Program-made: the position numbers and the translations under genes
Notes under the pieces: generated by a model
Database searches by the model: none
Seen by the model: only the letters and a program-made list of their open reading frames with translations
What the model was told of the DNA's origin: nothing
Part shown: positions 1 through 64,000 of the stretch, piece by piece
Layout of the letters: each line of letters begins with the position of its first letter
How positions within the stretch are numbered: position 1 is the first letter of the stretch
Source of the DNA: a virus
IMG/VR virus record: IMGVR_UViG_3300021957_003133
Coordinates: 32,001-96,000 of that record
DNA: 64,000 nucleotides
Reading direction: 5' to 3' (one strand)

Positions 1-2
1 CT

Positions 3-1835
3 AAAAAAGATACGCTACAGTTCTTCTATAGTAACTATGCACAAATTAATGTTTCAGATACTTTCTGGAATAAGTCATTGGATGATGCAGGGATCACAGG
101 ATATTTTTATGATGCGGCTGGAAATATATTACAGGTAGGACATTATGTCAGTGATGGCAAGAAATATATTAAACAAAGTGCTATTGTTAAATTCTCTGCA
201 GGTAGTGGAAAGTACTTTGACGCACAAAACACAATACAAACAGGAACACCAAGTCAGTCTGGAGACAAGTATTTTATCTATGCTGAAATTATCGAAGTAC
301 TAGCAGACGGGACCAATGCTGGCGAAGGCAATTTAGAGAATGGATCAGGACCAATAACATTAAATCAGATAGTTCCAACAGGTGCTGAAGCTGTAAGAGT
401 ATTTCCAGTGTTTAATAACACGTTAACAACTGCTGTAACTACTAGCATGGTTGAATACATAGAAGCATTTAAAGACTTTGGATTACGATATGATGTGCTT
501 ACATCAGAATGGACTATAATTACTCCTGAAAACATGAACACTGGAGACTTTAGCCTAGCAAACGCAGGTAGTACCAGTAGTTTAGGACTTGATAGTTCGT
601 GGATAATTAGATTCCAAACAGTAGGGCAAACATATTCAGTTTATTATAGAGGACTGCAATATGTTTTTGAAAGTGTTAAAGAAACTAACTTTTATTTTGA
701 TGACCAAGTTAAGATATTTGATACACGTACAGGTTTTGTTATACGGGATCAAATTAATGTATTAAAAATGAATTCAAACCCAGATGATGCTAGTGCATTG
801 GCATTAGATTATCAATGGCACATATATGATAATGTTGTCGAAACAGATGGATATAGTAATCCTAACAAAGTATTAGTTACATATCCTGATGCCAACGACG
901 ATGGTGTTCCAGATAATCCAGAACTATTTGAAACGCTGGTAAGTCCTACTACACTAACAAATCAAAAATATGTCTATTTCCAAAATACTTTTGGCTATGA
1001 TAATTTTGTTATACAGACGCCAGTAAGCAATGGCTTGGTGGTTAGTACATATGATAGCCTTGTTGCTCTTGAAACTGCAAAAACTCTTTTCCAAACTGGA
1101 CAACTGTTTTATGTTCCGAGTACTAACACATTCTATCAACTAACTATAACAGGAGCAGTTTATACACTGTCTGTAGTTACTGGTTACACTGCTAAAGTAG
1201 GACGTCAGGACATATATTTCCAGTACAGACATAGCTCACCAAACAATAGACGTATTGATCCGAGCCCAAATAACATTGTGGATTTGTATATACTAACTAA
1301 GTCATATGCCACAGAGTACCTTGCTTGGTTACAAGACACAACAGACACTGTGACAGAGCCTGTAGCACCTACACCAGAAGTGTTAGGTACAGATTATAGT
1401 ACTTTAGAAAATTATAAAACAGTGTCAGACACAGTGATATACAATCCTGCTAAGTTCAAACCAATCTTTGGCAGTAAAGCAGAAGAATCATTACAAGCAA
1501 CATTTAAAGTAGTAAAAAGTTACGGTGTGGTTGTCAGCGACAATGATGTAAAGACCAGTGTGATCGCGGCTATCAATACTTACTTTGATTTGAATAATTG
1601 GGACTTTGGAGAAACATTTTACTTTAGTGAACTGAGTGCGTATCTACATTCAGTACTAGCACCAAACATAGCTAGTGTAAGTATAGTTCCGAATAGTTCC
1701 ACAGAAACATTTGGTAGTCTACTACAGATAAATGCAGAGTACAACGAAATAATTGTTAGTGCCGCAACAGTAGACAATGTACAAATTATTACAGCTATTA
1801 CAGCCGCACAACTTAACCAAACTGTAACAGCTTAA
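3..1835 (+). CDS. Baseplate wedge-like virion protein, 5'-truncated by the window edge
   Basis: Frame is open from position 3 (KKDTLQFFYSNYAQ...). C-terminal RIDPSPNNIVDLYIL ... NNWDFGETFYFSELSAYLH resembles baseplate-J/gp6-like C-termini of large myoviruses. Lies in the structural block. Confidence 0.6.
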   Translation, partial: KKDTLQFFYSNYAQINVSDTFWNKSLDDAGITGYFYDAAGNILQVGHYVSDGKKYIKQSAIVKFSAGSGKYFDAQNTIQTGTPSQSGDKYFIYAEIIEVLADGTNAGEGNLENGSGPITLNQIVPTGAEAVRVFPVFNNTLTTAVTTSMVEYIEAFKDFGLRYDVLTSEWTIITPENMNTGDFSLANAGSTSSLGLDSSWIIRFQTVGQTYSVYYRGLQYVFESVKETNFYFDDQVKIFDTRTGFVIRDQINVLKMNSNPDDASALALDYQWHIYDNVVETDGYSNPNKVLVTYPDANDDGVPDNPELFETLVSPTTLTNQKYVYFQNTFGYDNFVIQTPVSNGLVVSTYDSLVALETAKTLFQTGQLFYVPSTNTFYQLTITGAVYTLSVVTGYTAKVGRQDIYFQYRHSSPNNRRIDPSPNNIVDLYILTKSYATEYLAWLQDTTDTVTEPVAPTPEVLGTDYSTLENYKTVSDTVIYNPAKFKPIFGSKAEESLQATFKVVKSYGVVVSDNDVKTSVIAAINTYFDLNNWDFGETFYFSELSAYLHSVLAPNIASVSIVPNSSTETFGSLLQINAEYNEIIVSAATVDNVQIITAITAAQLNQTVTA

Positions 1836-1864
1836 TTGAATAATATCAAAAAGATGAGAACATA

Positions 1865-4800
1865 ATGGCCGCAAGAAAAAGTATAAATTTACTACCTGGA
1901 GTATTTAGGACTGACGTTAACGAGAAGTTCCTGAATGCCACAGTGGACCAATTAGTCAGTGAGCCGAGCCTCACAGACCTTTATGGTTATATTGGTAGAC
2001 AATTTGCACCAACTTTTAAGAAAGGCGATAGCTACATCACAGAAGAAACAACATTACGCCAAGACTATCAGTTAGAACCAACTACAGTAATAAAAGATAA
2101 CGAAGGTAATACAACATTCTTTGCTAGTTATTTAGATTTTCTTAATAAGGTCAAATACTACGGCGGATATACTGAAGACCAAAGTAGATTGTTTGCTAGT
2201 GAATACTATAGTTTTGACCCACAAGTGTCACTTGACAAGTTTGTAAACTTTGGTCAGTATTACTGGTTACCCAATGGCCCGAGTACGGTACAAGTAAACA
2301 CAACTGGTGTTGAATTAATTAAAGATTATACAGTTAGTCGTAACGATAACCAAAATCAATATGATTTTACTTCATCTGGAGAACAAAATAATACATTGGT
2401 ATTAGCCAGAGGAGGTACATATACGTTCGCAGTAGATCAATCAGCTGGTTTTTGGATACAAACAGAACTAGGTATAGACGGACTAGTTAATGTTACACCA
2501 ACTATCTCTAGTAGAGCTGTATTAGGCGTAGAAAATAATGGTGCTACCAATGGTACCGTGACATTTACTGTGCCGCAATCAGACGCACAAGATAGATTCC
2601 TTTCACAAAATACGATAGCAACAGTTGACTATGCACTACCGTTACCATTCAGTAAAGTACAAAATAGATTACTAAGTGATTTCTTGGTAGAGTATCCACA
2701 GTTTGCTGGACTAGCTGGGCAATTAGATGGTAAGACAGCAGTGTTTGTAGAACAAGACACACTAACTAATGTAGAGAATGCTTGGACAGTAGCATACGAA
2801 AACAGCGGCGAGTCAGTTGAGTTTGATTTTGGTGAAACAGTTCCTCAAGGTAGTAGATATGGAGTATGGCAGATTCAATTGATTACTAGCGGGTCTGACA
2901 AACTTATTAATATATTCCCAACAACAGTTATTCCGTTCGACAATAAAGTTTACATTAAGTCTGGTATAAATTTTGTAAACAAAGAATTTTATAAAGAGTT
3001 CACTGAGTTTCTTGAACCAGTTCCGGTTATCAGCAGTATACTAGATACGTTATACATACAGGATGGTGATAGGGCAGATATCTACGCTAAAATTAAAATT
3101 GTAGACTTTAATAATTTTACCATTGATGTCAACGCAGATATTTTAGGAGAGAATACATATACTAGTCCCAACGGAGTAGAATTTACTTCAGGATTAAAAA
3201 TTAAATTCGACAGTGACGTTACTCCTACAACGTATCAGGAAAAAACATACTATGTAGAAAATGTTGGTGAAGGAATCAGACTTGTCGATGAAACACTATT
3301 AGTAACTCCTGAAACATACAACGACGAAGTAGCTACTAATTATCCAATACAAAGAATAATGCTTACTAAAGCAACAACTGCAGAAATTACTGCAGGTACT
3401 GTAATCACAGTTGGTGATAATTCCATCGAAGTAAACACTGATATAGCTATTGGTGCAACAAAAATAACAACACTTGATTCGATATCCGCAGTTGAAAAAG
3501 GTCAGGTAGTTACAGGTGCTGGAATACAATCAGCCACAGTGGTATATGATGCATTTGCAGATACTATATTCCCAGATTACATCACTATAAAAAGAGACGC
3601 ACTTGATTTAAATGCATGGTCACGTAGTAATCGCTGGGTACACAGTGCAATCATCGAAGCTTCAGCAACTTATAACAACGAGGTATTAGTTCTTTCACAA
3701 GACTTACGTGCTCAGCGTCCGATAGTACAGTTTGAAGGCGACTTGCAGTTATTTAATCACGGTCGTATTGGCAAAAGGCATGTCGACATAGTAGATACTC
3801 AAATCACAGACGCTTTTATAGAACTAGAAGGAAAAGTACTAACAACTGCTTTTGGAGTTACATTGTTTGACGGCATGAGAGTTTTATTTGCTAATGATAA
3901 TGATCCTTTAGTAAGAAATAAAATATATAATCTTAACCTAGTTCAATATGAAGTTGATGCAGAAGGATTTCCAGAAGGCACATTTCATATCAAATTAACA
4001 AAAGCTGATGATGGTGATGGTCAAGAATGGGATTCAGTTGTAGTTGGGCTAGGTGCGTCTAAAGGACATTCTTACTGGTATAACGGAACTGAATGGAAAC
4101 TAGCACAACAAAAAACAGGCACACAACAAGATCCTTTGTTTGATGTTTATGATACTGCAGGCAAAAGTTTAAGTAATCTTGATTACTACCCACGTAGTAG
4201 TTTTGTAGGAACAAAACTATTTGGGTACGACAGGGGAACTACAGGGGTCAATGACAAGATATTAGGATTCCCATTAAACTACAGAAGTTTTAGTAGTCAA
4301 GGCGACATACTCTTTGCTAATTATTTCAACACTGATATATTTAATTATGTGGTTGGATTAGAAACTAAAAAAATTAATGTAAACACCGGTTATCTGCAGA
4401 GCATACAAACTGACAGAACAACCAAACCTAAAAATACCTGGCAAACAGTCAATGAATCTAGTAGACAGTATCAGGTATTCGAGTTCGAATATACGGCCAC
4501 TACTGATAATCCTTTTGCATTAGACATCACTCCTAAACAACAAGATACTCATGGATTTACAGACACTGTACCCTACGTTAAAGTTTATCAAAATCAAAAG
4601 ATATTAAAACAAACACATTGGTCCATTAGTGCTACAAATAGAATAACTGTGTCAGCCACATTGGCTGTAGGTGATATTATAAATGTATTAGTGTACAGTG
4701 AACAGGTCAGTGAACAAGCATACTATCAAGTTCCTTTGAATTTAGATCTAAATGCACAGAACACAGACATAACAACATTAACTCTTGGGCAGGTTAGAAA

Positions 4801-7800
4801 CCATGTTGTGGCCCTGGGACAAAATAGTACAGCCTTAGTAGGTGATATACTTGGAAAATCAAATCTAAGAGATCTTGCAATTAAAGGCCAAGGCGGTAGT
4901 ATACTTCAACACAGTGCACCAATACCTTATGCTGAACTATTCTTAATTGACGAAAAAGCAAACTTCATCGATTCTATACAATTCGCACAAAGAGAGTATG
5001 CAAAATTTAAAAACAAGTTCCTGGAGCTAGCAATATCACTACCTGGGGTTGACTCGGCTGATGCTGTTGCTAGTGTCGACACAATCATAGCACAAATAAA
5101 TCTTAATAAAAATGTTTCAACTCCATGGCATTATAGTGATATGGTTCCAACTGGAACGTTGCGAGAAACTATAACATATAAAGTGTTTGATCCATTGGTA
5201 CTAAGTTACGAAATTACTAGCATATTTTCAAGCACAACATTAAGTAATCAAGCAGTACTAGTATATCTGAACGGAACACAACTAATACTAGGAAGAGACT
5301 ATTCGTTTGATACTACAAGGCCAGCAGTAGATTTTGATTCGAACTATGTGACATTCGCAGTCGATGATATTATTACAATAGTTGAATATGCAAACACCGA
5401 CGGATGTTATATTCCAGAAACTCCGAGTAAAGTAGGAACGTATCCAAAGTTTGAACCTGAACTAATCTTAGATGATACCTATAAAAGTGCAATAACAGTA
5501 ATTAGAGGGCATGATGGCAGTATTACTCCAGCATTTGATGACTATAGAGATAATCTTCTTCTTGAATTAGAAAAACGTATATACAACAATATTAAAATAC
5601 CTGATACAAACACGTACCAGACTGAATTACTAACAGCTTTACCTGGTAAGTTTAGAGATAGCGGTTACACATATTCTGAGGTATGGAACGCAGTGGCAAC
5701 GGGCTTCATGACATGGGTAGGAAAGAACAGAGTTGATTTCTCAACCAACAATACATTTTTAAGTAATGATCCGTTTTCGTGGAACTACTCAAGATTTGTT
5801 GATCGACTAGATCGAGAATACTTACCTGGTAGCTGGCGTGCAATTTATCAGTACTATTATGACACGATATACCCGCATCAGCGTCCATGGGAAATGTTAG
5901 GATTTTCATCGCAACCTGATTGGTGGGAGGACCGTTATGGTGTAGGCCCATATACAGGTGGAAACAAACTGTTATGGGATGATCTAGAAGCTGGTAAAAT
6001 ATATGGCGGACCGCGGTCATTGGTTGACATGGGATCAGGTGTTGGTATAGACACAAATTATGTGCGTCCAGGACTAAGCCAAATTATTCCAGTAGACCAA
6101 AACGGATACTTATTAAGCCCAGAAAAAGTAGTAGCTCTAGCATCAAACTCAACTGATGCCGCAACTAGTTGGTCAATAGGGCAACTAGGACCTACTGAAT
6201 GGGCGTGGAGAAGTAGTAGTGATTATCCGTATGTATTACAGCAAGCTATGGCAGTATTGAAGCCAGCAGTTTACTTTGGTAGATTCATTGATACTTACAA
6301 TATTCGTTACAATACTGATATCAAACAGTACTTAACACTAACTGACAAACATCATGTACAACAGGATGAGATTGTATACAATGGATACATAAACCCATTG
6401 ATCCCAACTGTTATTAATAGAGGTGCTGGTTATCTGAACTGGATAGCTGACTATTTAAGAAGTCACGGAGTAACACCATCAGTTAAAATTAATCCAATGC
6501 TAGAAAACTATAATGTGAAATTAGCATACAAGATGGCAGGTTTCAGTGACAAGAAGTATTTACAGGTCTTAGCAGAACAGAGCTCACCGTCGAGTACAAG
6601 TACTAGTATCATGATTCCAGATGAAAATTATGATCTACTATTGAATAAGTCAGCACCAACTGACAAAATAACGTACTCAGCTGTTATAGTTGAAAAAGCA
6701 ACAAATGGATTTACTGTCAGAGGATATGATTTACATATTCCTTATTTTACTATTATTCCAAGTGTCAGCAACAATAATTCGTATAGTATCAGCGTGCAAG
6801 ATGAGTCAGGAACGATATTCAATGATTATCAAAATGTAAAGCTAACTGTTCCATACGGATATGAATTTAAAACACAACAGCAAGTAGTCGACTTCCTAAT
6901 AGGGTATGAAAGATATCTAAAAGCACAAGGATTTACATTTAATGACAGAGATGGTGATCTCGCAGAAACACGCGACTGGAAATTAAGTGTTAAAGAATTT
7001 TTATTCTGGGCCCAACAAGGATGGAGAGAAGGTAGCATATTAGTTTTAAGTCCTGTTACAAATAGTATAAAAGTAGTTACAGAAAATAACATAGTTGACG
7101 GGATTGAGGATAGCCAATACGGAAGTAAGGTTGTAGATCAAAACTTTAACATAGTAAAAAATACTGGCTATCAGATTACTCGTACTAGCAATAACTTTAG
7201 TGTTACTCTGCAAGATGACAATATGCTAGCATTGGTTCAACTAAGTTTGGTACAGTACGAACATGTACTAGTATTTGATAATACTACAGTATTCAATGAT
7301 GTAATATATCGACCTGAACTAGGTAATAGACAATTTAGATTAAAGTTGATTGGCCAGAAAACTAATCTTTGGGACGGTAGTTTGTATGCTCCAGGATTTG
7401 TTTATAACGACGAACTAGTGCCAGAATGGCAAGTTGGTGTTGATTATCTTAAGGGACAACTAATAGAATTTAAAGATCAATACTACGTAGCTCTAACAAA
7501 TGTTCCAGGAGCAACAGAGTTTAATTTTACAACATGGAAACAAATATCCAAATCAGAAATTAAGTCAGGACTACTTAGTAACTTTTCAACCACCGCGGTT
7601 GAATCACAAAGTTACTACGACAGCTATGGCGAGATCAAAGATAAAGATCAAATGGCATACAGTCACGGATTGATTGGGTATAAACCAAGACAGTATCTAG
7701 ACGACCTAGGATTAACTGAAACAACACAGATTGAATTTTATAAAGGTTATATCGGACAAAAAGGCACAAAGAATGCAATTGATGCATTGTCTAAAGCAGA

Positions 7801-10800
7801 TTTTGATACACTGAGTAGTAAAATTAGTTATTATGAAGAGTGGGCTATACGTACAGGAGAATACGGAGCGATAGCAAGTAATCCTTTTGTTGAAATAGCT
7901 CTTGATGAAAAAGCAATATCAGTTAATCCTGCAACTATAAAATTTGTTGGTACTAATGATGCAAACGACGGAAACGGAGAAACAGTATTTAATCAAAGTC
8001 AACTTTATAAATTCTTGGACGGAGAAGGTGCTAAATTCAACGGCAACATTGCATTAAACAGAGACAGTGCAAGTAATTACGATAACGATATATTAACTGC
8101 TGGTTACGTTAATATAGATGATATAGATGCGACGGTATATGATATTAGTGATTACTCAACACTAAACGTATTAGCTGATGATATAGGAACAGGATATTCA
8201 ATATGGACTGCTAAAGACTTCAATGGTAACTGGAATGTCTATAGAGTATCTGAATCAGATAATCAAGTAACAACATTAACTAATGCTTTGGATGGATATG
8301 TTACTTGGACGTCAAGCGAACAGCACGGTCTCATTAAAGACAACATATTTTTAATACGTGGCTTTGATGATAAATTTGATGGCTTCTATCAAGTATATAG
8401 TGTACCTGATCTTAAGAGAGTTACATGCCAGTATCTTGGCAACAGTGAAAATTTAGATACCTTAAACACAGCCAATGGTCTTGGAATACTGTTTGTGTTA
8501 GATAGTCTAAGATTCCGATTTATGGAAGATGCAAGAATCTTTGGATTAACCAACCCTAAGCAAGGGTGGCGCACAGGTGATAAGATATGGATTGATGAAG
8601 ATGCCGCAACCACAGTAGAACAAGGACAACCGTATGATGTAGCTAGTGGCGGATGGAAAGTATACGAAAAAACTAATCCTTGGAATTACAAAGAAACATT
8701 ATTAAAGTCTAGTTCAGAATATAAAGCTGATGATGGCTTTGGTACAGCAGTTAAACTCAGCTATGACGGATTATTAGCAACAGTAGGAAGTCCTTTTGCA
8801 AACACTACACCTTACTATAGCGGTGGTGTTGAAGAAGTAACCGGAAAAGTTAATGTCTTTAATAAAGACTATGCAGGTAATTTACTGGTAGCCACTTCTT
8901 TAATACCTAAATCTGGTAACGCACAAGTGACTACAAGAGAATATGGTAGCTGTGTTGACCAAGCAGTTGAAAAAGTTGTTGTTGGTGCTCCGGGCAGTTA
9001 CGGGAACATAGGACTAGTTTATCTTTACAATAGACCAGCCGGAACTACAGAGTTTGAAGAGCCACAAATAATATGGAGTAAAGATGTTACGGCTACCGGA
9101 GATAGGTTTGGATCTAGTGTATCACTTAGTGAATATGGTGATTGGCTATATGTAGGTGCTCCAGGCAATGACAGAGTATATGTTTACGGATTAAACACAC
9201 ACGTATCGAAAGAAAAAGATACTGTAGCAATCAACAATCGCAACACTTTAAGACTCAGTGGAAACACAGCAGTGTTCCCAGGAGATTTCATTACATATCC
9301 TGTAACAGGTGCAAACGCCAACGTTATCTCGTCTGGTAACACATTTGTTGGGTCAAGCTGGGGTTCAAATATCGTAGTCAATACTGGAGTTGGATTTGAC
9401 ACCGGAAATGCCAATGCAAATGTAAGTATTAATTCAGTTGACTCGACTCTATATGCGACCAATCTTTACAGTGTATCAAATATTAGTAATATTAGAACAT
9501 CATTTACCCCAACAGTGTCCGGACAAGCTGATTCATTATTGGTTAGGAATTCAAACAGAACGTTTATCCCAGAACTAGATTATACACTTAGTGGAAATGT
9601 AATTACGTTCACTGGTAACTTAGCAGAGGATACTTATGTAATAACACAAGCACCTTACTATGTATTATCGAATACTATTCAAGGTGAAACAGGTAGTTCC
9701 TTTGGTTCTTCTATGGACTCAAGTCTCGATGGTGCCCAACTTGGTGTTGGTGCTCCTAATGCTAACGTTTTTGTAAGCGGCCAATGGATCCAAGGTGCTG
9801 GTGCTGTTTATGTATATGATAGAGTCATTGAAGCATTTAAGACTACAGGATCAATAACGTATACAACAACAGGAACTATTGATTTGGTACACAAAGTACA
9901 AATTGACGGAGTCACTGTTGAAGACTATGTTCCACCTACCATTGGCGGAACCACATTAACATTTATTAATCCTCCTCCTATAGGCAAAGTTGTTTACATT
10001 GAAACAAACGAATTTAATTTACTAGAAGAGTTAACTGGTATTGACAGCTTAGAAGGTGGAAATACAGCAATACAACAAGGTGCGGCATTTGGTACTGACT
10101 TAACTATTTGTTCAAACAACTGTGCGATTTATGTAGGTGCTCCGTATTATGATAACGGAACAGCATACAACACAGGAGCAGTTTGGAAATTCCACAACAG
10201 AGGTAGACTGTACGGAACTAACACAGGTGATATAAAAAATCCAACATTTACACCAGGCGACACTATACGCTTAGATAACTTTGAAATAACAGTTACAGGA
10301 ACAACACTAGACAGTTTAGTTAACGATATTAATTCAGCCGCGATTGTTGGGCTAGTAGCTAGTAACGAAAATGGATATCTTAAATTAGATACAGATTCGA
10401 CTGTAGCCAAAAACTTATTAAGGATACTGTCAGGAAGTGATAACGGTGTGTTACTGGATGCTGGTATTAAAGTATTTGCATTTATGCAAATCATAGTAAG
10501 TCCATATAATACCCAAGGTGAATACTTTGGTAACAAAGTAGTGCTGGCACAAAATGCTTACATGTTAGTGATTGGTAGTGAACGTGGTACTACTAAGAGT
10601 CCACTTACAATAGATACTGATACATTAACATTAGATGATGATAGTACAATCTTTACAGATGATATCGTTGGTAGTGGTAGTACTTACGTTTATGAATTAT
10701 ATGATGATCCTAGAGACGAAGTAGAAAATCCAGGGAGATATGCATTTGCTCAGCAATTGATAGTTCCAGATCTAGATGGTAATGTGCAAACTCCATCAGA

Positions 10801-13800
10801 TAGATTAAATTCGGGTGATAGATTTGGTGCCGCCATAGATGTTATGGGCGGAGAGATTATAGTGTCTGCTCCAGGAGACGACACACAAGGACTAGATACA
10901 GGCAGTGTTTACATATTCTCTGATCCAGAAATGACAAGAGGCTGGAATTTAATTAGATATCAACAACCTAGAGTTGATGTTGACACCGTTAATAGAATAT
11001 TCTTATACAGTAAACTAACTGATACTATATTAACTAATTTAGAATTTATTGATCCAGCAAAAGGTAAAATATTAGGTGTAGCAGATCAAGAAATTAGCTT
11101 TAAGACAGAATATGACCCTGCTGTTTATAATCGCGGAGAAAATGCTAACTCGGCCTTTAATTGGAACGAAGCACAAGTAAATCAAGTTTGGTGGAACTTA
11201 GAACAAGTACGCTTTATTGATTATGAACAAGGAAGTTTAGAATATCGTAGTATTAACTGGGGTAGATTATTCCCAGGAAGTATAGTAGAAATATGCGAGT
11301 GGGTAGAGAGTCCAGTATTACCTAGTGCATATGTTACTGCTGGTTATGATGGTGTACCTAAATATGCTGACGATAGTAACTATGTTGAGATATCTAAAGT
11401 TAACCCTACAACAAACATTATCGAAAGTGTCTATTACTTCTGGGTCACTGGTAAAACTAGTATAACAGGTATCGACGAAACTAGAAATTTAAGTATACAA
11501 ACAATATCAGATTACATAACAAATCCTAAATCACAAGGCATTGGTTATTCAGCAATTATACAAAACAATAGTATTATAGTTTATAATGTGTCTGAATATC
11601 TGTCAGCTTCAAATACTATATTACATCTTGATTATGACATACTAAAGAATTCAAGTCTTATACATTCTGAATACGAATTGATACAAGAAGGGAATCCAGT
11701 TGATTTAATACCAAACAAAATTGTTAATAAAATGATAGACAGTCTTGCAGGTATAGATGCTGATGGAAGATCAGTACCTGATCCTACACTAAGCCCAGCT
11801 GATAGATACGGTATTGATGTTCGCCCAAGACAAACAATATTCATTGATAGATTAAAAGCAATGAGTGATTTAATTACTCATGTTAATGCTATACTAATTT
11901 CCAAACCTATAGCAAGACAGTATGATTTAACTAATATGCTTAGTCAAGAGGCCGAACCTAATATTAAATTAAATGAATATGATCTTGCTATCGAAACTGA
12001 AATAGAGTTACCATATATAAACACAGATATCTTATCAACCGGGTATAAAGTTTTAGTAAAACAAAATACAGCAGAGGATAACTTATGGACTTTATACGAG
12101 CTTACAAGTAATAAGTCTTGGAAATTACTGAGAATACAAAGTTATAAAACTAGTCTGTATTGGTCGTATGTTGATTGGTATGCTGAAGGTTATGACAGTA
12201 ATGAAGTCATTGAGTATGTGGTTGATACTTTGCCTGATGCACTAAAATTATCAGCAAGCGTTGGTGACGAAATTAAGGTTAAAGTAACAACAAGCACAGG
12301 TGGCGGTTGGAACCTGCTTACTGTAACTAGTACAGGTAGTTATGAAGTTGTTGGTATTGAAAACGGAACAATACAATTAAATGAAAGTTTAGGTGACTTT
12401 GCTGATAATGAAATTGGTTACAGTAACCAAGGATATGATGATGGACGACTTGACCAAAGTCCAAATATTGAAACAAGATATATTATAAATGCATTAAGGA
12501 ATGATATATTCATTGGAGAGTTACAAGGACAATTTAATGAACTATTCTTTGTAATGGTTAACTACCTATTCACTGAACAACTAAGTGTAGATTGGATATT
12601 CAAATCTAGTTTCATTAGTGTAACACAATATCTTCGAACACTAGGACAACCAGCTAACTACGTTAAAGATAATTTAACTTATTATGAAAATTATATAGAA
12701 GAAGTAAAACCATATAGAACTAAAATACGAGAATATTTAACAAACTATACTAGCGATGATCCGTTTGGTGGTGACATAACTGATTTTGATCTTGCACCTT
12801 ATTATGATCAAGATCTAGAAACTTTCCGATCACCAAACGGAGAGCACATTACCAAAGATACTCAATTATGGAGTACAGGCTATCTTCCTAACAATGGCGG
12901 GCTAGTTAATATTGATTATCCAAACTGGTATAATAATAGAACATTTGTTGTTGATAGTATAATCGTAAGCAATGTGGGCAGTGGATACACTAGTGCACCT
13001 ACAGTAACCGTATCAGGCGGCGGAAGTAATATACAAGCAACTGCTACAGCGACTATAAATGGAGATACTGGTAGTGTAACTGCAATAACTGTAGTGACTG
13101 AAGGGCAAGACTACACGTCAACTCCGACAGTAACAATTAACGGAACAACTGTTAGTAATGTTACTGTGATTGGTGGTAATGCAAATATACAATCAAATAC
13201 ATATACTGTTAATTCAACTGTTGGATTGTTTGTTGGCATGGCCGCTAATGTAGCGTTTGCCGCAAATACTATTATAGAAAATATTGATCGTGGTAATTTA
13301 GAAATTACTATGACTACAGCTAATACTAGTGCATTTACTAACACAGCAATTAGCTTTGGATTTACTACGTCAACAGAGCAAGGAATACTAGCAACAGCTT
13401 ATCCTGTATTAAAAAATAATAAAATAAGAACTTTTGACAGTACATTAAAGTTTGATAGAATCACATATAGTACAGAAGTTCAACCATGGCAAGCAAACAC
13501 ATTCTTCCAAGCTAATACTATTGTTAGTTTTGGAAATGTTGGCTACCAGGTAACAGCAAATGTAACCACTGGTAATACATTTGTGCTTGACAACTATACA
13601 GTTTATCCAGCGGCTGATTTTAAAAATGCTAACGATCGTATCATGGCATACTATAGTCCACAGTCGGATATGGAGGCAAAAGATCTAAATCAACTTATCC
13701 CAGGAATTGAATATCCTGGAGTGCAAGTACAAGGATTAAACTTTAACCAACAACCAGGTATAGGTGGAGACATTGTAGCTAACATTACGTTTAGTGGTAG

Positions 13801-15442
13801 TCACGGTTTAGTATCTGGTCATACAGGTAATATAATCATACAGCCTGAAGCTGACGTACTAGTAAACTTTGTAGCTAGCCATCCGTTTACTGTAGAAGGT
13901 GACGTAGCTATATATCCATACTATAATGTGTTCACAGCTAACATTGGAGATCATATTACCCAACCAAGCACTGGTGCAAATGCCATAGTGTACGGTAATG
14001 CTCTCGGAACAATACAAGGTAATATAGATAGTTCTGCATCGGGTTACTTTATTAAGAACAACGATTTTACTTTTAATGACACAGGAAATTTGTTTATCAA
14101 TGGTGATACGCTTCTAAGCAGTAATGTGTTTGCGGCGAATACCAGTACATGGTCTAATGTTAGTATTTTACCATTGTCAAGTACTATAGCATTGACTACA
14201 CAAGTTGAACACCCTGTGCTAGATGCTAATTTATCTGTAACCAAAGTATGGTCAGCAGTTAAAGTACAAGGTACTATAAAATCAACAGCAGACTTTGTGT
14301 TAAGTGACACATCAATTACTAACGGTAATATCAGAGTCGACGGAGTGTGGAAATCAGTATATCCAACAGCCGTTGACTTTATAAGTTCTTTAAGCAATCC
14401 ATATGACTCAACAGTGTTTGACGCTGTAGACTACGATGAAGATGGTAACGAAATTCTTAGTCAATATGCTGTTGATACTATCATACGCAGTACTTACACA
14501 GATACTGCATTAGGAAGTAGACCGGAAGATATTAATGTAGACGGTGGGGAGTATGTTGATCGTTGGTCGAGCCATGCTCCTGAAGAGCTAGTCCCAGGAA
14601 TAGTATTTGATACATTGAATATGAAAATATTTACAGCAAATATTGATACGTATGCAAACGCTAACCTTACAGTCGGCTATAGAATACAGACTTATGCAGA
14701 TGGTACAACAGATTTCTTAAGGATTGCTGACAACTATAGTACAACAACTGCTAAACAAGTTGCTAGAGACGATACTGAAATTTTTGTAAATGATGCTAGT
14801 GTATTATCTACTCCTAATCGAGCACTCAATGATCCAGGTGTGGTATACATCAATGGAGAAAGAATACACTTCTGGAGAAACTATAGTGCAGAAGTAGTTA
14901 ATTGGACAGCAAATACTGCCTACGGTAATACTGCTGTTATTAGATATGACAGCAATGTTTATGTAACTACAGCAAACGTCAGTGCTAATGCAGTATTTGA
15001 CACTGCTAATGTTAGAGCTATATTCTCTGCTAATGCAATAGGTCAGATAAGACGGGGAACTTGGCAAACAGCGATAACAAATGTGATTGCAAATGGAACT
15101 AGTGTTGTTGACGGTAGTGACAAAACACAGAAAGTACCAAACAGTGGGTTTGGAAATGTTACTTTAGCTAGTAACCTAACAGTCGGAAATGCTTATGTAA
15201 GAACTATTCTAGCAGGAACAACTCTTGTTACATCAAACACTTGGCAAAATCCAGGAACAGTAACAGCCGCTGACGGAACAGGATTCAATGGCGGAGTCAC
15301 AGAACAAATACTGTTCTTGAAAGAACAGGCCGCTGATCGTGAAGCAGAAATAGCTGAACTACCTGGCGAAACAATGACAACAGAACTCGGAACTGATGCT
15401 CTCATAACTGAGGATTTAGCCGACGTAATTACAACGGAATAA
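1865..15442 (+). CDS. Giant (4525 aa) virion structural protein, probably baseplate/fibre-associated, with FG-GAP beta-propeller and carbohydrate-binding-like modules
   Basis: N-terminal LLPGVFRTDVNEKFLNATVDQL; about 7 FGxxV...VGAP repeats; W-x5-Y CBM5/12-like segments; GSGYTSAPTV motif; structural context. Confidence 0.7.
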   Translation: MAARKSINLLPGVFRTDVNEKFLNATVDQLVSEPSLTDLYGYIGRQFAPTFKKGDSYITEETTLRQDYQLEPTTVIKDNEGNTTFFASYLDFLNKVKYYGGYTEDQSRLFASEYYSFDPQVSLDKFVNFGQYYWLPNGPSTVQVNTTGVELIKDYTVSRNDNQNQYDFTSSGEQNNTLVLARGGTYTFAVDQSAGFWIQTELGIDGLVNVTPTISSRAVLGVENNGATNGTVTFTVPQSDAQDRFLSQNTIATVDYALPLPFSKVQNRLLSDFLVEYPQFAGLAGQLDGKTAVFVEQDTLTNVENAWTVAYENSGESVEFDFGETVPQGSRYGVWQIQLITSGSDKLINIFPTTVIPFDNKVYIKSGINFVNKEFYKEFTEFLEPVPVISSILDTLYIQDGDRADIYAKIKIVDFNNFTIDVNADILGENTYTSPNGVEFTSGLKIKFDSDVTPTTYQEKTYYVENVGEGIRLVDETLLVTPETYNDEVATNYPIQRIMLTKATTAEITAGTVITVGDNSIEVNTDIAIGATKITTLDSISAVEKGQVVTGAGIQSATVVYDAFADTIFPDYITIKRDALDLNAWSRSNRWVHSAIIEASATYNNEVLVLSQDLRAQRPIVQFEGDLQLFNHGRIGKRHVDIVDTQITDAFIELEGKVLTTAFGVTLFDGMRVLFANDNDPLVRNKIYNLNLVQYEVDAEGFPEGTFHIKLTKADDGDGQEWDSVVVGLGASKGHSYWYNGTEWKLAQQKTGTQQDPLFDVYDTAGKSLSNLDYYPRSSFVGTKLFGYDRGTTGVNDKILGFPLNYRSFSSQGDILFANYFNTDIFNYVVGLETKKINVNTGYLQSIQTDRTTKPKNTWQTVNESSRQYQVFEFEYTATTDNPFALDITPKQQDTHGFTDTVPYVKVYQNQKILKQTHWSISATNRITVSATLAVGDIINVLVYSEQVSEQAYYQVPLNLDLNAQNTDITTLTLGQVRNHVVALGQNSTALVGDILGKSNLRDLAIKGQGGSILQHSAPIPYAELFLIDEKANFIDSIQFAQREYAKFKNKFLELAISLPGVDSADAVASVDTIIAQINLNKNVSTPWHYSDMVPTGTLRETITYKVFDPLVLSYEITSIFSSTTLSNQAVLVYLNGTQLILGRDYSFDTTRPAVDFDSNYVTFAVDDIITIVEYANTDGCYIPETPSKVGTYPKFEPELILDDTYKSAITVIRGHDGSITPAFDDYRDNLLLELEKRIYNNIKIPDTNTYQTELLTALPGKFRDSGYTYSEVWNAVATGFMTWVGKNRVDFSTNNTFLSNDPFSWNYSRFVDRLDREYLPGSWRAIYQYYYDTIYPHQRPWEMLGFSSQPDWWEDRYGVGPYTGGNKLLWDDLEAGKIYGGPRSLVDMGSGVGIDTNYVRPGLSQIIPVDQNGYLLSPEKVVALASNSTDAATSWSIGQLGPTEWAWRSSSDYPYVLQQAMAVLKPAVYFGRFIDTYNIRYNTDIKQYLTLTDKHHVQQDEIVYNGYINPLIPTVINRGAGYLNWIADYLRSHGVTPSVKINPMLENYNVKLAYKMAGFSDKKYLQVLAEQSSPSSTSTSIMIPDENYDLLLNKSAPTDKITYSAVIVEKATNGFTVRGYDLHIPYFTIIPSVSNNNSYSISVQDESGTIFNDYQNVKLTVPYGYEFKTQQQVVDFLIGYERYLKAQGFTFNDRDGDLAETRDWKLSVKEFLFWAQQGWREGSILVLSPVTNSIKVVTENNIVDGIEDSQYGSKVVDQNFNIVKNTGYQITRTSNNFSVTLQDDNMLALVQLSLVQYEHVLVFDNTTVFNDVIYRPELGNRQFRLKLIGQKTNLWDGSLYAPGFVYNDELVPEWQVGVDYLKGQLIEFKDQYYVALTNVPGATEFNFTTWKQISKSEIKSGLLSNFSTTAVESQSYYDSYGEIKDKDQMAYSHGLIGYKPRQYLDDLGLTETTQIEFYKGYIGQKGTKNAIDALSKADFDTLSSKISYYEEWAIRTGEYGAIASNPFVEIALDEKAISVNPATIKFVGTNDANDGNGETVFNQSQLYKFLDGEGAKFNGNIALNRDSASNYDNDILTAGYVNIDDIDATVYDISDYSTLNVLADDIGTGYSIWTAKDFNGNWNVYRVSESDNQVTTLTNALDGYVTWTSSEQHGLIKDNIFLIRGFDDKFDGFYQVYSVPDLKRVTCQYLGNSENLDTLNTANGLGILFVLDSLRFRFMEDARIFGLTNPKQGWRTGDKIWIDEDAATTVEQGQPYDVASGGWKVYEKTNPWNYKETLLKSSSEYKADDGFGTAVKLSYDGLLATVGSPFANTTPYYSGGVEEVTGKVNVFNKDYAGNLLVATSLIPKSGNAQVTTREYGSCVDQAVEKVVVGAPGSYGNIGLVYLYNRPAGTTEFEEPQIIWSKDVTATGDRFGSSVSLSEYGDWLYVGAPGNDRVYVYGLNTHVSKEKDTVAINNRNTLRLSGNTAVFPGDFITYPVTGANANVISSGNTFVGSSWGSNIVVNTGVGFDTGNANANVSINSVDSTLYATNLYSVSNISNIRTSFTPTVSGQADSLLVRNSNRTFIPELDYTLSGNVITFTGNLAEDTYVITQAPYYVLSNTIQGETGSSFGSSMDSSLDGAQLGVGAPNANVFVSGQWIQGAGAVYVYDRVIEAFKTTGSITYTTTGTIDLVHKVQIDGVTVEDYVPPTIGGTTLTFINPPPIGKVVYIETNEFNLLEELTGIDSLEGGNTAIQQGAAFGTDLTICSNNCAIYVGAPYYDNGTAYNTGAVWKFHNRGRLYGTNTGDIKNPTFTPGDTIRLDNFEITVTGTTLDSLVNDINSAAIVGLVASNENGYLKLDTDSTVAKNLLRILSGSDNGVLLDAGIKVFAFMQIIVSPYNTQGEYFGNKVVLAQNAYMLVIGSERGTTKSPLTIDTDTLTLDDDSTIFTDDIVGSGSTYVYELYDDPRDEVENPGRYAFAQQLIVPDLDGNVQTPSDRLNSGDRFGAAIDVMGGEIIVSAPGDDTQGLDTGSVYIFSDPEMTRGWNLIRYQQPRVDVDTVNRIFLYSKLTDTILTNLEFIDPAKGKILGVADQEISFKTEYDPAVYNRGENANSAFNWNEAQVNQVWWNLEQVRFIDYEQGSLEYRSINWGRLFPGSIVEICEWVESPVLPSAYVTAGYDGVPKYADDSNYVEISKVNPTTNIIESVYYFWVTGKTSITGIDETRNLSIQTISDYITNPKSQGIGYSAIIQNNSIIVYNVSEYLSASNTILHLDYDILKNSSLIHSEYELIQEGNPVDLIPNKIVNKMIDSLAGIDADGRSVPDPTLSPADRYGIDVRPRQTIFIDRLKAMSDLITHVNAILISKPIARQYDLTNMLSQEAEPNIKLNEYDLAIETEIELPYINTDILSTGYKVLVKQNTAEDNLWTLYELTSNKSWKLLRIQSYKTSLYWSYVDWYAEGYDSNEVIEYVVDTLPDALKLSASVGDEIKVKVTTSTGGGWNLLTVTSTGSYEVVGIENGTIQLNESLGDFADNEIGYSNQGYDDGRLDQSPNIETRYIINALRNDIFIGELQGQFNELFFVMVNYLFTEQLSVDWIFKSSFISVTQYLRTLGQPANYVKDNLTYYENYIEEVKPYRTKIREYLTNYTSDDPFGGDITDFDLAPYYDQDLETFRSPNGEHITKDTQLWSTGYLPNNGGLVNIDYPNWYNNRTFVVDSIIVSNVGSGYTSAPTVTVSGGGSNIQATATATINGDTGSVTAITVVTEGQDYTSTPTVTINGTTVSNVTVIGGNANIQSNTYTVNSTVGLFVGMAANVAFAANTIIENIDRGNLEITMTTANTSAFTNTAISFGFTTSTEQGILATAYPVLKNNKIRTFDSTLKFDRITYSTEVQPWQANTFFQANTIVSFGNVGYQVTANVTTGNTFVLDNYTVYPAADFKNANDRIMAYYSPQSDMEAKDLNQLIPGIEYPGVQVQGLNFNQQPGIGGDIVANITFSGSHGLVSGHTGNIIIQPEADVLVNFVASHPFTVEGDVAIYPYYNVFTANIGDHITQPSTGANAIVYGNALGTIQGNIDSSASGYFIKNNDFTFNDTGNLFINGDTLLSSNVFAANTSTWSNVSILPLSSTIALTTQVEHPVLDANLSVTKVWSAVKVQGTIKSTADFVLSDTSITNGNIRVDGVWKSVYPTAVDFISSLSNPYDSTVFDAVDYDEDGNEILSQYAVDTIIRSTYTDTALGSRPEDINVDGGEYVDRWSSHAPEELVPGIVFDTLNMKIFTANIDTYANANLTVGYRIQTYADGTTDFLRIADNYSTTTAKQVARDDTEIFVNDASVLSTPNRALNDPGVVYINGERIHFWRNYSAEVVNWTANTAYGNTAVIRYDSNVYVTTANVSANAVFDTANVRAIFSANAIGQIRRGTWQTAITNVIANGTSVVDGSDKTQKVPNSGFGNVTLASNLTVGNAYVRTILAGTTLVTSNTWQNPGTVTAADGTGFNGGVTEQILFLKEQAADREAEIAELPGETMTTELGTDALITEDLADVITTE
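8730..10920 (+). repeat. Dispersed FG-GAP-like repeats (beta-propeller blades) within the giant protein
   Basis: FGTAV..VGSP, YGSCV..VGAPG, FGSSV..VGAPG, FGSSM..VGAPN, FGTDL..VGAPY, FGNKV..IGSE, FGAAI..VSAPG. Confidence 0.75.
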
Positions 15443-15445
15443 ATA
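15439..15445 (+). promoter_or_regulatory. Putative T4-like late promoter (ATAAATA)
   Basis: Same motif precedes several structural genes; resembles the T4 gp55 TATAAATA element. Confidence 0.5.
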
Positions 15446-15466
15446 GTGTACATAGGATAAGAAATT

Positions 15467-17098
15467 ATGGCAATTAAAATAAGTGAACTAGCAAATTTAA
15501 CAGCGTATACAGACTCTGTCTTTATCCCTGTTGTTGAAACTGCTGGTAACACATTTTCAACAGTAAAGTCAACGTCGAGTGAGTTAAAAACTTACGTGCT
15601 TGGTACTATACCATCTGAGATCAGTGATTTAACAGCAAACACAACAGCACAAGCGACTGCAATATATAATGCTGAGGTAGCTATAGTTACAGCTAACATT
15701 GGACAGATAGGTTATACTGACAACAAGGTACTAACTGCTAACATTGGACAGATAGGTTACACTGACAACAAAGTTACAACAGCTAACATTGGTCAGATAG
15801 GTTACACTGATAACAAAGTTTCAACAGCCAACGTTGCCATGAAAGGATATGTTGATTTTGCTAATACCACAATGACATCTTATGTCAATGATGTAGCAAC
15901 AAGAACGTCATATGGTAATGCTAATGTAACAGCATTTCTACCAACATACAATGGTACTATTGCAACAGTAACTAATGCTAACATTGGTCAGATAGGTTAT
16001 ACTGACAACAAGGTTACAACAGCTAACATTGGACAGATAGGTTATACCCTTAACCAAATTAACATATCTAACATTGGTACTATTGGATATATAGCACAAC
16101 AAATTAATATATCAAACGTTGGGCAAATAGGATATACAGATAACAAAGTATCAGTAGCAAATATCGGACAAATTGGTTATACCAACGATAGAGTTACAAC
16201 AGCTAATATTGGGCAAATTGGTTATACAGACAACGAAGTACTAACTGCTAACATCGGGCAAATTGGATACACCGATAATAAAGTTACAACTGCTAACATT
16301 GGACAGATAGGATTTACAAATGAAACAGTAACACAAGCCAATGTTGGAATGAAAGGTTATGTTGATCAAGAAGTGATCGCGGCTGGTGGTTATAGTAATG
16401 TTAACACAACAGCATTCTTAGTGGCGGCAAGTGTACCTATTAATACATCAGCTAATGTTAGTGGTGCTATAGTAAATGCGGGTGCCGCAACAGTAACTGG
16501 CACTATTGCAGGAGCGATAGGAACATTTACTGGAAATGTAATAGGTGGGCAGGCACAATTCTCAGCATTAAATTCAACTCCGGTCGGAAATGCAGTAGCA
16601 AGTACTGGAACATTTACTACACTTACTGTTCCGAGTGTTACCAAAAATGGTACAGATGGAGTAGGTGATATCGGACAAACAGGCAATAGATTTGCAGTGA
16701 TATATGGTCAATCTACTTCAGCAGAATACGCTGATTTGGCAGAAAAATATGTGTCAGATACCGACTACGACTCAGGAACAGTATTAGAGTTTGGCGGCGA
16801 ACATGAAGTCACACTAGCGTCAAATGAAACTGTTAGAGTAGCAGGAATAGTTTCAACACAACCAGCATTTAAAATGAATGATGATCTTGTAGCAGACCAT
16901 GTAGTAATGATAGCATTACAAGGAAGAGTTCCGTGTAAGGTTGAAGGAACAATACAAAAAGGAGACATGCTAGTTTCAGCAGGTAACGGTAAAGCTAAAG
17001 CAACAAATAATCCACAATTTGGCACTGTTATTGGAAAAGCATTGCAAGAACATCAAGGAGCCGACGGCATTATAGAAGTAGTTGTTGGACGATTATAG
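15467..17098 (+). CDS. Fibre/spike protein with 15-aa repeats and a C-terminal intramolecular chaperone (peptidase G2/IMC-like) domain
   Basis: MAIKISEL N-terminus; TANIGQIGYTDNKVx repeats; C-terminal AEYADLAE...GRVPCKV...KGDMLVS...IGKAL. Confidence 0.7.
   Translation: MAIKISELANLTAYTDSVFIPVVETAGNTFSTVKSTSSELKTYVLGTIPSEISDLTANTTAQATAIYNAEVAIVTANIGQIGYTDNKVLTANIGQIGYTDNKVTTANIGQIGYTDNKVSTANVAMKGYVDFANTTMTSYVNDVATRTSYGNANVTAFLPTYNGTIATVTNANIGQIGYTDNKVTTANIGQIGYTLNQINISNIGTIGYIAQQINISNVGQIGYTDNKVSVANIGQIGYTNDRVTTANIGQIGYTDNEVLTANIGQIGYTDNKVTTANIGQIGFTNETVTQANVGMKGYVDQEVIAAGGYSNVNTTAFLVAASVPINTSANVSGAIVNAGAATVTGTIAGAIGTFTGNVIGGQAQFSALNSTPVGNAVASTGTFTTLTVPSVTKNGTDGVGDIGQTGNRFAVIYGQSTSAEYADLAEKYVSDTDYDSGTVLEFGGEHEVTLASNETVRVAGIVSTQPAFKMNDDLVADHVVMIALQGRVPCKVEGTIQKGDMLVSAGNGKAKATNNPQFGTVIGKALQEHQGADGIIEVVVGRL
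15689..16378 (+). repeat. 45-bp / 15-aa tandem repeats in two blocks (about 4 and 9 units)
   Basis: acagctaacattggacagataggttatactgacaacaag recurs with a 45-bp period; each block ends in an xANVxMKGYVD variant. Confidence 0.9.
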
Positions 17099-17101
17099 GC
17101 G

Positions 17102-17108
17102 ATAAATA
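17102..17108 (+). promoter_or_regulatory. Putative late promoter ATAAATA, 5 nt before the ATG
   Basis: gATAAATAagcatATG. Confidence 0.55.
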
Positions 17109-17113
17109 AGCAT

Positions 17114-17770
17114 ATGGACAATAAGAAGCAAGAAGATTCTATGGATAATCAAACAAAAAACAAGCAACCTGATGAAAAAAGTGGAATACTTCTACAAGGG
17201 CATATTAAAATATTTGACCCTGATTCAGATGAAGTTTATGTAGATAAACGCAATGCTATTCACTATGAAAATATGAGTGAAGCATTGGCACTTAATGTAG
17301 GTAACAAAGACAGTCAATTCATCACTGAGATGCATTTTGGCAACGGTGGTACCACTGTTGACCCAACTGGTGTTATTACATATCTACCTACAAATACTAA
17401 TGTGCAAAATGCAGATTTATACAGTCCACAGTACTACAAGATAGTAGATAATACAAATTCAGCAAATGCTGATCCTACTAGAAACAAGATAGAGGTTATT
17501 CATACTCCAGGGTTAATTTATACTGATATCGTGATTAGCTGTTTATTAGATTACGGTGAGCCCAGTGGGCAAGCTGTTTTTGATAATAGTCAAACACTGA
17601 ACGGTGATTTTGTATTTGATGAGCTAGGACTTAAAGGCTACAGTTCAAGTGGAGTAGGACTTGGAAAATTATTAACACATGTGATTTTTAGTCCAGTGCA
17701 AAAATCATTGAACAGGTTGATACAGATTGATTACACTGTAAGAATACAGACATTAACAAATTTAACATAG
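17114..17770 (+). CDS. Conserved virion/baseplate-associated protein
   Basis: NAIHYENMS...FGNGG...FVFDELGL...LLTHVIFSPVQKSLNR pattern resembles fibre-attachment/baseplate proteins; structural context. Confidence 0.55.
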   Translation: MDNKKQEDSMDNQTKNKQPDEKSGILLQGHIKIFDPDSDEVYVDKRNAIHYENMSEALALNVGNKDSQFITEMHFGNGGTTVDPTGVITYLPTNTNVQNADLYSPQYYKIVDNTNSANADPTRNKIEVIHTPGLIYTDIVISCLLDYGEPSGQAVFDNSQTLNGDFVFDELGLKGYSSSGVGLGKLLTHVIFSPVQKSLNRLIQIDYTVRIQTLTNLT

Positions 17771-17792
17771 ATACATAATTTAGGAAAAGGAA

Positions 17793-19151
17793 ATGGCTTA
17801 CACCATAACTAAAACAGACGGAACTTCGCTAGGTACTATAACAGACGGAACTATTAATACCAGTTTTACTAGCTTAACATTGATTGGACGTAATTACAGT
17901 AATTATGGACAATTTATTGCTAACGACCTAGTTGCTCTAGTAGAGAATTTTGCATATTCGTCAAGTCCAAGTAATCCTCTAGCAGGACAGCTATGGTGGG
18001 ACACCGGTACTAGTAGACTAAACGTTTATACCGGAACAGCATTTAAAGTTATATCTAATGCAACAGCTTCAAGCTCAGCACCAGCTAATAGTATAGCAGG
18101 TGATTTATGGTTTGATACTGCTAACAGTCAACTTTATGTATATGACGGGACTAGTTGGGTCTTAGTTGGACCTCAGAGAAACGGTAGTGGTGCTGTGTGG
18201 GAACAGATTACTGACAATGTGTCAGCTACACACGATGTACTAAGTGTAAAATTAAATAATGCAAGAACAGAAATTATCAGTTTAGATGCAGAGTTTACTC
18301 CAAATGTTGCTATCAGTGGATTCGCGACAATTAAAACAGGTATCAATGCTAATACTAATGTAGCTAGTGGTACATTCTGGGGTTTAGCAAACAACTCATC
18401 ATACCTAGGTGGAGCACCGTCGACAAGTTACTTACGTAGTGATGCAAACGATACTGCTACAGGAGCAATAACTTTAGCTAATTTAACTGTCGGGTTAGAT
18501 AGCAACATTACAGTAGCTACAGATTCAACAGGCAATGCAACTATTAGAAATACAAAATTAAATGGCGACATTAACTTTTATGCAAATGTTGGCGGAACAG
18601 ATACAAGTGTATTAAGTATCGATGCCGCGGCTGGCTTGTCAAGATTTGTCGGAGTAACAACATCAACTACAGCGGCAATCGGAACTGATGCCACAGTTGG
18701 TGGTACTTTAGCAGTTACAGGAACTGGTGCATTTACTGGTAATCTAACTGCTCCTACGCAAGCTGTTGGTGTTGCAGATACTACAGTTGCTACTACCCAA
18801 TGGGTTAAAAATAATTCAGGTGTTTATGAATATAAGATTTATTCAGGAACATCACATAGTTGGGTTGGTGCAACTTCGGCTAATCTAGTTGTTGGCGGAT
18901 ATACTACATACACAGCAGGCACAAGTGGAATAAATTTACAAAACGGTGCTACCGCAATAACACAACCAGACACATACAATGGTACTGGTAATGCAAGAGT
19001 AGCAACAACACAGTTTGTTAAAACAGCAACAACTTGGTGGGGCAATAGCTCACATAGAAGTGCTAAATGGGTAAGCACGGCGGCTCCGAATGCTGGAGTT
19101 AATGATGTAGGCTCAAATGATGGCGATATTTGGTTCCAACGCGAAGCATAA
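17793..19151 (+). CDS. Tail fibre-like structural protein (paralog of 19192..20640)
   Basis: MAYTI...TSLTLIGRNY; PxxGQLWWD and GDLWFD motifs; VATTQ(W/F)V fibre motifs; Thr/Gly/Asn-rich. Confidence 0.65.
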   Translation: MAYTITKTDGTSLGTITDGTINTSFTSLTLIGRNYSNYGQFIANDLVALVENFAYSSSPSNPLAGQLWWDTGTSRLNVYTGTAFKVISNATASSSAPANSIAGDLWFDTANSQLYVYDGTSWVLVGPQRNGSGAVWEQITDNVSATHDVLSVKLNNARTEIISLDAEFTPNVAISGFATIKTGINANTNVASGTFWGLANNSSYLGGAPSTSYLRSDANDTATGAITLANLTVGLDSNITVATDSTGNATIRNTKLNGDINFYANVGGTDTSVLSIDAAAGLSRFVGVTTSTTAAIGTDATVGGTLAVTGTGAFTGNLTAPTQAVGVADTTVATTQWVKNNSGVYEYKIYSGTSHSWVGATSANLVVGGYTTYTAGTSGINLQNGATAITQPDTYNGTGNARVATTQFVKTATTWWGNSSHRSAKWVSTAAPNAGVNDVGSNDGDIWFQREA

Positions 19152-19159
19152 GATTAAAG

Positions 19160-19166
19160 ATAAATA
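19160..19166 (+). promoter_or_regulatory. Putative late promoter ATAAATA
   Basis: Intergenic gATAAATAac upstream of a fibre gene. Confidence 0.5.
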
Positions 19167-19191
19167 ACATTATATAATTAGGTACTAACAA

Positions 19192-20640
19192 ATGGCATAT
19201 ACAATTACTACAACAGCTGGATCAACGTTAGCTTCGGTTACAGATGGAACCGTCAATAGCTCAGCAACTAGTTTAACCTTAATTGGTAAAAACTATGCTG
19301 GTTATGGTATTTTCTTAAATGAAAACTACGTTAAACTATTAGAAAATTTTAATAATTCATCAGCACCTACCAAACCGTTAGCAGGACAACTTTGGTATGA
19401 CAGTACAGCTTCTGTATTAAAAGTTTATACTGGCAGTCTGTGGAAACCTGTTTCGAGTTCAGCAAGCGGCACTACACAACCAGCAAGCCCAATTACTGGT
19501 GACTTATGGTATGACTCAGCTAATGCACAGTTAAAGGTGTGGAGCGGAAGTACTTTTATAACAGTTGGACCTAGCTATACAACATCATCAGGTACATCAG
19601 GTGCAGTTGTTGAAACAATATTAGACAGCGGATCAGCAAGTCATGTAGTTGTTAAGTTTTTTATTAGTAACACAGTCACAGCGATATTAAGTAAAGATGC
19701 AACATTTACTCCAGCTGTTGGAATTTCAGGATTTACTACAGTAGTTCCGGGCTTTAATTTAAGCTCATCAATATCGGGAGCGGTATTTACTGGTACAGTA
19801 ACTAATGCATCAAGTTTGTCGGGTATTACAGCTAGTCAGTTTTTACGTAGCGATCAAGCGGCAAGTACTTCATATGCATTAACTGTTGGACAGTTGTTGG
19901 TCGGAAGTGATTTAACAATCTCTTCAAGCAGTGGCGATATTAACGCCGTTAACGGTACAAGTAATAAAGATTTAAATTTATATGTTAATAAAGGTGGTGT
20001 AAGTACCAAAGCACTCGGTATTACAGGATCAACAGCTAAAGTTACAACATCAAATGATTTCCAAGTTACAGGAGCAACCACATTAAGTGGTGCGACTACA
20101 TGTAGTTCAACACTACAATTAAATGGAGTAACAACGATAGCGGCACAGGCTATCCCAACAGCTGGTAACACTATTGAACTTGGCTCTAGTACTAACAATT
20201 TTGCCAACGTGTTTGCAACAACATTCCGTGGTACTGCTATTACTGCAGAATATGCGGATTTGGCTGAGCGTTTTGAAGCAGATGATTCTTACTCACCAGG
20301 AACAGTTGTTGAACTTGGCGGAGTAAAAGAAATAACAGCGGCTATGAAAGATTTAAGTGATAAAGTATTTGGTGTAATTAGTACACGTGCTGGATTCTTA
20401 ATGAATGGGGCAGCCGGTAATGATCAAACACATCCACCGATAGCAATGGGCGGACGAGTACCTGTCAGAGTAATTGGTACAGTAGAAAAAGGTGATAGAT
20501 TAGTTTCAGCTGGTAACGGCTTAGCTAGATCAGCCACTAGAGATGAAGTTACAGCATTCAATGTTATTGGTAGAGCACTAGGCAATAAAGACACAGAAGC
20601 AGAAGGTACAGTAGAAGCTATCGTTAAGATAAGCAGTTAA
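19192..20640 (+). CDS. Tail fibre-like protein with C-terminal intramolecular chaperone domain
   Basis: N-terminus paralogous to 17793; C-terminal AEYADLAE...GRVPVRV...KGDRLVSAGNG as in 15467. Confidence 0.7.
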   Translation: MAYTITTTAGSTLASVTDGTVNSSATSLTLIGKNYAGYGIFLNENYVKLLENFNNSSAPTKPLAGQLWYDSTASVLKVYTGSLWKPVSSSASGTTQPASPITGDLWYDSANAQLKVWSGSTFITVGPSYTTSSGTSGAVVETILDSGSASHVVVKFFISNTVTAILSKDATFTPAVGISGFTTVVPGFNLSSSISGAVFTGTVTNASSLSGITASQFLRSDQAASTSYALTVGQLLVGSDLTISSSSGDINAVNGTSNKDLNLYVNKGGVSTKALGITGSTAKVTTSNDFQVTGATTLSGATTCSSTLQLNGVTTIAAQAIPTAGNTIELGSSTNNFANVFATTFRGTAITAEYADLAERFEADDSYSPGTVVELGGVKEITAAMKDLSDKVFGVISTRAGFLMNGAAGNDQTHPPIAMGGRVPVRVIGTVEKGDRLVSAGNGLARSATRDEVTAFNVIGRALGNKDTEAEGTVEAIVKISS

Positions 20641-20666
20641 TTAAATTCATTTAGGAATATAGAAAC

Positions 20667-21617
20667 ATGGCATACACATCCGGAGGAACTATACAGGCCC
20701 AGGACTACAACTGGCTGACATGGGGAGGTAACACCAGTGGTACTTACACTGAATCAGTTAATAACCTCGCTATAATTTGGGGTCAGGGTACAGGCCAAAA
20801 AGGATACGGGCAGGATGTTAGTGCATTCAGTACAGTTTCAGCAACCAATGAAGTAACAGCGGCACAGTGGAGTGGCTTTATCTATCACCTAAATAAATCA
20901 TTAGGACACCAGTCCCAGACACAATTAGCAAATGGATCAAACATTGGTATCGTTGCTGGAGCAACTGTTGAAGCGTTTGCTAACGTACAAACAGCAGTTA
21001 ACCAAATTAACAGTACTTATTTGACACATCACGCTGTGGGTACAAAAACAACAGGTAGTAACTTAGACGAAACACTAAGTTCAACTACTGGACTAAGTAT
21101 CGGAACAAACTATGACGTAACAGTGACATTTTCTTCAACAGACGCGGCCAGATACTTCTTTAACGCAGGTGGAGAACTACAATATAGATGTAGTACATAC
21201 AATAGTGGCGGTAGTGGTAGTGAAAACTCAGTGACACGTATAGTTAACGGCATTGGTGGTGTTAACTTTAGAACTACAGACAACGGTGGACGTACTGGTT
21301 CAGGTATTACACTAAACACCAATACTACATCGATTGGTTATTACGATCTTACTACCAGTGAACAAACGTTAATTAAAGTAACTGATACTACTGCGGCATA
21401 CACTGCCAGCAATGCTAATTTGAATGTATACTACGTAGGAGCCACAACCAGAGGTGCTAAAGGAAATGTAGTTAGATTTAGATTAAATCTAGCAGTTTCC
21501 AACAAAACTTGGAACGACACTATCTCAATGGGCTTACGTCACAGAGTGGATATACAGTATCCTTCAACAACTTATTTGGCTAATGCCGCAGGCACACCGA
21601 CACCTGCGTTAGCATAA
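20667..21617 (+). CDS. Virion structural protein (fibre/baseplate-associated)
   Basis: MAYTSGGTIQAQDYN start, GYGQ and ARYFFNAGG motifs; last gene before the terminator. Confidence 0.55.
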   Translation: MAYTSGGTIQAQDYNWLTWGGNTSGTYTESVNNLAIIWGQGTGQKGYGQDVSAFSTVSATNEVTAAQWSGFIYHLNKSLGHQSQTQLANGSNIGIVAGATVEAFANVQTAVNQINSTYLTHHAVGTKTTGSNLDETLSSTTGLSIGTNYDVTVTFSSTDAARYFFNAGGELQYRCSTYNSGGSGSENSVTRIVNGIGGVNFRTTDNGGRTGSGITLNTNTTSIGYYDLTTSEQTLIKVTDTTAAYTASNANLNVYYVGATTRGAKGNVVRFRLNLAVSNKTWNDTISMGLRHRVDIQYPSTTYLANAAGTPTPALA

Positions 21618-21630
21618 TAAAACGTATACT

Positions 21631-21658
21631 AAAAGCACCTTAAGGGGTGCTTTTTTTT
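21631..21658 (+). terminator. Rho-independent terminator ending the structural block
   Basis: AAAAGCACC-ttaagg-GGTGCTTTTTTTT. Confidence 0.85.
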
Positions 21659-21676
21659 GACTCAAACTAATGGCCG

Positions 21677-21683
21677 ATAAATA
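21677..21683 (+). promoter_or_regulatory. Putative late promoter ATAAATA at the head of the tailoring operon
   Basis: gATAAATAgtagtATG directly after the terminator; no Shine-Dalgarno. Confidence 0.55.
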
Positions 21684-21688
21684 GTAGT

Positions 21689-22003
21689 ATGAGCGAAATC
21701 AATGAACTAGTAGAACAAATCAAGCAGGCAACAGATTTTCAGACTAATAAACAAATTTTACGTGAAAAGATTAAGACAGACTTACACGTAGCACACAACG
21801 GTGGTTTATTTTTAGTTTCTGTTGAACTGATAGCATTCCTTTCAACATGGAATGACGAAGAACTATTTGTAGAAGATACATACAACAATCCAATCCCCGT
21901 CAATAGACAAGAGTTTCTAACTAAATGCCAAGAACATTATCACTCAGTGATGAATACGTGGCATATTGAGTATGCAGAACTTAAACGACAACGCAAAGTC
22001 TAG
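21689..22003 (+). CDS. Hypothetical protein
   Basis: 104-aa ORF overlapping the next gene. Confidence 0.7.
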   Translation: MSEINELVEQIKQATDFQTNKQILREKIKTDLHVAHNGGLFLVSVELIAFLSTWNDEELFVEDTYNNPIPVNRQEFLTKCQEHYHSVMNTWHIEYAELKRQRKV

Positions 22004-22739
22004 AGGCGTTTTATTATTTGCCTACAACACTGACAGTGTTGACTACGTTAAAATCGCAGAACGTGCCGCACGATTGATTGAACACAATTTAAAATTACCT
22101 GTTACCATTATAACTGATATGCAGAGTCCTCAAACCAATGAGAGGATAGGGTATAAAAACGGTAGCCAATGGTTTAATGGTGATAGATATCGTGCTTATG
22201 AACTCAGTCCTTATGATGAAACTTTATTGTTAGACAGTGACTATTTGATATTTGATAACAGCTTGATTAAGATCTTAGACACAGTTGACGATTATAAAAT
22301 AATGTCAAACAACCAATCACCAACACATAGCCAAGACGGAGATATGGGTGCATTGAGTTTAGCATTTGTCTGGGCAACTGCGGTAGTATTTAAAAAAACT
22401 CAAAAAGCCAAACAGTTATTTGATTTAGTTGGTAGGATACAAAGGAACTACGAATACTACGTAAAGTTATACCACTTAAGAGAAAATAACTTCCGTAATG
22501 ATTATGCTTTTGCTATAGCCGATAACATTCTTTCAGGATATCACGCCAGTTCAGGCATACCTTGGTGTATGTTAACCATCGACCATGCAGTTAAAAAGAT
22601 TGAAACACAAAACAACAAACTGATAGTGAGAGAAGATAGCAAGGCATACATAATAACAAGACAGAATTTACACATCATGGATAAAGATTATCTATTAGGC
22701 GATAGCCATCAAAAACTGTTGGATGAAATATGTCTATAG
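21972..22739 (+). CDS. GT-A fold (GT8-like) glycosyltransferase
   Basis: LSPYDETLLLDSDY (DxD motif), RNDYAFAIA, late His; ATG at 21972. Confidence 0.6.
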   Translation: MQNLNDNAKSRGVLLFAYNTDSVDYVKIAERAARLIEHNLKLPVTIITDMQSPQTNERIGYKNGSQWFNGDRYRAYELSPYDETLLLDSDYLIFDNSLIKILDTVDDYKIMSNNQSPTHSQDGDMGALSLAFVWATAVVFKKTQKAKQLFDLVGRIQRNYEYYVKLYHLRENNFRNDYAFAIADNILSGYHASSGIPWCMLTIDHAVKKIETQNNKLIVREDSKAYIITRQNLHIMDKDYLLGDSHQKLLDEICL

Positions 22740-23581
22740 ATAGGGGATTTTTAACTATAGCACAGAACACAGACGGAGTAGACTATCTACGACTAGCATA
22801 CGCACAGGCCATGAGTATTAAGTTAACTATGCCTGGTAGTCAATATTGTGTTATTGTTGATCAAGACACTAACAAACAAATCACAGACGAGCAAAGACTA
22901 GTGTTTGATCATGTTCGAGTTCTAGACAAGGACTATGCCAAACAAGATCAGTGGAAGTTAGCTAACGAATGGCAAGTGTTTAATCTAAGTCCTTACAAAG
23001 AAACAATAAAAGTAGAAAGCGATATCTTGTTTACACGCAGTATAGAACATTGGTGGCACGCATTTAGGCTACGCGACATAGTGTTAAGTCTAGGTACACG
23101 AAATTTTAAAGGCAAACAAGCCAAGTCGAGAGTGTATAGAAAAATATTTGATGCCAATCAATTGCCGGACGTTTACAACGGATTGATGTACTTTCGTTAT
23201 AGCGAAACTGCTAGTGAATTTTTTGAGATAGCAGAACAAGTATTTAAACAATGGGAAACAGTTAAAGGAAATATATTAAAAGGGTTTAGTTATGAAGAAG
23301 CATCAACCGACGTAGTTTATGCCATCGCGGCAAAGACACTAGGAGTTGAACTATGTACATTGCCTGATTGTGATTTTATCAACTTTACTCATATGAAAAA
23401 TGCAATCAATGACTGGCCTGATGATAAATCTTGGACTGAAATGATAATGACAGAAGTAGATCTTCCAATGATACGTATTAACAATGTTAATCAATATCAT
23501 CCTGTACACTATCAAGATAAAAACTGGCTCACCGATGAAATAATTGAAAGGTATAAAGAATGTTTACACAACAAGAATTAG
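22730..23581 (+). CDS. GT-A fold (GT8-like) glycosyltransferase, paralog of the previous gene
   Basis: RGFLTIAQNTDGVDY; LSPYKETIKVESD; VYNGLMYF; STDVVYAIA; HMK; PVHY. Confidence 0.6.
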   Translation: MSIDRGFLTIAQNTDGVDYLRLAYAQAMSIKLTMPGSQYCVIVDQDTNKQITDEQRLVFDHVRVLDKDYAKQDQWKLANEWQVFNLSPYKETIKVESDILFTRSIEHWWHAFRLRDIVLSLGTRNFKGKQAKSRVYRKIFDANQLPDVYNGLMYFRYSETASEFFEIAEQVFKQWETVKGNILKGFSYEEASTDVVYAIAAKTLGVELCTLPDCDFINFTHMKNAINDWPDDKSWTEMIMTEVDLPMIRINNVNQYHPVHYQDKNWLTDEIIERYKECLHNKN

Positions 23582-23907
23582 ATCAAGCTATGAAACAATG
23601 GCCAGAGATCAATGAAGAGACCGTTGAATATAGATTACACTATGACCATACTGGTTTTATCTACATGCAGACGCTACAAAATCATCCAGAGAATACCCAG
23701 TATATTGTAGTAGACGAAACTGTTTATTTTGATACCCGAGACTATAAAATAGTTGACGGTAAGCCCAAAATCATTGACTTACCAACCGGATATCGTGTAC
23801 AATTAAAGAGTAGCAATAAAGGATATCAAGTGGTCAAAAATCATGCAGGTATCTTGTTGGAAAAAGAAACATACAACAATGTGGAATACTATGAAGAAAA
23901 TAGTTGA
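23560..23907 (+). CDS. Hypothetical protein
   Basis: 115-aa ORF overlapping both neighbours. Confidence 0.65.
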   Translation: MFTQQELDQAMKQWPEINEETVEYRLHYDHTGFIYMQTLQNHPENTQYIVVDETVYFDTRDYKIVDGKPKIIDLPTGYRVQLKSSNKGYQVVKNHAGILLEKETYNNVEYYEENS

Positions 23908-24784
23908 TATAGCTGATTTAGATTGTGTTTACCTCAGCTACGACGAACCTAAAAAAGAAGAGTTTTGGATTAAAATTTCCAATATGGTTCCTTGGGCAAC
24001 TCGTGTCGACGGAGTTAAAGGCAGTGATGCCGCACATAAAGCCGCGGCTGATTCTAGCACTACAGATAGATTTATTCTAATAGACGGTGATAACTTACCC
24101 GACACAGAGTTCTTTAATCAACAGTTGGTATTAGATGACAACAATCAAGATTGTGTATTCCGTTGGAAAGCCAAGAATAACATAAACGGATTACAGTACG
24201 GCAACGGTGGATTAAGTTGTTGGACAAAAGAGTTTATTTACAATATGAAAACTCACGAGAATACAGATGGTGATGAAGCCAATGATATAGAGTTTTGCTT
24301 TTATGAAAACTATTGGGCAATGCACGACTGCTATTCAACTACATATCCAAATGCTACACCTTTTCAGGCTTGGCGAGCAGGATTCCGTGAAGGTGTTAAG
24401 ATGTGTTTAGATAGAGGAACAAAACCTAGTCCAGCAGACTTTAAACAAAAAGCACATGACAGAAATTTGGATCACCTCAGCGTATGGCATAATGTAGGTC
24501 GAGATGTTGAAAATGGTATATGGGCTATGGCAGGTGCAAGACAAGGCACAGTAATGACTATGTTGTCAGACTGGGATCATCGAGAAGTACAATGGTTTGA
24601 CAACTTAGAAAAGATATGGAATGAAGTAGAGTCACAGGATGCTGAAACTATAGCACATGAGAACGGTACAGAACTCAGAAAATTAGAGTTACCTGCACTT
24701 AAATATGATAGCGAACAAAGTAAGTTTTTCAAACATCATTACAAAAGCGGATTTAACAATAAAGGAATAATGGAACGTGAGTAA
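23891..24784 (+). CDS. GT-A-like glycosyltransferase
   Basis: YLSYDEP, GVKGSDAAHKAAA, FILIDGDN (DxD), NGLQYGNGG, AWRAGFREGVK; likely start MKKIVDIAD. Confidence 0.5.
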   Translation: MKKIVDIADLDCVYLSYDEPKKEEFWIKISNMVPWATRVDGVKGSDAAHKAAADSSTTDRFILIDGDNLPDTEFFNQQLVLDDNNQDCVFRWKAKNNINGLQYGNGGLSCWTKEFIYNMKTHENTDGDEANDIEFCFYENYWAMHDCYSTTYPNATPFQAWRAGFREGVKMCLDRGTKPSPADFKQKAHDRNLDHLSVWHNVGRDVENGIWAMAGARQGTVMTMLSDWDHREVQWFDNLEKIWNEVESQDAETIAHENGTELRKLELPALKYDSEQSKFFKHHYKSGFNNKGIMERE

Positions 24785-26171
24785 AAGTAAATTTATGAGC
24801 TCTGCAGAAGAGATGAAGGAAAAATTAGGGCCTAGTCTCTGCCTGGCAAAATGGCAACAGGTTAGTTTACATTTACCTACTGGACTCAATAATAGCTGTT
24901 ATCATCCACCGTTGCATGAAATTGATGTAAAACCGCTAGAGTTCCATCCCAGTGCTTTGCATAATACTGTTCATAAGAAAGAGCAACGGAAAAAAATGCT
25001 AGAGGGTGAGAAACCTAAAGAGTGTAACTACTGTTGGACTATGGAAGATGCTGGACATCTGAGCGATAGACACTATCGTAGTGGTGAGCCCTGGGCCGCA
25101 GAACATTATGATAATATTGTTAACCAACCATGGGACAAAGATGTTACTCCAAGTTACGTGGAAGTAAATTTTAGTCACGGATGCAACCTTGCTTGTAGTT
25201 ATTGTAGTCCACAGTTTTCAACTGAATGGAATAAAGACATAGAACGCTGGGGTGCTTACCCGACAAAAAGTCCACATAATGACCCTATGCATTTTAAAGG
25301 ACGTCGACAACCTATACCAGTTAGAGAAAACAATCCTTATGTAGAAGCATTTTGGCAGTGGTGGCCCGAGCTATACCCTGAACTTAAACACTTCCGCATG
25401 ACAGGTGGTGAGCCTCTCATGGACAAAAACACACATAGAGTATTTGACTACATATTAAGTAGTCCTAAACCAGACTTACACGTTGATGTTACTAGTAATT
25501 TTTCAGTAGAGCCAAAACTATTTAATCGCTATATTGACAAGGTGCAACAACTTTGTACTGGAGAACGAATAGAACATTTTATGCAATATGTAAGTGTTGA
25601 CACTGGAATAGCTGAACACGCTGAATATATAAGACATGGGTTAAACTTTAAAAGATTAGAAAACAATGTGTATAGATATCTTGAAGAAGTGCCACATAGA
25701 AATAGTTTAACATTTATCTTAACCATGAACAATCTTAGCTTATTAGGACTACAAAGACAACTAGAATGGATCCTAGAACTAAGACGAGTATATAATACAG
25801 ACGGTTATCAAAAAATATGGTTTGATACACCGGTGTTAAGAACTCCGAGTTGGCAAAGTCTACAGATACTTCCAGAAAGCTATGTAGGTATATTAGAGAA
25901 TGTTATCAAATGGATGAAACTGCACAAGCTAGATGAAAACAGTGATAGATTTGACGGGTTCAAAGATTACGAAATACAGAGAATGGAACGTGATTGTGCT
26001 TGGATGAAGAAAGGTAAAAAACTAAATGAAAAATATTTACACGAAACCCGTGCAGACTTTTATAATTTTTTCAATGAATATGATAAGCGTAGGAAGATTG
26101 ACTTTTTGACAGTGTTTCCACAGATGAAAGAGTTCTGGCAGGAGTGCAAATGGCATGCCGAAAATAGCTAA
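24777..26171 (+). CDS. Radical SAM enzyme with N-terminal twitch/SPASM-like Fe-S domain (1 of 5)
   Basis: CNLACSYC, TGGEP; N-terminal CLAKW...SCYH...CNYC. Confidence 0.85.
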   Translation: MSKSKFMSSAEEMKEKLGPSLCLAKWQQVSLHLPTGLNNSCYHPPLHEIDVKPLEFHPSALHNTVHKKEQRKKMLEGEKPKECNYCWTMEDAGHLSDRHYRSGEPWAAEHYDNIVNQPWDKDVTPSYVEVNFSHGCNLACSYCSPQFSTEWNKDIERWGAYPTKSPHNDPMHFKGRRQPIPVRENNPYVEAFWQWWPELYPELKHFRMTGGEPLMDKNTHRVFDYILSSPKPDLHVDVTSNFSVEPKLFNRYIDKVQQLCTGERIEHFMQYVSVDTGIAEHAEYIRHGLNFKRLENNVYRYLEEVPHRNSLTFILTMNNLSLLGLQRQLEWILELRRVYNTDGYQKIWFDTPVLRTPSWQSLQILPESYVGILENVIKWMKLHKLDENSDRFDGFKDYEIQRMERDCAWMKKGKKLNEKYLHETRADFYNFFNEYDKRRKIDFLTVFPQMKEFWQECKWHAENS

Positions 26172-27510
26172 GGAAACAGACTTAGAGTATAAGCATAGAG
26201 TAATTGACATTAAAAGTGAAAGTTTCTGTGCGGCTAAATGGTATAACGCTACTATATGGTTGGGAAGTGGTATGACTACTAGTTGCCATCATCCGTTGCC
26301 ACACCCTATTGACATAGAAGCTATTAAAACTAATCCAAGTGCTTTACATAACACTGACAAGAAAAAACAAGAACGAGAACAGATGCAGAAAGGTGAACGC
26401 CCTAGTGGATGTGAGTACTGCTGGAAAGTAGAAGACATGGGAACTGATGCTATATCAGATAGGGTTTATAAAACAGTTATATATGAGGACAAAGAAAATG
26501 ATGAAGCTTTTAACACACCTTGTCAAGAAGATGTTAATCTTAAAACATTAGAGATTGCTTTTGATAGAACTTGTCAACTTGCTTGTAGTTATTGTAACCC
26601 TGCGTTTAGTAGTACTTGGGTTAAAGATGTTAAACGTAACGGAGCATATATTGATTTAGTTTCAGATGGTAGGAATCATTTTACTCACACGCACGACAGT
26701 AGTCAGTTGTATACTTTTAGTGAAACTAATCCTTACATTGAAGCATTCTTCAAGTGGTGGGAAACAGACTTACACAAAACATTAAATGAATTACGTATCA
26801 CTGGTGGCGAACCTCTTATGAGTGGACACACGTGGAAGTTGATTGAATGGTTTAAAACTAATCAAGGGAGATCAAAAACTAAATTAGCGATTAACAGTAA
26901 CTTGGCTATCTCTCAAGAAAAGCTCGCAGAGTTTATAGACAGTATACAATCACTTCCACACTTAGAAGTGTATACCAGTAATGAAAGTGTTGGAGCACAG
27001 TCAGAGTATATAAGAGATGGTATAAATTATCTCGAATGGTGTCAAAATATCGAAACCTTAATGGATTGTAGTTCTGTAAAAATACTACATGTGATGTTCA
27101 CTATTAACAGTCTTTGTTTAGACAGCATAACTGATCTATTAGACTATCTTATGAAACTAAAACACCGGCATGGTAAGTTCAGTCTGAGTTTTAGCTTAAA
27201 TATATTAAGATTCCCTAGTTTTCAAAGTGCTACAGTACTACCTGATGACATTAGAAATCAGTATAAAGAAAAATTACAGTCTTGGTTAGATCTAAATAAA
27301 GATGATCTAACATTACACGAGTACGAAGTAAATCATGTAGAAAGATTAGTTGATTATTTAGACATAGTTAAAACTCCGCATGCAGGTGCTGATGAAATAA
27401 CAACTCTACAGAACGATTTTAAACAGTTTTACAAACAATATGATGAACGTAGAGGAAAGAACTTTACAGAAACATTTCCTAGATTAACAGAATGGTATAA
27501 TACATTATGA
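26155..27510 (+). CDS. Radical SAM enzyme with N-terminal twitch domain (2 of 5)
   Basis: CQLACSYC, TGGEP; CAAKW...SCHH...CEYC. Confidence 0.85.
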   Translation: MPKIAKETDLEYKHRVIDIKSESFCAAKWYNATIWLGSGMTTSCHHPLPHPIDIEAIKTNPSALHNTDKKKQEREQMQKGERPSGCEYCWKVEDMGTDAISDRVYKTVIYEDKENDEAFNTPCQEDVNLKTLEIAFDRTCQLACSYCNPAFSSTWVKDVKRNGAYIDLVSDGRNHFTHTHDSSQLYTFSETNPYIEAFFKWWETDLHKTLNELRITGGEPLMSGHTWKLIEWFKTNQGRSKTKLAINSNLAISQEKLAEFIDSIQSLPHLEVYTSNESVGAQSEYIRDGINYLEWCQNIETLMDCSSVKILHVMFTINSLCLDSITDLLDYLMKLKHRHGKFSLSFSLNILRFPSFQSATVLPDDIRNQYKEKLQSWLDLNKDDLTLHEYEVNHVERLVDYLDIVKTPHAGADEITTLQNDFKQFYKQYDERRGKNFTETFPRLTEWYNTL

Positions 27511-27674
27511 GTGAAGAAATAAGCACACAACGTATTGCAATAAGTACAGACGGCGTTGAAATAGACAGCAGTCAAGGTGACTTATTGTCAGAAGCAGTCC
27601 TACTTGGCACCATTGTTATAGTAGTAGCTGTATTATACATAGGTAAGAAATGGATAGACAGGAAGTTTAAATGA
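27507..27674 (+). CDS. 55-aa single-TM membrane protein (not in the ORF track)
   Basis: MSEEISTQRIAISTDGVEIDSSQGDLLSEAVLLGTIVIVVAVLYIGKKWIDRKFK; ATGA overlaps at both ends. Confidence 0.7.
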   Translation: MSEEISTQRIAISTDGVEIDSSQGDLLSEAVLLGTIVIVVAVLYIGKKWIDRKFK

Positions 27675-28990
27675 GTGACAAAGAAACAGACGACTACTAT
27701 AAAAATCACGAGTATCACGATCGTAAACCTGTGTACATTGATGAAAAAGATTTAAGGACAGATCAATTAGATAGACTTACAAAGAGTGAAACATTCTGTA
27801 TGATCCCTTGGATACACATGCATGCATTCCCCAATGGGCAAGCATTTCCTTGCTGTCTTGCTGACAGTGATCATCCTATAGGCGACTTACATAAGAATAC
27901 TATTCGAGAAGTATGGAATGACACAGCATACAAAACAATGCGTAAGAATATGCTTGAAGAAAAGAGCTGTAAAGAATGTACTAAATGTTATGAACAAGAA
28001 GATATGGGTTTTGTTAGTATGCGTAATTCATCAAACAAATCTTTTGGACATAATATTGGAATAGTGGATGACACCAAACCAGATGGTACCTTTGATGATT
28101 TCAAACTACGTTACTATGATATTAGATTTAGTAACTTATGCAATATGAGTTGTCGTACCTGTGGTGGTTGGTTTTCTAGTTCGTGGCATGACGAAGAAAC
28201 AGCATTATATGGTAAGCGTGAGTATCCTAAATTTATGTTTGCTGGCAAAGACAAAGAAGATATGTGGAATCAATTACAAGAACACATTCCTTATCTAGAA
28301 CAAGTATACTTTGCTGGTGGTGAACCTTTGATAATGGAAGAACACTATCGCTTGTTAGATGAACTAGAAAGACAAGAGTTATTCAATGTTAGACTACAGT
28401 ATAATACTAACTTTAGTAAGCTAAAACTAAAAACAAAACATGTGTTTGACTATTGGCAGAGATTTAAAAATGTGTCAGTGGGTGCTAGTTTAGATGCCAT
28501 GGGAGCTAGAGCAGAATACATGCGTAAAGGCACAGTGTGGGCAGAAACTGTTAGTAATAGAGAACGGATGTTACAAGAATGTCCTAACACAGACTTTTAT
28601 GTTAGTAGTACCGTTAGCATTTACAACGCACTACATGTCATGGACTTCCATCGTGACTGGGTTGAACGTGGATTAATCAAAGCACAAGACTGGAACATCA
28701 ATATATTACAGGGTCCTAACAGAGACAGGATTGATGTGCTACCAAAGATTTATAAAGAACAAGTAAAAGAAAAGATACTAGAACATATTGAATGGTTACG
28801 CCCACAGGATCATTTAAATCGTGCTGTTGTTGGTTATGAAAGCATATTGACATTTATGGAAAATCAAGACCAACAAAACTTGTTACAAGAGTTCTTAGAA
28901 GTAAATGATAGACACGACGACTATAGAAAAGAACAGTTTGAAACGGTGTTTCCTGAATACAAGGAGTTAAGAACATATGTCTCTACCTAA
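27671..28990 (+). CDS. Radical SAM enzyme with N-terminal twitch domain (3 of 5)
   Basis: CNMSCRTC, AGGEP; CMIPW...PCC...CTKC. Confidence 0.88.
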   Translation: MSDKETDDYYKNHEYHDRKPVYIDEKDLRTDQLDRLTKSETFCMIPWIHMHAFPNGQAFPCCLADSDHPIGDLHKNTIREVWNDTAYKTMRKNMLEEKSCKECTKCYEQEDMGFVSMRNSSNKSFGHNIGIVDDTKPDGTFDDFKLRYYDIRFSNLCNMSCRTCGGWFSSSWHDEETALYGKREYPKFMFAGKDKEDMWNQLQEHIPYLEQVYFAGGEPLIMEEHYRLLDELERQELFNVRLQYNTNFSKLKLKTKHVFDYWQRFKNVSVGASLDAMGARAEYMRKGTVWAETVSNRERMLQECPNTDFYVSSTVSIYNALHVMDFHRDWVERGLIKAQDWNINILQGPNRDRIDVLPKIYKEQVKEKILEHIEWLRPQDHLNRAVVGYESILTFMENQDQQNLLQEFLEVNDRHDDYRKEQFETVFPEYKELRTYVST

Positions 28991-30194
28991 GAAAATATGT
29001 ATGCTACCCTGGATCAGTATCGAAACATCACCTACTGGTACAGCACGTCCTTGCTGTCTGGCTAAGGATGAAATAACAAAACCTAACGGTGAAAAATATA
29101 AGTTAAAAGAAAATACATTAGAAGAAATTTATCATTCAGACTATATGCAAAATCTAAGACAGGAGTTTTTAGATGGAAATAAACCAGAGACTTGTCAACG
29201 CTGTTGGGATGAAGAAGCCGCAGGGCGTACCAGCAAACGTGTTAACAGTCAACTACGTCTAGGACAACACTACAAGAAGATTGATTTTCATAATACTGAT
29301 CCTGATCAACTTTGGTTTTTAGATCTTAAACTAGGAAACATATGTAATTTAAAATGTCGTATATGCGGAAGTTGGTCAAGTTCAAAGTGGGCAAAAGAAG
29401 AAGTAGCATACGTTGACAAGATATGGAAAGGCGATCCTAACTATAGAAGGAAAGAACACCTAGCATTTACATATCTCAAAGACGGTGCTTGGCCTCGCGA
29501 AAGTATTGACTTTTGGGACAACTTAAAAACACTACTACCTAATATCAAATACTTTGAATTTACTGGCGGAGAACCTTTCTTGATCAAACAACATTTTGAT
29601 CTACTAGAATATGCTGTTGAAAAAGGCTATAGTAAAAACATTGAAATACATTACAATACCAATGGCACACAGTTTCCTGAGTCTGCAGAGTTGTGGGACA
29701 ATTTCAAACATGTAGAAATAGCATTCAGTATTGATAATACAAATGAACGTTTTGAGTATGAACGTTATGGTGCCAATTGGCTAGAAGTACAAGAGAATAT
29801 TAAAAAGTTTACAGCTATGCGTAGTAGTAAGATATCAACACAGCTCTGTACTACAATGAATATACAGAACGTCTACTATCTGCCAGAGCTGTGTGAATGG
29901 ATCAATACACAGCAATTTGATTTCTTGTTCTTTAATATGTTGCACGATCCTTGGCACATGTGCGTCAGTAAGATGACCCCGCAAGCACAGAAATTAGTTA
30001 TAGATAGATTGACTAATCATAACTTTGATCCTAGACACAAGATAGAAGTTATGCGTATAGTTAAGTTCATTGAACAAGGTGAAGGCAGTGACGGTATAGA
30101 GTTTTTAAGACAGATGCAGAGGACCGATGATTATAGAGAACAAAGTTTCATTGACACACATCAAGAGATAGCTAAGGCAATGGGCTATGAGTAA
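28977..30194 (+). CDS. Radical SAM enzyme with N-terminal twitch domain (4 of 5)
   Basis: CNLKCRIC, TGGEP, YNTNGT; CMLPW...PCC...CQRC. Confidence 0.88.
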   Translation: MSLPKKICMLPWISIETSPTGTARPCCLAKDEITKPNGEKYKLKENTLEEIYHSDYMQNLRQEFLDGNKPETCQRCWDEEAAGRTSKRVNSQLRLGQHYKKIDFHNTDPDQLWFLDLKLGNICNLKCRICGSWSSSKWAKEEVAYVDKIWKGDPNYRRKEHLAFTYLKDGAWPRESIDFWDNLKTLLPNIKYFEFTGGEPFLIKQHFDLLEYAVEKGYSKNIEIHYNTNGTQFPESAELWDNFKHVEIAFSIDNTNERFEYERYGANWLEVQENIKKFTAMRSSKISTQLCTTMNIQNVYYLPELCEWINTQQFDFLFFNMLHDPWHMCVSKMTPQAQKLVIDRLTNHNFDPRHKIEVMRIVKFIEQGEGSDGIEFLRQMQRTDDYREQSFIDTHQEIAKAMGYE

Positions 30195-30678
30195 TATAGC
30201 ATTAGGATGTAGCCATACCTACGGTGTAGGAGTAGAAAAAGATGAAGCTTGGCCTAATCTACTTGGGCTAGTAAATTATGGAGTTCCTGGGTGTAGTACT
30301 GATTTAATTTGTCGCACCCTGCCTAAGATTTTAGAGAAAGAACAACCAGACATTGTGTATATACTTTGGCCTGATTGGACAAGATTTGAATATCGTAAAG
30401 ATGGAGAATGGATTCAATCACATCCAACAGACAGAAACAGAATTGAATTTATGGAAAGCCACCCAGAAGAATGGCTACGAGAAAATTTTAAACAGCAGGT
30501 AGCACGAGTAAACGAATTGTGTAAAGGTATAAAAGTTAACGCAATGACATTAGATGATTTGATCCCTTTCATTGACAATGCTGATATGTGGCCGCTCAGT
30601 AAATTAGGGCACCACTATGCTCCTGAATGGCACCATTGGGTGGCAGAGATATTTGAGAAACTGAATGAAGCAACCTAA
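30187..30678 (+). CDS. SGNH/GDSL-fold protein
   Basis: GCSHTYG block I, NYGVPGCS block II, C-terminal GHHY. Confidence 0.6.
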   Translation: MSNIALGCSHTYGVGVEKDEAWPNLLGLVNYGVPGCSTDLICRTLPKILEKEQPDIVYILWPDWTRFEYRKDGEWIQSHPTDRNRIEFMESHPEEWLRENFKQQVARVNELCKGIKVNAMTLDDLIPFIDNADMWPLSKLGHHYAPEWHHWVAEIFEKLNEAT

Positions 30679-31969
30679 GAATAGACCAGAAACGCTGTGT
30701 ATGGCTCCGTGGACTCATACTTACCTATCGCCACAGACTGAACGTAGAATGTGCTGTGCTAGTCGTGAGGATGCACAATCATTTGAGCAGTATATAGATA
30801 CCAAAGCTGGCACAGGCAAATACCAACCAATCACTTTAGAAAAACACTGGAATTCAGACCATATGAAATCAGTGCGTAAACGCATGATGGCTGGAGAAAC
30901 CTTAAAGGAATGTGCCGTATGTAACGATAAGCTGTTGAATACTGATGTTTACCGTAGTTATTTCAACCGAATGTTTAGCGATAAGTATGATAGTATATGG
31001 GACACTACAGATGATACGGGCTACACCACAACAAAGCCTGTAAGCTGGGATTATAGATTCAGCAATCTCTGTAACTTTAAGTGTCGCACGTGCGGTGACA
31101 TGTTGTCAAGTGCATGGGAGTCAGAGCAAAGACAGCATAACACTATCAATTGGGATAATCCTAGAAACAATTGGATGAAACCCGACATTAGGAAACAGAT
31201 ATCTGAGTTTCAGGACAATCAAATTGAGAAAGAGTTCGCAGATGCTGTAGAATCTCATCAAATTGAGGAAGTATATTGGGTTGGTGGTGAGCCATTGATG
31301 TACGATCAACACTGGAGATACATGAAACGTATCGTTGATTTAGGAGATGGGAAAAATGTTTACGCTAGATACAACACAAATCTTAGTCGCATCAATTATC
31401 GCGGTATCAACCTCTATACTGATATTCTATCTAGGCTACAGGATTGGCAAATATGTGCAAGCCTTGATGGTACAGGAAGAATTGGAGAATATATCAGGAC
31501 AGGTCTCAACTATCAAACGTGGGTTGAAAACTTTAAGGAAGGTCTTAAGGGAGTTACTAACGATCGTCAAATGAGAATAGACTTTACACTTACCTTACCG
31601 GGTATGTTTGAGGTTAAAGAGATGGACAAGCTAGCTTATAATTTAGATAGTGAGATATTGGCCAAAGTAATATTCAGTTTCACACCAGACATCATTATGA
31701 GTCCGTTAGCACTGCCAAGGAAACTATTAGAAGAGTGGATTGATGATATATTAGAATCCAAGCTATGTAAACCTGTACTGATAGATATGCTTACCCAACT
31801 AAAAACAAGACCTACGTTCGAAGAACAATGGCCTGATACCTATCAAGAAAGTCTTGCAAAAGGCAAGCGTCGTGTGTTACAATTAGAGAGTATACGTAAA
31901 GATGAATTTACTTTAGCGGATATTTTAAAATCAAGGAAAGAAGTATATGAGTGGTATCAATCAATCTAA
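30665..31969 (+). CDS. Radical SAM enzyme with N-terminal twitch domain (5 of 5)
   Basis: CNFKCRTC, VGGEP; CMAPW...MCC...CAVC. Confidence 0.88.
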   Translation: MKQPKNRPETLCMAPWTHTYLSPQTERRMCCASREDAQSFEQYIDTKAGTGKYQPITLEKHWNSDHMKSVRKRMMAGETLKECAVCNDKLLNTDVYRSYFNRMFSDKYDSIWDTTDDTGYTTTKPVSWDYRFSNLCNFKCRTCGDMLSSAWESEQRQHNTINWDNPRNNWMKPDIRKQISEFQDNQIEKEFADAVESHQIEEVYWVGGEPLMYDQHWRYMKRIVDLGDGKNVYARYNTNLSRINYRGINLYTDILSRLQDWQICASLDGTGRIGEYIRTGLNYQTWVENFKEGLKGVTNDRQMRIDFTLTLPGMFEVKEMDKLAYNLDSEILAKVIFSFTPDIIMSPLALPRKLLEEWIDDILESKLCKPVLIDMLTQLKTRPTFEEQWPDTYQESLAKGKRRVLQLESIRKDEFTLADILKSRKEVYEWYQSI

Positions 31970-33029
31970 GGTTTCAGTAACACTAAGAAATCCTTTAGTT
32001 CGCGATGATCAAATAACATATGACATCATCCTGAATGATACCCAATTGGCTAAAGACTGGGTTGATGCTCTTAAACAGATATTACAAAACAACAATCTAT
32101 TAGAAAAGAACTTTTGTTTCTTAGGGTTTCCAGATACACAACGTAATATTAAATATCTCAGTAATGAACTTAAACAAGCTGTCGACACTATCAATCAATA
32201 CTTCGACGATTACGAGATTACAGAAACGTACACACCTGAAACACTACGCAACGGCTTAGATCCTAATCAAGATCTTATGAATCAATTACATAATCATTTT
32301 GAAGTACTGCAAGGAACTGTAGAGAATCTTAGTGATTACTATAGACGTGCTGACCACGAAACAAAGTATGCCATAAGACAGTTAAACATTATCTGTCACG
32401 AGTTAGAAAGTTTGATGTTAAGCTTACGTAAAAAAGTTAACGCTCCTGATTGGGTACGTAGCAGTCAAATAACTACATTTTTACAGTGTGAAAGATTCGA
32501 GTTAACACATGAACATAGACAAGGATTCTTAACCAACGGATATGATAGACAGTTTGGCGGTGTTTATATGCACTGGACACAGATAGGTAAAACACTGTTT
32601 GAAGTATTCAATGATGAAGGCGCTCCAGAACTAACAGATGCAGTATGTGACGCTATAACACACCTACAATACTATTCAGGTGAGTTTGATGTTGAATGGG
32701 GTAACACTGTTAACAGAGGAGACAGCACAGTGCCTTGGCATAATCAGGCACAAGATAAATTTGAACAATGGTTACGAGATAATCAGTTGGATCCTACGAA
32801 TACTCAATTGAGTTTAGGATATTTGCCGTTGGGCAATATTGATCTTACTACGTTTGGCACAGACGATCCCAATGAGATAAGAGAAATACTAGGACGTTAC
32901 CTTGATATCTATAAAATTAAAGTTGACGGAGTGTCGAATACTTTCGAATACTGCTGGACTGATGATGATTACAAGCAACAACAAATTAATAGGATGATTC
33001 CAGGATATGATTTTAGTAGCAGGGGGTGA
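31947..33029 (+). CDS. Hypothetical protein (His/Glu-rich helical motifs)
   Basis: 360-aa coupled ORF; NQLHNHFE and LNIICHELE motifs. Confidence 0.7.
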   Translation: MSGINQSKVSVTLRNPLVRDDQITYDIILNDTQLAKDWVDALKQILQNNNLLEKNFCFLGFPDTQRNIKYLSNELKQAVDTINQYFDDYEITETYTPETLRNGLDPNQDLMNQLHNHFEVLQGTVENLSDYYRRADHETKYAIRQLNIICHELESLMLSLRKKVNAPDWVRSSQITTFLQCERFELTHEHRQGFLTNGYDRQFGGVYMHWTQIGKTLFEVFNDEGAPELTDAVCDAITHLQYYSGEFDVEWGNTVNRGDSTVPWHNQAQDKFEQWLRDNQLDPTNTQLSLGYLPLGNIDLTTFGTDDPNEIREILGRYLDIYKIKVDGVSNTFEYCWTDDDYKQQQINRMIPGYDFSSRG

Positions 33030-33825
33030 TAGTTTTGTTTGGGGCAGTGAGTTAGGAGACTGCAACCATGATCATGTTGAGACTCTTGGTAGTTCTAGTG
33101 GACATAGTAGTCTTACATTTCCAGCTATTTTAGGACAAGACTACGAATACCAATGTTGTGCTTATCCAGGAAACGGTAATGATACTATTGCTAGAAATGT
33201 TATTATAGCATGCGAAAAAAATAAAGAACAAAATCAAGCACAAGTAGTTTCAGTAACATGGACTTTCCCAGGGAGATACGAATTTCATGTAGAAACTAGT
33301 CAAGGTGCTAAATGGGAAACTATTAATTCATGGACAGTAGGTAAGAAATATACTGAAGAATCTGATCAACATTTAAATGAATTTGTCGAACAATTTAACG
33401 AACATGCTGAAAGTCTGGGTATAGTAAAATTTGCTAAATCTTATTTTGCTAATGTTGGACATTTAGAGTATTGGGAAACTTATACTGCTATTAAAGAAAT
33501 AGTATATTTGCAAAATTATCTCAAAGCAAATAATATTCAGTATCTATTTACATGTGCAGATGTTGGGTTTCTTAATAATCACACAATAAAAGTCGCAGAT
33601 GATACTATACGTTCGCTGTATAATCAAATTGATTTTGACCGTTGGTACTTGTTTCCTAAAGGTAGCAGAGCAAACGAAACCACAGTACCAAGAGGTTTTT
33701 ACCAATGGGCATTGGAAAATAAGTATAGTATAGGCCCGATGAATCACCCGCTAGAGAAAGCACATCGAGATGCCGCTCTATTAATAAAGGATAAATTTAA
33801 TGAATTGGTTCAAAAAAATAATTAA
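33007..33825 (+). CDS. SGNH/GDSL-fold protein
   Basis: GGDSFVWG, AYPGNGN, WTFPGR, NHPLEKAH. Confidence 0.6.
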   Translation: MILVAGGDSFVWGSELGDCNHDHVETLGSSSGHSSLTFPAILGQDYEYQCCAYPGNGNDTIARNVIIACEKNKEQNQAQVVSVTWTFPGRYEFHVETSQGAKWETINSWTVGKKYTEESDQHLNEFVEQFNEHAESLGIVKFAKSYFANVGHLEYWETYTAIKEIVYLQNYLKANNIQYLFTCADVGFLNNHTIKVADDTIRSLYNQIDFDRWYLFPKGSRANETTVPRGFYQWALENKYSIGPMNHPLEKAHRDAALLIKDKFNELVQKNN

Positions 33826-33901
33826 TCGAATAAAGATGGAACTTCGATATCGTAAAAAGTTAAAAGAACTTAAAAAACGAGATCCGTTTATCTATAAATG
33901 A
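33800..33901 (+). CDS. 33-aa highly basic peptide (not in the ORF track)
   Basis: MNWFKKIINRIKMELRYRKKLKELKKRDPFIYK; fills the gap exactly and has an ATGA overlap with 33898. Confidence 0.6.
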   Translation: MNWFKKIINRIKMELRYRKKLKELKKRDPFIYK

Positions 33902-34533
33902 AATTACTAACAGTAGGAGATAGTTTTACTTACGGTGAAGAGCTTGTAGATATAAACAATGCTTGGCCTTACCTACTAGGTAAACAGATAGACTACGAAG
34001 TTACTAATCTAGGAAGTCCAGGATGTAGTAATGCCCGTATGATTCGCAATGTTATAGAAAATGCAGACAAGCATGATTTAATTATCATTGCCTGGAGTCA
34101 TTTTGCTAGATTAGAAGTATCAGATGAGAATGGTACTTATGATCTTTGGCCAGGTGGGTCGGGAGTATTCTTTACTGGAGAGTTGAAGTATAGGAAAGAA
34201 CTAATAAACTATGTAAACAGACACCACAATGATGAATATTTGTATAATCAATACACAACTAATATTGTGCTAGTACAAAAATATTTAGAATCTAAAGGCA
34301 AGCGTTACATCATGATGGATACGTTTGGAAATCATCAAGACAAACAAAGACAGTCTAATGGTTTAATCAGTCAAGTAAACGATCAGTATTATATTGGGTG
34401 GCCAACAGAAAGCATGATGGAATGGACCTATAAAACACCACAAGGTCCAGCAGGACATTTTTTAGAAGAAGGACATCAAAAAGTAGCAGAAAAAATCAAT
34501 GAATATATTAGGAATATCGGCTGGGTTTCATGA
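33898..34533 (+). CDS. SGNH/GDSL-fold protein
   Basis: GDSFTYG, NLGSPGCSN, WSHFAR, GHFLEEGH. Confidence 0.65.
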   Translation: MKLLTVGDSFTYGEELVDINNAWPYLLGKQIDYEVTNLGSPGCSNARMIRNVIENADKHDLIIIAWSHFARLEVSDENGTYDLWPGGSGVFFTGELKYRKELINYVNRHHNDEYLYNQYTTNIVLVQKYLESKGKRYIMMDTFGNHQDKQRQSNGLISQVNDQYYIGWPTESMMEWTYKTPQGPAGHFLEEGHQKVAEKINEYIRNIGWVS

Positions 34534-35989
34534 TGCTGGCATGAGTTGTGTGAGTGATGGTGAAATTTTATTTGCCGCACACAGCGAACGTTACAGTAGA
34601 CAAAAACATGATAGCAAACTGTGCAGTGAAATGCTGTTTGATTGTTTGTCACGAACCGGCTTACCTGATGTTATTGCCTATTACGAAAGACCCTGGGTTA
34701 AAAAAACTAGACAACTGTATGCAGGGCAATGGAACTCTTTATGGTCAGATTGGTCAGTGCGTAGCATGATCAATGAGATTGATATAGAAGGGGCTTTAAA
34801 ACATGTACCCATAAAAACTTATAATCATCACCTGTCACATGCGGCCGCTGGCTTTCAAACATCACCATACAAAGACAGCACAGTTGTAGTCATTGATGCC
34901 ATTGGGGAATGGGACACTATTAGTATATGGGACGCAAGATACGATAGTCAAGGGCAAGCAACATATAAAAAATTATGGGGCCAAAAGTATCCACATTCAA
35001 TTGGGTTAATGTATTCAGCGTTTACTAAAGAAGTTGGACTACGTCCTTTAGATGAAGAATACATTTTAATGGGAATGGCCGCATACGGGCAAAGTCATTT
35101 TAAAGACGCATTTAAAACAGTGTTGTTAGATGAACCCACCAGTTTAACATTTAGACATAATCTACATCTTGGGTTACCAGATGGTGGTGAAGGTGGCTAT
35201 GGAGAAAACTTTGATGTAGCCGCTGGGGCACAAGAACTGGTAGAAGAACTTATCAATGAAGTAATACGCATATCTAAAAAATTAGGTATAAGCAAGAACT
35301 TAACTTATATGGGTGGTGTGGCTCTAAATTGTTCAGCCAATAGAGACCTAGGACAGTATTATAATAATATATGGATTATGCCTAATCCAGGAGATGCTGG
35401 CTCAAGTTTAGGTGCCGCGGCATTAACATACGGAAAACAATTAAATTGGAAAGATGCTTATTTAGGATATGATATCAAAGGTGAATACCCAGTTAAAGAT
35501 TTGTTAACAGAATTATTAGAAAACAAGATAGTAGGTGTTGCTAACGGACCTGCAGAGTTTGGTCCTAGAGCTTTAGGCAACAGAAGTTTACTAGCAGATC
35601 CAAGAGGGCCAGAAATAAAAGATCAAGTAAACGAAATTAAACGTAGACAAAAGTTTAGACCATTTGCTCCTGTTATCTTAGAAGAATACGCCAACGAGTA
35701 TTTTCAAATGCCTTCGGGTTTTCCTACTAGCGATTATATGCAGGTAACAGCCTTATGCAATTTTCCTAAACAATTCCCAGCAATTATCCATCACGACGGA
35801 ACTAGTCGTGTACAAACAGTACCTAAAAATTCACGCAGTGGTATAAGACAATTACTAGAAGCTTGGCATGTATGGACAGGATGTCCTATGTTACTTAATA
35901 CTAGCCTTAATATTAGAGGAGAACCAATGGTAAACAGTCGCAGTGACGCAGAAAGATTCCAAGAACATTATGGGATTCGTGTGTTATGA
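34499..35989 (+). CDS. Carbamoyltransferase (NodU/CmcH/TobZ family)
   Basis: HD, ERYSRQKH, HHLSHAA, DAIGE, GGVALNC, PGDAG, EFGPRALGNRS, FRPFAP, LLNTSLN. Confidence 0.92.
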   Translation: MNILGISAGFHDAGMSCVSDGEILFAAHSERYSRQKHDSKLCSEMLFDCLSRTGLPDVIAYYERPWVKKTRQLYAGQWNSLWSDWSVRSMINEIDIEGALKHVPIKTYNHHLSHAAAGFQTSPYKDSTVVVIDAIGEWDTISIWDARYDSQGQATYKKLWGQKYPHSIGLMYSAFTKEVGLRPLDEEYILMGMAAYGQSHFKDAFKTVLLDEPTSLTFRHNLHLGLPDGGEGGYGENFDVAAGAQELVEELINEVIRISKKLGISKNLTYMGGVALNCSANRDLGQYYNNIWIMPNPGDAGSSLGAAALTYGKQLNWKDAYLGYDIKGEYPVKDLLTELLENKIVGVANGPAEFGPRALGNRSLLADPRGPEIKDQVNEIKRRQKFRPFAPVILEEYANEYFQMPSGFPTSDYMQVTALCNFPKQFPAIIHHDGTSRVQTVPKNSRSGIRQLLEAWHVWTGCPMLLNTSLNIRGEPMVNSRSDAERFQEHYGIRVL

Positions 35990-36408
35990 AAATATTAATA
36001 TGCGGATTACCAGGAAGTGGTAAAACAACTTTAGCAAAACCATTTGCGGAACTGTTAGGTGGTGTCTGGATAAATGCTGATAGTATTAGAAAACAATATG
36101 ATGATTGGGACTTCAGTGATGAGGGCAGATTACGTCAAGCTGAACGAATGCGTTTACTAGCAGACGGTGTTGAACTAGCAGGTAAAGTTGCTGTGTGTGA
36201 TTTTGTTTGCCCTACAGAACAAACACGACAAGCACTTGATGCTGATTATGTAGTATGGATGGATACTATTAAGGAAGGACGTTTTAATGATACTAATTTA
36301 ATATTTAAAAATCCTGATGTTGTCGACTATCGTGTAAGTGCTTGGTTTGACGACACTGATAAGGAATTAGTTAAAGTAGTATCAAACTATATAGAGAAAA
36401 GTAAATAA
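35986..36408 (+). CDS. Adenylylsulfate-kinase-like P-loop kinase
   Basis: GLPGSGKTT, NADSIR, DFSDEGRLRQ, FVCP; short CysC-like protein. Confidence 0.7.
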   Translation: MKILICGLPGSGKTTLAKPFAELLGGVWINADSIRKQYDDWDFSDEGRLRQAERMRLLADGVELAGKVAVCDFVCPTEQTRQALDADYVVWMDTIKEGRFNDTNLIFKNPDVVDYRVSAWFDDTDKELVKVVSNYIEKSK

Positions 36409-37700
36409 TGTACGACATATTCATCATGGATATGGGCGGTCACGACGACAACGTTAAGAGTCTTGTACAACGTTTCCCTCACGCTAAGGTGGTAAGATAC
36501 TACGATAATCATTTAGACACTGTAAAACGCTGTATTTCGCGTTGTAGGACCACATATGCTTGGGTAATTTCAAGTTGTTGCGACTATGCTAACTTTGATT
36601 TTGACTATCGACCTATACATCATCAAGCCTATCAAATACACTGTTGGGCTAGTGGCAATCAACAGTTCGGCGACACATTTCTAATACCAAAAGATGAATT
36701 CTTAAAGCAACAAGATATAGAACTGTTAGAATGGTATAAAGACATCAATTGGCACCAAGATGGTGTTCCAAGACTAGCTTGGCCTGTGTTAGAGTGTGAA
36801 ACAGAAGATATCACCCAGCATTTAAAAGACTGCGAGTTCGATAGCAGTTATGTATGGGTCAACCAACGCACAGACTATGATCCTTCACTGTGGAAAGATA
36901 GATGTTTTTACAGTTTTAACAAATCCGGTGATGTATCGTTAGCACCGCGTGAAATTCAGACACATTTAAGCACACAAATCTATGATTATCCATACATTAT
37001 CAAGCAAAAAGAAGCGTTTTTACCTTCTAAAACGTTGGATATTATCTACATCAGCAATGGCGAGATTGAAAGTGATCGTTGGTATGATCATGCAGTATCA
37101 ACATCGGGTAAAACAATCAAAAGAGTGCAAGATGTTAACGGAAGAGATCTTGCGATCAAACAGGCGGCCTATTTGAGTACAACACCATGGTTCTTTACTG
37201 TGTGGGCTAAGTTAGAAGTCGACACAGATTTTGATTGGCAATGGCAACCAGATTGTCTACAACAACCAAAACATTATATATTCCATGCACGTAATCCTGT
37301 TAACGGATTACAGTATGGGCACATGGCAATGGTAGCCTATAATCGTGAGTTAGTACTAGAAACACGTAAGTGGGGATTAGATTTTACCATGAGTAAATTA
37401 CACGGTGTTGTTCCTATTGTAAGCGGAACTGCTCACTATAATCGTGATCCATTGATGACTTGGCGTACAGCATTTCGTGAAGTAGTTAAATTAAAACAAG
37501 ACAGTGAAACAGGCAACATTGAAAGTCTACATAGACTACAGGTTTGGTTAACTAAAGCTGTTGGTGAAAATGCAGAATGGAGTCTACGTGGAGCAAAAGA
37601 TGCTGTTGAATATTATGAAAGCGTTAACGGTATTTTTAATAAGTTAATGTTATCGTTTGATTGGGATTGGTTAAAAAGTTATTACGACAAGCGTTACTAA
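36408..37700 (+). CDS. Two-domain GT-A-like protein; C-terminal domain paralogous to 23891
   Basis: YISNGE, RVQDVNG, NPVNGLQYG, TWRTAFREVVK. Confidence 0.5.
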   Translation: MYDIFIMDMGGHDDNVKSLVQRFPHAKVVRYYDNHLDTVKRCISRCRTTYAWVISSCCDYANFDFDYRPIHHQAYQIHCWASGNQQFGDTFLIPKDEFLKQQDIELLEWYKDINWHQDGVPRLAWPVLECETEDITQHLKDCEFDSSYVWVNQRTDYDPSLWKDRCFYSFNKSGDVSLAPREIQTHLSTQIYDYPYIIKQKEAFLPSKTLDIIYISNGEIESDRWYDHAVSTSGKTIKRVQDVNGRDLAIKQAAYLSTTPWFFTVWAKLEVDTDFDWQWQPDCLQQPKHYIFHARNPVNGLQYGHMAMVAYNRELVLETRKWGLDFTMSKLHGVVPIVSGTAHYNRDPLMTWRTAFREVVKLKQDSETGNIESLHRLQVWLTKAVGENAEWSLRGAKDAVEYYESVNGIFNKLMLSFDWDWLKSYYDKRY

Positions 37701-37704
37701 ATCG

Positions 37705-38673
37705 CTACTTCCATTCGTGTTCTTTCCACAGTGAAGGATGTTGTTGATACCATTCATAATACTTTACTAGACCCTGTTCAAAATTAACTTGGGGATTGTA
37801 ACCTAATTCTTTCTTAGCTAGTTCTGAACTAAGTCTACCACGTTTAGGAAATGCTAGGTCACGTTGATTTATTTTAATAGTTCCTTTACCTGCGATAGAG
37901 ATAGCAAGTTCGGCGGCCATTTTCAGTGTCCATAGTTTATCGCTTGAACGTGTTATGTTGTATATTTTATTTCGAGCTTGTTCACTGGTACTAGCTAGTG
38001 CGATTCCTTTTGCTGTGTCTTCTACATAGGTAAAGTCTAAGACTTCATCAGCACCATTTACCTGTAAGCATTCTCCACGCATTGCTTGAGTTATAAATTT
38101 ACCAACCACACGATCCTCAACGTCCCATTCACCGTAGACAGCACTTGGACGTACAATGGTATAATCAAAATGCTTGCTATAATCTTCTACTAACTTTTCT
38201 CCAGCATACTTTAAGATAGCATAACTGCCACGAGGGTCGCAGACTGCTGTTTCTGTTACATCATTGTCGAAGTCACCATAGACCATTGAGCTTGATATAT
38301 AAACAAATTTTTTAATTGTATATCTCTTACTGGCTTCTAGTAAATTCATTAGGCCCGATGACATCACATCACTTGCTAGTACAGGATTTTGATTTGCTAT
38401 CTTTTGTCTTGGAAAACTTGCTAGGTGTATGACTACATCTGGATTGAATTTCTTAAACACAGTATTAACAGCAGGGTCTCTGATATCTCCGATGTTTTGT
38501 TCACAGTCAACTCGTTTAAGTCTGTGATTGGCAAGATAAACTATTTCCTGCTCTGGAATAATTCCATACCCAGTCAAGCTGTCTAAGATCGAACATTGAT
38601 GTCCTTGTTGTTCAAGTTCTCGGACTACATTGTGTCCTATAAACCCAGCACCACCTGTTAACAGTATTCTCAA
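37705..38673 (-). CDS. NAD-dependent NDP-sugar epimerase/dehydratase (extended SDR)
   Basis: TGGAGFIG, HLAS, SSSMVYG, YAILK (YxxxK), DFTYVED. Confidence 0.9.
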   Translation of the reverse strand: MRILLTGGAGFIGHNVVRELEQQGHQCSILDSLTGYGIIPEQEIVYLANHRLKRVDCEQNIGDIRDPAVNTVFKKFNPDVVIHLASFPRQKIANQNPVLASDVMSSGLMNLLEASKRYTIKKFVYISSSMVYGDFDNDVTETAVCDPRGSYAILKYAGEKLVEDYSKHFDYTIVRPSAVYGEWDVEDRVVGKFITQAMRGECLQVNGADEVLDFTYVEDTAKGIALASTSEQARNKIYNITRSSDKLWTLKMAAELAISIAGKGTIKINQRDLAFPKRGRLSSELAKKELGYNPQVNFEQGLVKYYEWYQQHPSLWKEHEWK

Positions 38674-39035
38674 TCTTGTGTTTTTATGAAAGGTTTAAGA
38701 TTAGGCCCAACCCATCCTTCAGGTTTAAGAACTTTGCCATCTTCACGTTTTGTAACTTTGCCTGTATTGGGATCGATCTTAGCAAAGTTTGTGTCCATTA
38801 CTTCTTTCCAGGCACCTTGTCCATCAAAGCCGCCTGCTCTGATAGCACCCATAGTAACAACTAAGATATCTACTAGTGCATCTAACTGCTCTACTTTATC
38901 TTGTGCCATCAATGCTTCAGCAAGTTCTCCAATTTCTTCATTAATGAGACCTAAATACATTTGATAGTTTTGATCGTTTGCTGGTTGATCGCATGCTTCA
39001 GCGAATCGATTAATGTCATTAAATACATCAGTCAT
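38670..39035 (-). CDS. MazG-like all-alpha NTP pyrophosphohydrolase (dUTPase-like)
   Basis: EEIGEL...DALVD...MDTNFAK...DGKVLKP; likely ATG at 39035. Confidence 0.75.
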   Translation of the reverse strand: MTDVFNDINRFAEACDQPANDQNYQMYLGLINEEIGELAEALMAQDKVEQLDALVDILVVTMGAIRAGGFDGQGAWKEVMDTNFAKIDPNTGKVTKREDGKVLKPEGWVGPNLKPFIKTQD

Positions 39036-39159
39036 TGTTTGGGTCCTCTTTACAATTTGAAAAGTCACTTATAAGTTGTAGTAAACGTTTACGTGTAGCT
39101 TCGTCATCGATACTGTAAATTGCTGTACGTAAGTTTACAAGAAATGATTGTAGTTTCAT
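39028..39159 (-). CDS. 43-aa hypothetical protein (not in the ORF track)
   Basis: MKLQSFLVNLRTAIYSIDDEATRKRLLQLISDFSNCKEDPNND with an AGGAG RBS. Confidence 0.5.
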   Translation of the reverse strand: MKLQSFLVNLRTAIYSIDDEATRKRLLQLISDFSNCKEDPNND

Positions 39160-39171
39160 TGATAATATCTC

Positions 39172-39996
39172 CTATACCGCCATAGGGGCTTTTATTGAAT
39201 CCATTGGATTGTAGTTGTCTAATTTAAAGTCGGTCATAGTAAATTCGTTAATATTTTTAATCTTAGTATTCATAATTAATGTCGGAGCAGGTAATGGTTC
39301 ACGTTGGAGTTGTTCTTTTACCTGCCCTAAATGGTTCAAATATATGTGAGCGTCTCCTAACACGTGAACGAGCTCGCCTACCCGAAGGTCACACACCTGT
39401 GCAATCATGTGTGTGAATAAGGCATAAGATGCTATGTTAAAAGGTACTCCTAAAAACATATCACAGGATCGCTGATATATTTGACACGACAACTTTTGAT
39501 CACTGCTAACATAAAATTGTGCAAAGCAATGACATGGCGGCAAAGCCATTTGATCTAATTCGCCTGGATTCCACGCAGTTAAGATATGTCTGCGGCTTTC
39601 AGGATTTGTTTTTATTGATTCTATTAGTTCTTGTAGTTGATCTATAACCAAACGATCAGTTTCCCACTCTCTCCATTGCTTGCCATACACAGGACCTAGG
39701 TCATTGCTACCAAAGTCTTTGGCATTAGCTGTCCATATAGTTTTCTTTTCTTCGTCTCTTGTACCATGTAGTATTTCTGCTAGTCTACGTTCGTCTGTTG
39801 ATCCTTCTATAAACCATAACAGTTCACTTAAACAACTTTTGAATGCTAATTTTTTTGTAGTTACTGCTGGGAATGATTTAGATAGATCATAGCGTTGTTG
39901 CATGCCAAATACTGACAATGTACCCACACCCGTTCTATCAGTACGAGTTTCACCGTTGTCTAAGATATGTTGTAAAGAATCGAGGTAGGTTTTCAT
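39172..39996 (-). CDS. thyA: Thymidylate synthase
   Basis: DRTGVGT, ELLWF, LGPVYG, SRR, ALPPCH, QRSCDMFLGVPFN, DAHIY, C-terminal APMAV. Confidence 0.97.
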   Translation of the reverse strand: MKTYLDSLQHILDNGETRTDRTGVGTLSVFGMQQRYDLSKSFPAVTTKKLAFKSCLSELLWFIEGSTDERRLAEILHGTRDEEKKTIWTANAKDFGSNDLGPVYGKQWREWETDRLVIDQLQELIESIKTNPESRRHILTAWNPGELDQMALPPCHCFAQFYVSSDQKLSCQIYQRSCDMFLGVPFNIASYALFTHMIAQVCDLRVGELVHVLGDAHIYLNHLGQVKEQLQREPLPAPTLIMNTKIKNINEFTMTDFKLDNYNPMDSIKAPMAV

Positions 39997-40002
39997 AGTA
40001 TT

Positions 40003-40031
40003 AGTATACTAAAGATCTGTCATCCTGTCAA
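40003..40031 (-). promoter_or_regulatory. Sigma70-type promoter for thyA, leaderless
   Basis: TTGACA-17 nt-TATACT-6 nt-ATG. Confidence 0.7.
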
Positions 40032-40519
40032 TTAAAAGATATTCGATTCCATGTTTCGTAGGTACAGTTATGTCCAGGACGTACTGAATAAAGTCTAAAA
40101 TCTAATAGATATTGCTCTAGATCAATCCGTGTATCACTGAACCAAGCACCTTTTATTCTAGTCAAGTAAACACGCTCAACTATGTTTTGTGTAGCTTCGT
40201 ATATTGATTTACCGCCAATAACAAATACTTTCTTGTCTGGAAATCTTTCTTTTATCTCTGTTACTTCTTGACTGATGTCACCATTGATAGTACGTGCCTG
40301 TATAACATTAAGTTTACGATTAGTAACTACAAAATTAGCCCTATTAGGTAATGGATTCGGCATCATTGGGTCGTCCCAAGTGTTACGACCCATGACTACA
40401 ATTTGATTTTCTGTGTGTTTTTTAAACTGATATAAATCTTCGCTGTTCTTAGGCCACGGCAGTGTTCCGTTATTACCAATACCGCCTTGACTCGTTGATG
40501 CTAATATACTACAGATCAT
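40028..40519 (-). CDS. folA: Dihydrofolate reductase
   Basis: GIGNNGTLPW, VVMGRNTW, PLPNR, VIGGKSIY; adjacent to thyA. Confidence 0.93.
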   Translation of the reverse strand: MICSILASTSQGGIGNNGTLPWPKNSEDLYQFKKHTENQIVVMGRNTWDDPMMPNPLPNRANFVVTNRKLNVIQARTINGDISQEVTEIKERFPDKKVFVIGGKSIYEATQNIVERVYLTRIKGAWFSDTRIDLEQYLLDFRLYSVRPGHNCTYETWNRISFN

Positions 40520-40869
40520 AATCCTTTAAGTGCCTTGTCTGTAGCAGGTTGTACTTCATGTTGTACCTTGTCGATATCAACAAAAAAGTCAACATTCTTA
40601 ATGTAAATATCAAGTTCGTTGAACTTTTCGTCGAGCATTGACTCGATATCATCTGGATCTTGCCCATCAGATATCAAATCTTTAACATTAATAGTAATTT
40701 GAGTTCCATCAACCAATGATACCAATATTTTTTGTAGTATACTTATTGGTACTTCTTTCTTGTCAACTCCGTTAACTATGTCCTGCCAGCTCTTTCTTTT
40801 ATTGATATTGAGCTTTTTAGCTTTACTGCGTTTACGCGGTTGCTTTGGTTTTTTTGGATTTTCCGACAT
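40516..40869 (-). CDS. Hypothetical protein with basic N-terminus
   Basis: 117-aa coupled ORF. Confidence 0.7.
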   Translation of the reverse strand: MSENPKKPKQPRKRSKAKKLNINKRKSWQDIVNGVDKKEVPISILQKILVSLVDGTQITINVKDLISDGQDPDDIESMLDEKFNELDIYIKNVDFFVDIDKVQHEVQPATDKALKGL

Positions 40870-41521
40870 TTTTAGCCTTTTTTGCTTTTGGTTTTAAAGA
40901 TTTCGCCTCACTTTTTAAACGTGTTGCTTCTGCTAACAATGTCTTAGCCTGAGCCTCCATCTGTTTAGCTTGTGATAGGCTCATTTCAGCTAAGTCAGAA
41001 TCTGATAATGCTTTATCTCGACCAGCAGGTTGATTACCACCAACACTACTATTTACCGGCGGAGGAGTTTGTCTATACGCTTCACCCACCTCACGACCTT
41101 GATTTTTATCTGGGTCTGCCATTCCACGACCTGCATCAATCTCAGCCATCTTTTTAATAGCTTCATCACCACCTGCCATCTGATCTAAGATTTTATTTAA
41201 TTCGTCTAAACGAACGCTAGATTTAGCATTAGGTGTTAATATAACTTGTTTAGTCTGTACTTTTTTAAAAAATCCACCACCGTGTATTGATCCAAGAAGA
41301 TTTTGACCATCTGGCATAATATGTCTAAATAAGGCATCAGCTAGTTGTTGTGCTTGCTGTCCTTCTTGACCTTCTACAACTTTCATTACTTCGTCATGTA
41401 TCATTGAAGGTAGCATGTCGCTATACATAACCAACGCCATGTGATCTTCTCCTGGTACTTTATTATATGCCACGATAACTTTTTTCTCTCCGTGTCTTCC
41501 AATATGTTTTAATATAGCCAT
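40832..41521 (-). CDS. Hypothetical phage protein
   Basis: 229-aa ORF with coiled-coil and Lys-rich C-terminus. Confidence 0.75.
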   Translation of the reverse strand: MAILKHIGRHGEKKVIVAYNKVPGEDHMALVMYSDMLPSMIHDEVMKVVEGQEGQQAQQLADALFRHIMPDGQNLLGSIHGGGFFKKVQTKQVILTPNAKSSVRLDELNKILDQMAGGDEAIKKMAEIDAGRGMADPDKNQGREVGEAYRQTPPPVNSSVGGNQPAGRDKALSDSDLAEMSLSQAKQMEAQAKTLLAEATRLKSEAKSLKPKAKKAKNVGKSKKTKATA

Positions 41522-41823
41522 TACTTTTTCTCCGTAGTTTTTGCTTGTTCGGGTGCTGTTTGATTTGGTGTTATAGCACCAACACTTGTTAAAAATTTAA
41601 TTAATTTATTATATAATTCACCAACCTGTGCCAGCTCGTCTGCTTGGAATGCACCTCTTTGTGACGTTAAGTTTATTATCTGAGCAACTGTAACTAAGTC
41701 TGTTAGTGTTAGTCCTATTGCATTTTCTGGTGTTACATTCTGTTGAGTAGTACTTGGTTTAGCCTTAGGCTTACTTTTTGTAGTAACCTTTGCTTTTGAT
41801 TTTACTTCTTTCTTTGTAGCCAT
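41521..41823 (-). CDS. Hypothetical protein
   Basis: AGGAG RBS; SQRGAFQADEL motif. Confidence 0.75.
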   Translation of the reverse strand: MATKKEVKSKAKVTTKSKPKAKPSTTQQNVTPENAIGLTLTDLVTVAQIINLTSQRGAFQADELAQVGELYNKLIKFLTSVGAITPNQTAPEQAKTTEKK

Positions 41824-41886
41824 TGTTATAATTCTCCTTAAGGAACAATTATATTTAACAGCATAGCGATGGATGGAAAAATTTTC

Positions 41887-42177
41887 TTATGACGGTAAAT
41901 TTTTATCTAGTGAAGGAAGTACAAGACTAAAGTAAGTAGCTTCGCCATGCAACTCAAAGCCTACTATTTGCTTTCGATCAACTTTACCAGAGTCTGCAAC
42001 TACATCAATGTTTCCTACATAAAAACGCCCTCGGAGATTCTCGTAAAGCCAATCTGATATTTGCTTATTTGTTACTCCAGATAAGTTAATTATAACTTGT
42101 TCGAAGTGTGGAGGTAGGTGGGCTAATTCTCTAAGCTGATGTACATTGAGTGGATTTGGAGTACCATCTTTAAGCAC
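41887..42177 (-). CDS. Hypothetical protein
   Basis: 96-aa ORF overlapping the upstream gene. Confidence 0.65.
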   Translation of the reverse strand: MLKDGTPNPLNVHQLRELAHLPPHFEQVIINLSGVTNKQISDWLYENLRGRFYVGNIDVVADSGKVDRKQIVGFELHGEATYFSLVLPSLDKNLPS

Positions 42178-43462
42178 TATCTTTTCCTAAATCATAATAT
42201 GTAGTAATACCAAACGGTGCTTCGATTGTAGTTGATCCGTGTATCACAAACAGTGTATCACAGTAGTTAGGATCTCCCCATGAATCCCATGGATAACCAT
42301 CTGTAAACATCACAAACTTTTTAGGTTCGAGACCTTCGGATTTCATGTATTCCCAATTACTGTCAAAGTCAGTACCACCACCACCGATACATTCATAATC
42401 TAACAGTTCGTCGATGTTATCTTCTGTGAATATTTGTGGATTATGTACGGCTGTATCGAAGCACCATATATGTAAATTAAAACTACCAAATGCCTCCATG
42501 ATGCCTTTAACTTCGCTTTTAATGTTATGCAGTGTTTCATCACTCATCGAACCAGATGTATCAATTGAAAGTGCGATGTCAATCTTTTGTTCTAAATCGT
42601 TGCCCGGCAGTATAGCATCCATGTGCCATCCTCTACGACTAGGACGGGCAAATGTATAGTCTGCTTTGATAGTACTTAATAACTGCTGTTGTAGCAACTC
42701 GTTCCAATTTAATTGTGGTGCAGTTAAATCTTTAATCATTTTCCTTACACCACTAGGTAGATTATCAGCACCCGAGCTTTGTGCGGCTGTCATCACAGCT
42801 TCTTTCATTTCGTCTCTGATCTCTTTTCTCTCAGCCGCTGATATTTTCGGCTTAGCACTGCTTTTATCTTTGCCATCTCCATCCCCGTCTTTACCTTTAC
42901 CGGAATCACCTTCGCCATTTTCTTCTCCATCCAAATGTTCATCTATTAATTGATCTAATAGATCATCTACATTAATTTTCTCAGCATTTTCGTATAAGTC
43001 ATCATACACTTCCTCAGCACTCATATTACGATACTTTGTATCAAACAAACCAATTGGAATCTTTTCACCAATACGTTGATCTACTAGGTCTTGATTTACA
43101 CAATAGTCGTCAGCTATGTTCCATAACCTAGGATCTCTGTCTCCACGTCTTCCCATATGATCATAGACGCAGTGTAACACTTCGTGACCAATAAGAAACT
43201 CTAATTGTTTACTTGGTAATGTTTTAATAAATTCTGAATTGTAGTAAAACTTACGACCGTCTGTTGCGGCTGTTCCACACCATGCATCAGCGTTAACGAT
43301 TTCTAAACGTGTAGCTAGATTACCAAAGAAAGGTGCTTTTAGTAATAGTGCGATACGAGCACCAATGATTTTCTCACGTGCATCAGCATCAGTTTTTGGA
43401 TTTGTTTTACAACCTACGAAGTTTTTAAATTCTTCTTTGTTTGCTGTGGTGTCTTTACTCAT
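42170..43462 (-). CDS. DUF2201-type metallopeptidase-like/VWA domain protein
   Basis: TAATDG, HEVLH (HExxH), DTSGS MIDAS, GGGTDF, FTDG. Confidence 0.85.
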   Translation of the reverse strand: MSKDTTANKEEFKNFVGCKTNPKTDADAREKIIGARIALLLKAPFFGNLATRLEIVNADAWCGTAATDGRKFYYNSEFIKTLPSKQLEFLIGHEVLHCVYDHMGRRGDRDPRLWNIADDYCVNQDLVDQRIGEKIPIGLFDTKYRNMSAEEVYDDLYENAEKINVDDLLDQLIDEHLDGEENGEGDSGKGKDGDGDGKDKSSAKPKISAAERKEIRDEMKEAVMTAAQSSGADNLPSGVRKMIKDLTAPQLNWNELLQQQLLSTIKADYTFARPSRRGWHMDAILPGNDLEQKIDIALSIDTSGSMSDETLHNIKSEVKGIMEAFGSFNLHIWCFDTAVHNPQIFTEDNIDELLDYECIGGGGTDFDSNWEYMKSEGLEPKKFVMFTDGYPWDSWGDPNYCDTLFVIHGSTTIEAPFGITTYYDLGKDSA

Positions 43463-43492
43463 TGTCGGCTCATTCCTTTATTGTATATATGT

Positions 43493-43521
43493 ATTATACT
43501 GTCAATCTAACCAAAAGTCAA
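43493..43521 (-). promoter_or_regulatory. Sigma70-type promoter
   Basis: TTGACT-17 nt-TATAAT. Confidence 0.75.
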
Positions 43522-43524
43522 CTA

Positions 43525-43595
43525 AAAAGGAGGAAGGATGCTCTAGGTCCAGCTTGTAAGTTAGGAGCAGTTGGACCGATTGAAACACCCTTCCT
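43525..43595 (-). other. Extended stem-loop in the AAA gene 3' region, followed by a U-tract (terminator or structured RNA)
   Basis: Outer stem AGGAAGG/CCTTCCT, inner stem GGTCCAACT/AGCTGGACC, then CCTTTTT on the minus strand. Confidence 0.6.
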
Positions 43596-43600
43596 GTGAA

Positions 43601-44692
43601 CTATGCTACTGCTTGAACGATATACTTACCAAAGCGTTTATGAAACTCATCAAATGATTTTACTTTGTTTGGAATAAATGGCAAGTTGTAAACAGTTAGA
43701 GCTACTCTCACTCCCATAACAGTAAGCTCTGTTGTAAAGTTGTCCATCATAAATCTAAAGAAATTATCTACCATGGTATGCCATACTTCATCTTTCTTAT
43801 CGGTTTTCTTATTATAGGCCTTGAGCTCATAGCACATCGACACAGTCAGAGAATACATAGCTGATACTTCTTTTACTTCTAAAGTCTTTACTTTTCCCTC
43901 TAAGATCTCAGTGGGATTAGGCATCTTACCTGCAATCTTTCTATGAGCCATAAACTTAATAGCAGTACCATCTCCAACAGTACCACTTACTAGATCAGTT
44001 TCGACATCAGTAGGAAGATCGTCCCCTAATAGATCACTAACAAATGTCCATGAACGAGGCGTAGCAAAAGCACGTGAGCTTGATTTAGGATCAAAGTCAA
44101 ATAAATCTTGTTTAGCAAACGACACGTACCCTACAACATCTTTATGTATGCCATTACTAACTGCCCACTTCTGCCACGACTCAAAATCTACTCTCATTTC
44201 TAAATGCACAAAACGATTACTTAGTGGTGCTGGCATTTTATAAGTAACACCTTTATCACCTTCTCTGTTACCAGCGGCAACAATAACAACGTTATCTGGA
44301 AGTTCGTACTTACCAATACGTCTGTTTAACACTAGCTGATAAGCCGCGGCCTGTACACTAGGAGCCGCTGAGTTCATCTCATCAAAGAATAATACTACGA
44401 TAGGATATTTTGCGGCTAACTCTTTGCTTGGAAGATCAATTGGAGGTGCCCAATCCATTAGACCGTTGTCTTTGTTATAAAATGGAATACCTCTGATATC
44501 TGTTGGATCCATCTGACCTAAACGTAGATCAATCATATGACCTTTCATTTCGTCAGTAATACTTTGCACTAATTCTGATTTACCTATACCTGGAGGCCCC
44601 CAAAGAAAGATTGGACGCTTACGATCAAAACATCTACTTATTGCTACTTGTGCTTCTTCACTTGTGACTGTTCTATTCTCTGTTGCTGACAT
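43601..44692 (-). CDS. MoxR-like AAA+ ATPase
   Basis: GPPGIGKS, FFDEMN, AAGN, NRF, TPRSW; paired with the VWA gene. Confidence 0.88.
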   Translation of the reverse strand: MSATENRTVTSEEAQVAISRCFDRKRPIFLWGPPGIGKSELVQSITDEMKGHMIDLRLGQMDPTDIRGIPFYNKDNGLMDWAPPIDLPSKELAAKYPIVVLFFDEMNSAAPSVQAAAYQLVLNRRIGKYELPDNVVIVAAGNREGDKGVTYKMPAPLSNRFVHLEMRVDFESWQKWAVSNGIHKDVVGYVSFAKQDLFDFDPKSSSRAFATPRSWTFVSDLLGDDLPTDVETDLVSGTVGDGTAIKFMAHRKIAGKMPNPTEILEGKVKTLEVKEVSAMYSLTVSMCYELKAYNKKTDKKDEVWHTMVDNFFRFMMDNFTTELTVMGVRVALTVYNLPFIPNKVKSFDEFHKRFGKYIVQAVA

Positions 44693-44737
44693 ATTTTGCT
44701 CCTAACTAAATTTGTCTAAATTTTAACTTACAAAAAC

Positions 44738-44766
44738 AGTATAGCACCAAATTGACTATTTGTCAA
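44738..44766 (-). promoter_or_regulatory. Sigma70-type promoter
   Basis: TTGACA-17 nt-TATACT with extended -10 TG. Confidence 0.75.
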
Positions 44767-44773
44767 TCACTCT

Positions 44774-44950
44774 TTAATGTAACCCGATCGGTGCATCATA
44801 CACCACAGTCAATCCTTGATCTGACTTTCTCCTCATATATTCAGCCATCATTATTACGCCATTGACAATATGTTCGACTTCTTCCTGGGTTTCTATTGGT
44901 TCTCGATCTCCCCAAATAGCTTTTACGATACGTTCTTGTTCTTCAGTCAT
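44774..44950 (-). CDS. Hypothetical protein (58 aa)
   Basis: Likely start MTEEQERIV after GAGGA. Confidence 0.6.
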   Translation of the reverse strand: MTEEQERIVKAIWGDREPIETQEEVEHIVNGVIMMAEYMRRKSDQGLTVVYDAPIGLH

Positions 44951-44951
44951 A

Positions 44952-45200
44952 TTAATCCTCTTTTTCAAATAATTCAAACTGTTCAGGTAAACTATATACT
45001 TTTACCATCTCAACCAATGGATCGTTAAAGTCTGTTTCAATTAATTCTGGGTCGTCATAGTAGTCATAAAAGTCACCAGTGTCACTGTCCTCAATATCAC
45101 CACTGTTAACTTTTTCCCAAGCTTCTTTCTCAGAGTCTGCCTTGACATATTCGTATTCAGTATAAATTACTCTACGTTCAAATGTATAATTATTAGCCAT
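44952..45200 (-). CDS. Acidic hypothetical protein (82 aa)
   Basis: Likely start MANNYTFERR; VKADSEKEAWEKV. Confidence 0.6.
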   Translation of the reverse strand: MANNYTFERRVIYTEYEYVKADSEKEAWEKVNSGDIEDSDTGDFYDYYDDPELIETDFNDPLVEMVKVYSLPEQFELFEKED

Positions 45201-45346
45201 TAAAAAATAATAATTCCTTTTAAACTTAAATATACTGCGGACAAATACCATAATAACACAGTTCCAGATCCTACGAATACTATTATAAATCCCAAACTAC
45301 ATTGAGTATCTAAGGCGTCTTCTTTATCTTGTTTACAGTCTCTCAT
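45200..45346 (-). CDS. 48-aa membrane protein (not in the ORF track)
   Basis: MRDCKQDKEDALDTQCSLGFIIVFVGSGTVLLWYLSAVYLSLKGIIIF; overlaps both neighbours. Confidence 0.5.
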   Translation of the reverse strand: MRDCKQDKEDALDTQCSLGFIIVFVGSGTVLLWYLSAVYLSLKGIIIF

Positions 45347-45612
45347 TTTTTAAACAATCTGGTAACCAGATCGATAGCCTCTTGTTTAGTTGTAGTTTCT
45401 GAAGAATTAAGTTCATCTAGTTCCTTTAATAGTTTTTTTCTTTCTTCACTGCTTAACTCCTTCAACCTTGGCAGTATCACCTGATCATAGAATTCGCGTC
45501 GTTCATTTTCTTTTTTAAGTGTTGTATGTTTTTCAGTTCCAATAAGATCCCAAACGACAAAAGCCAAAATACATAAACCAAGCCACTCGTACCAAGTAAA
45601 GTTAAATTCCAT
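45343..45612 (-). CDS. Membrane-anchored hypothetical protein
   Basis: N-terminal TM segment WLGLCILAFVVW. Confidence 0.65.
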   Translation of the reverse strand: MEFNFTWYEWLGLCILAFVVWDLIGTEKHTTLKKENERREFYDQVILPRLKELSSEERKKLLKELDELNSSETTTKQEAIDLVTRLFKK

Positions 45613-46046
45613 TATGATATCACCTTGCCAGTGAAAACATCAACAACTTCTTCATCACCAAACTCAGCACGCATTTCCATTTGCTCTTCTTCTGAGTAAC
45701 CATGTTTCTCACGCATAGCTTGATAACGTCCAAGAAACTCTTGAGTTTCAATTGAGTTTTGTTTAGTTGAACGCTCAAACATTTCCCAAGTAATTGTACC
45801 GTCAACCACAGCCATTTCTAAGATGTCTGTTGGAGGAATGTTATTTGATGATATCCAACGAACTTCACCTTGTTTACCAAGTTTCCATTCCTTGTTACCT
45901 AACACAGCAACACCGTCACGGTGCCATTCACCTTCTGTTACAGAACCACCTCTGATTGCTTCGCCTTTGTAGTTTAATTTTAGTGCAGTAGAGTTGTATT
46001 TTTCTTGTAGTATTTCTAGTGTTGGATTTTCAGTTGTGTGTGTCAT
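45612..46046 (-). CDS. Hypothetical early protein
   Basis: Strong TAGGAG RBS and its own promoter; EMRAEFG...VVDVFTG C-terminus. Confidence 0.75.
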   Translation of the reverse strand: MTHTTENPTLEILQEKYNSTALKLNYKGEAIRGGSVTEGEWHRDGVAVLGNKEWKLGKQGEVRWISSNNIPPTDILEMAVVDGTITWEMFERSTKQNSIETQEFLGRYQAMREKHGYSEEEQMEMRAEFGDEEVVDVFTGKVIS

Positions 46047-46097
46047 TTTGTCTGCTCCTAAGTAATAAAAAATGTCTTTTCCTTATTTCTTACTTAC

Positions 46098-46126
46098 AGT
46101 ATATGACAAATTTAACCAAAAGTCAA
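46098..46126 (-). promoter_or_regulatory. Sigma70-type promoter
   Basis: TTGACT-17 nt-TATACT; shares GTTGACTTTTGGTTA with the 43.5-kb promoter. Confidence 0.75.
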
Positions 46127-46233
46127 CCAAAATATTGATTTATTTTAAAAGAATAAGTACCAAGCTAGGACAAGGACAGCTATTTGTGCAGATATTAGTA
46201 ATACACCAAAAATCCAATGTAAGAATTTCTCCA

Positions 46234-46482
46234 TTAGCCGAACAGATGTCTTGCAACACCGAAGCCGTATATGACAGTCATTAAGATATTAATAGTTATG
46301 AGACTCCATTCTTTCCATTTCCAGGCTACCCAAGTCCACCCAAAACCAGCAAGCCAACCAAACCATACGTTTAACGGATATATATCCATAGCACTCATAG
46401 CGGCACATCCTACTGCTAGTGCAGTAGATATCCATTTGGTCCACCATATCAGTCTTTCTTCGTAGTCTATAATTTCATTCAT
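46234..46482 (-). CDS. Small three-TM membrane protein
   Basis: KWISTAL...IYPLNVW...GWTWVAWKWKEWSLITIN. Confidence 0.7.
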   Translation of the reverse strand: MNEIIDYEERLIWWTKWISTALAVGCAAMSAMDIYPLNVWFGWLAGFGWTWVAWKWKEWSLITINILMTVIYGFGVARHLFG

Positions 46483-46490
46483 AGTGTTTT

Positions 46491-46519
46491 AGTATATTAT
46501 CATTTTTCCTGATTGTCAA
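46491..46519 (-). promoter_or_regulatory. Sigma70-type promoter, near-leaderless
   Basis: TTGACA-17 nt-TATACT-8 nt-ATG. Confidence 0.65.
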
Positions 46520-46895
46520 GATACTGCTGTAGGTTGTTTCCATGTAGTGCCATCATCATTGCTTCACTTTCACCAAACAATACTATAGTTTGTGCATTCA
46601 GCAAGTAGTACGGACTAGTGACAAATCTTTCAAGTTGAACAAATGTTTTAGGTCTATACTTTTCTGTTGTTTTAAATTTAAACACAGGCACTTTAGCTTG
46701 AATCAACATTCGATATGCCATTTTAGTCAATCGAAGACTGTCTGGATTTACTGGATTAAACCACCAAGTTTTCGGCTCATCCAAGCTGTTGTAGTGCAAC
46801 TTATCACGTCCTAAGGACTGAAATGGATTTAGTATATAATCTTTTTGGAATTTAGTTTGCCAAATAACCTGCAATGACTCGCTAGTTCGTGCCAT
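46500..46895 (-). CDS. Hypothetical protein
   Basis: 131-aa ORF; SLRLT and SPYYL motifs. Confidence 0.7.
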   Translation of the reverse strand: MARTSESLQVIWQTKFQKDYILNPFQSLGRDKLHYNSLDEPKTWWFNPVNPDSLRLTKMAYRMLIQAKVPVFKFKTTEKYRPKTFVQLERFVTSPYYLLNAQTIVLFGESEAMMMALHGNNLQQYLDNQEK

Positions 46896-47183
46896 TTAGG
46901 CGACCACTACAGTCCCGCTATTTAATAGCACCACAGTGAATAAGTCACATTTAAATAATGCGTTTAATTTTTTAGCTAGGTTGTGTGCATGCCCAGGATT
47001 ACTGAATGAAACTTTTTTATATTTTGGTCCAGGATACTGCACTAGGATATTCTGAGTCTTAAGATTGATAGGTTTGCCGTCATAGAAAACTGCCCAAATA
47101 CCATCTGAGCTTAAAATTTGATCACTCTTATAGGTTGTTTTGTTTACGTGTTCTAAAAGTACATTGGGTTTAGGTCTTGACAT
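46896..47183 (-). CDS. Hypothetical phage protein
   Basis: MSRPKPNVLL...KYKKVSFSNPGHAHNLAKKLN; preceded by ATAAATA at 47211-47217. Confidence 0.75.
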   Translation of the reverse strand: MSRPKPNVLLEHVNKTTYKSDQILSSDGIWAVFYDGKPINLKTQNILVQYPGPKYKKVSFSNPGHAHNLAKKLNALFKCDLFTVVLLNSGTVVVA

Positions 47184-47238
47184 TACTTACTCTCTAATAT
47201 TAACTACTATTATTTATGCCTATTATCAGAGTATTTAA

Positions 47239-47454
47239 TTAGAAATCGCCACCATCAAAATCCACATTTACTGCTTGATTATCTTCTTTTTGTATGTTGG
47301 TAAGGTCGTTGATTTTAGTAAGTAATGCAAAAAGATCACTATGTATGTTACGTGCATCCGTTGGAGTTAACACTAATTCTTTAGCGTTAGTCTGATTCAT
47401 AGCCTTAATTTTCTCGTTAAACTTCTTCAGATGCAGACTTAATTGTTGTTCCAT
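47239..47454 (-). CDS. Hypothetical protein (71 aa)
   Basis: Likely start MEQQLSLH after GGAG; ends DGGDF. Confidence 0.65.
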   Translation of the reverse strand: MEQQLSLHLKKFNEKIKAMNQTNAKELVLTPTDARNIHSDLFALLTKINDLTNIQKEDNQAVNVDFDGGDF

Positions 47455-47920
47455 GTAGGGCTCCGTTAGCAATACGCAAATTTTCTTGCATTTCTTCCAA
47501 TGACTGATATGGACCAGCATAAGCGTATCGATTTAATGTAATTAGTTTTGGGCAGTAACTTTTAACCCACCCATTGTTAAATTTAAGTATATAATATCCA
47601 GCACAGAAAAAACTTTTACTTTTTTTTCCTTTAGTAAATACTGGCAATTTTCTAGGAACGTCCCAAAGAATATTTTGTGCTTTGTAGTCACACGGAAATC
47701 CGTAGATACCATGCGATTCTTTTGGTTTGTTTTTGATCGTTGTTTCTACAACAATGTTGTATCTGTCACTGAGACGTTTTAAACTAGTAAACTGTTCCCT
47801 TTCGTCATCGTGCGTGTAAACAACACCTTTTTGGTTAGCTAATATAGTCCCTATTTTATTGCCGTTATCTTCAACTACCCAACATTTATTTTTAACTATT
47901 GCTTTTGCTAGTAAGCTCAT
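47417..47920 (-). CDS. Hypothetical phage protein
   Basis: Likely start MSLLAK after GGAGG; SKSFFCAGYY...CPKLITL. Confidence 0.7.
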   Translation of the reverse strand: MSLLAKAIVKNKCWVVEDNGNKIGTILANQKGVVYTHDDEREQFTSLKRLSDRYNIVVETTIKNKPKESHGIYGFPCDYKAQNILWDVPRKLPVFTKGKKSKSFFCAGYYILKFNNGWVKSYCPKLITLNRYAYAGPYQSLEEMQENLRIANGALHGTTIKSASEEV

Positions 47921-47921
47921 C

Positions 47922-48374
47922 TTACCCTCCTTGATATATCGCTGAGTTAGCACCATGCTCTGCACACTCTACTGAATGTACCCAGCAACGATCGTTTGTT
48001 TGTTCTCTAATTAATTTGTCTGCAAACACAAATGCGTGTTCTGCAAACTTCTCTGCACCAACTCCGTCCATTACTACAATCTCTGCTAGGTCAAACAGTT
48101 CAAGTTCTTTAAATTTTTCTAAGAAAGGGTCATTCTTATCAATCGCTGTCTTATGATCAAAGTGATCTTCTAACCATTTCTTAACCTGTTTAAGTCCACC
48201 AAAGTCTACTGCCCAGTTTTTATTATCTAGTTCACTACAAGCAAACGTAAATTTAAATTGTAAACTGTAGCCATGTAATAAATGACAGTGTGAATGATCA
48301 GCATTAGGTTGCCTAAAGCAGGCTGATAAACCAATGTTGTGTCCGTACGTTTTAGTTGAATAATATGTTGCCAT
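47922..48374 (-). CDS. queD: 6-carboxy-5,6,7,8-tetrahydropterin synthase
   Basis: CHLLHGY, VDFGGLK, FDH, E at the T-fold, EHGANSA; co-occurs with folE and queE. Confidence 0.85.
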   Translation of the reverse strand: MATYYSTKTYGHNIGLSACFRQPNADHSHCHLLHGYSLQFKFTFACSELDNKNWAVDFGGLKQVKKWLEDHFDHKTAIDKNDPFLEKFKELELFDLAEIVVMDGVGAEKFAEHAFVFADKLIREQTNDRCWVHSVECAEHGANSAIYQGG

Positions 48375-48439
48375 CGCTTTCTCCTAGTCTAATAAGCGGC
48401 AGAGTATTTAAAGAGGGTTGACACTGATAAGTCCTCTGT
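48375..48439 (-). promoter_or_regulatory. Candidate riboswitch-like structured 5' leader of queD
   Basis: AGAGG-16-nt loop ending AAC-CCUCU, then an A/U-rich tail, at the predicted transcript 5' end. Confidence 0.45.
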
Positions 48440-48445
48440 AGTAAT

Positions 48446-48474
48446 ATTATATTGTCATTTGTGGCCGAAGTCAA
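48446..48474 (-). promoter_or_regulatory. Sigma70-type promoter for queD
   Basis: TTGACT-17 nt-TATAAT. Confidence 0.75.
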
Positions 48475-49034
48475 AATAAATTTTCAACTATCTGATTTTG
48501 TTTTTTCATCATACTAAAATAAAACTTTAATGTATTAAAAGCATCTTGATCTGCTCTGTGTTGCTCACCATCAAAAGGTATGCTAAACTTTGCCATTGCT
48601 TCTGACAATCCACCTTTAGGATCTGAATTACTACTGAACATCATAAAGTTAAAGATAGTTTTAAGATCAATGATACGACCACCTAGATGTTCAAATGCTA
48701 CATTACGTTCCTGGAACTCTTTGCGTAGTACTGAAACATCATCAAACCCCCATACCACACAGTTTAACCAAGGTCTATGTTCTTTTATTAAAGCTTCAAG
48801 TTCTTGTGCTATGTATTCGTGACTATAACTTTCAGTACGAATATCGTGATCAGTGATACCTGTTAATCTTGTTATGTAAGGGTCAATGGGTTCTTTTGGA
48901 TCTACATACCATTTGGTTGTTACATAGTTTTCAGGTTTTTGACAAGCATTGCCGATAGCAACACCTACTTGTATAATCTTATTGCTGGGTTGATTTAATT
49001 CTAAATCGATTGATATAAAGTTTTGTTTATTCAC
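48471..49034 (-). CDS. DEDDh 3'-5' exonuclease
   Basis: IDLE, LTGI, WG..D, IDLK, HRADQDA. Confidence 0.85.
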   Translation of the reverse strand: MNKQNFISIDLELNQPSNKIIQVGVAIGNACQKPENYVTTKWYVDPKEPIDPYITRLTGITDHDIRTESYSHEYIAQELEALIKEHRPWLNCVVWGFDDVSVLRKEFQERNVAFEHLGGRIIDLKTIFNFMMFSSNSDPKGGLSEAMAKFSIPFDGEQHRADQDAFNTLKFYFSMMKKQNQIVENLF

Positions 49035-50032
49035 ACCATTTCTAAATCTGGATAACTAGCACTCATCCAGTGAGCCATAGCGGCCGCATTATCTCCCAAT
49101 TTAACTAAATTATATTTTCCACAGAATTTAAGAAACTGTGCTCCAATCATTTGTTTTTGCTTGACATTCATCCCTACAGCTATAGTTTCGGCTATCTGTA
49201 CTTTAACATCTTCAGGCTGTGCTGTAAGATCTACTAGAGTGCAATTACGGTTGTAGTCATCTAGCACACGGTGTTCAACTTCGTTATGATCTACCCATCG
49301 CTGTAACATTAAGTTGTTCCAATTAAACCCTTTTTTCTTCTTATCTGCAAATGCTTCTAATAGTCCAACTTTATTTTTACTTCCTTTCTCTCTAACACCT
49401 GGATAAGCTGAAAACACATTATCACTTGAGTCTCCTCTCATACATTTTTTAAACAAGAGATACTCTGGATCTGGTACTACCTTGGGCTCTTTAGTTTTCT
49501 TATCTATCACACGCTCACCTTTTTTATTAAAAATACCTTCAATGGTGTGTAGTTCATCTGATATACCGTTGTACTGTTTAACATTGCCTGCCAGTAACTG
49601 ATAAAAGTCAGAGTCTGAACTTACAATAACGTGTTCATCCTTAGGATGACTCTGTATCCATCCTGCTATCAAATCATCAGCTTCTAGATTAGGATGTTGT
49701 AAAGTAGTACAATTAGTTTTTTCTCTAATAAACTCGTTTATATTATCAAAGGCTTCCCAAAACAGTTTATCTTCTTCAGCTTCTGTTTCTGTTAGTGCTT
49801 GTCTAGCCACTGATCTATTCTTTTTGTAAGGCTCATAAAAGTCTTTACGCCATGAGCGGCCTTCTAAACAAAATATAACATGATTGGCCTGTTGATCTCT
49901 CCAAGCTTTGTTTATGCTAGCTAGTGTAACATGCATCGCAAAGGCTACTTTTTCTTCTGGACTAGCGGCTCTATAGGCAGAGTGTCTAGCTCTAAAGAAT
50001 GTGTTTGCAGTGTCTATTAATAAATATTTCAA
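49031..50032 (-). CDS. rnh: T4 RNase H-like 5'-3' exonuclease (FEN family)
   Basis: LIDTAN, WRKDFY.PYK.NR, EADD, SSDSDFYQL, GDSSDN. Confidence 0.85.
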   Translation of the reverse strand: MKYLLIDTANTFFRARHSAYRAASPEEKVAFAMHVTLASINKAWRDQQANHVIFCLEGRSWRKDFYEPYKKNRSVARQALTETEAEEDKLFWEAFDNINEFIREKTNCTTLQHPNLEADDLIAGWIQSHPKDEHVIVSSDSDFYQLLAGNVKQYNGISDELHTIEGIFNKKGERVIDKKTKEPKVVPDPEYLLFKKCMRGDSSDNVFSAYPGVREKGSKNKVGLLEAFADKKKKGFNWNNLMLQRWVDHNEVEHRVLDDYNRNCTLVDLTAQPEDVKVQIAETIAVGMNVKQKQMIGAQFLKFCGKYNLVKLGDNAAAMAHWMSASYPDLEMV

Positions 50033-50397
50033 CTAATCTCCGATCTACCATTGCCAAGATCACGTTTGTTTGTCTGTGCTTGACGTATTTCTGGATCTGC
50101 TTGCTCTTGTTCAAAATTCTCCATTACTACATTACGACATACTGATTGGAACCAGTTGTCGACAATGTCGTTGTCAGTTTTACCTTGATACCCAGCTTTC
50201 ATTAATCTAGCTACAAAGATATCGTTCCAGTCTAGTTCAAATGCTCCGTCACTAGGATTATCTGGGTCAATTTCCATACTAAGAACAGTAATATAAGGCT
50301 CTTTATTTTTGTCTGCTAGTTCCTTATCTGACAGTTTCTTTTTATTTTTCTTAGGCTCTTCTTTCTTACCTATTAGTTTCTTAAGTTTATCTAACAT
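50029..50397 (-). CDS. Hypothetical phage protein
   Basis: 122-aa coupled ORF; ELDWN...IVDNWF. Confidence 0.7.
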   Translation of the reverse strand: MLDKLKKLIGKKEEPKKNKKKLSDKELADKNKEPYITVLSMEIDPDNPSDGAFELDWNDIFVARLMKAGYQGKTDNDIVDNWFQSVCRNVVMENFEQEQADPEIRQAQTNKRDLGNGRSEIS

Positions 50398-50398
50398 A

Positions 50399-51481
50399 TT
50401 ATTCCCATCCTATTTTCTCCCAGGGTACGTTTTTATTACCAAAGTGTCCGTAAACACAGTTCTCACTATAGTTATTATACTTGAATAAATCAAATCTGTC
50501 AATGATTCCTAACGGTGTTAAATCAACATTGGATCTAATAAACTTTTCTATAGAACGATTATGCCCATTTGATTCTATGTATATTGATGTAGGTTCTTTA
50601 ACACCAATAGCATAACTTAACTGTATTTGACACCAGTCAGCCATTTCACTAGCTACTACATTTTTTGCTAGCCAACGAGACATATAAGCCGCCGAACGAT
50701 CTACTTTAGTTGGATCCTTACCGCTAAATGCGCCTCCACCGTGTGGTGCCCAACCTCCATAAGTATCTACGATAATTTTTCTACCTGTTAATCCCGAATC
50801 TCCATCTGGACCACCTACTACAAAGTTACCAGTAGGATTGAGATGCCATACAGTATCATCATCTACCAGATGCCCTAACACTGATTGTGCAATCAGTTTT
50901 GTTTCTTTTCTAGCCTCTTCACAATCGCCTTCAGTGTGTTGAGTGCTTATTACCACTTGGTCGATACGCTGTATTTGATCACCTCTATATTCAACACTGA
51001 CTTGACTTTTAGCATCTGGCAAGAATATATCATTGTTTTGTCTTGCTTGCTTTAGTCGTTTAAGTATCTCATGGCTGTAATAGATAGGTGCAGGCAAGTA
51101 TGCTTCATTATCTCTATTAGCATATCCAAACATAATACCTTGATCACCTGCCCCAAAATCGTCTGTACCTAAGGCAATGTCAGCTGATTGGCTATGTATA
51201 TGATTGTCTATTTCTAATGTATTCCAATGGAATCCTTCTTGTTCATAACCAATCTTTTTTACTGTATCTCTAACTATTTGATTAACATCAACAACATTAA
51301 AGTTTTTAACTTCACCAGCTAGTGTTACGTGATTTGTTGCTACTAATGTTTCAATCGCTACTCTTGTTGTGCGATCACCTTCTGTTAACCCAGCATCTAC
51401 TAAGGCATCGGATATCTGATCTGCTACTTTATCTGGATGTCCGTCTGATACTGATTCACTTGTAAATATATATTTGTCCAA
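50399..51481 (-). CDS. metK: S-adenosylmethionine synthetase
   Basis: FTSESVSDGHPDK, GAGDQG, PDAKSQV, GLTGRKIIVDTYGG, GGGAFSGKDPTKVDRS. Confidence 0.97.
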   Translation of the reverse strand: MDKYIFTSESVSDGHPDKVADQISDALVDAGLTEGDRTTRVAIETLVATNHVTLAGEVKNFNVVDVNQIVRDTVKKIGYEQEGFHWNTLEIDNHIHSQSADIALGTDDFGAGDQGIMFGYANRDNEAYLPAPIYYSHEILKRLKQARQNNDIFLPDAKSQVSVEYRGDQIQRIDQVVISTQHTEGDCEEARKETKLIAQSVLGHLVDDDTVWHLNPTGNFVVGGPDGDSGLTGRKIIVDTYGGWAPHGGGAFSGKDPTKVDRSAAYMSRWLAKNVVASEMADWCQIQLSYAIGVKEPTSIYIESNGHNRSIEKFIRSNVDLTPLGIIDRFDLFKYNNYSENCVYGHFGNKNVPWEKIGWE

Positions 51482-52345
51482 TTATTTTCCCCAACTGTTT
51501 CCCCAAAGATCAACGTGTAATCTTGGGCTATAATTGTAGCCACGTTTCATACACTCGTCTGCTACATTAAATTTATTATTTTCATATACTGATACAACAC
51601 CACCTACAGGCATAATATATACTACACCTTTAAGTCCGGCTTCTCTATATGCTTTGACAGCACGATCAACTTCGTCAAAGTCCTTAGGATTTTCAACTAC
51701 AAACTTGAGATAGGTTGTGCCATACTGCTCATAGTCAGCAACAATCTCAGGCTTAACAGCATCTTCCCACTTCTCGCCACTAGCACTTAACTTAGCACTA
51801 ACTGAAAATGTTATATCGCTGTGATAACTATCACCTCGTGCCTTACTCCAAGATTTCATATACTCACCAAACTCTGGATGTATCTTTTGTGTGCCGTTAG
51901 TTTCAAATGTTATATTAATCAAATCTTTCATCTTGTCATTTTCTAATAACTCAGGAAAAGCACGTTGCCAGCCTAGTAAAGGTTCGCCGCCTGTAATTAC
52001 TAAGTGTACATCATTACCGTTAGATTGTACCCATTTATTGTTTGGTGTTAGTTGTGTTAATCTATCTGCTACTGCTTCTGTCTGTAACATAGGTGACAAA
52101 TGTTTGAATCTTGGATCCCATGATGCATAACTATCGCACCCTGTATCTACTAAAGGTAATCCTTCGTATTGATTAAATAGTTCTACTTTAACTTCGTCAC
52201 GCTCTGTTGACAGTTCGCCTCTATTCATACCAAAGCCGCCACATGTGAAGTTACAACCAAATGTACGCAAGAATATACTAGGAACGCCTACAAAACGTCC
52301 TTCGCCTTGTGCTGAATAAAATATTTCACTAATTTTAAGTTTCAT
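51482..52345 (-). CDS. queE: 7-carboxy-7-deazaguanine synthase (radical SAM)
   Basis: EIFYSAQGEG...FLRTFGCNFTC...CDS, TGGEP, ETNGT, PRLH. Confidence 0.88.
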   Translation of the reverse strand: MKLKISEIFYSAQGEGRFVGVPSIFLRTFGCNFTCGGFGMNRGELSTERDEVKVELFNQYEGLPLVDTGCDSYASWDPRFKHLSPMLQTEAVADRLTQLTPNNKWVQSNGNDVHLVITGGEPLLGWQRAFPELLENDKMKDLINITFETNGTQKIHPEFGEYMKSWSKARGDSYHSDITFSVSAKLSASGEKWEDAVKPEIVADYEQYGTTYLKFVVENPKDFDEVDRAVKAYREAGLKGVVYIMPVGGVVSVYENNKFNVADECMKRGYNYSPRLHVDLWGNSWGK

Positions 52346-52367
52346 TTACGCCTTTCGTTAATAGTTT

Positions 52368-52396
52368 ATTATACACTTATTTAGGTCGTATGTCAA
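52368..52396 (-). promoter_or_regulatory. Sigma70-type promoter for queE-metK with an embedded TAAATA
   Basis: TTGACA-tacgaccTAAATAagtg-TATAAT (17-nt spacer). Confidence 0.75.
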
Positions 52397-52854
52397 TGTT
52401 CCCATGGAAAAACTATCCATTCATCTTTTTCTGATTTGTCTATTTCAGTAGCACAATAGTCTACTTCCTGACAGAAACCACTGGACAAGTTGTCAAATAA
52501 TACAGCAAACTTAACATTATGTTGCGGAGTTTGATTTAACTTCCAATCATTGACGATCCAGTTAAGTGTTGCTCCAGTATCATTAATGTCATCTAACACT
52601 AATATTTTTTTGCCTTCACGTGCATCATCTTGCATCCATAGATTATCATCTGTGTCTATGTGATCTCTAAGACTAACCTTTAGTGCGTGCATCGGTATAT
52701 CCAATCTATGACTCATATATACTGCTGGCATTAATCCTCCGCGAGTCAACCCAACTATATAATCGGGTCTAAAGTTATCTTTATACATTTCAAAGCTCAC
52801 TCGATTGACATAGTCATCAATAGTGGGCCATCCTACGTAACGTTTATTATCCAC
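52393..52854 (-). CDS. Type I phosphoribosyltransferase (Gpt-like)
   Basis: GLTRGG, VLDDINDTGAT PRPP loop, WIVFPWE. Confidence 0.85.
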   Translation of the reverse strand: MDNKRYVGWPTIDDYVNRVSFEMYKDNFRPDYIVGLTRGGLMPAVYMSHRLDIPMHALKVSLRDHIDTDDNLWMQDDAREGKKILVLDDINDTGATLNWIVNDWKLNQTPQHNVKFAVLFDNLSSGFCQEVDYCATEIDKSEKDEWIVFPWEH

Positions 52855-53173
52855 GGTATGCCCTTATGTTTGATATTTTACCATCAACAAATGTAATTAC
52901 ATCAACCACTAACAGTGTATCTGTGTCGTCTATTAAAACACTGAGTTCAGCAGTTATAGTATCCATTTCTTGGTATATTGCCAATGGAGTTACTTCGATA
53001 GTTTCTACTGCATCAAATATTGTTTGATTGGCCGCTAGTACATCTGTACGACCTTCTGCACTTGTTTCCCAATCACGTAAGACAACATCGTCTGTAAACA
53101 TTGCATCAAGCCCATTGATATCTTTACTACTGAATGTAGTAAAATACTGTGTTGCTAACTCTTTTAATTCCAT
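52847..53173 (-). CDS. SnoaL/NTF2-like protein
   Basis: YF..F..KD...L..MFTDDVVLRDW; DVITF..GKI..IRAY. Confidence 0.7.
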   Translation of the reverse strand: MELKELATQYFTTFSSKDINGLDAMFTDDVVLRDWETSAEGRTDVLAANQTIFDAVETIEVTPLAIYQEMDTITAELSVLIDDTDTLLVVDVITFVDGKISNIRAYRG

Positions 53174-53174
53174 A

Positions 53175-56100
53175 TTAAAAACTCCATTGTAAAGAAACTC
53201 CGACGATGTTATTAGTTTCGCCTTCTTGATTTAAGTAATTCAATTGATGTTCCCCATAAGTTACTAGTTCTAAATCACTATCATCACTTTTAAATTTATA
53301 ATACATACCTACATTATATGCATTTACATCTGGTGACATATCAACTGAACTTCTATCATATGCTATGCTACCATCTCTATAGTACCCAACTGGTACACTA
53401 ACATCAACAGTACCTTCGTGTATAGTAACGGGCTGACTAAATGTAGTACCAATACTGTGTTCATCCACAGTGTAGTCTAATCCTACATTCCAGCTGTATG
53501 ATTGTGTGTCACTGACGTCAGTTACTAGTCCTGTTTTATTCATACCACTTTGTGTGTATCCATACCACACACCCCCAAACATGCTTAGTCTCTTATTTAA
53601 CTTCTGGGTACCAGTTATGTTAGTGTATGTGGTATAACTGTCTTCCATTTCACCTAAGGCACCATTAATTTCGTTACCCATCCAAGCTTGATCTTCGTTT
53701 AGCATACCAAAACCAACTCTTACTGATAAATCATTGGTATACTTTGTGGTGTGCCCAAATTCAAAGTTACCGACACCAGTGTCTTGATTCATTTTCATAG
53801 TCATATCAATAAATGATGTACCATCTTGATCTGTTGCTAAACTAACCTTGCTACTTGAAGTATAATAATTTAGATTATCATATGGATTATGGTCTGTAAA
53901 GAACTGGCCTTTGCTTATTGGATTAAATGGTGTAGCTTTCTTTTTCTTAGTGTTACTTCCGTAACTCATGTCAACATAATAATCACGACCAAACTCATCA
54001 GTAACCATAACACTGCTTAACGCACCTACATCTGATAATCCGTCTGAACCACTTGCTAAAAATGATCCACTTATAGGAATAGTTTTTCCATATCTACCAT
54101 CTACAGGAATACCAACAACACCATATGGTCTGGTAGCCGCTTCTAAATCTAGCAGTCCAGCACCCATTATGTCCTTATCATACCCTGGTAAATCTTTATT
54201 AGCAGTAGCAGTTAATAATTTAACGATATTACTACCGGTCATTAACGGCCATTGTTGATGTATAATAGCAACAGCACCCGAAACAACTGCGGCCGCTTCT
54301 GATGTTCCTGTACCTATTACATACCCATCTCCACTGGTATGTCCTGGACTGTACATGTTGCCTGGTGCTAGTATATAAAAATCACTCATTCTATATGTGT
54401 CATTACAATTACCATCACTGGTAACATTGAACCCTTGGCATATATGTCCGGCCTTGTTACTGTAACTAGCAACAGTACCTGCGTCAATATCATATGCACC
54501 AACTACTAGCATTTGTCCGTTCATATACAGTGAACCGTCTTCTCGGGTAGCATAGGCCATTGGAGCTGGATTTTCAGGAAATGCTAGCCCCGAGTTACCA
54601 GCCGAGACAACAACAACCATTTCACTATTGCCTAAAGCTGAAGACCATCTTTTAGGATCCTCGTTATTATAAAATCCTGTGCTTCTTCTTCCGGTATGGT
54701 AATATTCTATGTATTTAGGATCACTGTTGCTCCAACTTCCATCTTTTAGTTGTACCCACTTACTTTGATAGTTATTAGAGTATCCTGCGTTGGCACTTAT
54801 ATTTGCTACAGTAGCATCTATACTAGCACCCCAAGCAATAGCATCTCTGGCTTGACTGAATCCGATCCTACTACTATTAGTTACTTTGGCTATAGCTAGA
54901 TCAGCGTCAGGGGCAACACCAACCATGCCAACACCATCTCTACTTGCTCCTGCGATACCAGCCATTTTAGTACCATGGCCGACATTGTCGATGATGTCCG
55001 TTTCCCCTCTAAGGAAGTTCTTTTTATCTGTTATCCTTCCTTTGAATTCATTATGTTCTTCATTGATACCACTGTCAATGATAAGAATTTTACTGCCCTT
55101 ACCTGTATACCCTCTATCCCAAGCGGATTGAGCTTTAATTGCACTTAAAAAGTTGTCATTTGTTTTACCAGGAGCAAGATCATCAGCAATATATTCTCGT
55201 TCAAAATCTGTCCTAGTATCTACAACCTCTTCTTCAACAGGCTCTTCTACTGTAGTTTCTTCTTCAACAAGCTCTTCTGTATCACCGTATACTGAAGCTA
55301 ATAATCGAGCCTCCTCAGCTAACCTTGCATCTTCTTCTGCTTTTAATTCGGCTTCTCTGGCCGCTTTAGCATCTGCAACTTCTTTGGCCGCAATTTCTTC
55401 TGCTGTACGTACAGATTCTAATTCATCAGCAATACGTTTAGCCTCGGCTTCATCAGCAATACGTTTAGCTTCTAATTCATCAGCTATTCTTTTAGCTTCA
55501 GCGGCATCGGCTATTCTTTTTGCTTCTAGTTCGTCAGCAATACGTTTAGCTTCTAATCTATCGGATTCTTCTTTAGCGATTCGAATTGCTTCGGCTTCGT
55601 CAGCTAGTCTTTTAGCTTCGGCTTCGTCAGCTAGTCTTTTAGCTTCTAATTCATCAGCTAGTCTTTTAGCTTCAACGGCATCAGCTAACCTTTTTGCTTC
55701 TAATTCATCAGCTATTCTTTTTGCTTCTTCTGCTAATCTAGCAACTTCTGCCAACCTTGCTATTTCTGCAAGTGCTAGTTCATCAGCTATTCTTTTAGCT
55801 TCAGCTTCTTCTGCTAATCTTTTAGCTTCGGCTTCTAACCTGGCAACTTCAGCTAATCTAGCCTCTTCAGCTATTCTTGCAAGCTCAGCTAATCTAGCCA
55901 CTTCTGCTAAACGTGCTTCTTCAGCTACCCTTGCGATTTCAGCTAATCTAGCAACTTCAGCTAATCTAGCAATTTCATCTAAACGAGCAACCTCGGCCAA
56001 TCTAGCAACCTCTGCTAACCGTGCTTCTTCAGCTAATCTGGCTTCTTCAGCTACCCTTGCAACTTCTGCTAACCGTGCTTCTTCAGCTACCCTTGCGATT

Positions 56101-56522
56101 TCAGCTAATCTAGCAACTTCTGCTAAACGTGTTTCCTCAGCTTTCAATCGGGCAATTTCAGCTAATCTGGCTTCTTCTGCTAATCTAGCAACTTCGGCTT
56201 TTTCTAGTTCTTGTGCTATTTTTTCTGCTTTGGCTATGTCAGCTAGACGTTTGGCTTCAATGGCTTCTGAAGAGCGTAATATGCCTGGACTACTATAAGG
56301 ATTGGGTATACCGTAGACTCTTTCAAGTTCTGCAGATTGATCATATTTAATTTGATCATCTTGTGCTTTTATTCTGGCTCGATACGCCTCTTTAGCGTCA
56401 ATGACTTCCTGTTTGGCTTTGGCTATACGTTCAGCTTTAGTTAAAGCCTCTGCCTGTGACGGAAAGCTAGTTACGATACCAGCGGCTACTAAAACTGCTA
56501 TTATCTGCTTGATTTTCATCAA
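53175..56522 (-). CDS. Secreted subtilisin-family (S8) protease with Ala/Glu-rich coiled-coil stalk and C-terminal beta-barrel (autotransporter-like)
   Basis: Signal peptide; IIDSG, HGTKMAG, SAGN, GTSEAA catalytic motifs; amphipathic beta C-terminus ending LQWSF. Confidence 0.85.
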   Translation of the reverse strand: MMKIKQIIAVLVAAGIVTSFPSQAEALTKAERIAKAKQEVIDAKEAYRARIKAQDDQIKYDQSAELERVYGIPNPYSSPGILRSSEAIEAKRLADIAKAEKIAQELEKAEVARLAEEARLAEIARLKAEETRLAEVARLAEIARVAEEARLAEVARVAEEARLAEEARLAEVARLAEVARLDEIARLAEVARLAEIARVAEEARLAEVARLAELARIAEEARLAEVARLEAEAKRLAEEAEAKRIADELALAEIARLAEVARLAEEAKRIADELEAKRLADAVEAKRLADELEAKRLADEAEAKRLADEAEAIRIAKEESDRLEAKRIADELEAKRIADAAEAKRIADELEAKRIADEAEAKRIADELESVRTAEEIAAKEVADAKAAREAELKAEEDARLAEEARLLASVYGDTEELVEEETTVEEPVEEEVVDTRTDFEREYIADDLAPGKTNDNFLSAIKAQSAWDRGYTGKGSKILIIDSGINEEHNEFKGRITDKKNFLRGETDIIDNVGHGTKMAGIAGASRDGVGMVGVAPDADLAIAKVTNSSRIGFSQARDAIAWGASIDATVANISANAGYSNNYQSKWVQLKDGSWSNSDPKYIEYYHTGRRSTGFYNNEDPKRWSSALGNSEMVVVVSAGNSGLAFPENPAPMAYATREDGSLYMNGQMLVVGAYDIDAGTVASYSNKAGHICQGFNVTSDGNCNDTYRMSDFYILAPGNMYSPGHTSGDGYVIGTGTSEAAAVVSGAVAIIHQQWPLMTGSNIVKLLTATANKDLPGYDKDIMGAGLLDLEAATRPYGVVGIPVDGRYGKTIPISGSFLASGSDGLSDVGALSSVMVTDEFGRDYYVDMSYGSNTKKKKATPFNPISKGQFFTDHNPYDNLNYYTSSSKVSLATDQDGTSFIDMTMKMNQDTGVGNFEFGHTTKYTNDLSVRVGFGMLNEDQAWMGNEINGALGEMEDSYTTYTNITGTQKLNKRLSMFGGVWYGYTQSGMNKTGLVTDVSDTQSYSWNVGLDYTVDEHSIGTTFSQPVTIHEGTVDVSVPVGYYRDGSIAYDRSSVDMSPDVNAYNVGMYYKFKSDDSDLELVTYGEHQLNYLNQEGETNNIVGVSLQWSF
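55300..56260 (-). repeat. Low-complexity coding repeats (ARLAE[V/I/E]; EAKR[I/L]ADEL)
   Basis: Many degenerate 6-7-aa units followed by 9-aa units. Confidence 0.9.
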
Positions 56523-56552
56523 ATACCCTTTGATTAATTAAGATACTAGTAT

Positions 56553-56581
56553 ATTATAACACCAAACTGTTATAAAATCAA
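56553..56581 (-). promoter_or_regulatory. Sigma70-type promoter for the S8 protease
   Basis: TTGATT-17 nt-TATAAT with extended -10 TG. Confidence 0.65.
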
Positions 56582-56586
56582 GTATT

Positions 56587-57321
56587 TTATCTAGGAGCAA
56601 ATTCTTGTTGTAGTTTAATATTATCCATAAACTCTTTCTTAGTAGCTGGATCGTCTTTGAATGCACCTTTGAGTACAGTAGTCTGTGTTAGACTTGAATG
56701 TGCCATAACACCTCTATTTTCAACACAACCGTGTGTTGCTTGTACATAAACACCTAGGTGTTCTGCACCTGTTGCTTTCTGTATCTCACGTACAATATCG
56801 TTTGCAAGTTCTTCTTGTAGTGTACCTCTGCTAGCACACCATTGTGCTATTCTTGTGTACTTTGATAAGCCAATAAGTTTATCACTAGCAATAATACCAA
56901 TGTACGCAGTACCTTTTACAGTCTGATGATGATGTGAACACATGCTTGTGAGTTCACTTCTGACTACCAACATACCCTCATAACGATCATCGCTATCATT
57001 AGGAAATGCAGTTGCGTCTGGCATAGGTTCATATCTACCTGACATTATTTCATTGATATACATTTTAGCTAAACGTTTAGCTGTACCTTTTGAGTTTGGA
57101 TCGTTGTGTCTATCAATCAATAATGAATCAAGTACACCTTCAAACTTGTTTGCGAGTTCATCTATTAGTATTTCTTTCTCACCATGATGAATGTGTTTTG
57201 AAATATTGTCACCTGCCCAATATCTGTCACCTGCTTTTTTAATTCTTTCTCTAATATCTTTACTGACTGGTTGAGTACGTTGCTCAAGCTCTGACCAATC
57301 TATTCTGTTTTCTACTGACAT
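56587..57321 (-). CDS. folE: GTP cyclohydrolase I
   Basis: SMCSHH, IGLSKYTR, LQEE, HGCVENRGV. Confidence 0.93.
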   Translation of the reverse strand: MSVENRIDWSELEQRTQPVSKDIRERIKKAGDRYWAGDNISKHIHHGEKEILIDELANKFEGVLDSLLIDRHNDPNSKGTAKRLAKMYINEIMSGRYEPMPDATAFPNDSDDRYEGMLVVRSELTSMCSHHHQTVKGTAYIGIIASDKLIGLSKYTRIAQWCASRGTLQEELANDIVREIQKATGAEHLGVYVQATHGCVENRGVMAHSSLTQTTVLKGAFKDDPATKKEFMDNIKLQQEFAPR

Positions 57322-57370
57322 GTTTCTTTCTCCGAGTTATTGACGACGAGGATGTCGTTGTTTATTATTA
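57322..57370 (-). promoter_or_regulatory. Candidate pseudoknot leader of folE
   Basis: ACGAC-AUCCUC-GUCGU hairpin; loop UCC is complementary to GGA of the SD. Confidence 0.35.
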
Positions 57371-57376
57371 CATACT

Positions 57377-57405
57377 ATTATATAGGCCTAGTATAGTAAA
57401 GTCAA
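57377..57405 (-). promoter_or_regulatory. Sigma70-type promoter for folE
   Basis: TTGACT-17 nt-TATAAT. Confidence 0.75.
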
Positions 57406-57427
57406 ATCTTTTTGGTAGTATTACTTA

Positions 57428-59308
57428 TTAGTTGGTGATTTCGATTGAAAGTTTTTCTAATTTAGATCTAGCTGTAGGTATTTCTGTAAATGTGTTTACT
57501 AACTCATGTCGTTCGTGTAAGAGGGAAAATGATCCACTACCTTTCCAATATTTCTTAATAAATTCTTTTTTAGCTAGTTTCTGAGTAATTTGATACTTTA
57601 CCTCTTTCTGAACAAATGTAACTATATCAAATTGACTAGTAAATTCAATACTACTATTTAAAGAGACATCAAATATATAGTTTTTTTGTAACTCTTGCAC
57701 AGCATCTGCAGTTTGATTATTGCATTTTGTAAGTTTTCTAAAGGCTTCTATAGCCAATTGCATAATCTTATTTTTTAGTTTAAAGAAAGGCTGGTAACTA
57801 AGGTAATCAAGTCTTCCGGTATCCCTATACTTAGGATCTTTTATCCTACCAGTATTAAATACCTCATATAACAACGACTTAATAAGATTCAGTTGTACAC
57901 TTGCATCAGGATCAGCATACATAAGTCTTTCCATCTCTAAATAGAAATCTAGCATAGATACTTTGAACTGTTTATTTGCAATTTGGCTAATAATATAGCT
58001 GTATCCGGTACTGTGTATATGATTTATTATTTGACTGAACAAATAACAATCAATTATTTCATCTGATGACATCGTTGATGTTCCGGTTACAATTTCACTA
58101 TTTTCTAATATTTGAAAGTCACTTTCAGAGGACGGAGCAACGGAATTAAGATCCGGAGTCAGCACCGATGTAATTTTATATTTTTCTCTGTAAACAACAT
58201 TGGCCATCTCAGTATTTGGTAGTATGCTACACATAAATACATCAAATATTTTATGCTTGCCTTCGTCTAATCTGCCGGTCATTGCCTCATACCAAGACTC
58301 TTTAGTTTCCAATGGTAGGCCAACGATGTATTCCTGCTCATGAGATATATTATTTTCATCAGCAAATTTGATTAAATTTGCAATATCTTTTTCTGGAAGA
58401 TTTTTTCTCTTGATAGCTTTAAGTGTATCCACATTATCTGATTGTAGGCTTATATTAAATCCTGTGTCTTGATTCAAGAGCAGAACTATGTCGTCCATCT
58501 CTTTGTTATATTTTTTAGCATATGACACCCAAATTGATTCTACATACCCATGATCAATTCCTTCTCTAATAATCTTTGCGGCGGCGAGGTCTCTTTGTTT
58601 GAAGATACCAAAATTAGCATCAGCAACATTAACATGTATTAATGTCTTTTTATTTTTGGTCCAATCAATATCATCCTGTAGTCGGTCTAATCCCATGTTA
58701 TACACTTTACTAGCTGTTAGACTGCCCCAATCACAGAAAGAACAAGAGTACGGACAACCACGATTGGTTTCTATCGTCGCGGCCCAATAAAGTTCGGGGT
58801 TGTCATCTAGTAGTTGATTAAATACTCCACTGCCATATGGACTAGGTAATATAGTAAGATCATTGATTCGTTCTCTTTGGTATATTTTCTGCAGATTTTT
58901 ATTTATGAAATCTTCAAGTAATTGCTTAAAATTAATTTCACCTTCTGCAATGATTATTGAATCAATATGCGTGTGTTGGTCTATGGTTTGTTTATTGATA
59001 TGCGGACCACCAAATACTATCTTACAATTAGGGTATCTTAGTTTAATTTTTTTGCTTAGTGCTATATTATAATTAAAATTCCAAACGTAACAACTAAAAC
59101 CGACCATATCAGGGTCGTCTAATCTATCAGTTAGTTCGTCGATTGGCTCTTTGACCGCTAGTATTTCTTTAAGATTAATGTGATTAGTTATTTCTTTAAA
59201 TTGAATTACATATGCCCACAAACATCCAATACTATAGGGTAGCCAGGCAAGAAGTCTGCCGTCAACACCTTCAAGATTGCTAGGCTGGATAAGATATATA
59301 TTCTTCAT
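57428..59308 (-). CDS. Cobalamin-binding radical SAM enzyme (class B-like)
   Basis: LPYSIG, GFSCYVWN, FGGP, EGE, ETNRGCPYSCSFCDW, DANFG, GLP.ET. Confidence 0.88.
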   Translation of the reverse strand: MKNIYLIQPSNLEGVDGRLLAWLPYSIGCLWAYVIQFKEITNHINLKEILAVKEPIDELTDRLDDPDMVGFSCYVWNFNYNIALSKKIKLRYPNCKIVFGGPHINKQTIDQHTHIDSIIIAEGEINFKQLLEDFINKNLQKIYQRERINDLTILPSPYGSGVFNQLLDDNPELYWAATIETNRGCPYSCSFCDWGSLTASKVYNMGLDRLQDDIDWTKNKKTLIHVNVADANFGIFKQRDLAAAKIIREGIDHGYVESIWVSYAKKYNKEMDDIVLLLNQDTGFNISLQSDNVDTLKAIKRKNLPEKDIANLIKFADENNISHEQEYIVGLPLETKESWYEAMTGRLDEGKHKIFDVFMCSILPNTEMANVVYREKYKITSVLTPDLNSVAPSSESDFQILENSEIVTGTSTMSSDEIIDCYLFSQIINHIHSTGYSYIISQIANKQFKVSMLDFYLEMERLMYADPDASVQLNLIKSLLYEVFNTGRIKDPKYRDTGRLDYLSYQPFFKLKNKIMQLAIEAFRKLTKCNNQTADAVQELQKNYIFDVSLNSSIEFTSQFDIVTFVQKEVKYQITQKLAKKEFIKKYWKGSGSFSLLHERHELVNTFTEIPTARSKLEKLSIEITN

Positions 59309-59332
59309 GATATAGTATTTATTGGTTAGTGA

Positions 59333-59908
59333 TTAACCTAAAATAATAGGTTCGTGCTGATCTAAGAAAGCAGATACTTCCTTATAACTGCGGCGAAACT
59401 TAAATTGTAGTGCTTCTCTCGAACCGTTACATTGAATCTCATGAGGTAAGCTTGGGTCTATTAACCAAGCAGTGTTTACTATAGACGGGTATGAGTAAGG
59501 AACATCATTGTCCCAGCTGGTAGTAACAGCATCGGGGTCTTCACAGCTAATAACGAAATTTATATTGCATACGTCCGATGAGTCTTTGTAATCCGTATGT
59601 TTTTTTACATTTTGTAAAGATTTATGATAAAGTATAATAGGATCAAAGTCTGCAAAAAGATCTATTGCTTGTTTGGCCCACGGAAGTTTAGAAAGCAATA
59701 GATCACCACTTAAAAATCCCCAATTTTTTGAATGGATGCCGGTATGATCAACAGCTAAGGTAGTGTTCCCAAAAAGATATCGTTTTGCATAATCAGTATC
59801 ATAATCAACATCGGGCGTACAATGTTTACTTTTTTCATATATGATATCATGTATTTTTCTTACATCAGCCCAATCTTGATGTATGGTTATGTCTACTGAT
59901 CTTATCAT
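59333..59908 (-). CDS. Hypothetical protein, possible cupin/2OG-Fe(II) oxygenase fold
   Basis: HTD...NINF...PHEI...R pattern; likely start MIRSVDI at 59908. Confidence 0.4.
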   Translation of the reverse strand: MIRSVDITIHQDWADVRKIHDIIYEKSKHCTPDVDYDTDYAKRYLFGNTTLAVDHTGIHSKNWGFLSGDLLLSKLPWAKQAIDLFADFDPIILYHKSLQNVKKHTDYKDSSDVCNINFVISCEDPDAVTTSWDNDVPYSYPSIVNTAWLIDPSLPHEIQCNGSREALQFKFRRSYKEVSAFLDQHEPIILG

Positions 59909-60039
59909 ATTAGTACAAATATCACTAGGAATACTGCGACTACATACAAAGCCCATTTCTCAGGTCCTTCTATGTTACCGCGTTTTTTAGATTCGTTACG
60001 TGCTTGTCTCCAAACGTCTTTCCAATCGATCTTCTTCAT
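59905..60039 (-). CDS. 44-aa C-terminally anchored membrane peptide (not in the ORF track)
   Basis: MKKIDWKDVWRQARNESKKRGNIEGPEKWALYVVAVFLVIFVLI; ATAAATA upstream, ATGA overlap downstream. Confidence 0.6.
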   Translation of the reverse strand: MKKIDWKDVWRQARNESKKRGNIEGPEKWALYVVAVFLVIFVLI

Positions 60040-60057
60040 AGTAAAGTATTTATGAAC

Positions 60058-60645
60058 TTACCAGATACTAAGTTTTCTTAAATCAGGATATTGTTTGAAT
60101 TTATATTGTTCTTGATGAGAGCCTAGTAGTTCTAGCCCTCTTTTAGCTTCTTCAGGTGTAGGACGATAATGATATCCCATTTGGAATGTTTTTTGTTTGG
60201 ACCAAGGAGTTATTGATAAGTCTCTACCATCGTAACACATAAGCTTTAATTTTTTGTGAAGCTCTTGATCATCTAGTAGGATAGCACCACCACGCCCAAT
60301 AGTCATTGGTTTATCATAACCAAAACTCAAACACATTATCTGCCCAGCTTTGTACATATTTTCATATAAAGCTCTAGCACTATCCCATATGTTTGTATGC
60401 CAAAAGTAATACATACCATTCCAGTTGATGTTATCGTTAAACTCATATTCAACATCAATCTTTTTAAGCATCATTGGTATTGAAATATAAGTGTGGGGAG
60501 TAAGCTGAGTTCTTTTGTAACCTGTTGCTAGAAATGATAGCTCAAGTGCGTGTGTACAACAATCAGTCATTACTGCGTACTTGGCACCCGTGTATTCTGC
60601 TAGTGCTTGTTCAAATTCTGTTATGAGATCAAATGGATTACTCAA
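60058..60645 (-). CDS. Short DegT/DnrJ/EryC1/StrS-family PLP enzyme
   Basis: FEQALAEYTGAKYAV..CTHAL, DSA, SFGYDK, GGAIL. Confidence 0.75.
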   Translation of the reverse strand: MSNPFDLITEFEQALAEYTGAKYAVMTDCCTHALELSFLATGYKRTQLTPHTYISIPMMLKKIDVEYEFNDNINWNGMYYFWHTNIWDSARALYENMYKAGQIMCLSFGYDKPMTIGRGGAILLDDQELHKKLKLMCYDGRDLSITPWSKQKTFQMGYHYRPTPEEAKRGLELLGSHQEQYKFKQYPDLRKLSIW

Positions 60646-61726
60646 TGTTGTCTAGCAATTCTTGTGCTGAAAAGAATTTTTCAGTAAGACTGTGTGCCTG
60701 TGCTTTAACTAGATGTATATTAGTATCATAGTTTTCTACAAACCAACGAACAGTTTCTACGATAAACGTTTTGTTCTTTTGATAGCTGTCCCAACTTTCA
60801 GTCCATTCGCTTGGATACTTAAACTTATTAGTATACATTTCACTATAACTTAATCTATCAGGAACAAATGGTACACTATCGACTACTGCTCCTTCGTAAC
60901 AGCTGATACCTAGTGTTTCCTGCAAGTTAGCACTAAAAACCATTTTACTTTCGCCAAGTAATTTATGATATTCATCTTTACTCAATGACTGCTCTTGACA
61001 TATTACCCAGTCAAATTGTGGCAAACTTTTAGCTAAGTCTTTAAATATATCTACCTGTTTCTCTGGTGCTATACGATGTGGAAATAATACAAGATCTCGT
61101 TTAGCAAGACCTTTGTATTCGTTGAGTGTATCACTCATATACTCCATAGGCCAACCTGTACGCACAATCTTTTTCTGATACTTCCATATAGCTAGTTGCC
61201 CATCTCTTTCTTTAGCAAGATCCATACCTAACAAGTTCTCGCAGAACATATCAATATGAAAGTCTGTGGCAAAGTAGTTATGATCAATTGATTCAAAGAA
61301 AGCGTGCTCAGTGTGTCTTACCCAATTAGCATCACCTATCAGTCTACCTAAGAAGTCCTGCGGGTCATATGATCCAGCGTGCCATAGTGCATGTATAGTT
61401 ACTTTTATTCCAAGTAACTCACTCATATACTTTAGGTTAATGATACCAGGATGCCAAGCGTCAGTAAAGATAACGTGATCCCCACTGTGTACTTTACCAC
61501 TAGTGAACAAGCGACTGAGTTCCTCAACTTGTCTAGCCTTGTATATGTTAGTACCACCAAAGTTAAGAAAAGCGCCAGGAGTAGTGGCATTGGGAATATC
61601 ACTAGGTCCTTCAATAATTGTAACATTGTGTCCGTTGTCCTTTAATAGTTTAGGTACGTGAGTTTTCCATTGTCCAGTGTATCTGGATTCAACTGCTTCT
61701 AGATCAACTAAGAACACATTGCTCAC
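60638..61726 (-). CDS. GT-B (GT4-like) glycosyltransferase
   Basis: FPHRIAPEKQ, QETLGISCYEG (E-x7-E), HAGSYD. Confidence 0.7.
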   Translation of the reverse strand: MSNVFLVDLEAVESRYTGQWKTHVPKLLKDNGHNVTIIEGPSDIPNATTPGAFLNFGGTNIYKARQVEELSRLFTSGKVHSGDHVIFTDAWHPGIINLKYMSELLGIKVTIHALWHAGSYDPQDFLGRLIGDANWVRHTEHAFFESIDHNYFATDFHIDMFCENLLGMDLAKERDGQLAIWKYQKKIVRTGWPMEYMSDTLNEYKGLAKRDLVLFPHRIAPEKQVDIFKDLAKSLPQFDWVICQEQSLSKDEYHKLLGESKMVFSANLQETLGISCYEGAVVDSVPFVPDRLSYSEMYTNKFKYPSEWTESWDSYQKNKTFIVETVRWFVENYDTNIHLVKAQAHSLTEKFFSAQELLDNIE

Positions 61727-62154
61727 AGTGTTATTCTCTGTGAAGGTCTTGTAGTATTGTATTCAGTTTCACTACCATTTTCGTTATCTTCTGCAACTGA
61801 AATTTTAACATCTCTAGCTGGATACTTTTCAGCAATCTTCAAGTAAAGTGCATCTGATATCATTTCACAGCTTTGATAGTCAAGTTCTAATTCACCACCT
61901 GTTTGATATAAACTTTCACACCAGCGTTTGAACTGTATAAACTCTAGATCTCTGTCATCGTGGAATACTTGTATCCAAACACGGAAATGGAATATGTGTC
62001 TGTGAGGATGACCTAAGAAACTAACGTCTGCTAGTTTAGGATCATCAAGTGCGGCTGGATAATAGTGAATACCTTCACGCTGGAAAGTAACCCATATCAT
62101 CTTTCTAGCATCAGCCATGATTTTGTCTACACGTTCTCTTTGTTCTTGGTTCAT
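61723..62154 (-). CDS. QueD-like T-fold protein (possible DpdL-like CDG decarboxylase)
   Basis: EGIH, HPHRHIFHF, EFIQFK, SCEM, EDNENG; second QueD-fold gene in the locus. Confidence 0.6.
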   Translation of the reverse strand: MNQEQRERVDKIMADARKMIWVTFQREGIHYYPAALDDPKLADVSFLGHPHRHIFHFRVWIQVFHDDRDLEFIQFKRWCESLYQTGGELELDYQSCEMISDALYLKIAEKYPARDVKISVAEDNENGSETEYNTTRPSQRITL

Positions 62155-62348
62155 AGTTCGTCTAATGCCTCTAACATGTCATGTGCATGTGCAATTTTTT
62201 CTAATTCTTTCTCTACTGTTTCTGAATAATCAATATGCTCTGCAACACCTTGTGGATTATTTATAAACAGTGTGATATTAGTTTTGCTAATTTCAATTTG
62301 ATTCTCATACTTTGCTCTAAGATTATTAAGTATCACTGATGTTGCCAT
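62151..62348 (-). CDS. Hypothetical protein
   Basis: NPQGVAEH motif; coupled ORF. Confidence 0.7.
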   Translation of the reverse strand: MATSVILNNLRAKYENQIEISKTNITLFINNPQGVAEHIDYSETVEKELEKIAHAHDMLEALDEL

Positions 62349-62872
62349 TATTCTTCCTCCTTAATGATTTCGTCTTTTCCATATTCTGACCATATAGTCA
62401 TTCGATCGTAACTTTTTAATTTGTCTAATGAATGACACCACACACCGTCATTGGTTGCATTAAAGTCTATGTCATCTATCTTAATAGTAGTGTTATCGTT
62501 ATACTGCTCAATGTTAGGTAGTTTAACTGATATCTGTGTTATGAAACCTTCAAACTCATTGAGTTGTTCTAACCATTTACACTTCTTTTGAACGTGCTTA
62601 ATGTCTAAGTCCAATGTTACTTTATAACCTAAACGTAAGACATGTTCAATTTGACGTACCCACTCACCAATGTTCTCTCCATCAAATGATTGGTTGGCTC
62701 CGAAGTATACATGATCGCATTCATGTTTTGTGGCGATATCGGTAATTTGCTCCGGAGCCATAACTCCAACAACAAACAGTGTGCGTAAATTAAATGCAGG
62801 CGTAACTTCTACTTCATCACCCACAAAATATTTTACGTCTGTTGCACTACCTGTTGCGTAATCTCTTTTCAT
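62348..62872 (-). CDS. Hypothetical protein in the deazaguanine locus (174 aa)
   Basis: Likely start MKRDYATG; EVEVTPA, TLFVVG, HVYFGANQSF, ATNDGVWCH. Confidence 0.7.
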   Translation of the reverse strand: MKRDYATGSATDVKYFVGDEVEVTPAFNLRTLFVVGVMAPEQITDIATKHECDHVYFGANQSFDGENIGEWVRQIEHVLRLGYKVTLDLDIKHVQKKCKWLEQLNEFEGFITQISVKLPNIEQYNDNTTIKIDDIDFNATNDGVWCHSLDKLKSYDRMTIWSEYGKDEIIKEEE

Positions 62873-62878
62873 AATAGT

Positions 62879-62907
62879 ATTATACAGTATATTATGTTCA
62901 AAGTCAA
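62879..62907 (-). promoter_or_regulatory. Sigma70-type promoter, leaderless
   Basis: TTGACT-17 nt-TATAAT-6 nt-ATG. Confidence 0.7.
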
Positions 62908-63251
62908 TACTTCTGTTTCTCAGCAATAACACCACGTACACCGCCTCTAGGATCTGCACAATCGCCGTCTGTGCGTGGAATCATGTGTATATGAGGATAC
63001 ATAACAGTCTGTCCTGCTGACTCGCCTATGTTTTGTCCTATGTTAAATCCAGTGCAATATTCTTTTTGAAATAGATCTATACCCCATTCGTATGCGGCCA
63101 AGTATGTGATCATAAAACAGTTAGGAGTATCTTGCTTAGGAACAAACAGCAAGTGTCCTTTGGTTACAGGATACTTGTCTTCAAACACTAGATAATCTTT
63201 ATTCTCTACTAAAGGTGTTGATTCGTACCAGGGAGTGTCTTCTAGTTTCAT
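62904..63251 (-). CDS. HIT-family nucleotide hydrolase
   Basis: DKYPVTKGHLLFVP, GQTV..PHIHMIPR. Confidence 0.88.
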   Translation of the reverse strand: MKLEDTPWYESTPLVENKDYLVFEDKYPVTKGHLLFVPKQDTPNCFMITYLAAYEWGIDLFQKEYCTGFNIGQNIGESAGQTVMYPHIHMIPRTDGDCADPRGGVRGVIAEKQKY

Positions 63252-63370
63252 ATCTTTTTGTTAATCCATCTAATGATTGCGTAAACAACGAGACCAAGTA
63301 TTATATACATAATCCCATCGAACCAACTAATGTCGTTTAATAAATCTGCTGTAATAAATGATAAGTCCAT
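63248..63370 (-). CDS. 40-aa membrane peptide (not in the ORF track)
   Basis: MDLSFITADLLNDISWFDGIMYIILGLVVYAIIRWINKKI; ATGA overlap with the HIT gene. Confidence 0.6.
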   Translation of the reverse strand: MDLSFITADLLNDISWFDGIMYIILGLVVYAIIRWINKKI

Positions 63371-63371
63371 T

Positions 63372-63554
63372 TTATACTATTCCTTTTTCGAGGTCTTGTT
63401 CTATCTTTTGTATGTGTGCTTTGACCTGTGCTTTTTCCATCTTCATCTTATTAAGACTAACATCATCTAGGTAATCAGTGTACCCTTGTGAGCACTTTTG
63501 GTCAAGTTCTCGGTGTTTAATTTTAAGTGCTTCTAAATGATCTAAATTGCTCAT
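63372..63554 (-). CDS. DUF465/YdcH-like small coiled-coil protein
   Basis: HLEALKIKHRELD...KMEKAQVK. Confidence 0.55.
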   Translation of the reverse strand: MSNLDHLEALKIKHRELDQKCSQGYTDYLDDVSLNKMKMEKAQVKAHIQKIEQDLEKGIV

Positions 63555-64000
63555 GTTTCCTCCATTTCGAGTTTGTCTAATTTATCTTCATCTAATTCAA
63601 CTTCTTGGTCTGTGGTTTCCTCCTCTGCTTCTTGTTCAAACAAATTACTAAACATAGCACTAGCGTTAACAGTTTTCTTGCCAATGGCACCTCTGGTACC
63701 TATAATCGACATCCAAAACTTACTGAATTCTTCAATGATTGCCAATGCTTCACTTTTGTCTGCTGTAGCAAATATTGCGTCAACAATGTCTTTAAAGTAT
63801 AAACGATCAAAACTTTCTTGAACTAACATCTTAGGAACTATACCGTTATCATACTTGATGTTTGCTTGTTGCACGGCATTCAAATGACTCCAAACATTAT
63901 GCCCCATCTGTAATGCGTAGCTAAATGAGTCCCATGATGTTTTACCTTCTTTACCTATTTTATTTAGGTCACCTGGAGCATAGTGACAAATATCATTTAT
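63551..64000 (-). CDS. C-terminus of a TGT/DpdA-like transglycosylase, 5'-truncated by the window edge
   Basis: Frame is open to the window end (INDICHYAPGDLNKIGKEGKTSWDSFSYALQMGHNV...). HNV resembles the C-terminal TGT HN motif; folE/queD/queE context. The catalytic core is not visible. Confidence 0.5.
   Translation of the reverse strand: MNDICHYAPGDLNKIGKEGKTSWDSFSYALQMGHNVWSHLNAVQQANIKYDNGIVPKMLVQESFDRLYFKDIVDAIFATADKSEALAIIEEFSKFWMSIIGTRGAIGKKTVNASAMFSNLFEQEAEEETTDQEVELDEDKLDKLEMEET

Follow-up and report, generated by a model that had tools for sequence, protein, structure and literature searches.

In the genome of an uncultured aquatic giant T4-like phage, a packed operon of 16 kb lies directly 3′ of the tail-fibre genes; its most likely role is to assemble and edit a sugar decoration within the infected cell. 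It was analyzed in a window of 64,000 nucleotides (positions 32,001 to 96,000 of record IMGVR_UViG_3300021957_003133). The block is probably a sugar or glycan tailoring cassette, as its GT-A, SGNH, NodU/TobZ-type carbamoyltransferase and BtrN-like twitch radical SAM (rSAM) proteins belong to sugar-building or sugar-tailoring families, in line with the original prediction. Twitch rSAM enzymes like BtrN oxidise sugar-like rings, and sugar hydroxyls are carbamoylated by NodU and TobZ. The further claim of a complete assembly line was not supported, since no acceptor was identified and genes for NDP-sugar synthesis were not found, complete relatives included.

Layout and start signals

The block comprises 17 ORFs called on the plus strand from 21689 to 37700. 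Their junctions overlap by 1–38 nt, the sole gap being one of 72 nt at 33826–33897 (Table 1). This agrees with the single block of abutting or overlapping genes that had been predicted to start from an ATAAATA motif and to face a convergent SDR gene. At the position of the strong terminator that precedes it, a hairpin with a T-run was found in 26 of 31 relatives.

The ATAAATA box is rarer than chance in the window (11 observed, 32 expected), and on the plus strand between 1 and 38 kb its only sites are immediately 5′ of this block and of three genes in the fibre module. Within the block, neither a further ATAAATA box nor a strong terminator was found. It is probably a self-contained, late transcription unit. 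Of the predicted late position, the block's own late-promoter-like start of the fibre-gene type could be retained, but the box varies in relatives. At the same distance these carry GATAAATAG, GATAATTAC or TATAAT-like boxes, often resembling an ordinary −10 element, and ATAAATA itself is not kept in most of them. Contigs of four marine metatranscriptomes span the whole block, which may reflect DNA carry-over and gives no information on timing.

The first operon gene, u104, showed no family match; 38 of 47 related loci encode it, with 26–97% identity. The other conserved small protein, u115, gave a weak match to one PHROG of unknown function and nothing else. The 55-aa ORF (KD19 2.45) lies outside the conserved core, as it is missing in relatives, in which rS2 either abuts rS3 or is separated from it by an SGNH-like gene.

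Table 1. Features of the block and its surroundings, numbered from the first nucleotide of the window
Feature	Position	Strand	Description
Intrinsic terminator	21631..21654	+	10-bp stem and T-run; closes the fibre module, 3′ of a 316-aa fibre-like gene
ATAAATA box	21677..21683	+	T4-late-promoter-like; 5 nt 5′ of the block's first ATG
u104	21689..22003	+	First operon gene; conserved 104-aa protein
GT1	21966..22739	+	GT8-like candidate glycosyltransferase; GT2 paralogue
GT2	22730..23581	+	GT8/nucleotide-diphospho-sugar-transferase-like candidate (profile and language model)
u115	23560..23907	+	Conserved 115-aa protein; present in 37 loci
GT3	23891..24784	+	Predicted GT-A fold (GT2-like), glycosyltransferase-like; best conserved non-rSAM gene
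rS1	24777..26171	+	N_Twi radical SAM; NF033640 307.7 bits
rS2	26155..27510	+	N_Twi radical SAM; NF033640 305.3 bits
55-aa ORF	27507..27674	+	Unlisted; one membrane helix; fills the apparent rS2/rS3 gap; ATGA overlaps
rS3	27671..28990	+	N_Twi radical SAM; NF033640 405.4 bits
rS4	28977..30194	+	N_Twi radical SAM; NF033640 339.5 bits
SG1	30187..30678	+	Short SGNH-like paralogue, variable accessory gene; hhalign to SG3 98.4%
rS5	30665..31969	+	N_Twi radical SAM; NF033640 291.7 bits
u360	31947..33029	+	Conserved core protein, 360 aa; present in 40 loci
SG2	33007..33825	+	SGNH/GDSL-like protein; GDSF block I; hhalign to SG3 99.9%
SG3	33898..34533	+	SGNH/GDSL-like (DUF6071); PF19547 32 bits, cut-off 27
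CT	34499..35989	+	NodU/TobZ/CmcH-type carbamoyltransferase; Carbam_trans_C 169 bits, Carbam_trans_N 130 bits
kin	35986..36408	+	APS-kinase-like P-loop kinase, 140 aa; APS_kinase 30.2 bits, cut-off 21.1
GT4	36408..37700	+	Two-domain protein; C-terminal half GT3-like, without DGD motif
SDR	37705..38673	-	Extended, NDP-sugar epimerase/dehydratase family, convergent; PF01370 146.8 bits
MetK	50399..51481	-	SAM synthetase; all three S-AdoMet_synt domains; context, outside the operon
B12 radical SAM	57428..59308	-	Confirmed

Encoded proteins

All five predicted paralogous twitch rSAMs carry CX3CX2C and score above the cut-off of NCBIfam NF033640 (N_Twi_rSAM; 292–405 bits, cut-off 170). They share only 19–29% pairwise identity, and every paralogue forms a separate, strongly supported orthologue clade (SH-aLRT 100 for rS1). 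The rS2 clade takes in the copy of Ralstonia phage RsoM2USA, rS5 has a Bdellovibrionales MAG copy as its sister, and rS3 has at least 7543 matching metagenome proteins at E ≤ 1e-10. The BtrN-like twitch/SPASM domain, whose four cysteines are invariant, precedes the radical SAM core, opposite to the common arrangement of the two domains. In the rS4 profile, residues 6–78 align with BtrN 167–237, and matches to SkfB, viperin and BlsE were obtained for the core. No sugar enzyme is closer to the rSAM core than viperin or SkfB (E 1e-11), which modifies peptides; this weakens the glycan reading. We know of no characterised reaction for any N_Twi rSAM, which also counts against that reading, and no paper on the family was found in the literature. 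A further point against it is that the genome has additional N_Twi genes outside the block, including one placed between the recombination genes that resemble gp47 and gp46.

The four predicted GT-A-like proteins fared unequally. GT3, whose ORF opens at 23843 although the start in relatives is later, is predicted to fold as GT-A (AF2 pLDDT 92), and GT4 is its paralogue. The original prediction had named GT-like ORFs lacking a GT fold as a refuting outcome; by this model, GT3 has one. Its closest matches are viral protein or capsid glycosyltransferases and GT2 synthases: the PBCV-1 capsid GT 2p6w as Foldseek top match (E 1.2e-3, prob 1.0), a Che8 GT in BFVD (E 5.6e-4), and in VIA BcsA (Z 8.4) and the heparosan and hyaluronan synthases (Z 6.7–7.6). 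Its DGDN motif is invariant and its mean identity is 77%. The C-terminal half of GT4 is 27% identical to GT3 (BLASTP, E 4e-14), with WAK aligned to the DGD; GT4 has neither a Pfam match nor a DXD motif. For GT1 and GT2, the evidence for a GT8-like nature is weak. The GT2 profile matches glycogenin (E 0.1, residues 3–111), and among named language-model clusters, Nucleotid_trans and Glyco_transf_8 lie nearest to it (0.95–0.96). GT1 aligns with GT2 by hhalign (97%, E 1.5e-11), and its D90/D92 (DSD) are invariant among orthologues. GT1, GT2 and GT3 gave no match to Pfam GT families, and GT1 none in Pfam or PDB at all.

Domain or profile matches were also obtained for the other predicted members, i.e., three SGNH proteins, a carbamoyltransferase, an APS-kinase-like protein and an SDR of the epimerase/dehydratase family. 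A joint SGNH profile matches the GDSL protein 4rsh (E 5e-6), and G7, S9, G13 and H187 are invariant in SG3. SG1 occurs in only about six related loci. CT is 45.8% identical to its RsoM2USA homologue. In the PDB, the kin orthologue profile is most closely related to APS kinases (E 1e-9), and 9–10 relatives encode kin as a fusion with an HxGH nucleotidyltransferase-like domain. The model of u360 (AF2 pLDDT 89) predicts a cyclophilin-like beta-barrel (VIA: cyclophilins with Z 7–9 over about 140 aligned residues), split by a four-helix insert that bears the invariant H115, E119, H151 and E154; residues 62–165 match helix bundles in VIA.

The SDR had been counted as an NDP-sugar epimerase of the block. 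However, it scores under every NCBIfam equivalog cut-off and is the last gene of a MazG-ThyA-DHFR unit on the opposite strand, an adjacency (GT4-SDR(-)-ThyA(-)) retained in L010, L049, L054 and L057. Of the genes predicted further along, MetK and the B12 rSAM could be verified, but not the DegT-like gene.

Related loci and other carriers

Instead of assorting independently, the genes keep the order fibC-p316-u104-GT1-GT2-u115-GT3-rS1 to rS5-u360 in about 36–44 of 47 related phage contigs, so the expected synteny with fibre genes was found, while the SGNH/CT/kinase part is variable among them. A conserved order with such a variable part is the pattern of a putative core scaffold with optional decorations. 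In Bdellovibrionota genomes, N_Twi arrays are accompanied by carbamoyltransferase, GDSL, GT2 and GT3-like genes. In contrast, the rSAM cassettes of the cultured distant carriers RsoM2USA and Vibrio phage K566 lack GT1–3 and do not lie beside fibre-gene homologues. The position next to the fibre genes could have been inherited as part of a T4-like gene order.

Proposed function and alternatives

The product could instead be a soluble small molecule (an edited nucleotide-linked sugar, a nucleoside or an aminoglycoside-like compound) rather than a polymer-bound glycan, for use against competitors, the host or its defences, which we consider unlikely. It would fit that nearly all families bind nucleotides (GT-A, the APS-kinase-like protein, in some cases fused to HxGH, and CT via an adenylate), that the rSAM core is near viperin, MoaA and BlsE, that the enzyme set is like that of aminoglycoside or nucleoside-antibiotic clusters (BtrN, TobZ), and that an acceptor protein or carrier was not found. 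A precedent with rSAM exists in a cyanophage, where it is listed with an aminotransferase and an amidinotransferase among "antibiotic synthesis genes" (PMC12801897). However, the block has no scaffold-forming enzyme like a cyclitol synthase or aminotransferase, a set of four GT-like proteins plus five rSAMs is large for a single small product, and the late-type start right behind the fibre genes suits virion assembly better. Quite improbable is a modification of protein or peptide, in which fibre proteins or a small precursor would be epimerised, cross-linked or otherwise hardened by the rSAMs, with sugars placed on the same protein by the GT-like proteins. Characterised SPASM/twitch rSAMs do act mostly on peptides or proteins, among solved structures SkfB is closest to the core, and the bacterial arrays include Asp/Asn beta-hydroxylase-like proteins and canonical rSAM-SPASM genes. 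Against this, the block contains no conserved small ORF or precursor, the sole hidden ORF being the 55-aa one, and the rSAMs show no RiPP recognition domain, their N-terminus being the twitch domain itself. Thioether links are unlikely because the fibre proteins are nearly Cys-free (0–0.3%), and the CT and SGNH partners suggest hydroxyl-rich substrates.

Two further targets, phage DNA and the host envelope, had been offered as alternatives, and we give each a slim chance. Hypermodified DNA would carry the sugar, extended or tailored, on a modified base, e.g., a deazaguanine (genes at 47.9–64 kb). That region holds the B12 rSAM and MetK, ATAAATA boxes also lie 5′ of genes in the deazaguanine cluster, the SDR is grouped with MazG, ThyA and DHFR, and virus GTs that put diverse glycans on DNA provide a precedent (Pyle et al., 2024, as cited in PMC12619734). 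Nevertheless, the thymidylate-synthase family is represented by one canonical ThyA (NF002497 379 bits, cut-off 327), with no second copy in complete relatives and thus no hydroxymethyl-pyrimidine handle, which disfavours this form of the DNA alternative. Moreover, the block is linked to the fibre module and not to DNA-modification genes in about 36 contigs, and a packaged-DNA glycan requiring nine or more enzymes is without precedent. Remodelling of the host envelope (LPS, glycolipid or other lipid), e.g., to block superinfection, is how LPS-like genes of large cyanophages are classically read. It agrees with the best structural matches of GT3, which are membrane-associated GT2 enzymes (BcsA, HAS, ArnC, polyprenyl mannosyltransferase), with patatin, GDSL "lipase", acyl-AMP ligase and LpxO/OlsC-family hydroxylase genes near the bacterial arrays, and with PagP near the K566 cassette. 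But the cluster's enzymes have no membrane segment or signal peptide-like stretch, and the late start leaves little time for changing the cell surface. In addition, G000 and two near-complete relatives (92% and 100% complete) encode no priming transferase (Bac_transf, WecA/MraY-type), Wzx flippase or NTP_transferase, so that the host surface is disfavoured. Since membrane segments, priming transferases, a flippase and NDP-sugar synthesis are missing and ThyA is only canonical, a cytoplasmic acceptor is likely.

We return to a sugar decoration made inside the cell. As a tentative model, late, soluble cytoplasmic enzymes would build and edit a short glycan from host nucleotide sugars on fibre or other virion proteins. 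GT1/GT2 and GT3/GT4 would put sugars on the acceptor. Each of the five old N_Twi paralogues would then use SAM, possibly supplied by MetK to these many enzymes, to form a 5′-deoxyadenosyl radical that abstracts one specific sugar C-H. Passing the electron to the fully Cys-ligated BtrN-like auxiliary cluster would give a keto sugar, and returning the hydrogen an epimer, so that common sugars would become rare ones after attachment. Among the variable accessories, the three SGNH proteins would add or remove O-acyl groups, CT would add O-carbamoyl through carbamoyl-AMP, and the APS-kinase-like protein would phosphorylate or activate a group.

The predicted virion target was not substantiated beyond the fibre adjacency and the promoter box, and the fibre proteins show no N-x-S/T enrichment. 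A virion protein is a possible but doubtful acceptor; the most likely candidates would be one or more fibre or other virion proteins encoded directly 5′ of the block. If so, the phage would resemble chloroviruses and mycobacteriophages, whose virion proteins are glycosylated by their own GTs (Freeman et al., 2023, PMC10527164, as cited in PMC12619734).

Boundaries and conservation of the gene block

The gene block consists of 17 ORFs, all located on the plus strand. They abut or overlap except for a single gap of 72 nt, and the SDR gene that converges on them has its end 4 nt past the last one. The tight packing that the original prediction had described was thereby confirmed, as was the ATAAATA motif at its start, which lies 5 nt ahead of the ATG of u104, the first gene of the block and one of its conserved unnamed proteins. 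A terminator with a 10-bp stem and a T-run is located directly after the last fibre-like gene. In the relatives, the hairpin and T-run are kept in 26 of 31 loci, and the box varies, reading GATAAATAG, GATAATTAC or a TATAAT-like sequence at a constant spacing of about 6 nt to the ATG. Since terminator and box mark a boundary which is kept in the relatives, the block is a separate transcription unit. ATAAATA is rarer than expected in the window (11 occurrences, 32 expected), and within the first 38 kb the plus strand has just four copies, all of them located shortly before a gene of the fibre module or before the block, which is presumably expressed late. In marine metatranscriptomes (four datasets from a single study), contigs span the entire block at 90–99% identity, but indicate presence only, as they carry no start site, strand or timing.

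A second ATAAATA box ending 5 nt before an ATG precedes a gene for a 218-aa protein. Neither this gene nor u104 has a Shine-Dalgarno sequence between box and ATG, so that by sequence both transcripts may lack a leader or have a very short one. An ORF of 55 amino acids, which is absent from the ORF list, fills the apparent gap between the radical SAM genes rS2 and rS3 via ATGA overlaps. Its product has an N-terminus that is acidic and rich in Ser/Thr, and a single membrane helix. The ORF is absent from the relatives, some of which carry a gene for an SGNH-like protein of 220 aa at that spot, and was rejected as a hidden precursor peptide or core part due to this lack of conservation.

Positions of features in the window
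Feature	Position	Strand	Location or remark
Baseplate wedge subunit	3-1835		upstream of block
4525-aa FG-GAP-repeat protein, single ORF	1865-15442	+	between baseplate wedge and fibre genes
Several fibre-like proteins	15467-21617		upstream of block
ATAAATA box to ATG of 218-aa gene	17102-17114	+	
Terminator	21631-21654		
ATAAATA box before u104	21677-21683	+	
Gene block	21689-37700	+	
GT3 ORF, opening	23843	+	favoured start near 23891
55-aa ORF	27507-27674	+	
SDR, MazG-like, canonical ThyA, DHFR, MoxR-like, VWA-like, MetK, radical SAMs, deazaguanine cluster		other strand	3' of block
1115-aa subtilase-family protein	53175-56522	-	early or auxiliary gene region
362-aa ORF	60638-61726		

The IMG/VR record of 115,466 bp, of which the window comprises bases 32001–96000, was estimated by CheckV to be 33% complete, and the phage therefore has a genome of roughly 350 kb. 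Two relatives have sizes of 320 kb (92% complete) and 354 kb (100% complete). No near-identical DNA was found in the phage collection searched. Downstream of the block, the 1115-aa subtilase-family protein contains a His-rich region. The DegT-like enzyme expected further along was not recovered, as the 362-aa ORF concerned has neither a Pfam aminotransferase match nor a PDB match.

An orthologue of rS3 was identified in 47 IMG/VR loci. The gene order fibC-p316-u104-GT1-GT2-u115-GT3-rS1-rS2-rS3-rS4-rS5-u360, in which fibC and p316 are fibre or fibre-like genes, is kept in about 36–44 of them, so that the predicted linkage of block and fibre genes holds across relatives. The genes for the SGNH proteins (SG1, SG2/3), the carbamoyltransferase (CT) and the APS-kinase-like protein (kin) are variable, and two loci (L049 and L054) lack them. 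In prokaryote genomes, 341 matching stretches were found. The closest of these, with high identity (L057–L064, L071), are probably phage contigs mis-binned into MAGs. Most of the remaining stretches belong to Bdellovibrionota and are tandem arrays of 2–10 genes for N_Twi radical SAM proteins, the family of rS1 to rS5. Like the block, these arrays often contain CT, GDSL, GT2, GT3-like and u360-like genes. They differ from it by additional genes for C-terminal-SPASM radical SAMs, Asp/Asn-hydroxylase-like proteins, 2OG oxygenases and B12 radical SAMs, and by the lack of the GT1/GT2 pair. Three MAG contigs labelled Rickettsiales, Parcubacteria and Bdellovibrionia (L111, L112 and L121) carry 7–10 N_Twi genes per about 20 kb, interleaved with genes for C-terminal-SPASM radical SAMs, Asp/Asn-hydroxylase-like proteins and a methyltransferase-like family, along with a possibly PLP-type family that has no Pfam match. 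Among cultured phages, Ralstonia phage RsoM2USA and the Vibrio phages K566/K567 have small radical SAM cassettes in which CT and SGNH genes may be present or absent and GT1–3 are lacking; the cassette is not mentioned in the RsoM2USA paper.

Glycosyltransferase-like and radical SAM proteins

GT3 is predicted to adopt a GT-A Rossmann-like fold, in agreement with the original prediction for the glycosyltransferase-like ORFs. Its model has a pLDDT of 92, and Foldseek against the PDB ranks A64R of PBCV-1 first (2p6w, probability 1.0). In a VIA comparison, the top seven rows are glycosyltransferases with moderate Z-scores of 6.7–8.4 over 137–224 aligned residues, followed by other GT-A glycosyltransferases and by nucleotidyltransferases of the same fold. 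The fold matches comprise A64R, TarP/TarS, SunS, BcsA (Z 8.4), heparosan and hyaluronan synthases and, among viral models, a glycosyltransferase of phage Che8. No curated glycosyltransferase family model of Pfam or NCBIfam matched GT3, even at an E-value of 0.5. The DXD motif (D65-G66-D67-N68) is invariant in 15 orthologues, but no longer so once GT4 and bacterial homologues are included; the C-terminal half of GT4 is homologous to GT3, with DGD replaced by WAK. GT1 and GT2 are paralogues. A GT1 profile had no match in the PDB, and for GT2 a weak GT8 signal was found (glycogenin at an E-value of 0.1; language-model neighbours PF03407 and PF01501 at 0.95–0.96). Orthologues and tblastn alignments favour a GT3 start within the annotated ORF (MKKIVDIADLD...), and the first 16 codons are probably untranslated.

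The five radical SAM proteins rS1 to rS5 reach 307.7, 305.3, 405.4, 339.5 and 291.7 bits with NF033640 (N_Twi_rSAM), membership being defined as a whole-protein score of at least the curated cut-off of 170 bits, and a genome-wide search was concordant. This catalogued family shares with them the CX3CX2C motif, present in 5/5, and the four invariant N-terminal cysteines (C8, C27, C73 and C76 in rS4). The original prediction of five twitch radical SAMs is hence right as to the family, with the correction that in all five the Pfam SPASM match precedes the Radical_SAM match and the twitch is N-terminal to the core. BtrN, the 2-deoxy-scyllo-inosamine dehydrogenase of butirosin biosynthesis, is the archetypal twitch radical SAM enzyme. 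In a profile of rS4 relatives, residues 6–78 align to BtrN 167–237 (E-value 0.0089), a match limited to the twitch, and the core behind it has its best match in SkfB (1e-11), followed by viperin, BlsE, MoaA and GDGT-MAS. Together, the N-terminal twitch and the core behind it argue that rS1 to rS5 are twitch enzymes with a reversed domain order. Like BtrN they have a single four-Cys auxiliary-cluster domain, and by this analogy they likely oxidise or epimerise a hydroxylated ring. However, the similarity is weak (E-value 0.009), the twitch of BtrN-type enzymes is C-terminal, and N_Twi proteins are about 150 aa longer, have a C-terminal helical region and occur in arrays of 5–10 paralogues.

The mutual identity of rS1 to rS5 is only 19–29%, whereas each shares 47–89% with its own orthologue in the relatives. 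Accordingly, each paralogue forms its own clade in a quick ML tree (SH-aLRT 98–100), with bacterial and MAG sequences separating the clades and phage and bacterial copies interleaved. Above the cut-off, 8–9 copies are present in complete relatives and 6–9 in each of the giant phages, and none in the 14 model genomes searched. Metagenomes contain at least 7543 rS3-like proteins at an E-value of 1e-10 or below. In the literature, no paper was found on N-terminal twitch/SPASM radical SAMs, on NF033640 or on Bdellovibrio with a twitch radical SAM. A gene of this kind appears in one cyanophage paper, where it is just listed as an "antibiotic synthesis gene" (PMC12801897).

A sixth N_Twi radical SAM (510 aa) is encoded outside the window in the region G000:C1:17069-24031 (minus strand; L137:570-7532), 8–15 kb before the window start. 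It is flanked by Mre11-like (gp47-type) and Rad50-like (gp46-type) recombination genes. The genes that follow it encode a short-chain dehydrogenase of 209 aa and a radical SAM of 367 aa with the canonical C-terminal SPASM. Some relatives encode radical SAMs of 792–842 aa which match both rS3 and rS4 and resemble two N_Twi units fused together.

Decorating enzymes and u360

The other enzymes of the block largely agree with their predicted families. The three SGNH proteins are paralogues; G7, S9, G13 and H187 do not vary among 24 sequences of this group, including the Ser and His expected of this family. They match the GDSL protein 4rsh (E-value 5e-6); SG3 passes DUF6071, and block I of SG1 reads GCS instead of GDS. 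By its sequence, CT is unambiguously a carbamoyltransferase of the NodU/TobZ/CmcH type at the family level (Carbam_trans_N 130 bits, cut-off 24; Carbam_trans_C 169 bits, cut-off 27). The APS-kinase-like character of kin is supported by Pfam APS_kinase (30.2 bits, cut-off 21.1), although only profile positions 5–91 of 152 are covered, and by its best PDB relatives, which are APS kinases; with NCBIfam apsK, the equivalog for full-length APS kinase (CysC), it scores 24.4 against a cut-off of 138.7.

Nod factors are decorated with carbamoyl (NodU), acetyl (NodL) and sulfate groups (NodPQ/NodH). A corresponding trio of decorations would be given in the block by CT and its neighbours, the SGNH proteins as acyl-handling partners and kin as the APS-kinase-like one. 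However, CT stays below the NodU equivalog (140 bits, cut-off 1000), kin matches the APS kinase profile in the N-terminal part only, and no sulfotransferase as a counterpart of NodH was found.

The model of the conserved protein u360 shows a cyclophilin-like barrel and a four-helix insert with invariant His/Glu. Only moderate cyclophilin-like and helix-bundle matches were obtained with VIA and none with Foldseek, and the poor ESM Atlas model gave no usable neighbour. An hhalign comparison with the bacterial neighbours containing Asp/Asn-hydroxylase resulted in a probability of 65%.

Proposed pathway and its acceptor

No membrane segment was found in the conserved block proteins. Furthermore, neither Bac_transf (PF02397), WecA/MraY-type (PF00953) and Wzx (PF01943) proteins above the cut-offs nor an NTP_transferase were detected in the genome record of the window and the two near-complete relatives (92 and 100%). 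Therefore, the pathway must draw on host nucleotide sugars, and its acceptor is likely cytoplasmic. These families include the priming phosphoglycosyltransferase and flippase that define an Und-P-dependent locus of the Wzx/Wzy type, and a remodelling of the envelope seems quite improbable. So does DNA hypermodification: each of the three genomes has one Thymidylat_synt gene, the copy in the window passes the thymidylate synthase equivalog (canonical ThyA), and no extra dCMP/dUMP hydroxymethylase as in T4-type DNA glycosylation was found, which speaks against hydroxymethyl pyrimidines as a handle on DNA. The PF01702 (TGT/DpdA) model was too narrow for an analysis of co-occurrence, with 0 matches in any genome, including that of the window.

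In 9–10 relatives, kin orthologues are fused to a nucleotidyltransferase-like domain with HxGH and ISxTxxR motifs (NMNAT 2qjt, E-value 0.0024); fused proteins of 263–288 aa are found in L029, L030, L032, L035, L036, L040, L041, L042 and L055. The kin protein of the window consists of the kinase domain only. The fusion hints at a nucleotide-activated intermediate; that the pathway ends in a soluble nucleotide-linked product is nevertheless rather unlikely. A radical modification of a protein or peptide is improbable. In a non-exhaustive search for small ORFs, no conserved adjacent precursor peptide of the RiPP type was found, the only one in the block being that for 55 amino acids. The fibre proteins are almost devoid of Cys, and the 4525-aa FG-GAP protein upstream of them has only 6.

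The best-supported mechanism, which we favour tentatively, is the assembly, radical editing and decoration of a glycan in the cytoplasm for a virion acceptor. The glycosyltransferase-like proteins would build the glycan, the five N_Twi enzymes would then oxidise or epimerise its sugars by radical chemistry, and these would finally be decorated, in a variable manner, with O-acyl, O-carbamoyl and phosphate groups. Established by the analysis are the families and folds, the organisation as an operon, the conserved gene order and the absences described above, whereas we infer both chemistry and acceptor. The latter is possibly, though by no means securely, a virion protein, the fibre proteins being the likeliest target because they are made next door from the same promoter type. 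In the virion proteins, no excess of N-x-S/T over composition was found for the giant protein (z = 0.19), fibC (-0.31) and p316 (-0.08), and only a mild one for fibA (1.8) and fibB (2.05).

A64R of chlorovirus PBCV-1 and its partners, mycobacteriophage Che8-type glycosyltransferases and the fibril glycan clusters of giant viruses are likewise soluble cytoplasmic viral GT-A enzymes. By the likeness of the predicted GT3 fold to these enzymes, the phage would be a candidate for virion glycosylation. To our knowledge, no radical SAM, carbamoyltransferase or SGNH protein has been reported for these systems. It is conceivable, if unlikely, that radical SAMs with an N-terminal twitch represent a novel kind of glycan-editing enzyme, which would oxidise or epimerise sugars at the polymer level, once these are attached to a phage protein, and that phage and predatory Bdellovibrionota have this toolkit in common. 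If true, a phage without its own nucleotide-sugar pathway could convert ordinary host sugars to rare ones on its fibres.

Virus-encoded glycosylation is already known, but we know of no virus in which radical SAM arrays coupled to glycosyltransferases have been described. Cultured carriers of small versions of the cassette exist in RsoM2USA and K566/K567. The identity of the product would give a chemistry to a large, very abundant and uncharacterised radical SAM family and might account for the similar arrays of Bdellovibrionota. With the product known, one could also see whether the receptor-binding fibres of aquatic giant phages are decorated, a question relevant to host range and to the escape from recognition.

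Follow-up and report, generated by a model that had tools for sequence, protein, structure and literature searches.

A conserved pseudoknot in the queD leader of uncultured aquatic phages is a candidate riboswitch

The queD locus and its leader

The window analysed here, a stretch of 64,000 nucleotides, comes from an uncultured virus, whose record is a fragment of 115 kb with a completeness of 33%. The window carries a gene of the PTPS/QueD family whose product scores below the cut-off of the NCBIfam QueD model. The genes on either side of the element described here all lie on the minus strand. queD is preceded by a gene for an RNase T-like exonuclease, which ends at 48471; further upstream, again on the minus strand, are genes for a 5'-3' exonuclease, a SAM synthetase, a QueE-like radical SAM enzyme, a phosphoribosyltransferase and GTP cyclohydrolase I. 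The genes at 50399-52854 (minus strand) suggest that the phage brings its own supply line for the deazaguanine route. In that stretch the SAM synthetase gene comes immediately after the gene of the QueE-like radical SAM enzyme, and the genes for the phosphoribosyltransferase and for a SnoaL-like protein come before the SAM synthetase gene. On the other side, queD is followed by an ORF of 182 aa with a GTG start and no Pfam family (47417-47965, minus strand), which as listed overlaps the end of queD by 44 nt; its true start may lie further in.

Between the stop codon of the exonuclease gene and the start codon of queD a promoter is predicted, TTGACT-17-TATAAT, which agrees with the consensus at 11 of 12 positions and has a spacer of 17 nt. 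Comparative analysis at the sequence level shows the queD leader that would follow (approximately 48439-48375, minus strand) as a small H-type pseudoknot of about 45-50 nt, with the predicted parts given in Table 1. The initial annotation had described a promoter, a 5-bp stem, a 16-nt loop ending in AC and an A/U-rich tail, and each of these is present on the minus strand as claimed; the leader string that it quoted begins at 48442, 3 nt beyond the end that it gave for the element, and the remainder of its description is correct. It had also noticed that the tail letters CGCU are complementary both to AGUG of the loop and, together with their neighbours, to the start region, and that the second pairing encloses the Shine-Dalgarno (SD) sequence, which is indeed the case.

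Table 1 Predicted features of queD and its leader in the window
Feature	Position	Strand	Remark
queD-like gene, 150 aa, PTPS/QueD family	47922..48374	-	Pfam PF01242, 57.1 bits; putative regulated gene
-35 hexamer TTGACT, sigma-70-type promoter	48469..48474	-	consensus match
-10 hexamer TATAAT	48446..48451	-	consensus match; predicted transcript start at about 48439, 2 nt before stem 1
P1 5' strand AGAGG	48433..48437	-	pairs with CCUCU
Loop 1 ACUUAUC	48426..48432	-	conserved A-C-U at its start; remainder variable in length
P2 5' strand: AGUG, invariant U (48421, facing C), CA	48419..48425	-	AGUG is 48425-48422
Loop 2 AC	48417..48418	-	C48417 invariant
P1 3' strand CCUCU	48412..48416	-	pairs with AGAGG
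Loop 3 UUAAAUACUC	48402..48411	-	A-rich; invariant A-Y-U-C at its end
P2 3' strand: UG, invariant C (48399, facing U48421), CGCU	48395..48401	-	CGCU is 48398-48395, complementary to loop AGUG
Rival helix, 5' half UGCC GCUU	48394..48401	-	shares letters with the P2 3' strand; minimum-energy fold
Shine-Dalgarno sequence AGGAG	48381..48385	-	lies in the loop of the rival helix
Rival helix, 3' half: AAGC, 3-nt bulge (G, A, U), GGCA	48369..48379	-	includes the G of AUG (48372) and the second codon

The minimum-energy fold of the window leader is this second pairing, hereafter the rival helix, in which CGCU and its neighbours pair with AAGC...GGCA around the AUG (48374-48372), and not the pseudoknot, whose P2 duplex alone is weak (-3.1 kcal/mol). 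The fold energy of the single sequence is -10.9 kcal/mol, compared to -12.9 +/- 2.6 kcal/mol for shuffled sequences (z = +0.77). Since the fold is no more stable than those of shuffles, single-sequence folding is worthless as evidence.

Covariation and linkage to queD

A scan of viral contigs for likeness to the QueD protein gave 597 matching stretches, and the best 80 of these 597 were used. About 50 of the 80 have the same layout within the 110 nt before the gene, with different letters in both helices. For a broader search a DNA pattern was written that fixed the conserved single-stranded letters and two inner G-C pairs and left three pairs of stem 1 and four to five pairs of stem 2 free; it found at least 120 phage stretches among the viral contigs. 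Among the 120 phage stretches listed, 108 pair at all three free positions of stem 1 and 118 pair at at least three of four free positions of stem 2, and the neighbouring free pair of stem 2 is formed in all 120. As a control, bacterial and archaeal genomes (596 Gb) were searched with the same pattern; there were 117 matches, with pairing in 9 (stem 1), 21 (stem 2) and 47 (neighbouring pair) of the 117. Only four control matches satisfy both stem tests; these look like true copies on small MAG contigs, and a fifth such copy, found with a general scanner, also lies on a small contig of a metagenome bin.

An alignment of 105 distinct copies was made, in which stem 1 comprises columns 4-8/29-33 and stem 2 columns 19-23 and 25-26 facing 47-51 and 44-45. 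Paired cells make up 94.2% of the stem cells, against 70.7% in shuffles and 32-56% with slid partners, a count that is biased upward because the rows were gathered by a scanner that demands pairing; the unbiased figures are the pairing counts from the pattern alone, given above, and the search of QueD-fetched loci with model R1, given below. Stem 1 is paired in 97.3% of cells, with double changes at four of its five pairs, and stem 2 (columns 19-26/44-51) in 92%, with double changes at six of seven. Covariation among the leaders of phage queD homologues, which the initial annotation had named as a check, is thus found in both stems, with double changes in 10 of the 12 pairs. At pair 26-44, 74 rows have A-U and 31 have G-C, and at pair 22-48 six pair types occur; neither pair is unpaired in any row. 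Six pair types at single positions exclude an artefact of aligning nearly identical sequences. Stem 2 spans seven to eight positions, namely four to five variable pairs, an invariant U opposite an invariant C, then C-G and A-U or G-C; the pairing of loop and tail proposed at the outset is therefore real, and longer than the 4 bp then noted.

Eight invariant letters remain unpaired. These are a C and a U in loop 1, the U and the C of stem 2, the C before the 3' strand of P1 and the A-(Y)-U-C of loop 3, and none of them varies in the 20 rows obtained through the protein search. The C of loop 1 (column 10) is present in 105 of 105 rows and the U (column 12) in 102, both in 20 of 20 rows found via QueD alone, GGACT having been prescribed by the search pattern for about two thirds of the 105 rows. 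Column 28 in loop 2 is C throughout (105/105), preceded in column 27 by A (43), U (47) or C (15), never by G. The closing pair of stem 1 (columns 8/29) is G-C in all 105 rows and in 20 of 20 QueD-only rows, GG and CC being fixed by the pattern elsewhere. Columns 36, 38 and 40 in loop 3 are A in 101-105 of the 105 rows, again pattern-fixed in about two thirds of them. Four rows with a stem 1 of only 4 bp (L024, L028, L042, L063) have a loop 3 shorter by 4 nt, as expected if loop 3 runs along stem 1.

It is hardly conceivable, given the compensating changes at 10 of 12 pairs and the excess of pairing at the free positions over the bacterial and archaeal background, that the hairpin is incidental and its letters are those of a promoter without any RNA function, be it a late promoter (TAAATA) inside it or a divergent promoter on the plus strand, even though loop 3 looks like an A/T-rich box, TTGACA-18-TAATAT can be read on the plus strand across the element (48418-48447) and the single-sequence fold is not significant. 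Of 141 distinct copies, only 5 contain TATAAATA, the T4-type late promoter box, within the element, and the entire window has a single occurrence, where about nine are expected by chance; the late promoter that had been offered as a fallback reading can be dropped. There are no plus-strand genes nearby that a divergent promoter could serve. The plus-strand TTGACA-18-TAATAT is the mere complement of conserved letters of loop 2 and stem 2. A leader peptide was considered, as an ORF of 40 aa crosses the element (48352-48474), but the conservation is accounted for by the compensating changes in the RNA.

R1, a covariance model based on stem 2, is positive in 51 of the best 80 of the 597 QueD-fetched loci, each time directly before queD, and gives no further match at E <= 1 in the 438,739 bases of these 80 loci. 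The phage's own 115-kb record holds one copy (60.6 bits with R1). Altogether, the loci fetched contain 172 copies in 172 loci, and in the 170 with a readable downstream ORF this ORF encodes a QueD/PTPS protein in every case: 169 match the window QueD by BLASTP (33-100% identity) and one is a cut-off PTPS. The start codon follows the end of the knot after 11-39 nt, most often after 17-18 nt. Of 141 distinct copies, 66 have a promoter-like site at most 70 nt upstream, compared to 34 of 662 control windows; 41 of these 66 have a -10 box that ends 6-9 nt before stem 1, so that their RNA would begin at the element. The distance to the end of the upstream ORF is at most 45 nt in 120 of the 141 distinct copies. 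A knot for frameshifting or read-through was rejected because the upstream gene varies and many copies lie at a predicted transcript start.

The element is missing from 29 of the best 80 QueD loci, and in many of these queD overlaps the stop codon of the preceding gene. Such an overlap of the queD start with the upstream stop (..TAATG) is seen in the element-less loci L013-L016, L038, L053-L055, L057 and L060. Translational coupling seems to stand in for the leader in these relatives.

Two copies compared by blastn with 50,697 phage records gave chance-level matches or none. In 8 of the 107 cultured-phage records with a QueD match (phiST, immuto_2-6A, PA5oct, BUCT-ZZ01, MA9V-3, ACP17, Motura and Moby), a search of the queD loci with model R1, filters off, found nothing above 10.6 bits. 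In these searches the element has so far been seen only in uncultured aquatic, mostly giant, phages. Metatranscriptome contigs from four runs (X15-X18), compared with window positions 47600-48900, cover queD of relatives, and those of X17 and X18 extend past 48379 into a leader whose letters read as the tail of the element in a relative. As these data are contigs, transcript starts are not readable from them and the empty bins at 48392-48435 prove nothing.

Covariation in both stems together with the exclusive linkage to queD places the element beyond chance at the level of the family. On these sequence-based grounds we have next to no doubt that it is a real, conserved and phage-specific leader pseudoknot tied to queD.

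The rival helix and the direction of control

The rival helix of the window is, taken by itself, unremarkable: the duplex between tail and start codon has an energy of -8.9 kcal/mol, compared to -7.9 +/- 2.6 kcal/mol for shuffled partners, and 30% of the shuffles are at least as good. When the leaders are compared by eye, three of the eight pairs of the window helix are lost in the closest relative (L001), whose best duplex has -7.2 kcal/mol. Across the family, the best duplex between tail and start region in 116 distinct pairs involves the AUG in 69, the SD sequence in 24, both in 20 and is weak in 3. The mean energies are -8.93 kcal/mol for cognate partners, -6.99 for non-cognate and -6.14 for shuffled ones. 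If the C-A-U after stem 2 is set in a fixed register facing the AUG, 756 cells pair, compared to 344-575 in slid registers, and 75 of 132 leaders have at least six contiguous base pairs; the tail positions covary with codon 2 of queD, with several pair types there. The two competing pairings of the tail, seen at the outset in the window only, recur across the family in these 116 pairs and 132 leaders. With one representative for each of 25 tail classes, the cognate advantage has a Mann-Whitney p of 0.008 and one in 5000 permutations is as good, and the rank of the cognate start region lies anywhere from 1 to 24 of 25 for the individual class. Thus, the ON reading developed below rests on a moderate, family-wide trend.

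When the letters of the putative aptamer were blocked in 135 leaders, the predicted unpaired probability rose from 0.46 to 0.69 for the SD sequence and from 0.15 to 0.48 for the AUG. The SD letters are never part of stem 2, and a terminator-like site was not found in the window leader. As in riboswitches in general, a conserved aptamer-like part is combined with a variable platform that shares letters with stem 2 and offers mutually exclusive pairings, the cognate specificity of which is moderate.

We propose that such an element would work as follows. Without ligand, the weak stem 2 (-3.1 kcal/mol) would be outcompeted by the rival helix, and start codon or SD sequence would be masked. A small ligand, probably a guanine-faced heterocycle of the route from GTP via pterin to 7-deazaguanine, would lock the pseudoknot, the start site would be freed and translation of queD would be switched on. 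The direction follows from the 3' strand of P2: as its letters likewise complement the start codon or the ribosome-binding site, formation of the knot should free this site, and we therefore infer an ON switch, which the initial annotation had not proposed. A bypass of the T4 lysozyme type was considered in this connection and rejected: the masking strand lies downstream of the A-rich box, so a late start inside the element would leave it in place and would not remove the masking.

We regard it as fairly likely that the element is a ligand-sensing riboswitch. If it is one, ON wiring is likely, and the full reading, a pseudoknot aptamer with ligand-driven ON control of queD translation, is moderately likely. 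A different trigger is conceivable. T4 gp32 reportedly uses a pseudoknot in its own leader as a translational operator, and the knot could likewise be real and depend on a protein or on the ribosome, with a phage protein, possibly QueD itself, bound to it. Any trans-acting trigger would be compatible with the structure, with its linkage to a single gene and with the rival helix, and the proximity of the upstream ORF (at most 45 nt in 120 of 141 copies) also speaks for this reading. However, eight invariant unpaired letters within about 45 nt, arranged like a known ligand pocket, are more typical of aptamers, the form of the element is kept before QueD proteins down to 33% identity, and 41 copies start at the predicted transcript start, where no translation runs in. 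We therefore consider an operator unlikely and stay with a ligand-sensing riboswitch.

The direction of the switch is less self-evident. We know of no preQ1 riboswitch that is not an OFF switch, and the logic of switching a biosynthetic gene ON would be less obvious. A ligand-locked knot that ends 11-39 nt, mostly 17-18 nt, before the start codon and 3-25 nt upstream of the SD sequence could hinder the 30S subunit, and feedback by a 7-deazaguanine as end product would act on the first committed step of the pathway, in line with the end-product repression that is the rule for preQ1 classes (PMC11625349). Yet such an OFF switch appears distinctly improbable: the SD sequence never lies within stem 2, the complementarity of the tail to the start region would be purposeless, and the predicted accessibility goes up, not down, when the aptamer letters are out of play. 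An ON switch would fit better with a precursor (dihydroneopterin triphosphate, GTP) or with the guanine set free by base exchange than with the end product.

Ligand candidates and comparison with known RNAs

The phage's own record encodes FolE, QueD and QueE. A full match to Pfam QueC was found neither in this record nor in 55 related records, three of which are 96-100% complete. Divergent proteins of the PP-loop type (195-310 aa) with partial matches to Pfam QueC (25-42 bits; N- or C-terminal part only) are encoded at L319 452-1105, L320 328-1260 and L321 588-1175 (relatives G003, G002 and G008, respectively), 26-73 kb from queD in near-complete relatives. A search of five records with Pfam TGT gave nothing, which says little about a divergent DpdA. 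Pfam PTPS identifies a single gene per genome in the five genomes searched. For an ORF of 143 aa (61723-62154, minus strand) a QueD- or DpdL-like identity is not borne out; it belongs to no Pfam or NCBIfam family and has no BLASTP likeness to the window QueD.

Phages with FolE, QueD and QueE and without QueC can carry 7-deazaguanine in place of guanine (PMC10516641), which makes a product other than preQ1 plausible. Tentatively, and with a chance that we put a little short of even, the element may be a new class of riboswitch of aquatic phages that switches on the first committed enzyme of a guanine-rewriting pathway in response to a ligand other than preQ1: 7-deazaguanine, 7-carboxy-7-deazaguanine, dihydroneopterin triphosphate or guanine from base exchange.

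Few riboswitches have been described from phages, and those few are copies of classes known from bacteria, such as the glutamine riboswitches of marine phages (PMC9004378). The 7-deazaguanine pathway shields phage DNA from restriction (PMC6884629, PMC10516641). Here, a distinct and widespread RNA has apparently arisen, or diverged beyond recognition, within phages, and it appears to control the entry enzyme of 7-deazaguanine synthesis. If the reading as a new class is true, it would be the first riboswitch known to govern a route of phage DNA hypermodification, and it would be a very small natural ON aptamer that, with 45-50 nt and simple wiring, would be a useful tool. The identity of the ligand would reveal what these phages monitor while guanine is replaced in their DNA. 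A description of the element was not found in full-text searches of the literature; the term 'queD' is absent from the main texts of two surveys (PMC5737381 and PMC10043782).

Rfam 15 has no family at gathering score in the window and none at E <= 10 in the 401 nt around the window copy. The preQ1 families likewise give no match at E <= 10 in the 121-123 nt around the copies of L024 and L169. Membership in preQ1-I, for which the initial annotation had proposed a check with Infernal against Rfam, is thus not borne out in any of these three copies. Weak matches to RF03012, the Mu-gpT-DE RNA, are seen at L024 2960-3003 (plus strand) and L169 8632-8674 (minus strand), with 12.5-13.2 bits compared to a gathering score of 49; they cover the 3' half of the element in L024 and L169, not in the window, and are at chance level.

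Among phage RNAs, the mRNA leader of T4 gene 32 comes to mind, which reportedly has an H-type pseudoknot at its 5' end that controls translation and is a nucleation site for the protein. The element shares with it an H-type pseudoknot at the 5' end of a phage mRNA and, as proposed here, the control of translation, but the T4 knot is a nucleation site for a protein and is not known to have a rival helix at the start codon. The wiring resembles that of the adenine (add) riboswitch, a translational ON switch with a bacterial three-way-junction purine aptamer: in both, letters at the 3' end of the aptamer complement the region where the ribosome binds, and the ligand thereby frees the site, or would do so here. 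The add RNA is a bacterial three-way junction, whereas the element is a phage pseudoknot.

The THF-II riboswitch or folE motif is a small bacterial RNA before folE that senses pterins (PMC11317127). Like the element, it precedes the gene for an entry enzyme of the route from GTP to pterin, and its pterin ligand has a guanine-like face; unlike the element, it has another fold, belongs to another family and occurs in bacteria, and a match in Rfam would be expected were the two related. In preQ1-II and preQ1-III, a conserved C together with a conserved U reads out the ligand (PMC11625349). It could be speculated that the invariant U.C of stem 2 is a comparable readout site, but these classes, as described there, are HLout pseudoknots of much larger size with additional helices, whereas the element consists of two helices and has no match in Rfam.

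The closest likeness is to preQ1-I (RF00522), for which the same source (PMC11625349) describes UC or AC directly 5' of the 3' strand of stem 1, with the C as specificity base, and a pocket in which this C, a G-C floor, a uridine of loop 1 and an adenine of loop 3 read preQ1. Both RNAs are H-type pseudoknots linked to a gene of the 7-deazaguanine pathway. The 5-bp stem 1 of the element is likewise closed by an invariant G-C; an invariant C stands just 5' of the 3' strand of P1 and follows A or U in 90 of 105 copies; a U of loop 1 is conserved, and loop 3 is A-rich with an invariant A near its end. C48417 occupies the position of the specificity cytosine of preQ1-I, and we infer its role in the element by analogy. 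The differences lie in stem 2, which has seven to eight positions with a U.C mismatch compared to four steps in the RNA of T. tengcongensis, and in loop 3, which has 10 nt and ends in an invariant YUC. Moreover, preQ1-I has the SD sequence in stem 2 or uses a terminator and is an OFF switch, whereas the SD sequence of the element lies outside stem 2 and the wiring suggests ON, and the element is found only before queD, on contigs of uncultured phages. Of the preQ1-I-like character claimed at the outset, the general layout stands (H-type knot, invariant C, A-rich loop 3), whereas membership in the family is not supported, stem 2 being longer and without the SD letters. This likeness, close and yet unrecognisable to the models, offers an opportunity to test how the ligand and the logic of small aptamers change. 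As the element has an architecture like that of preQ1-I and lacks membership in this family, we would classify it as a new variant, or class, of putative riboswitch-type RNA.
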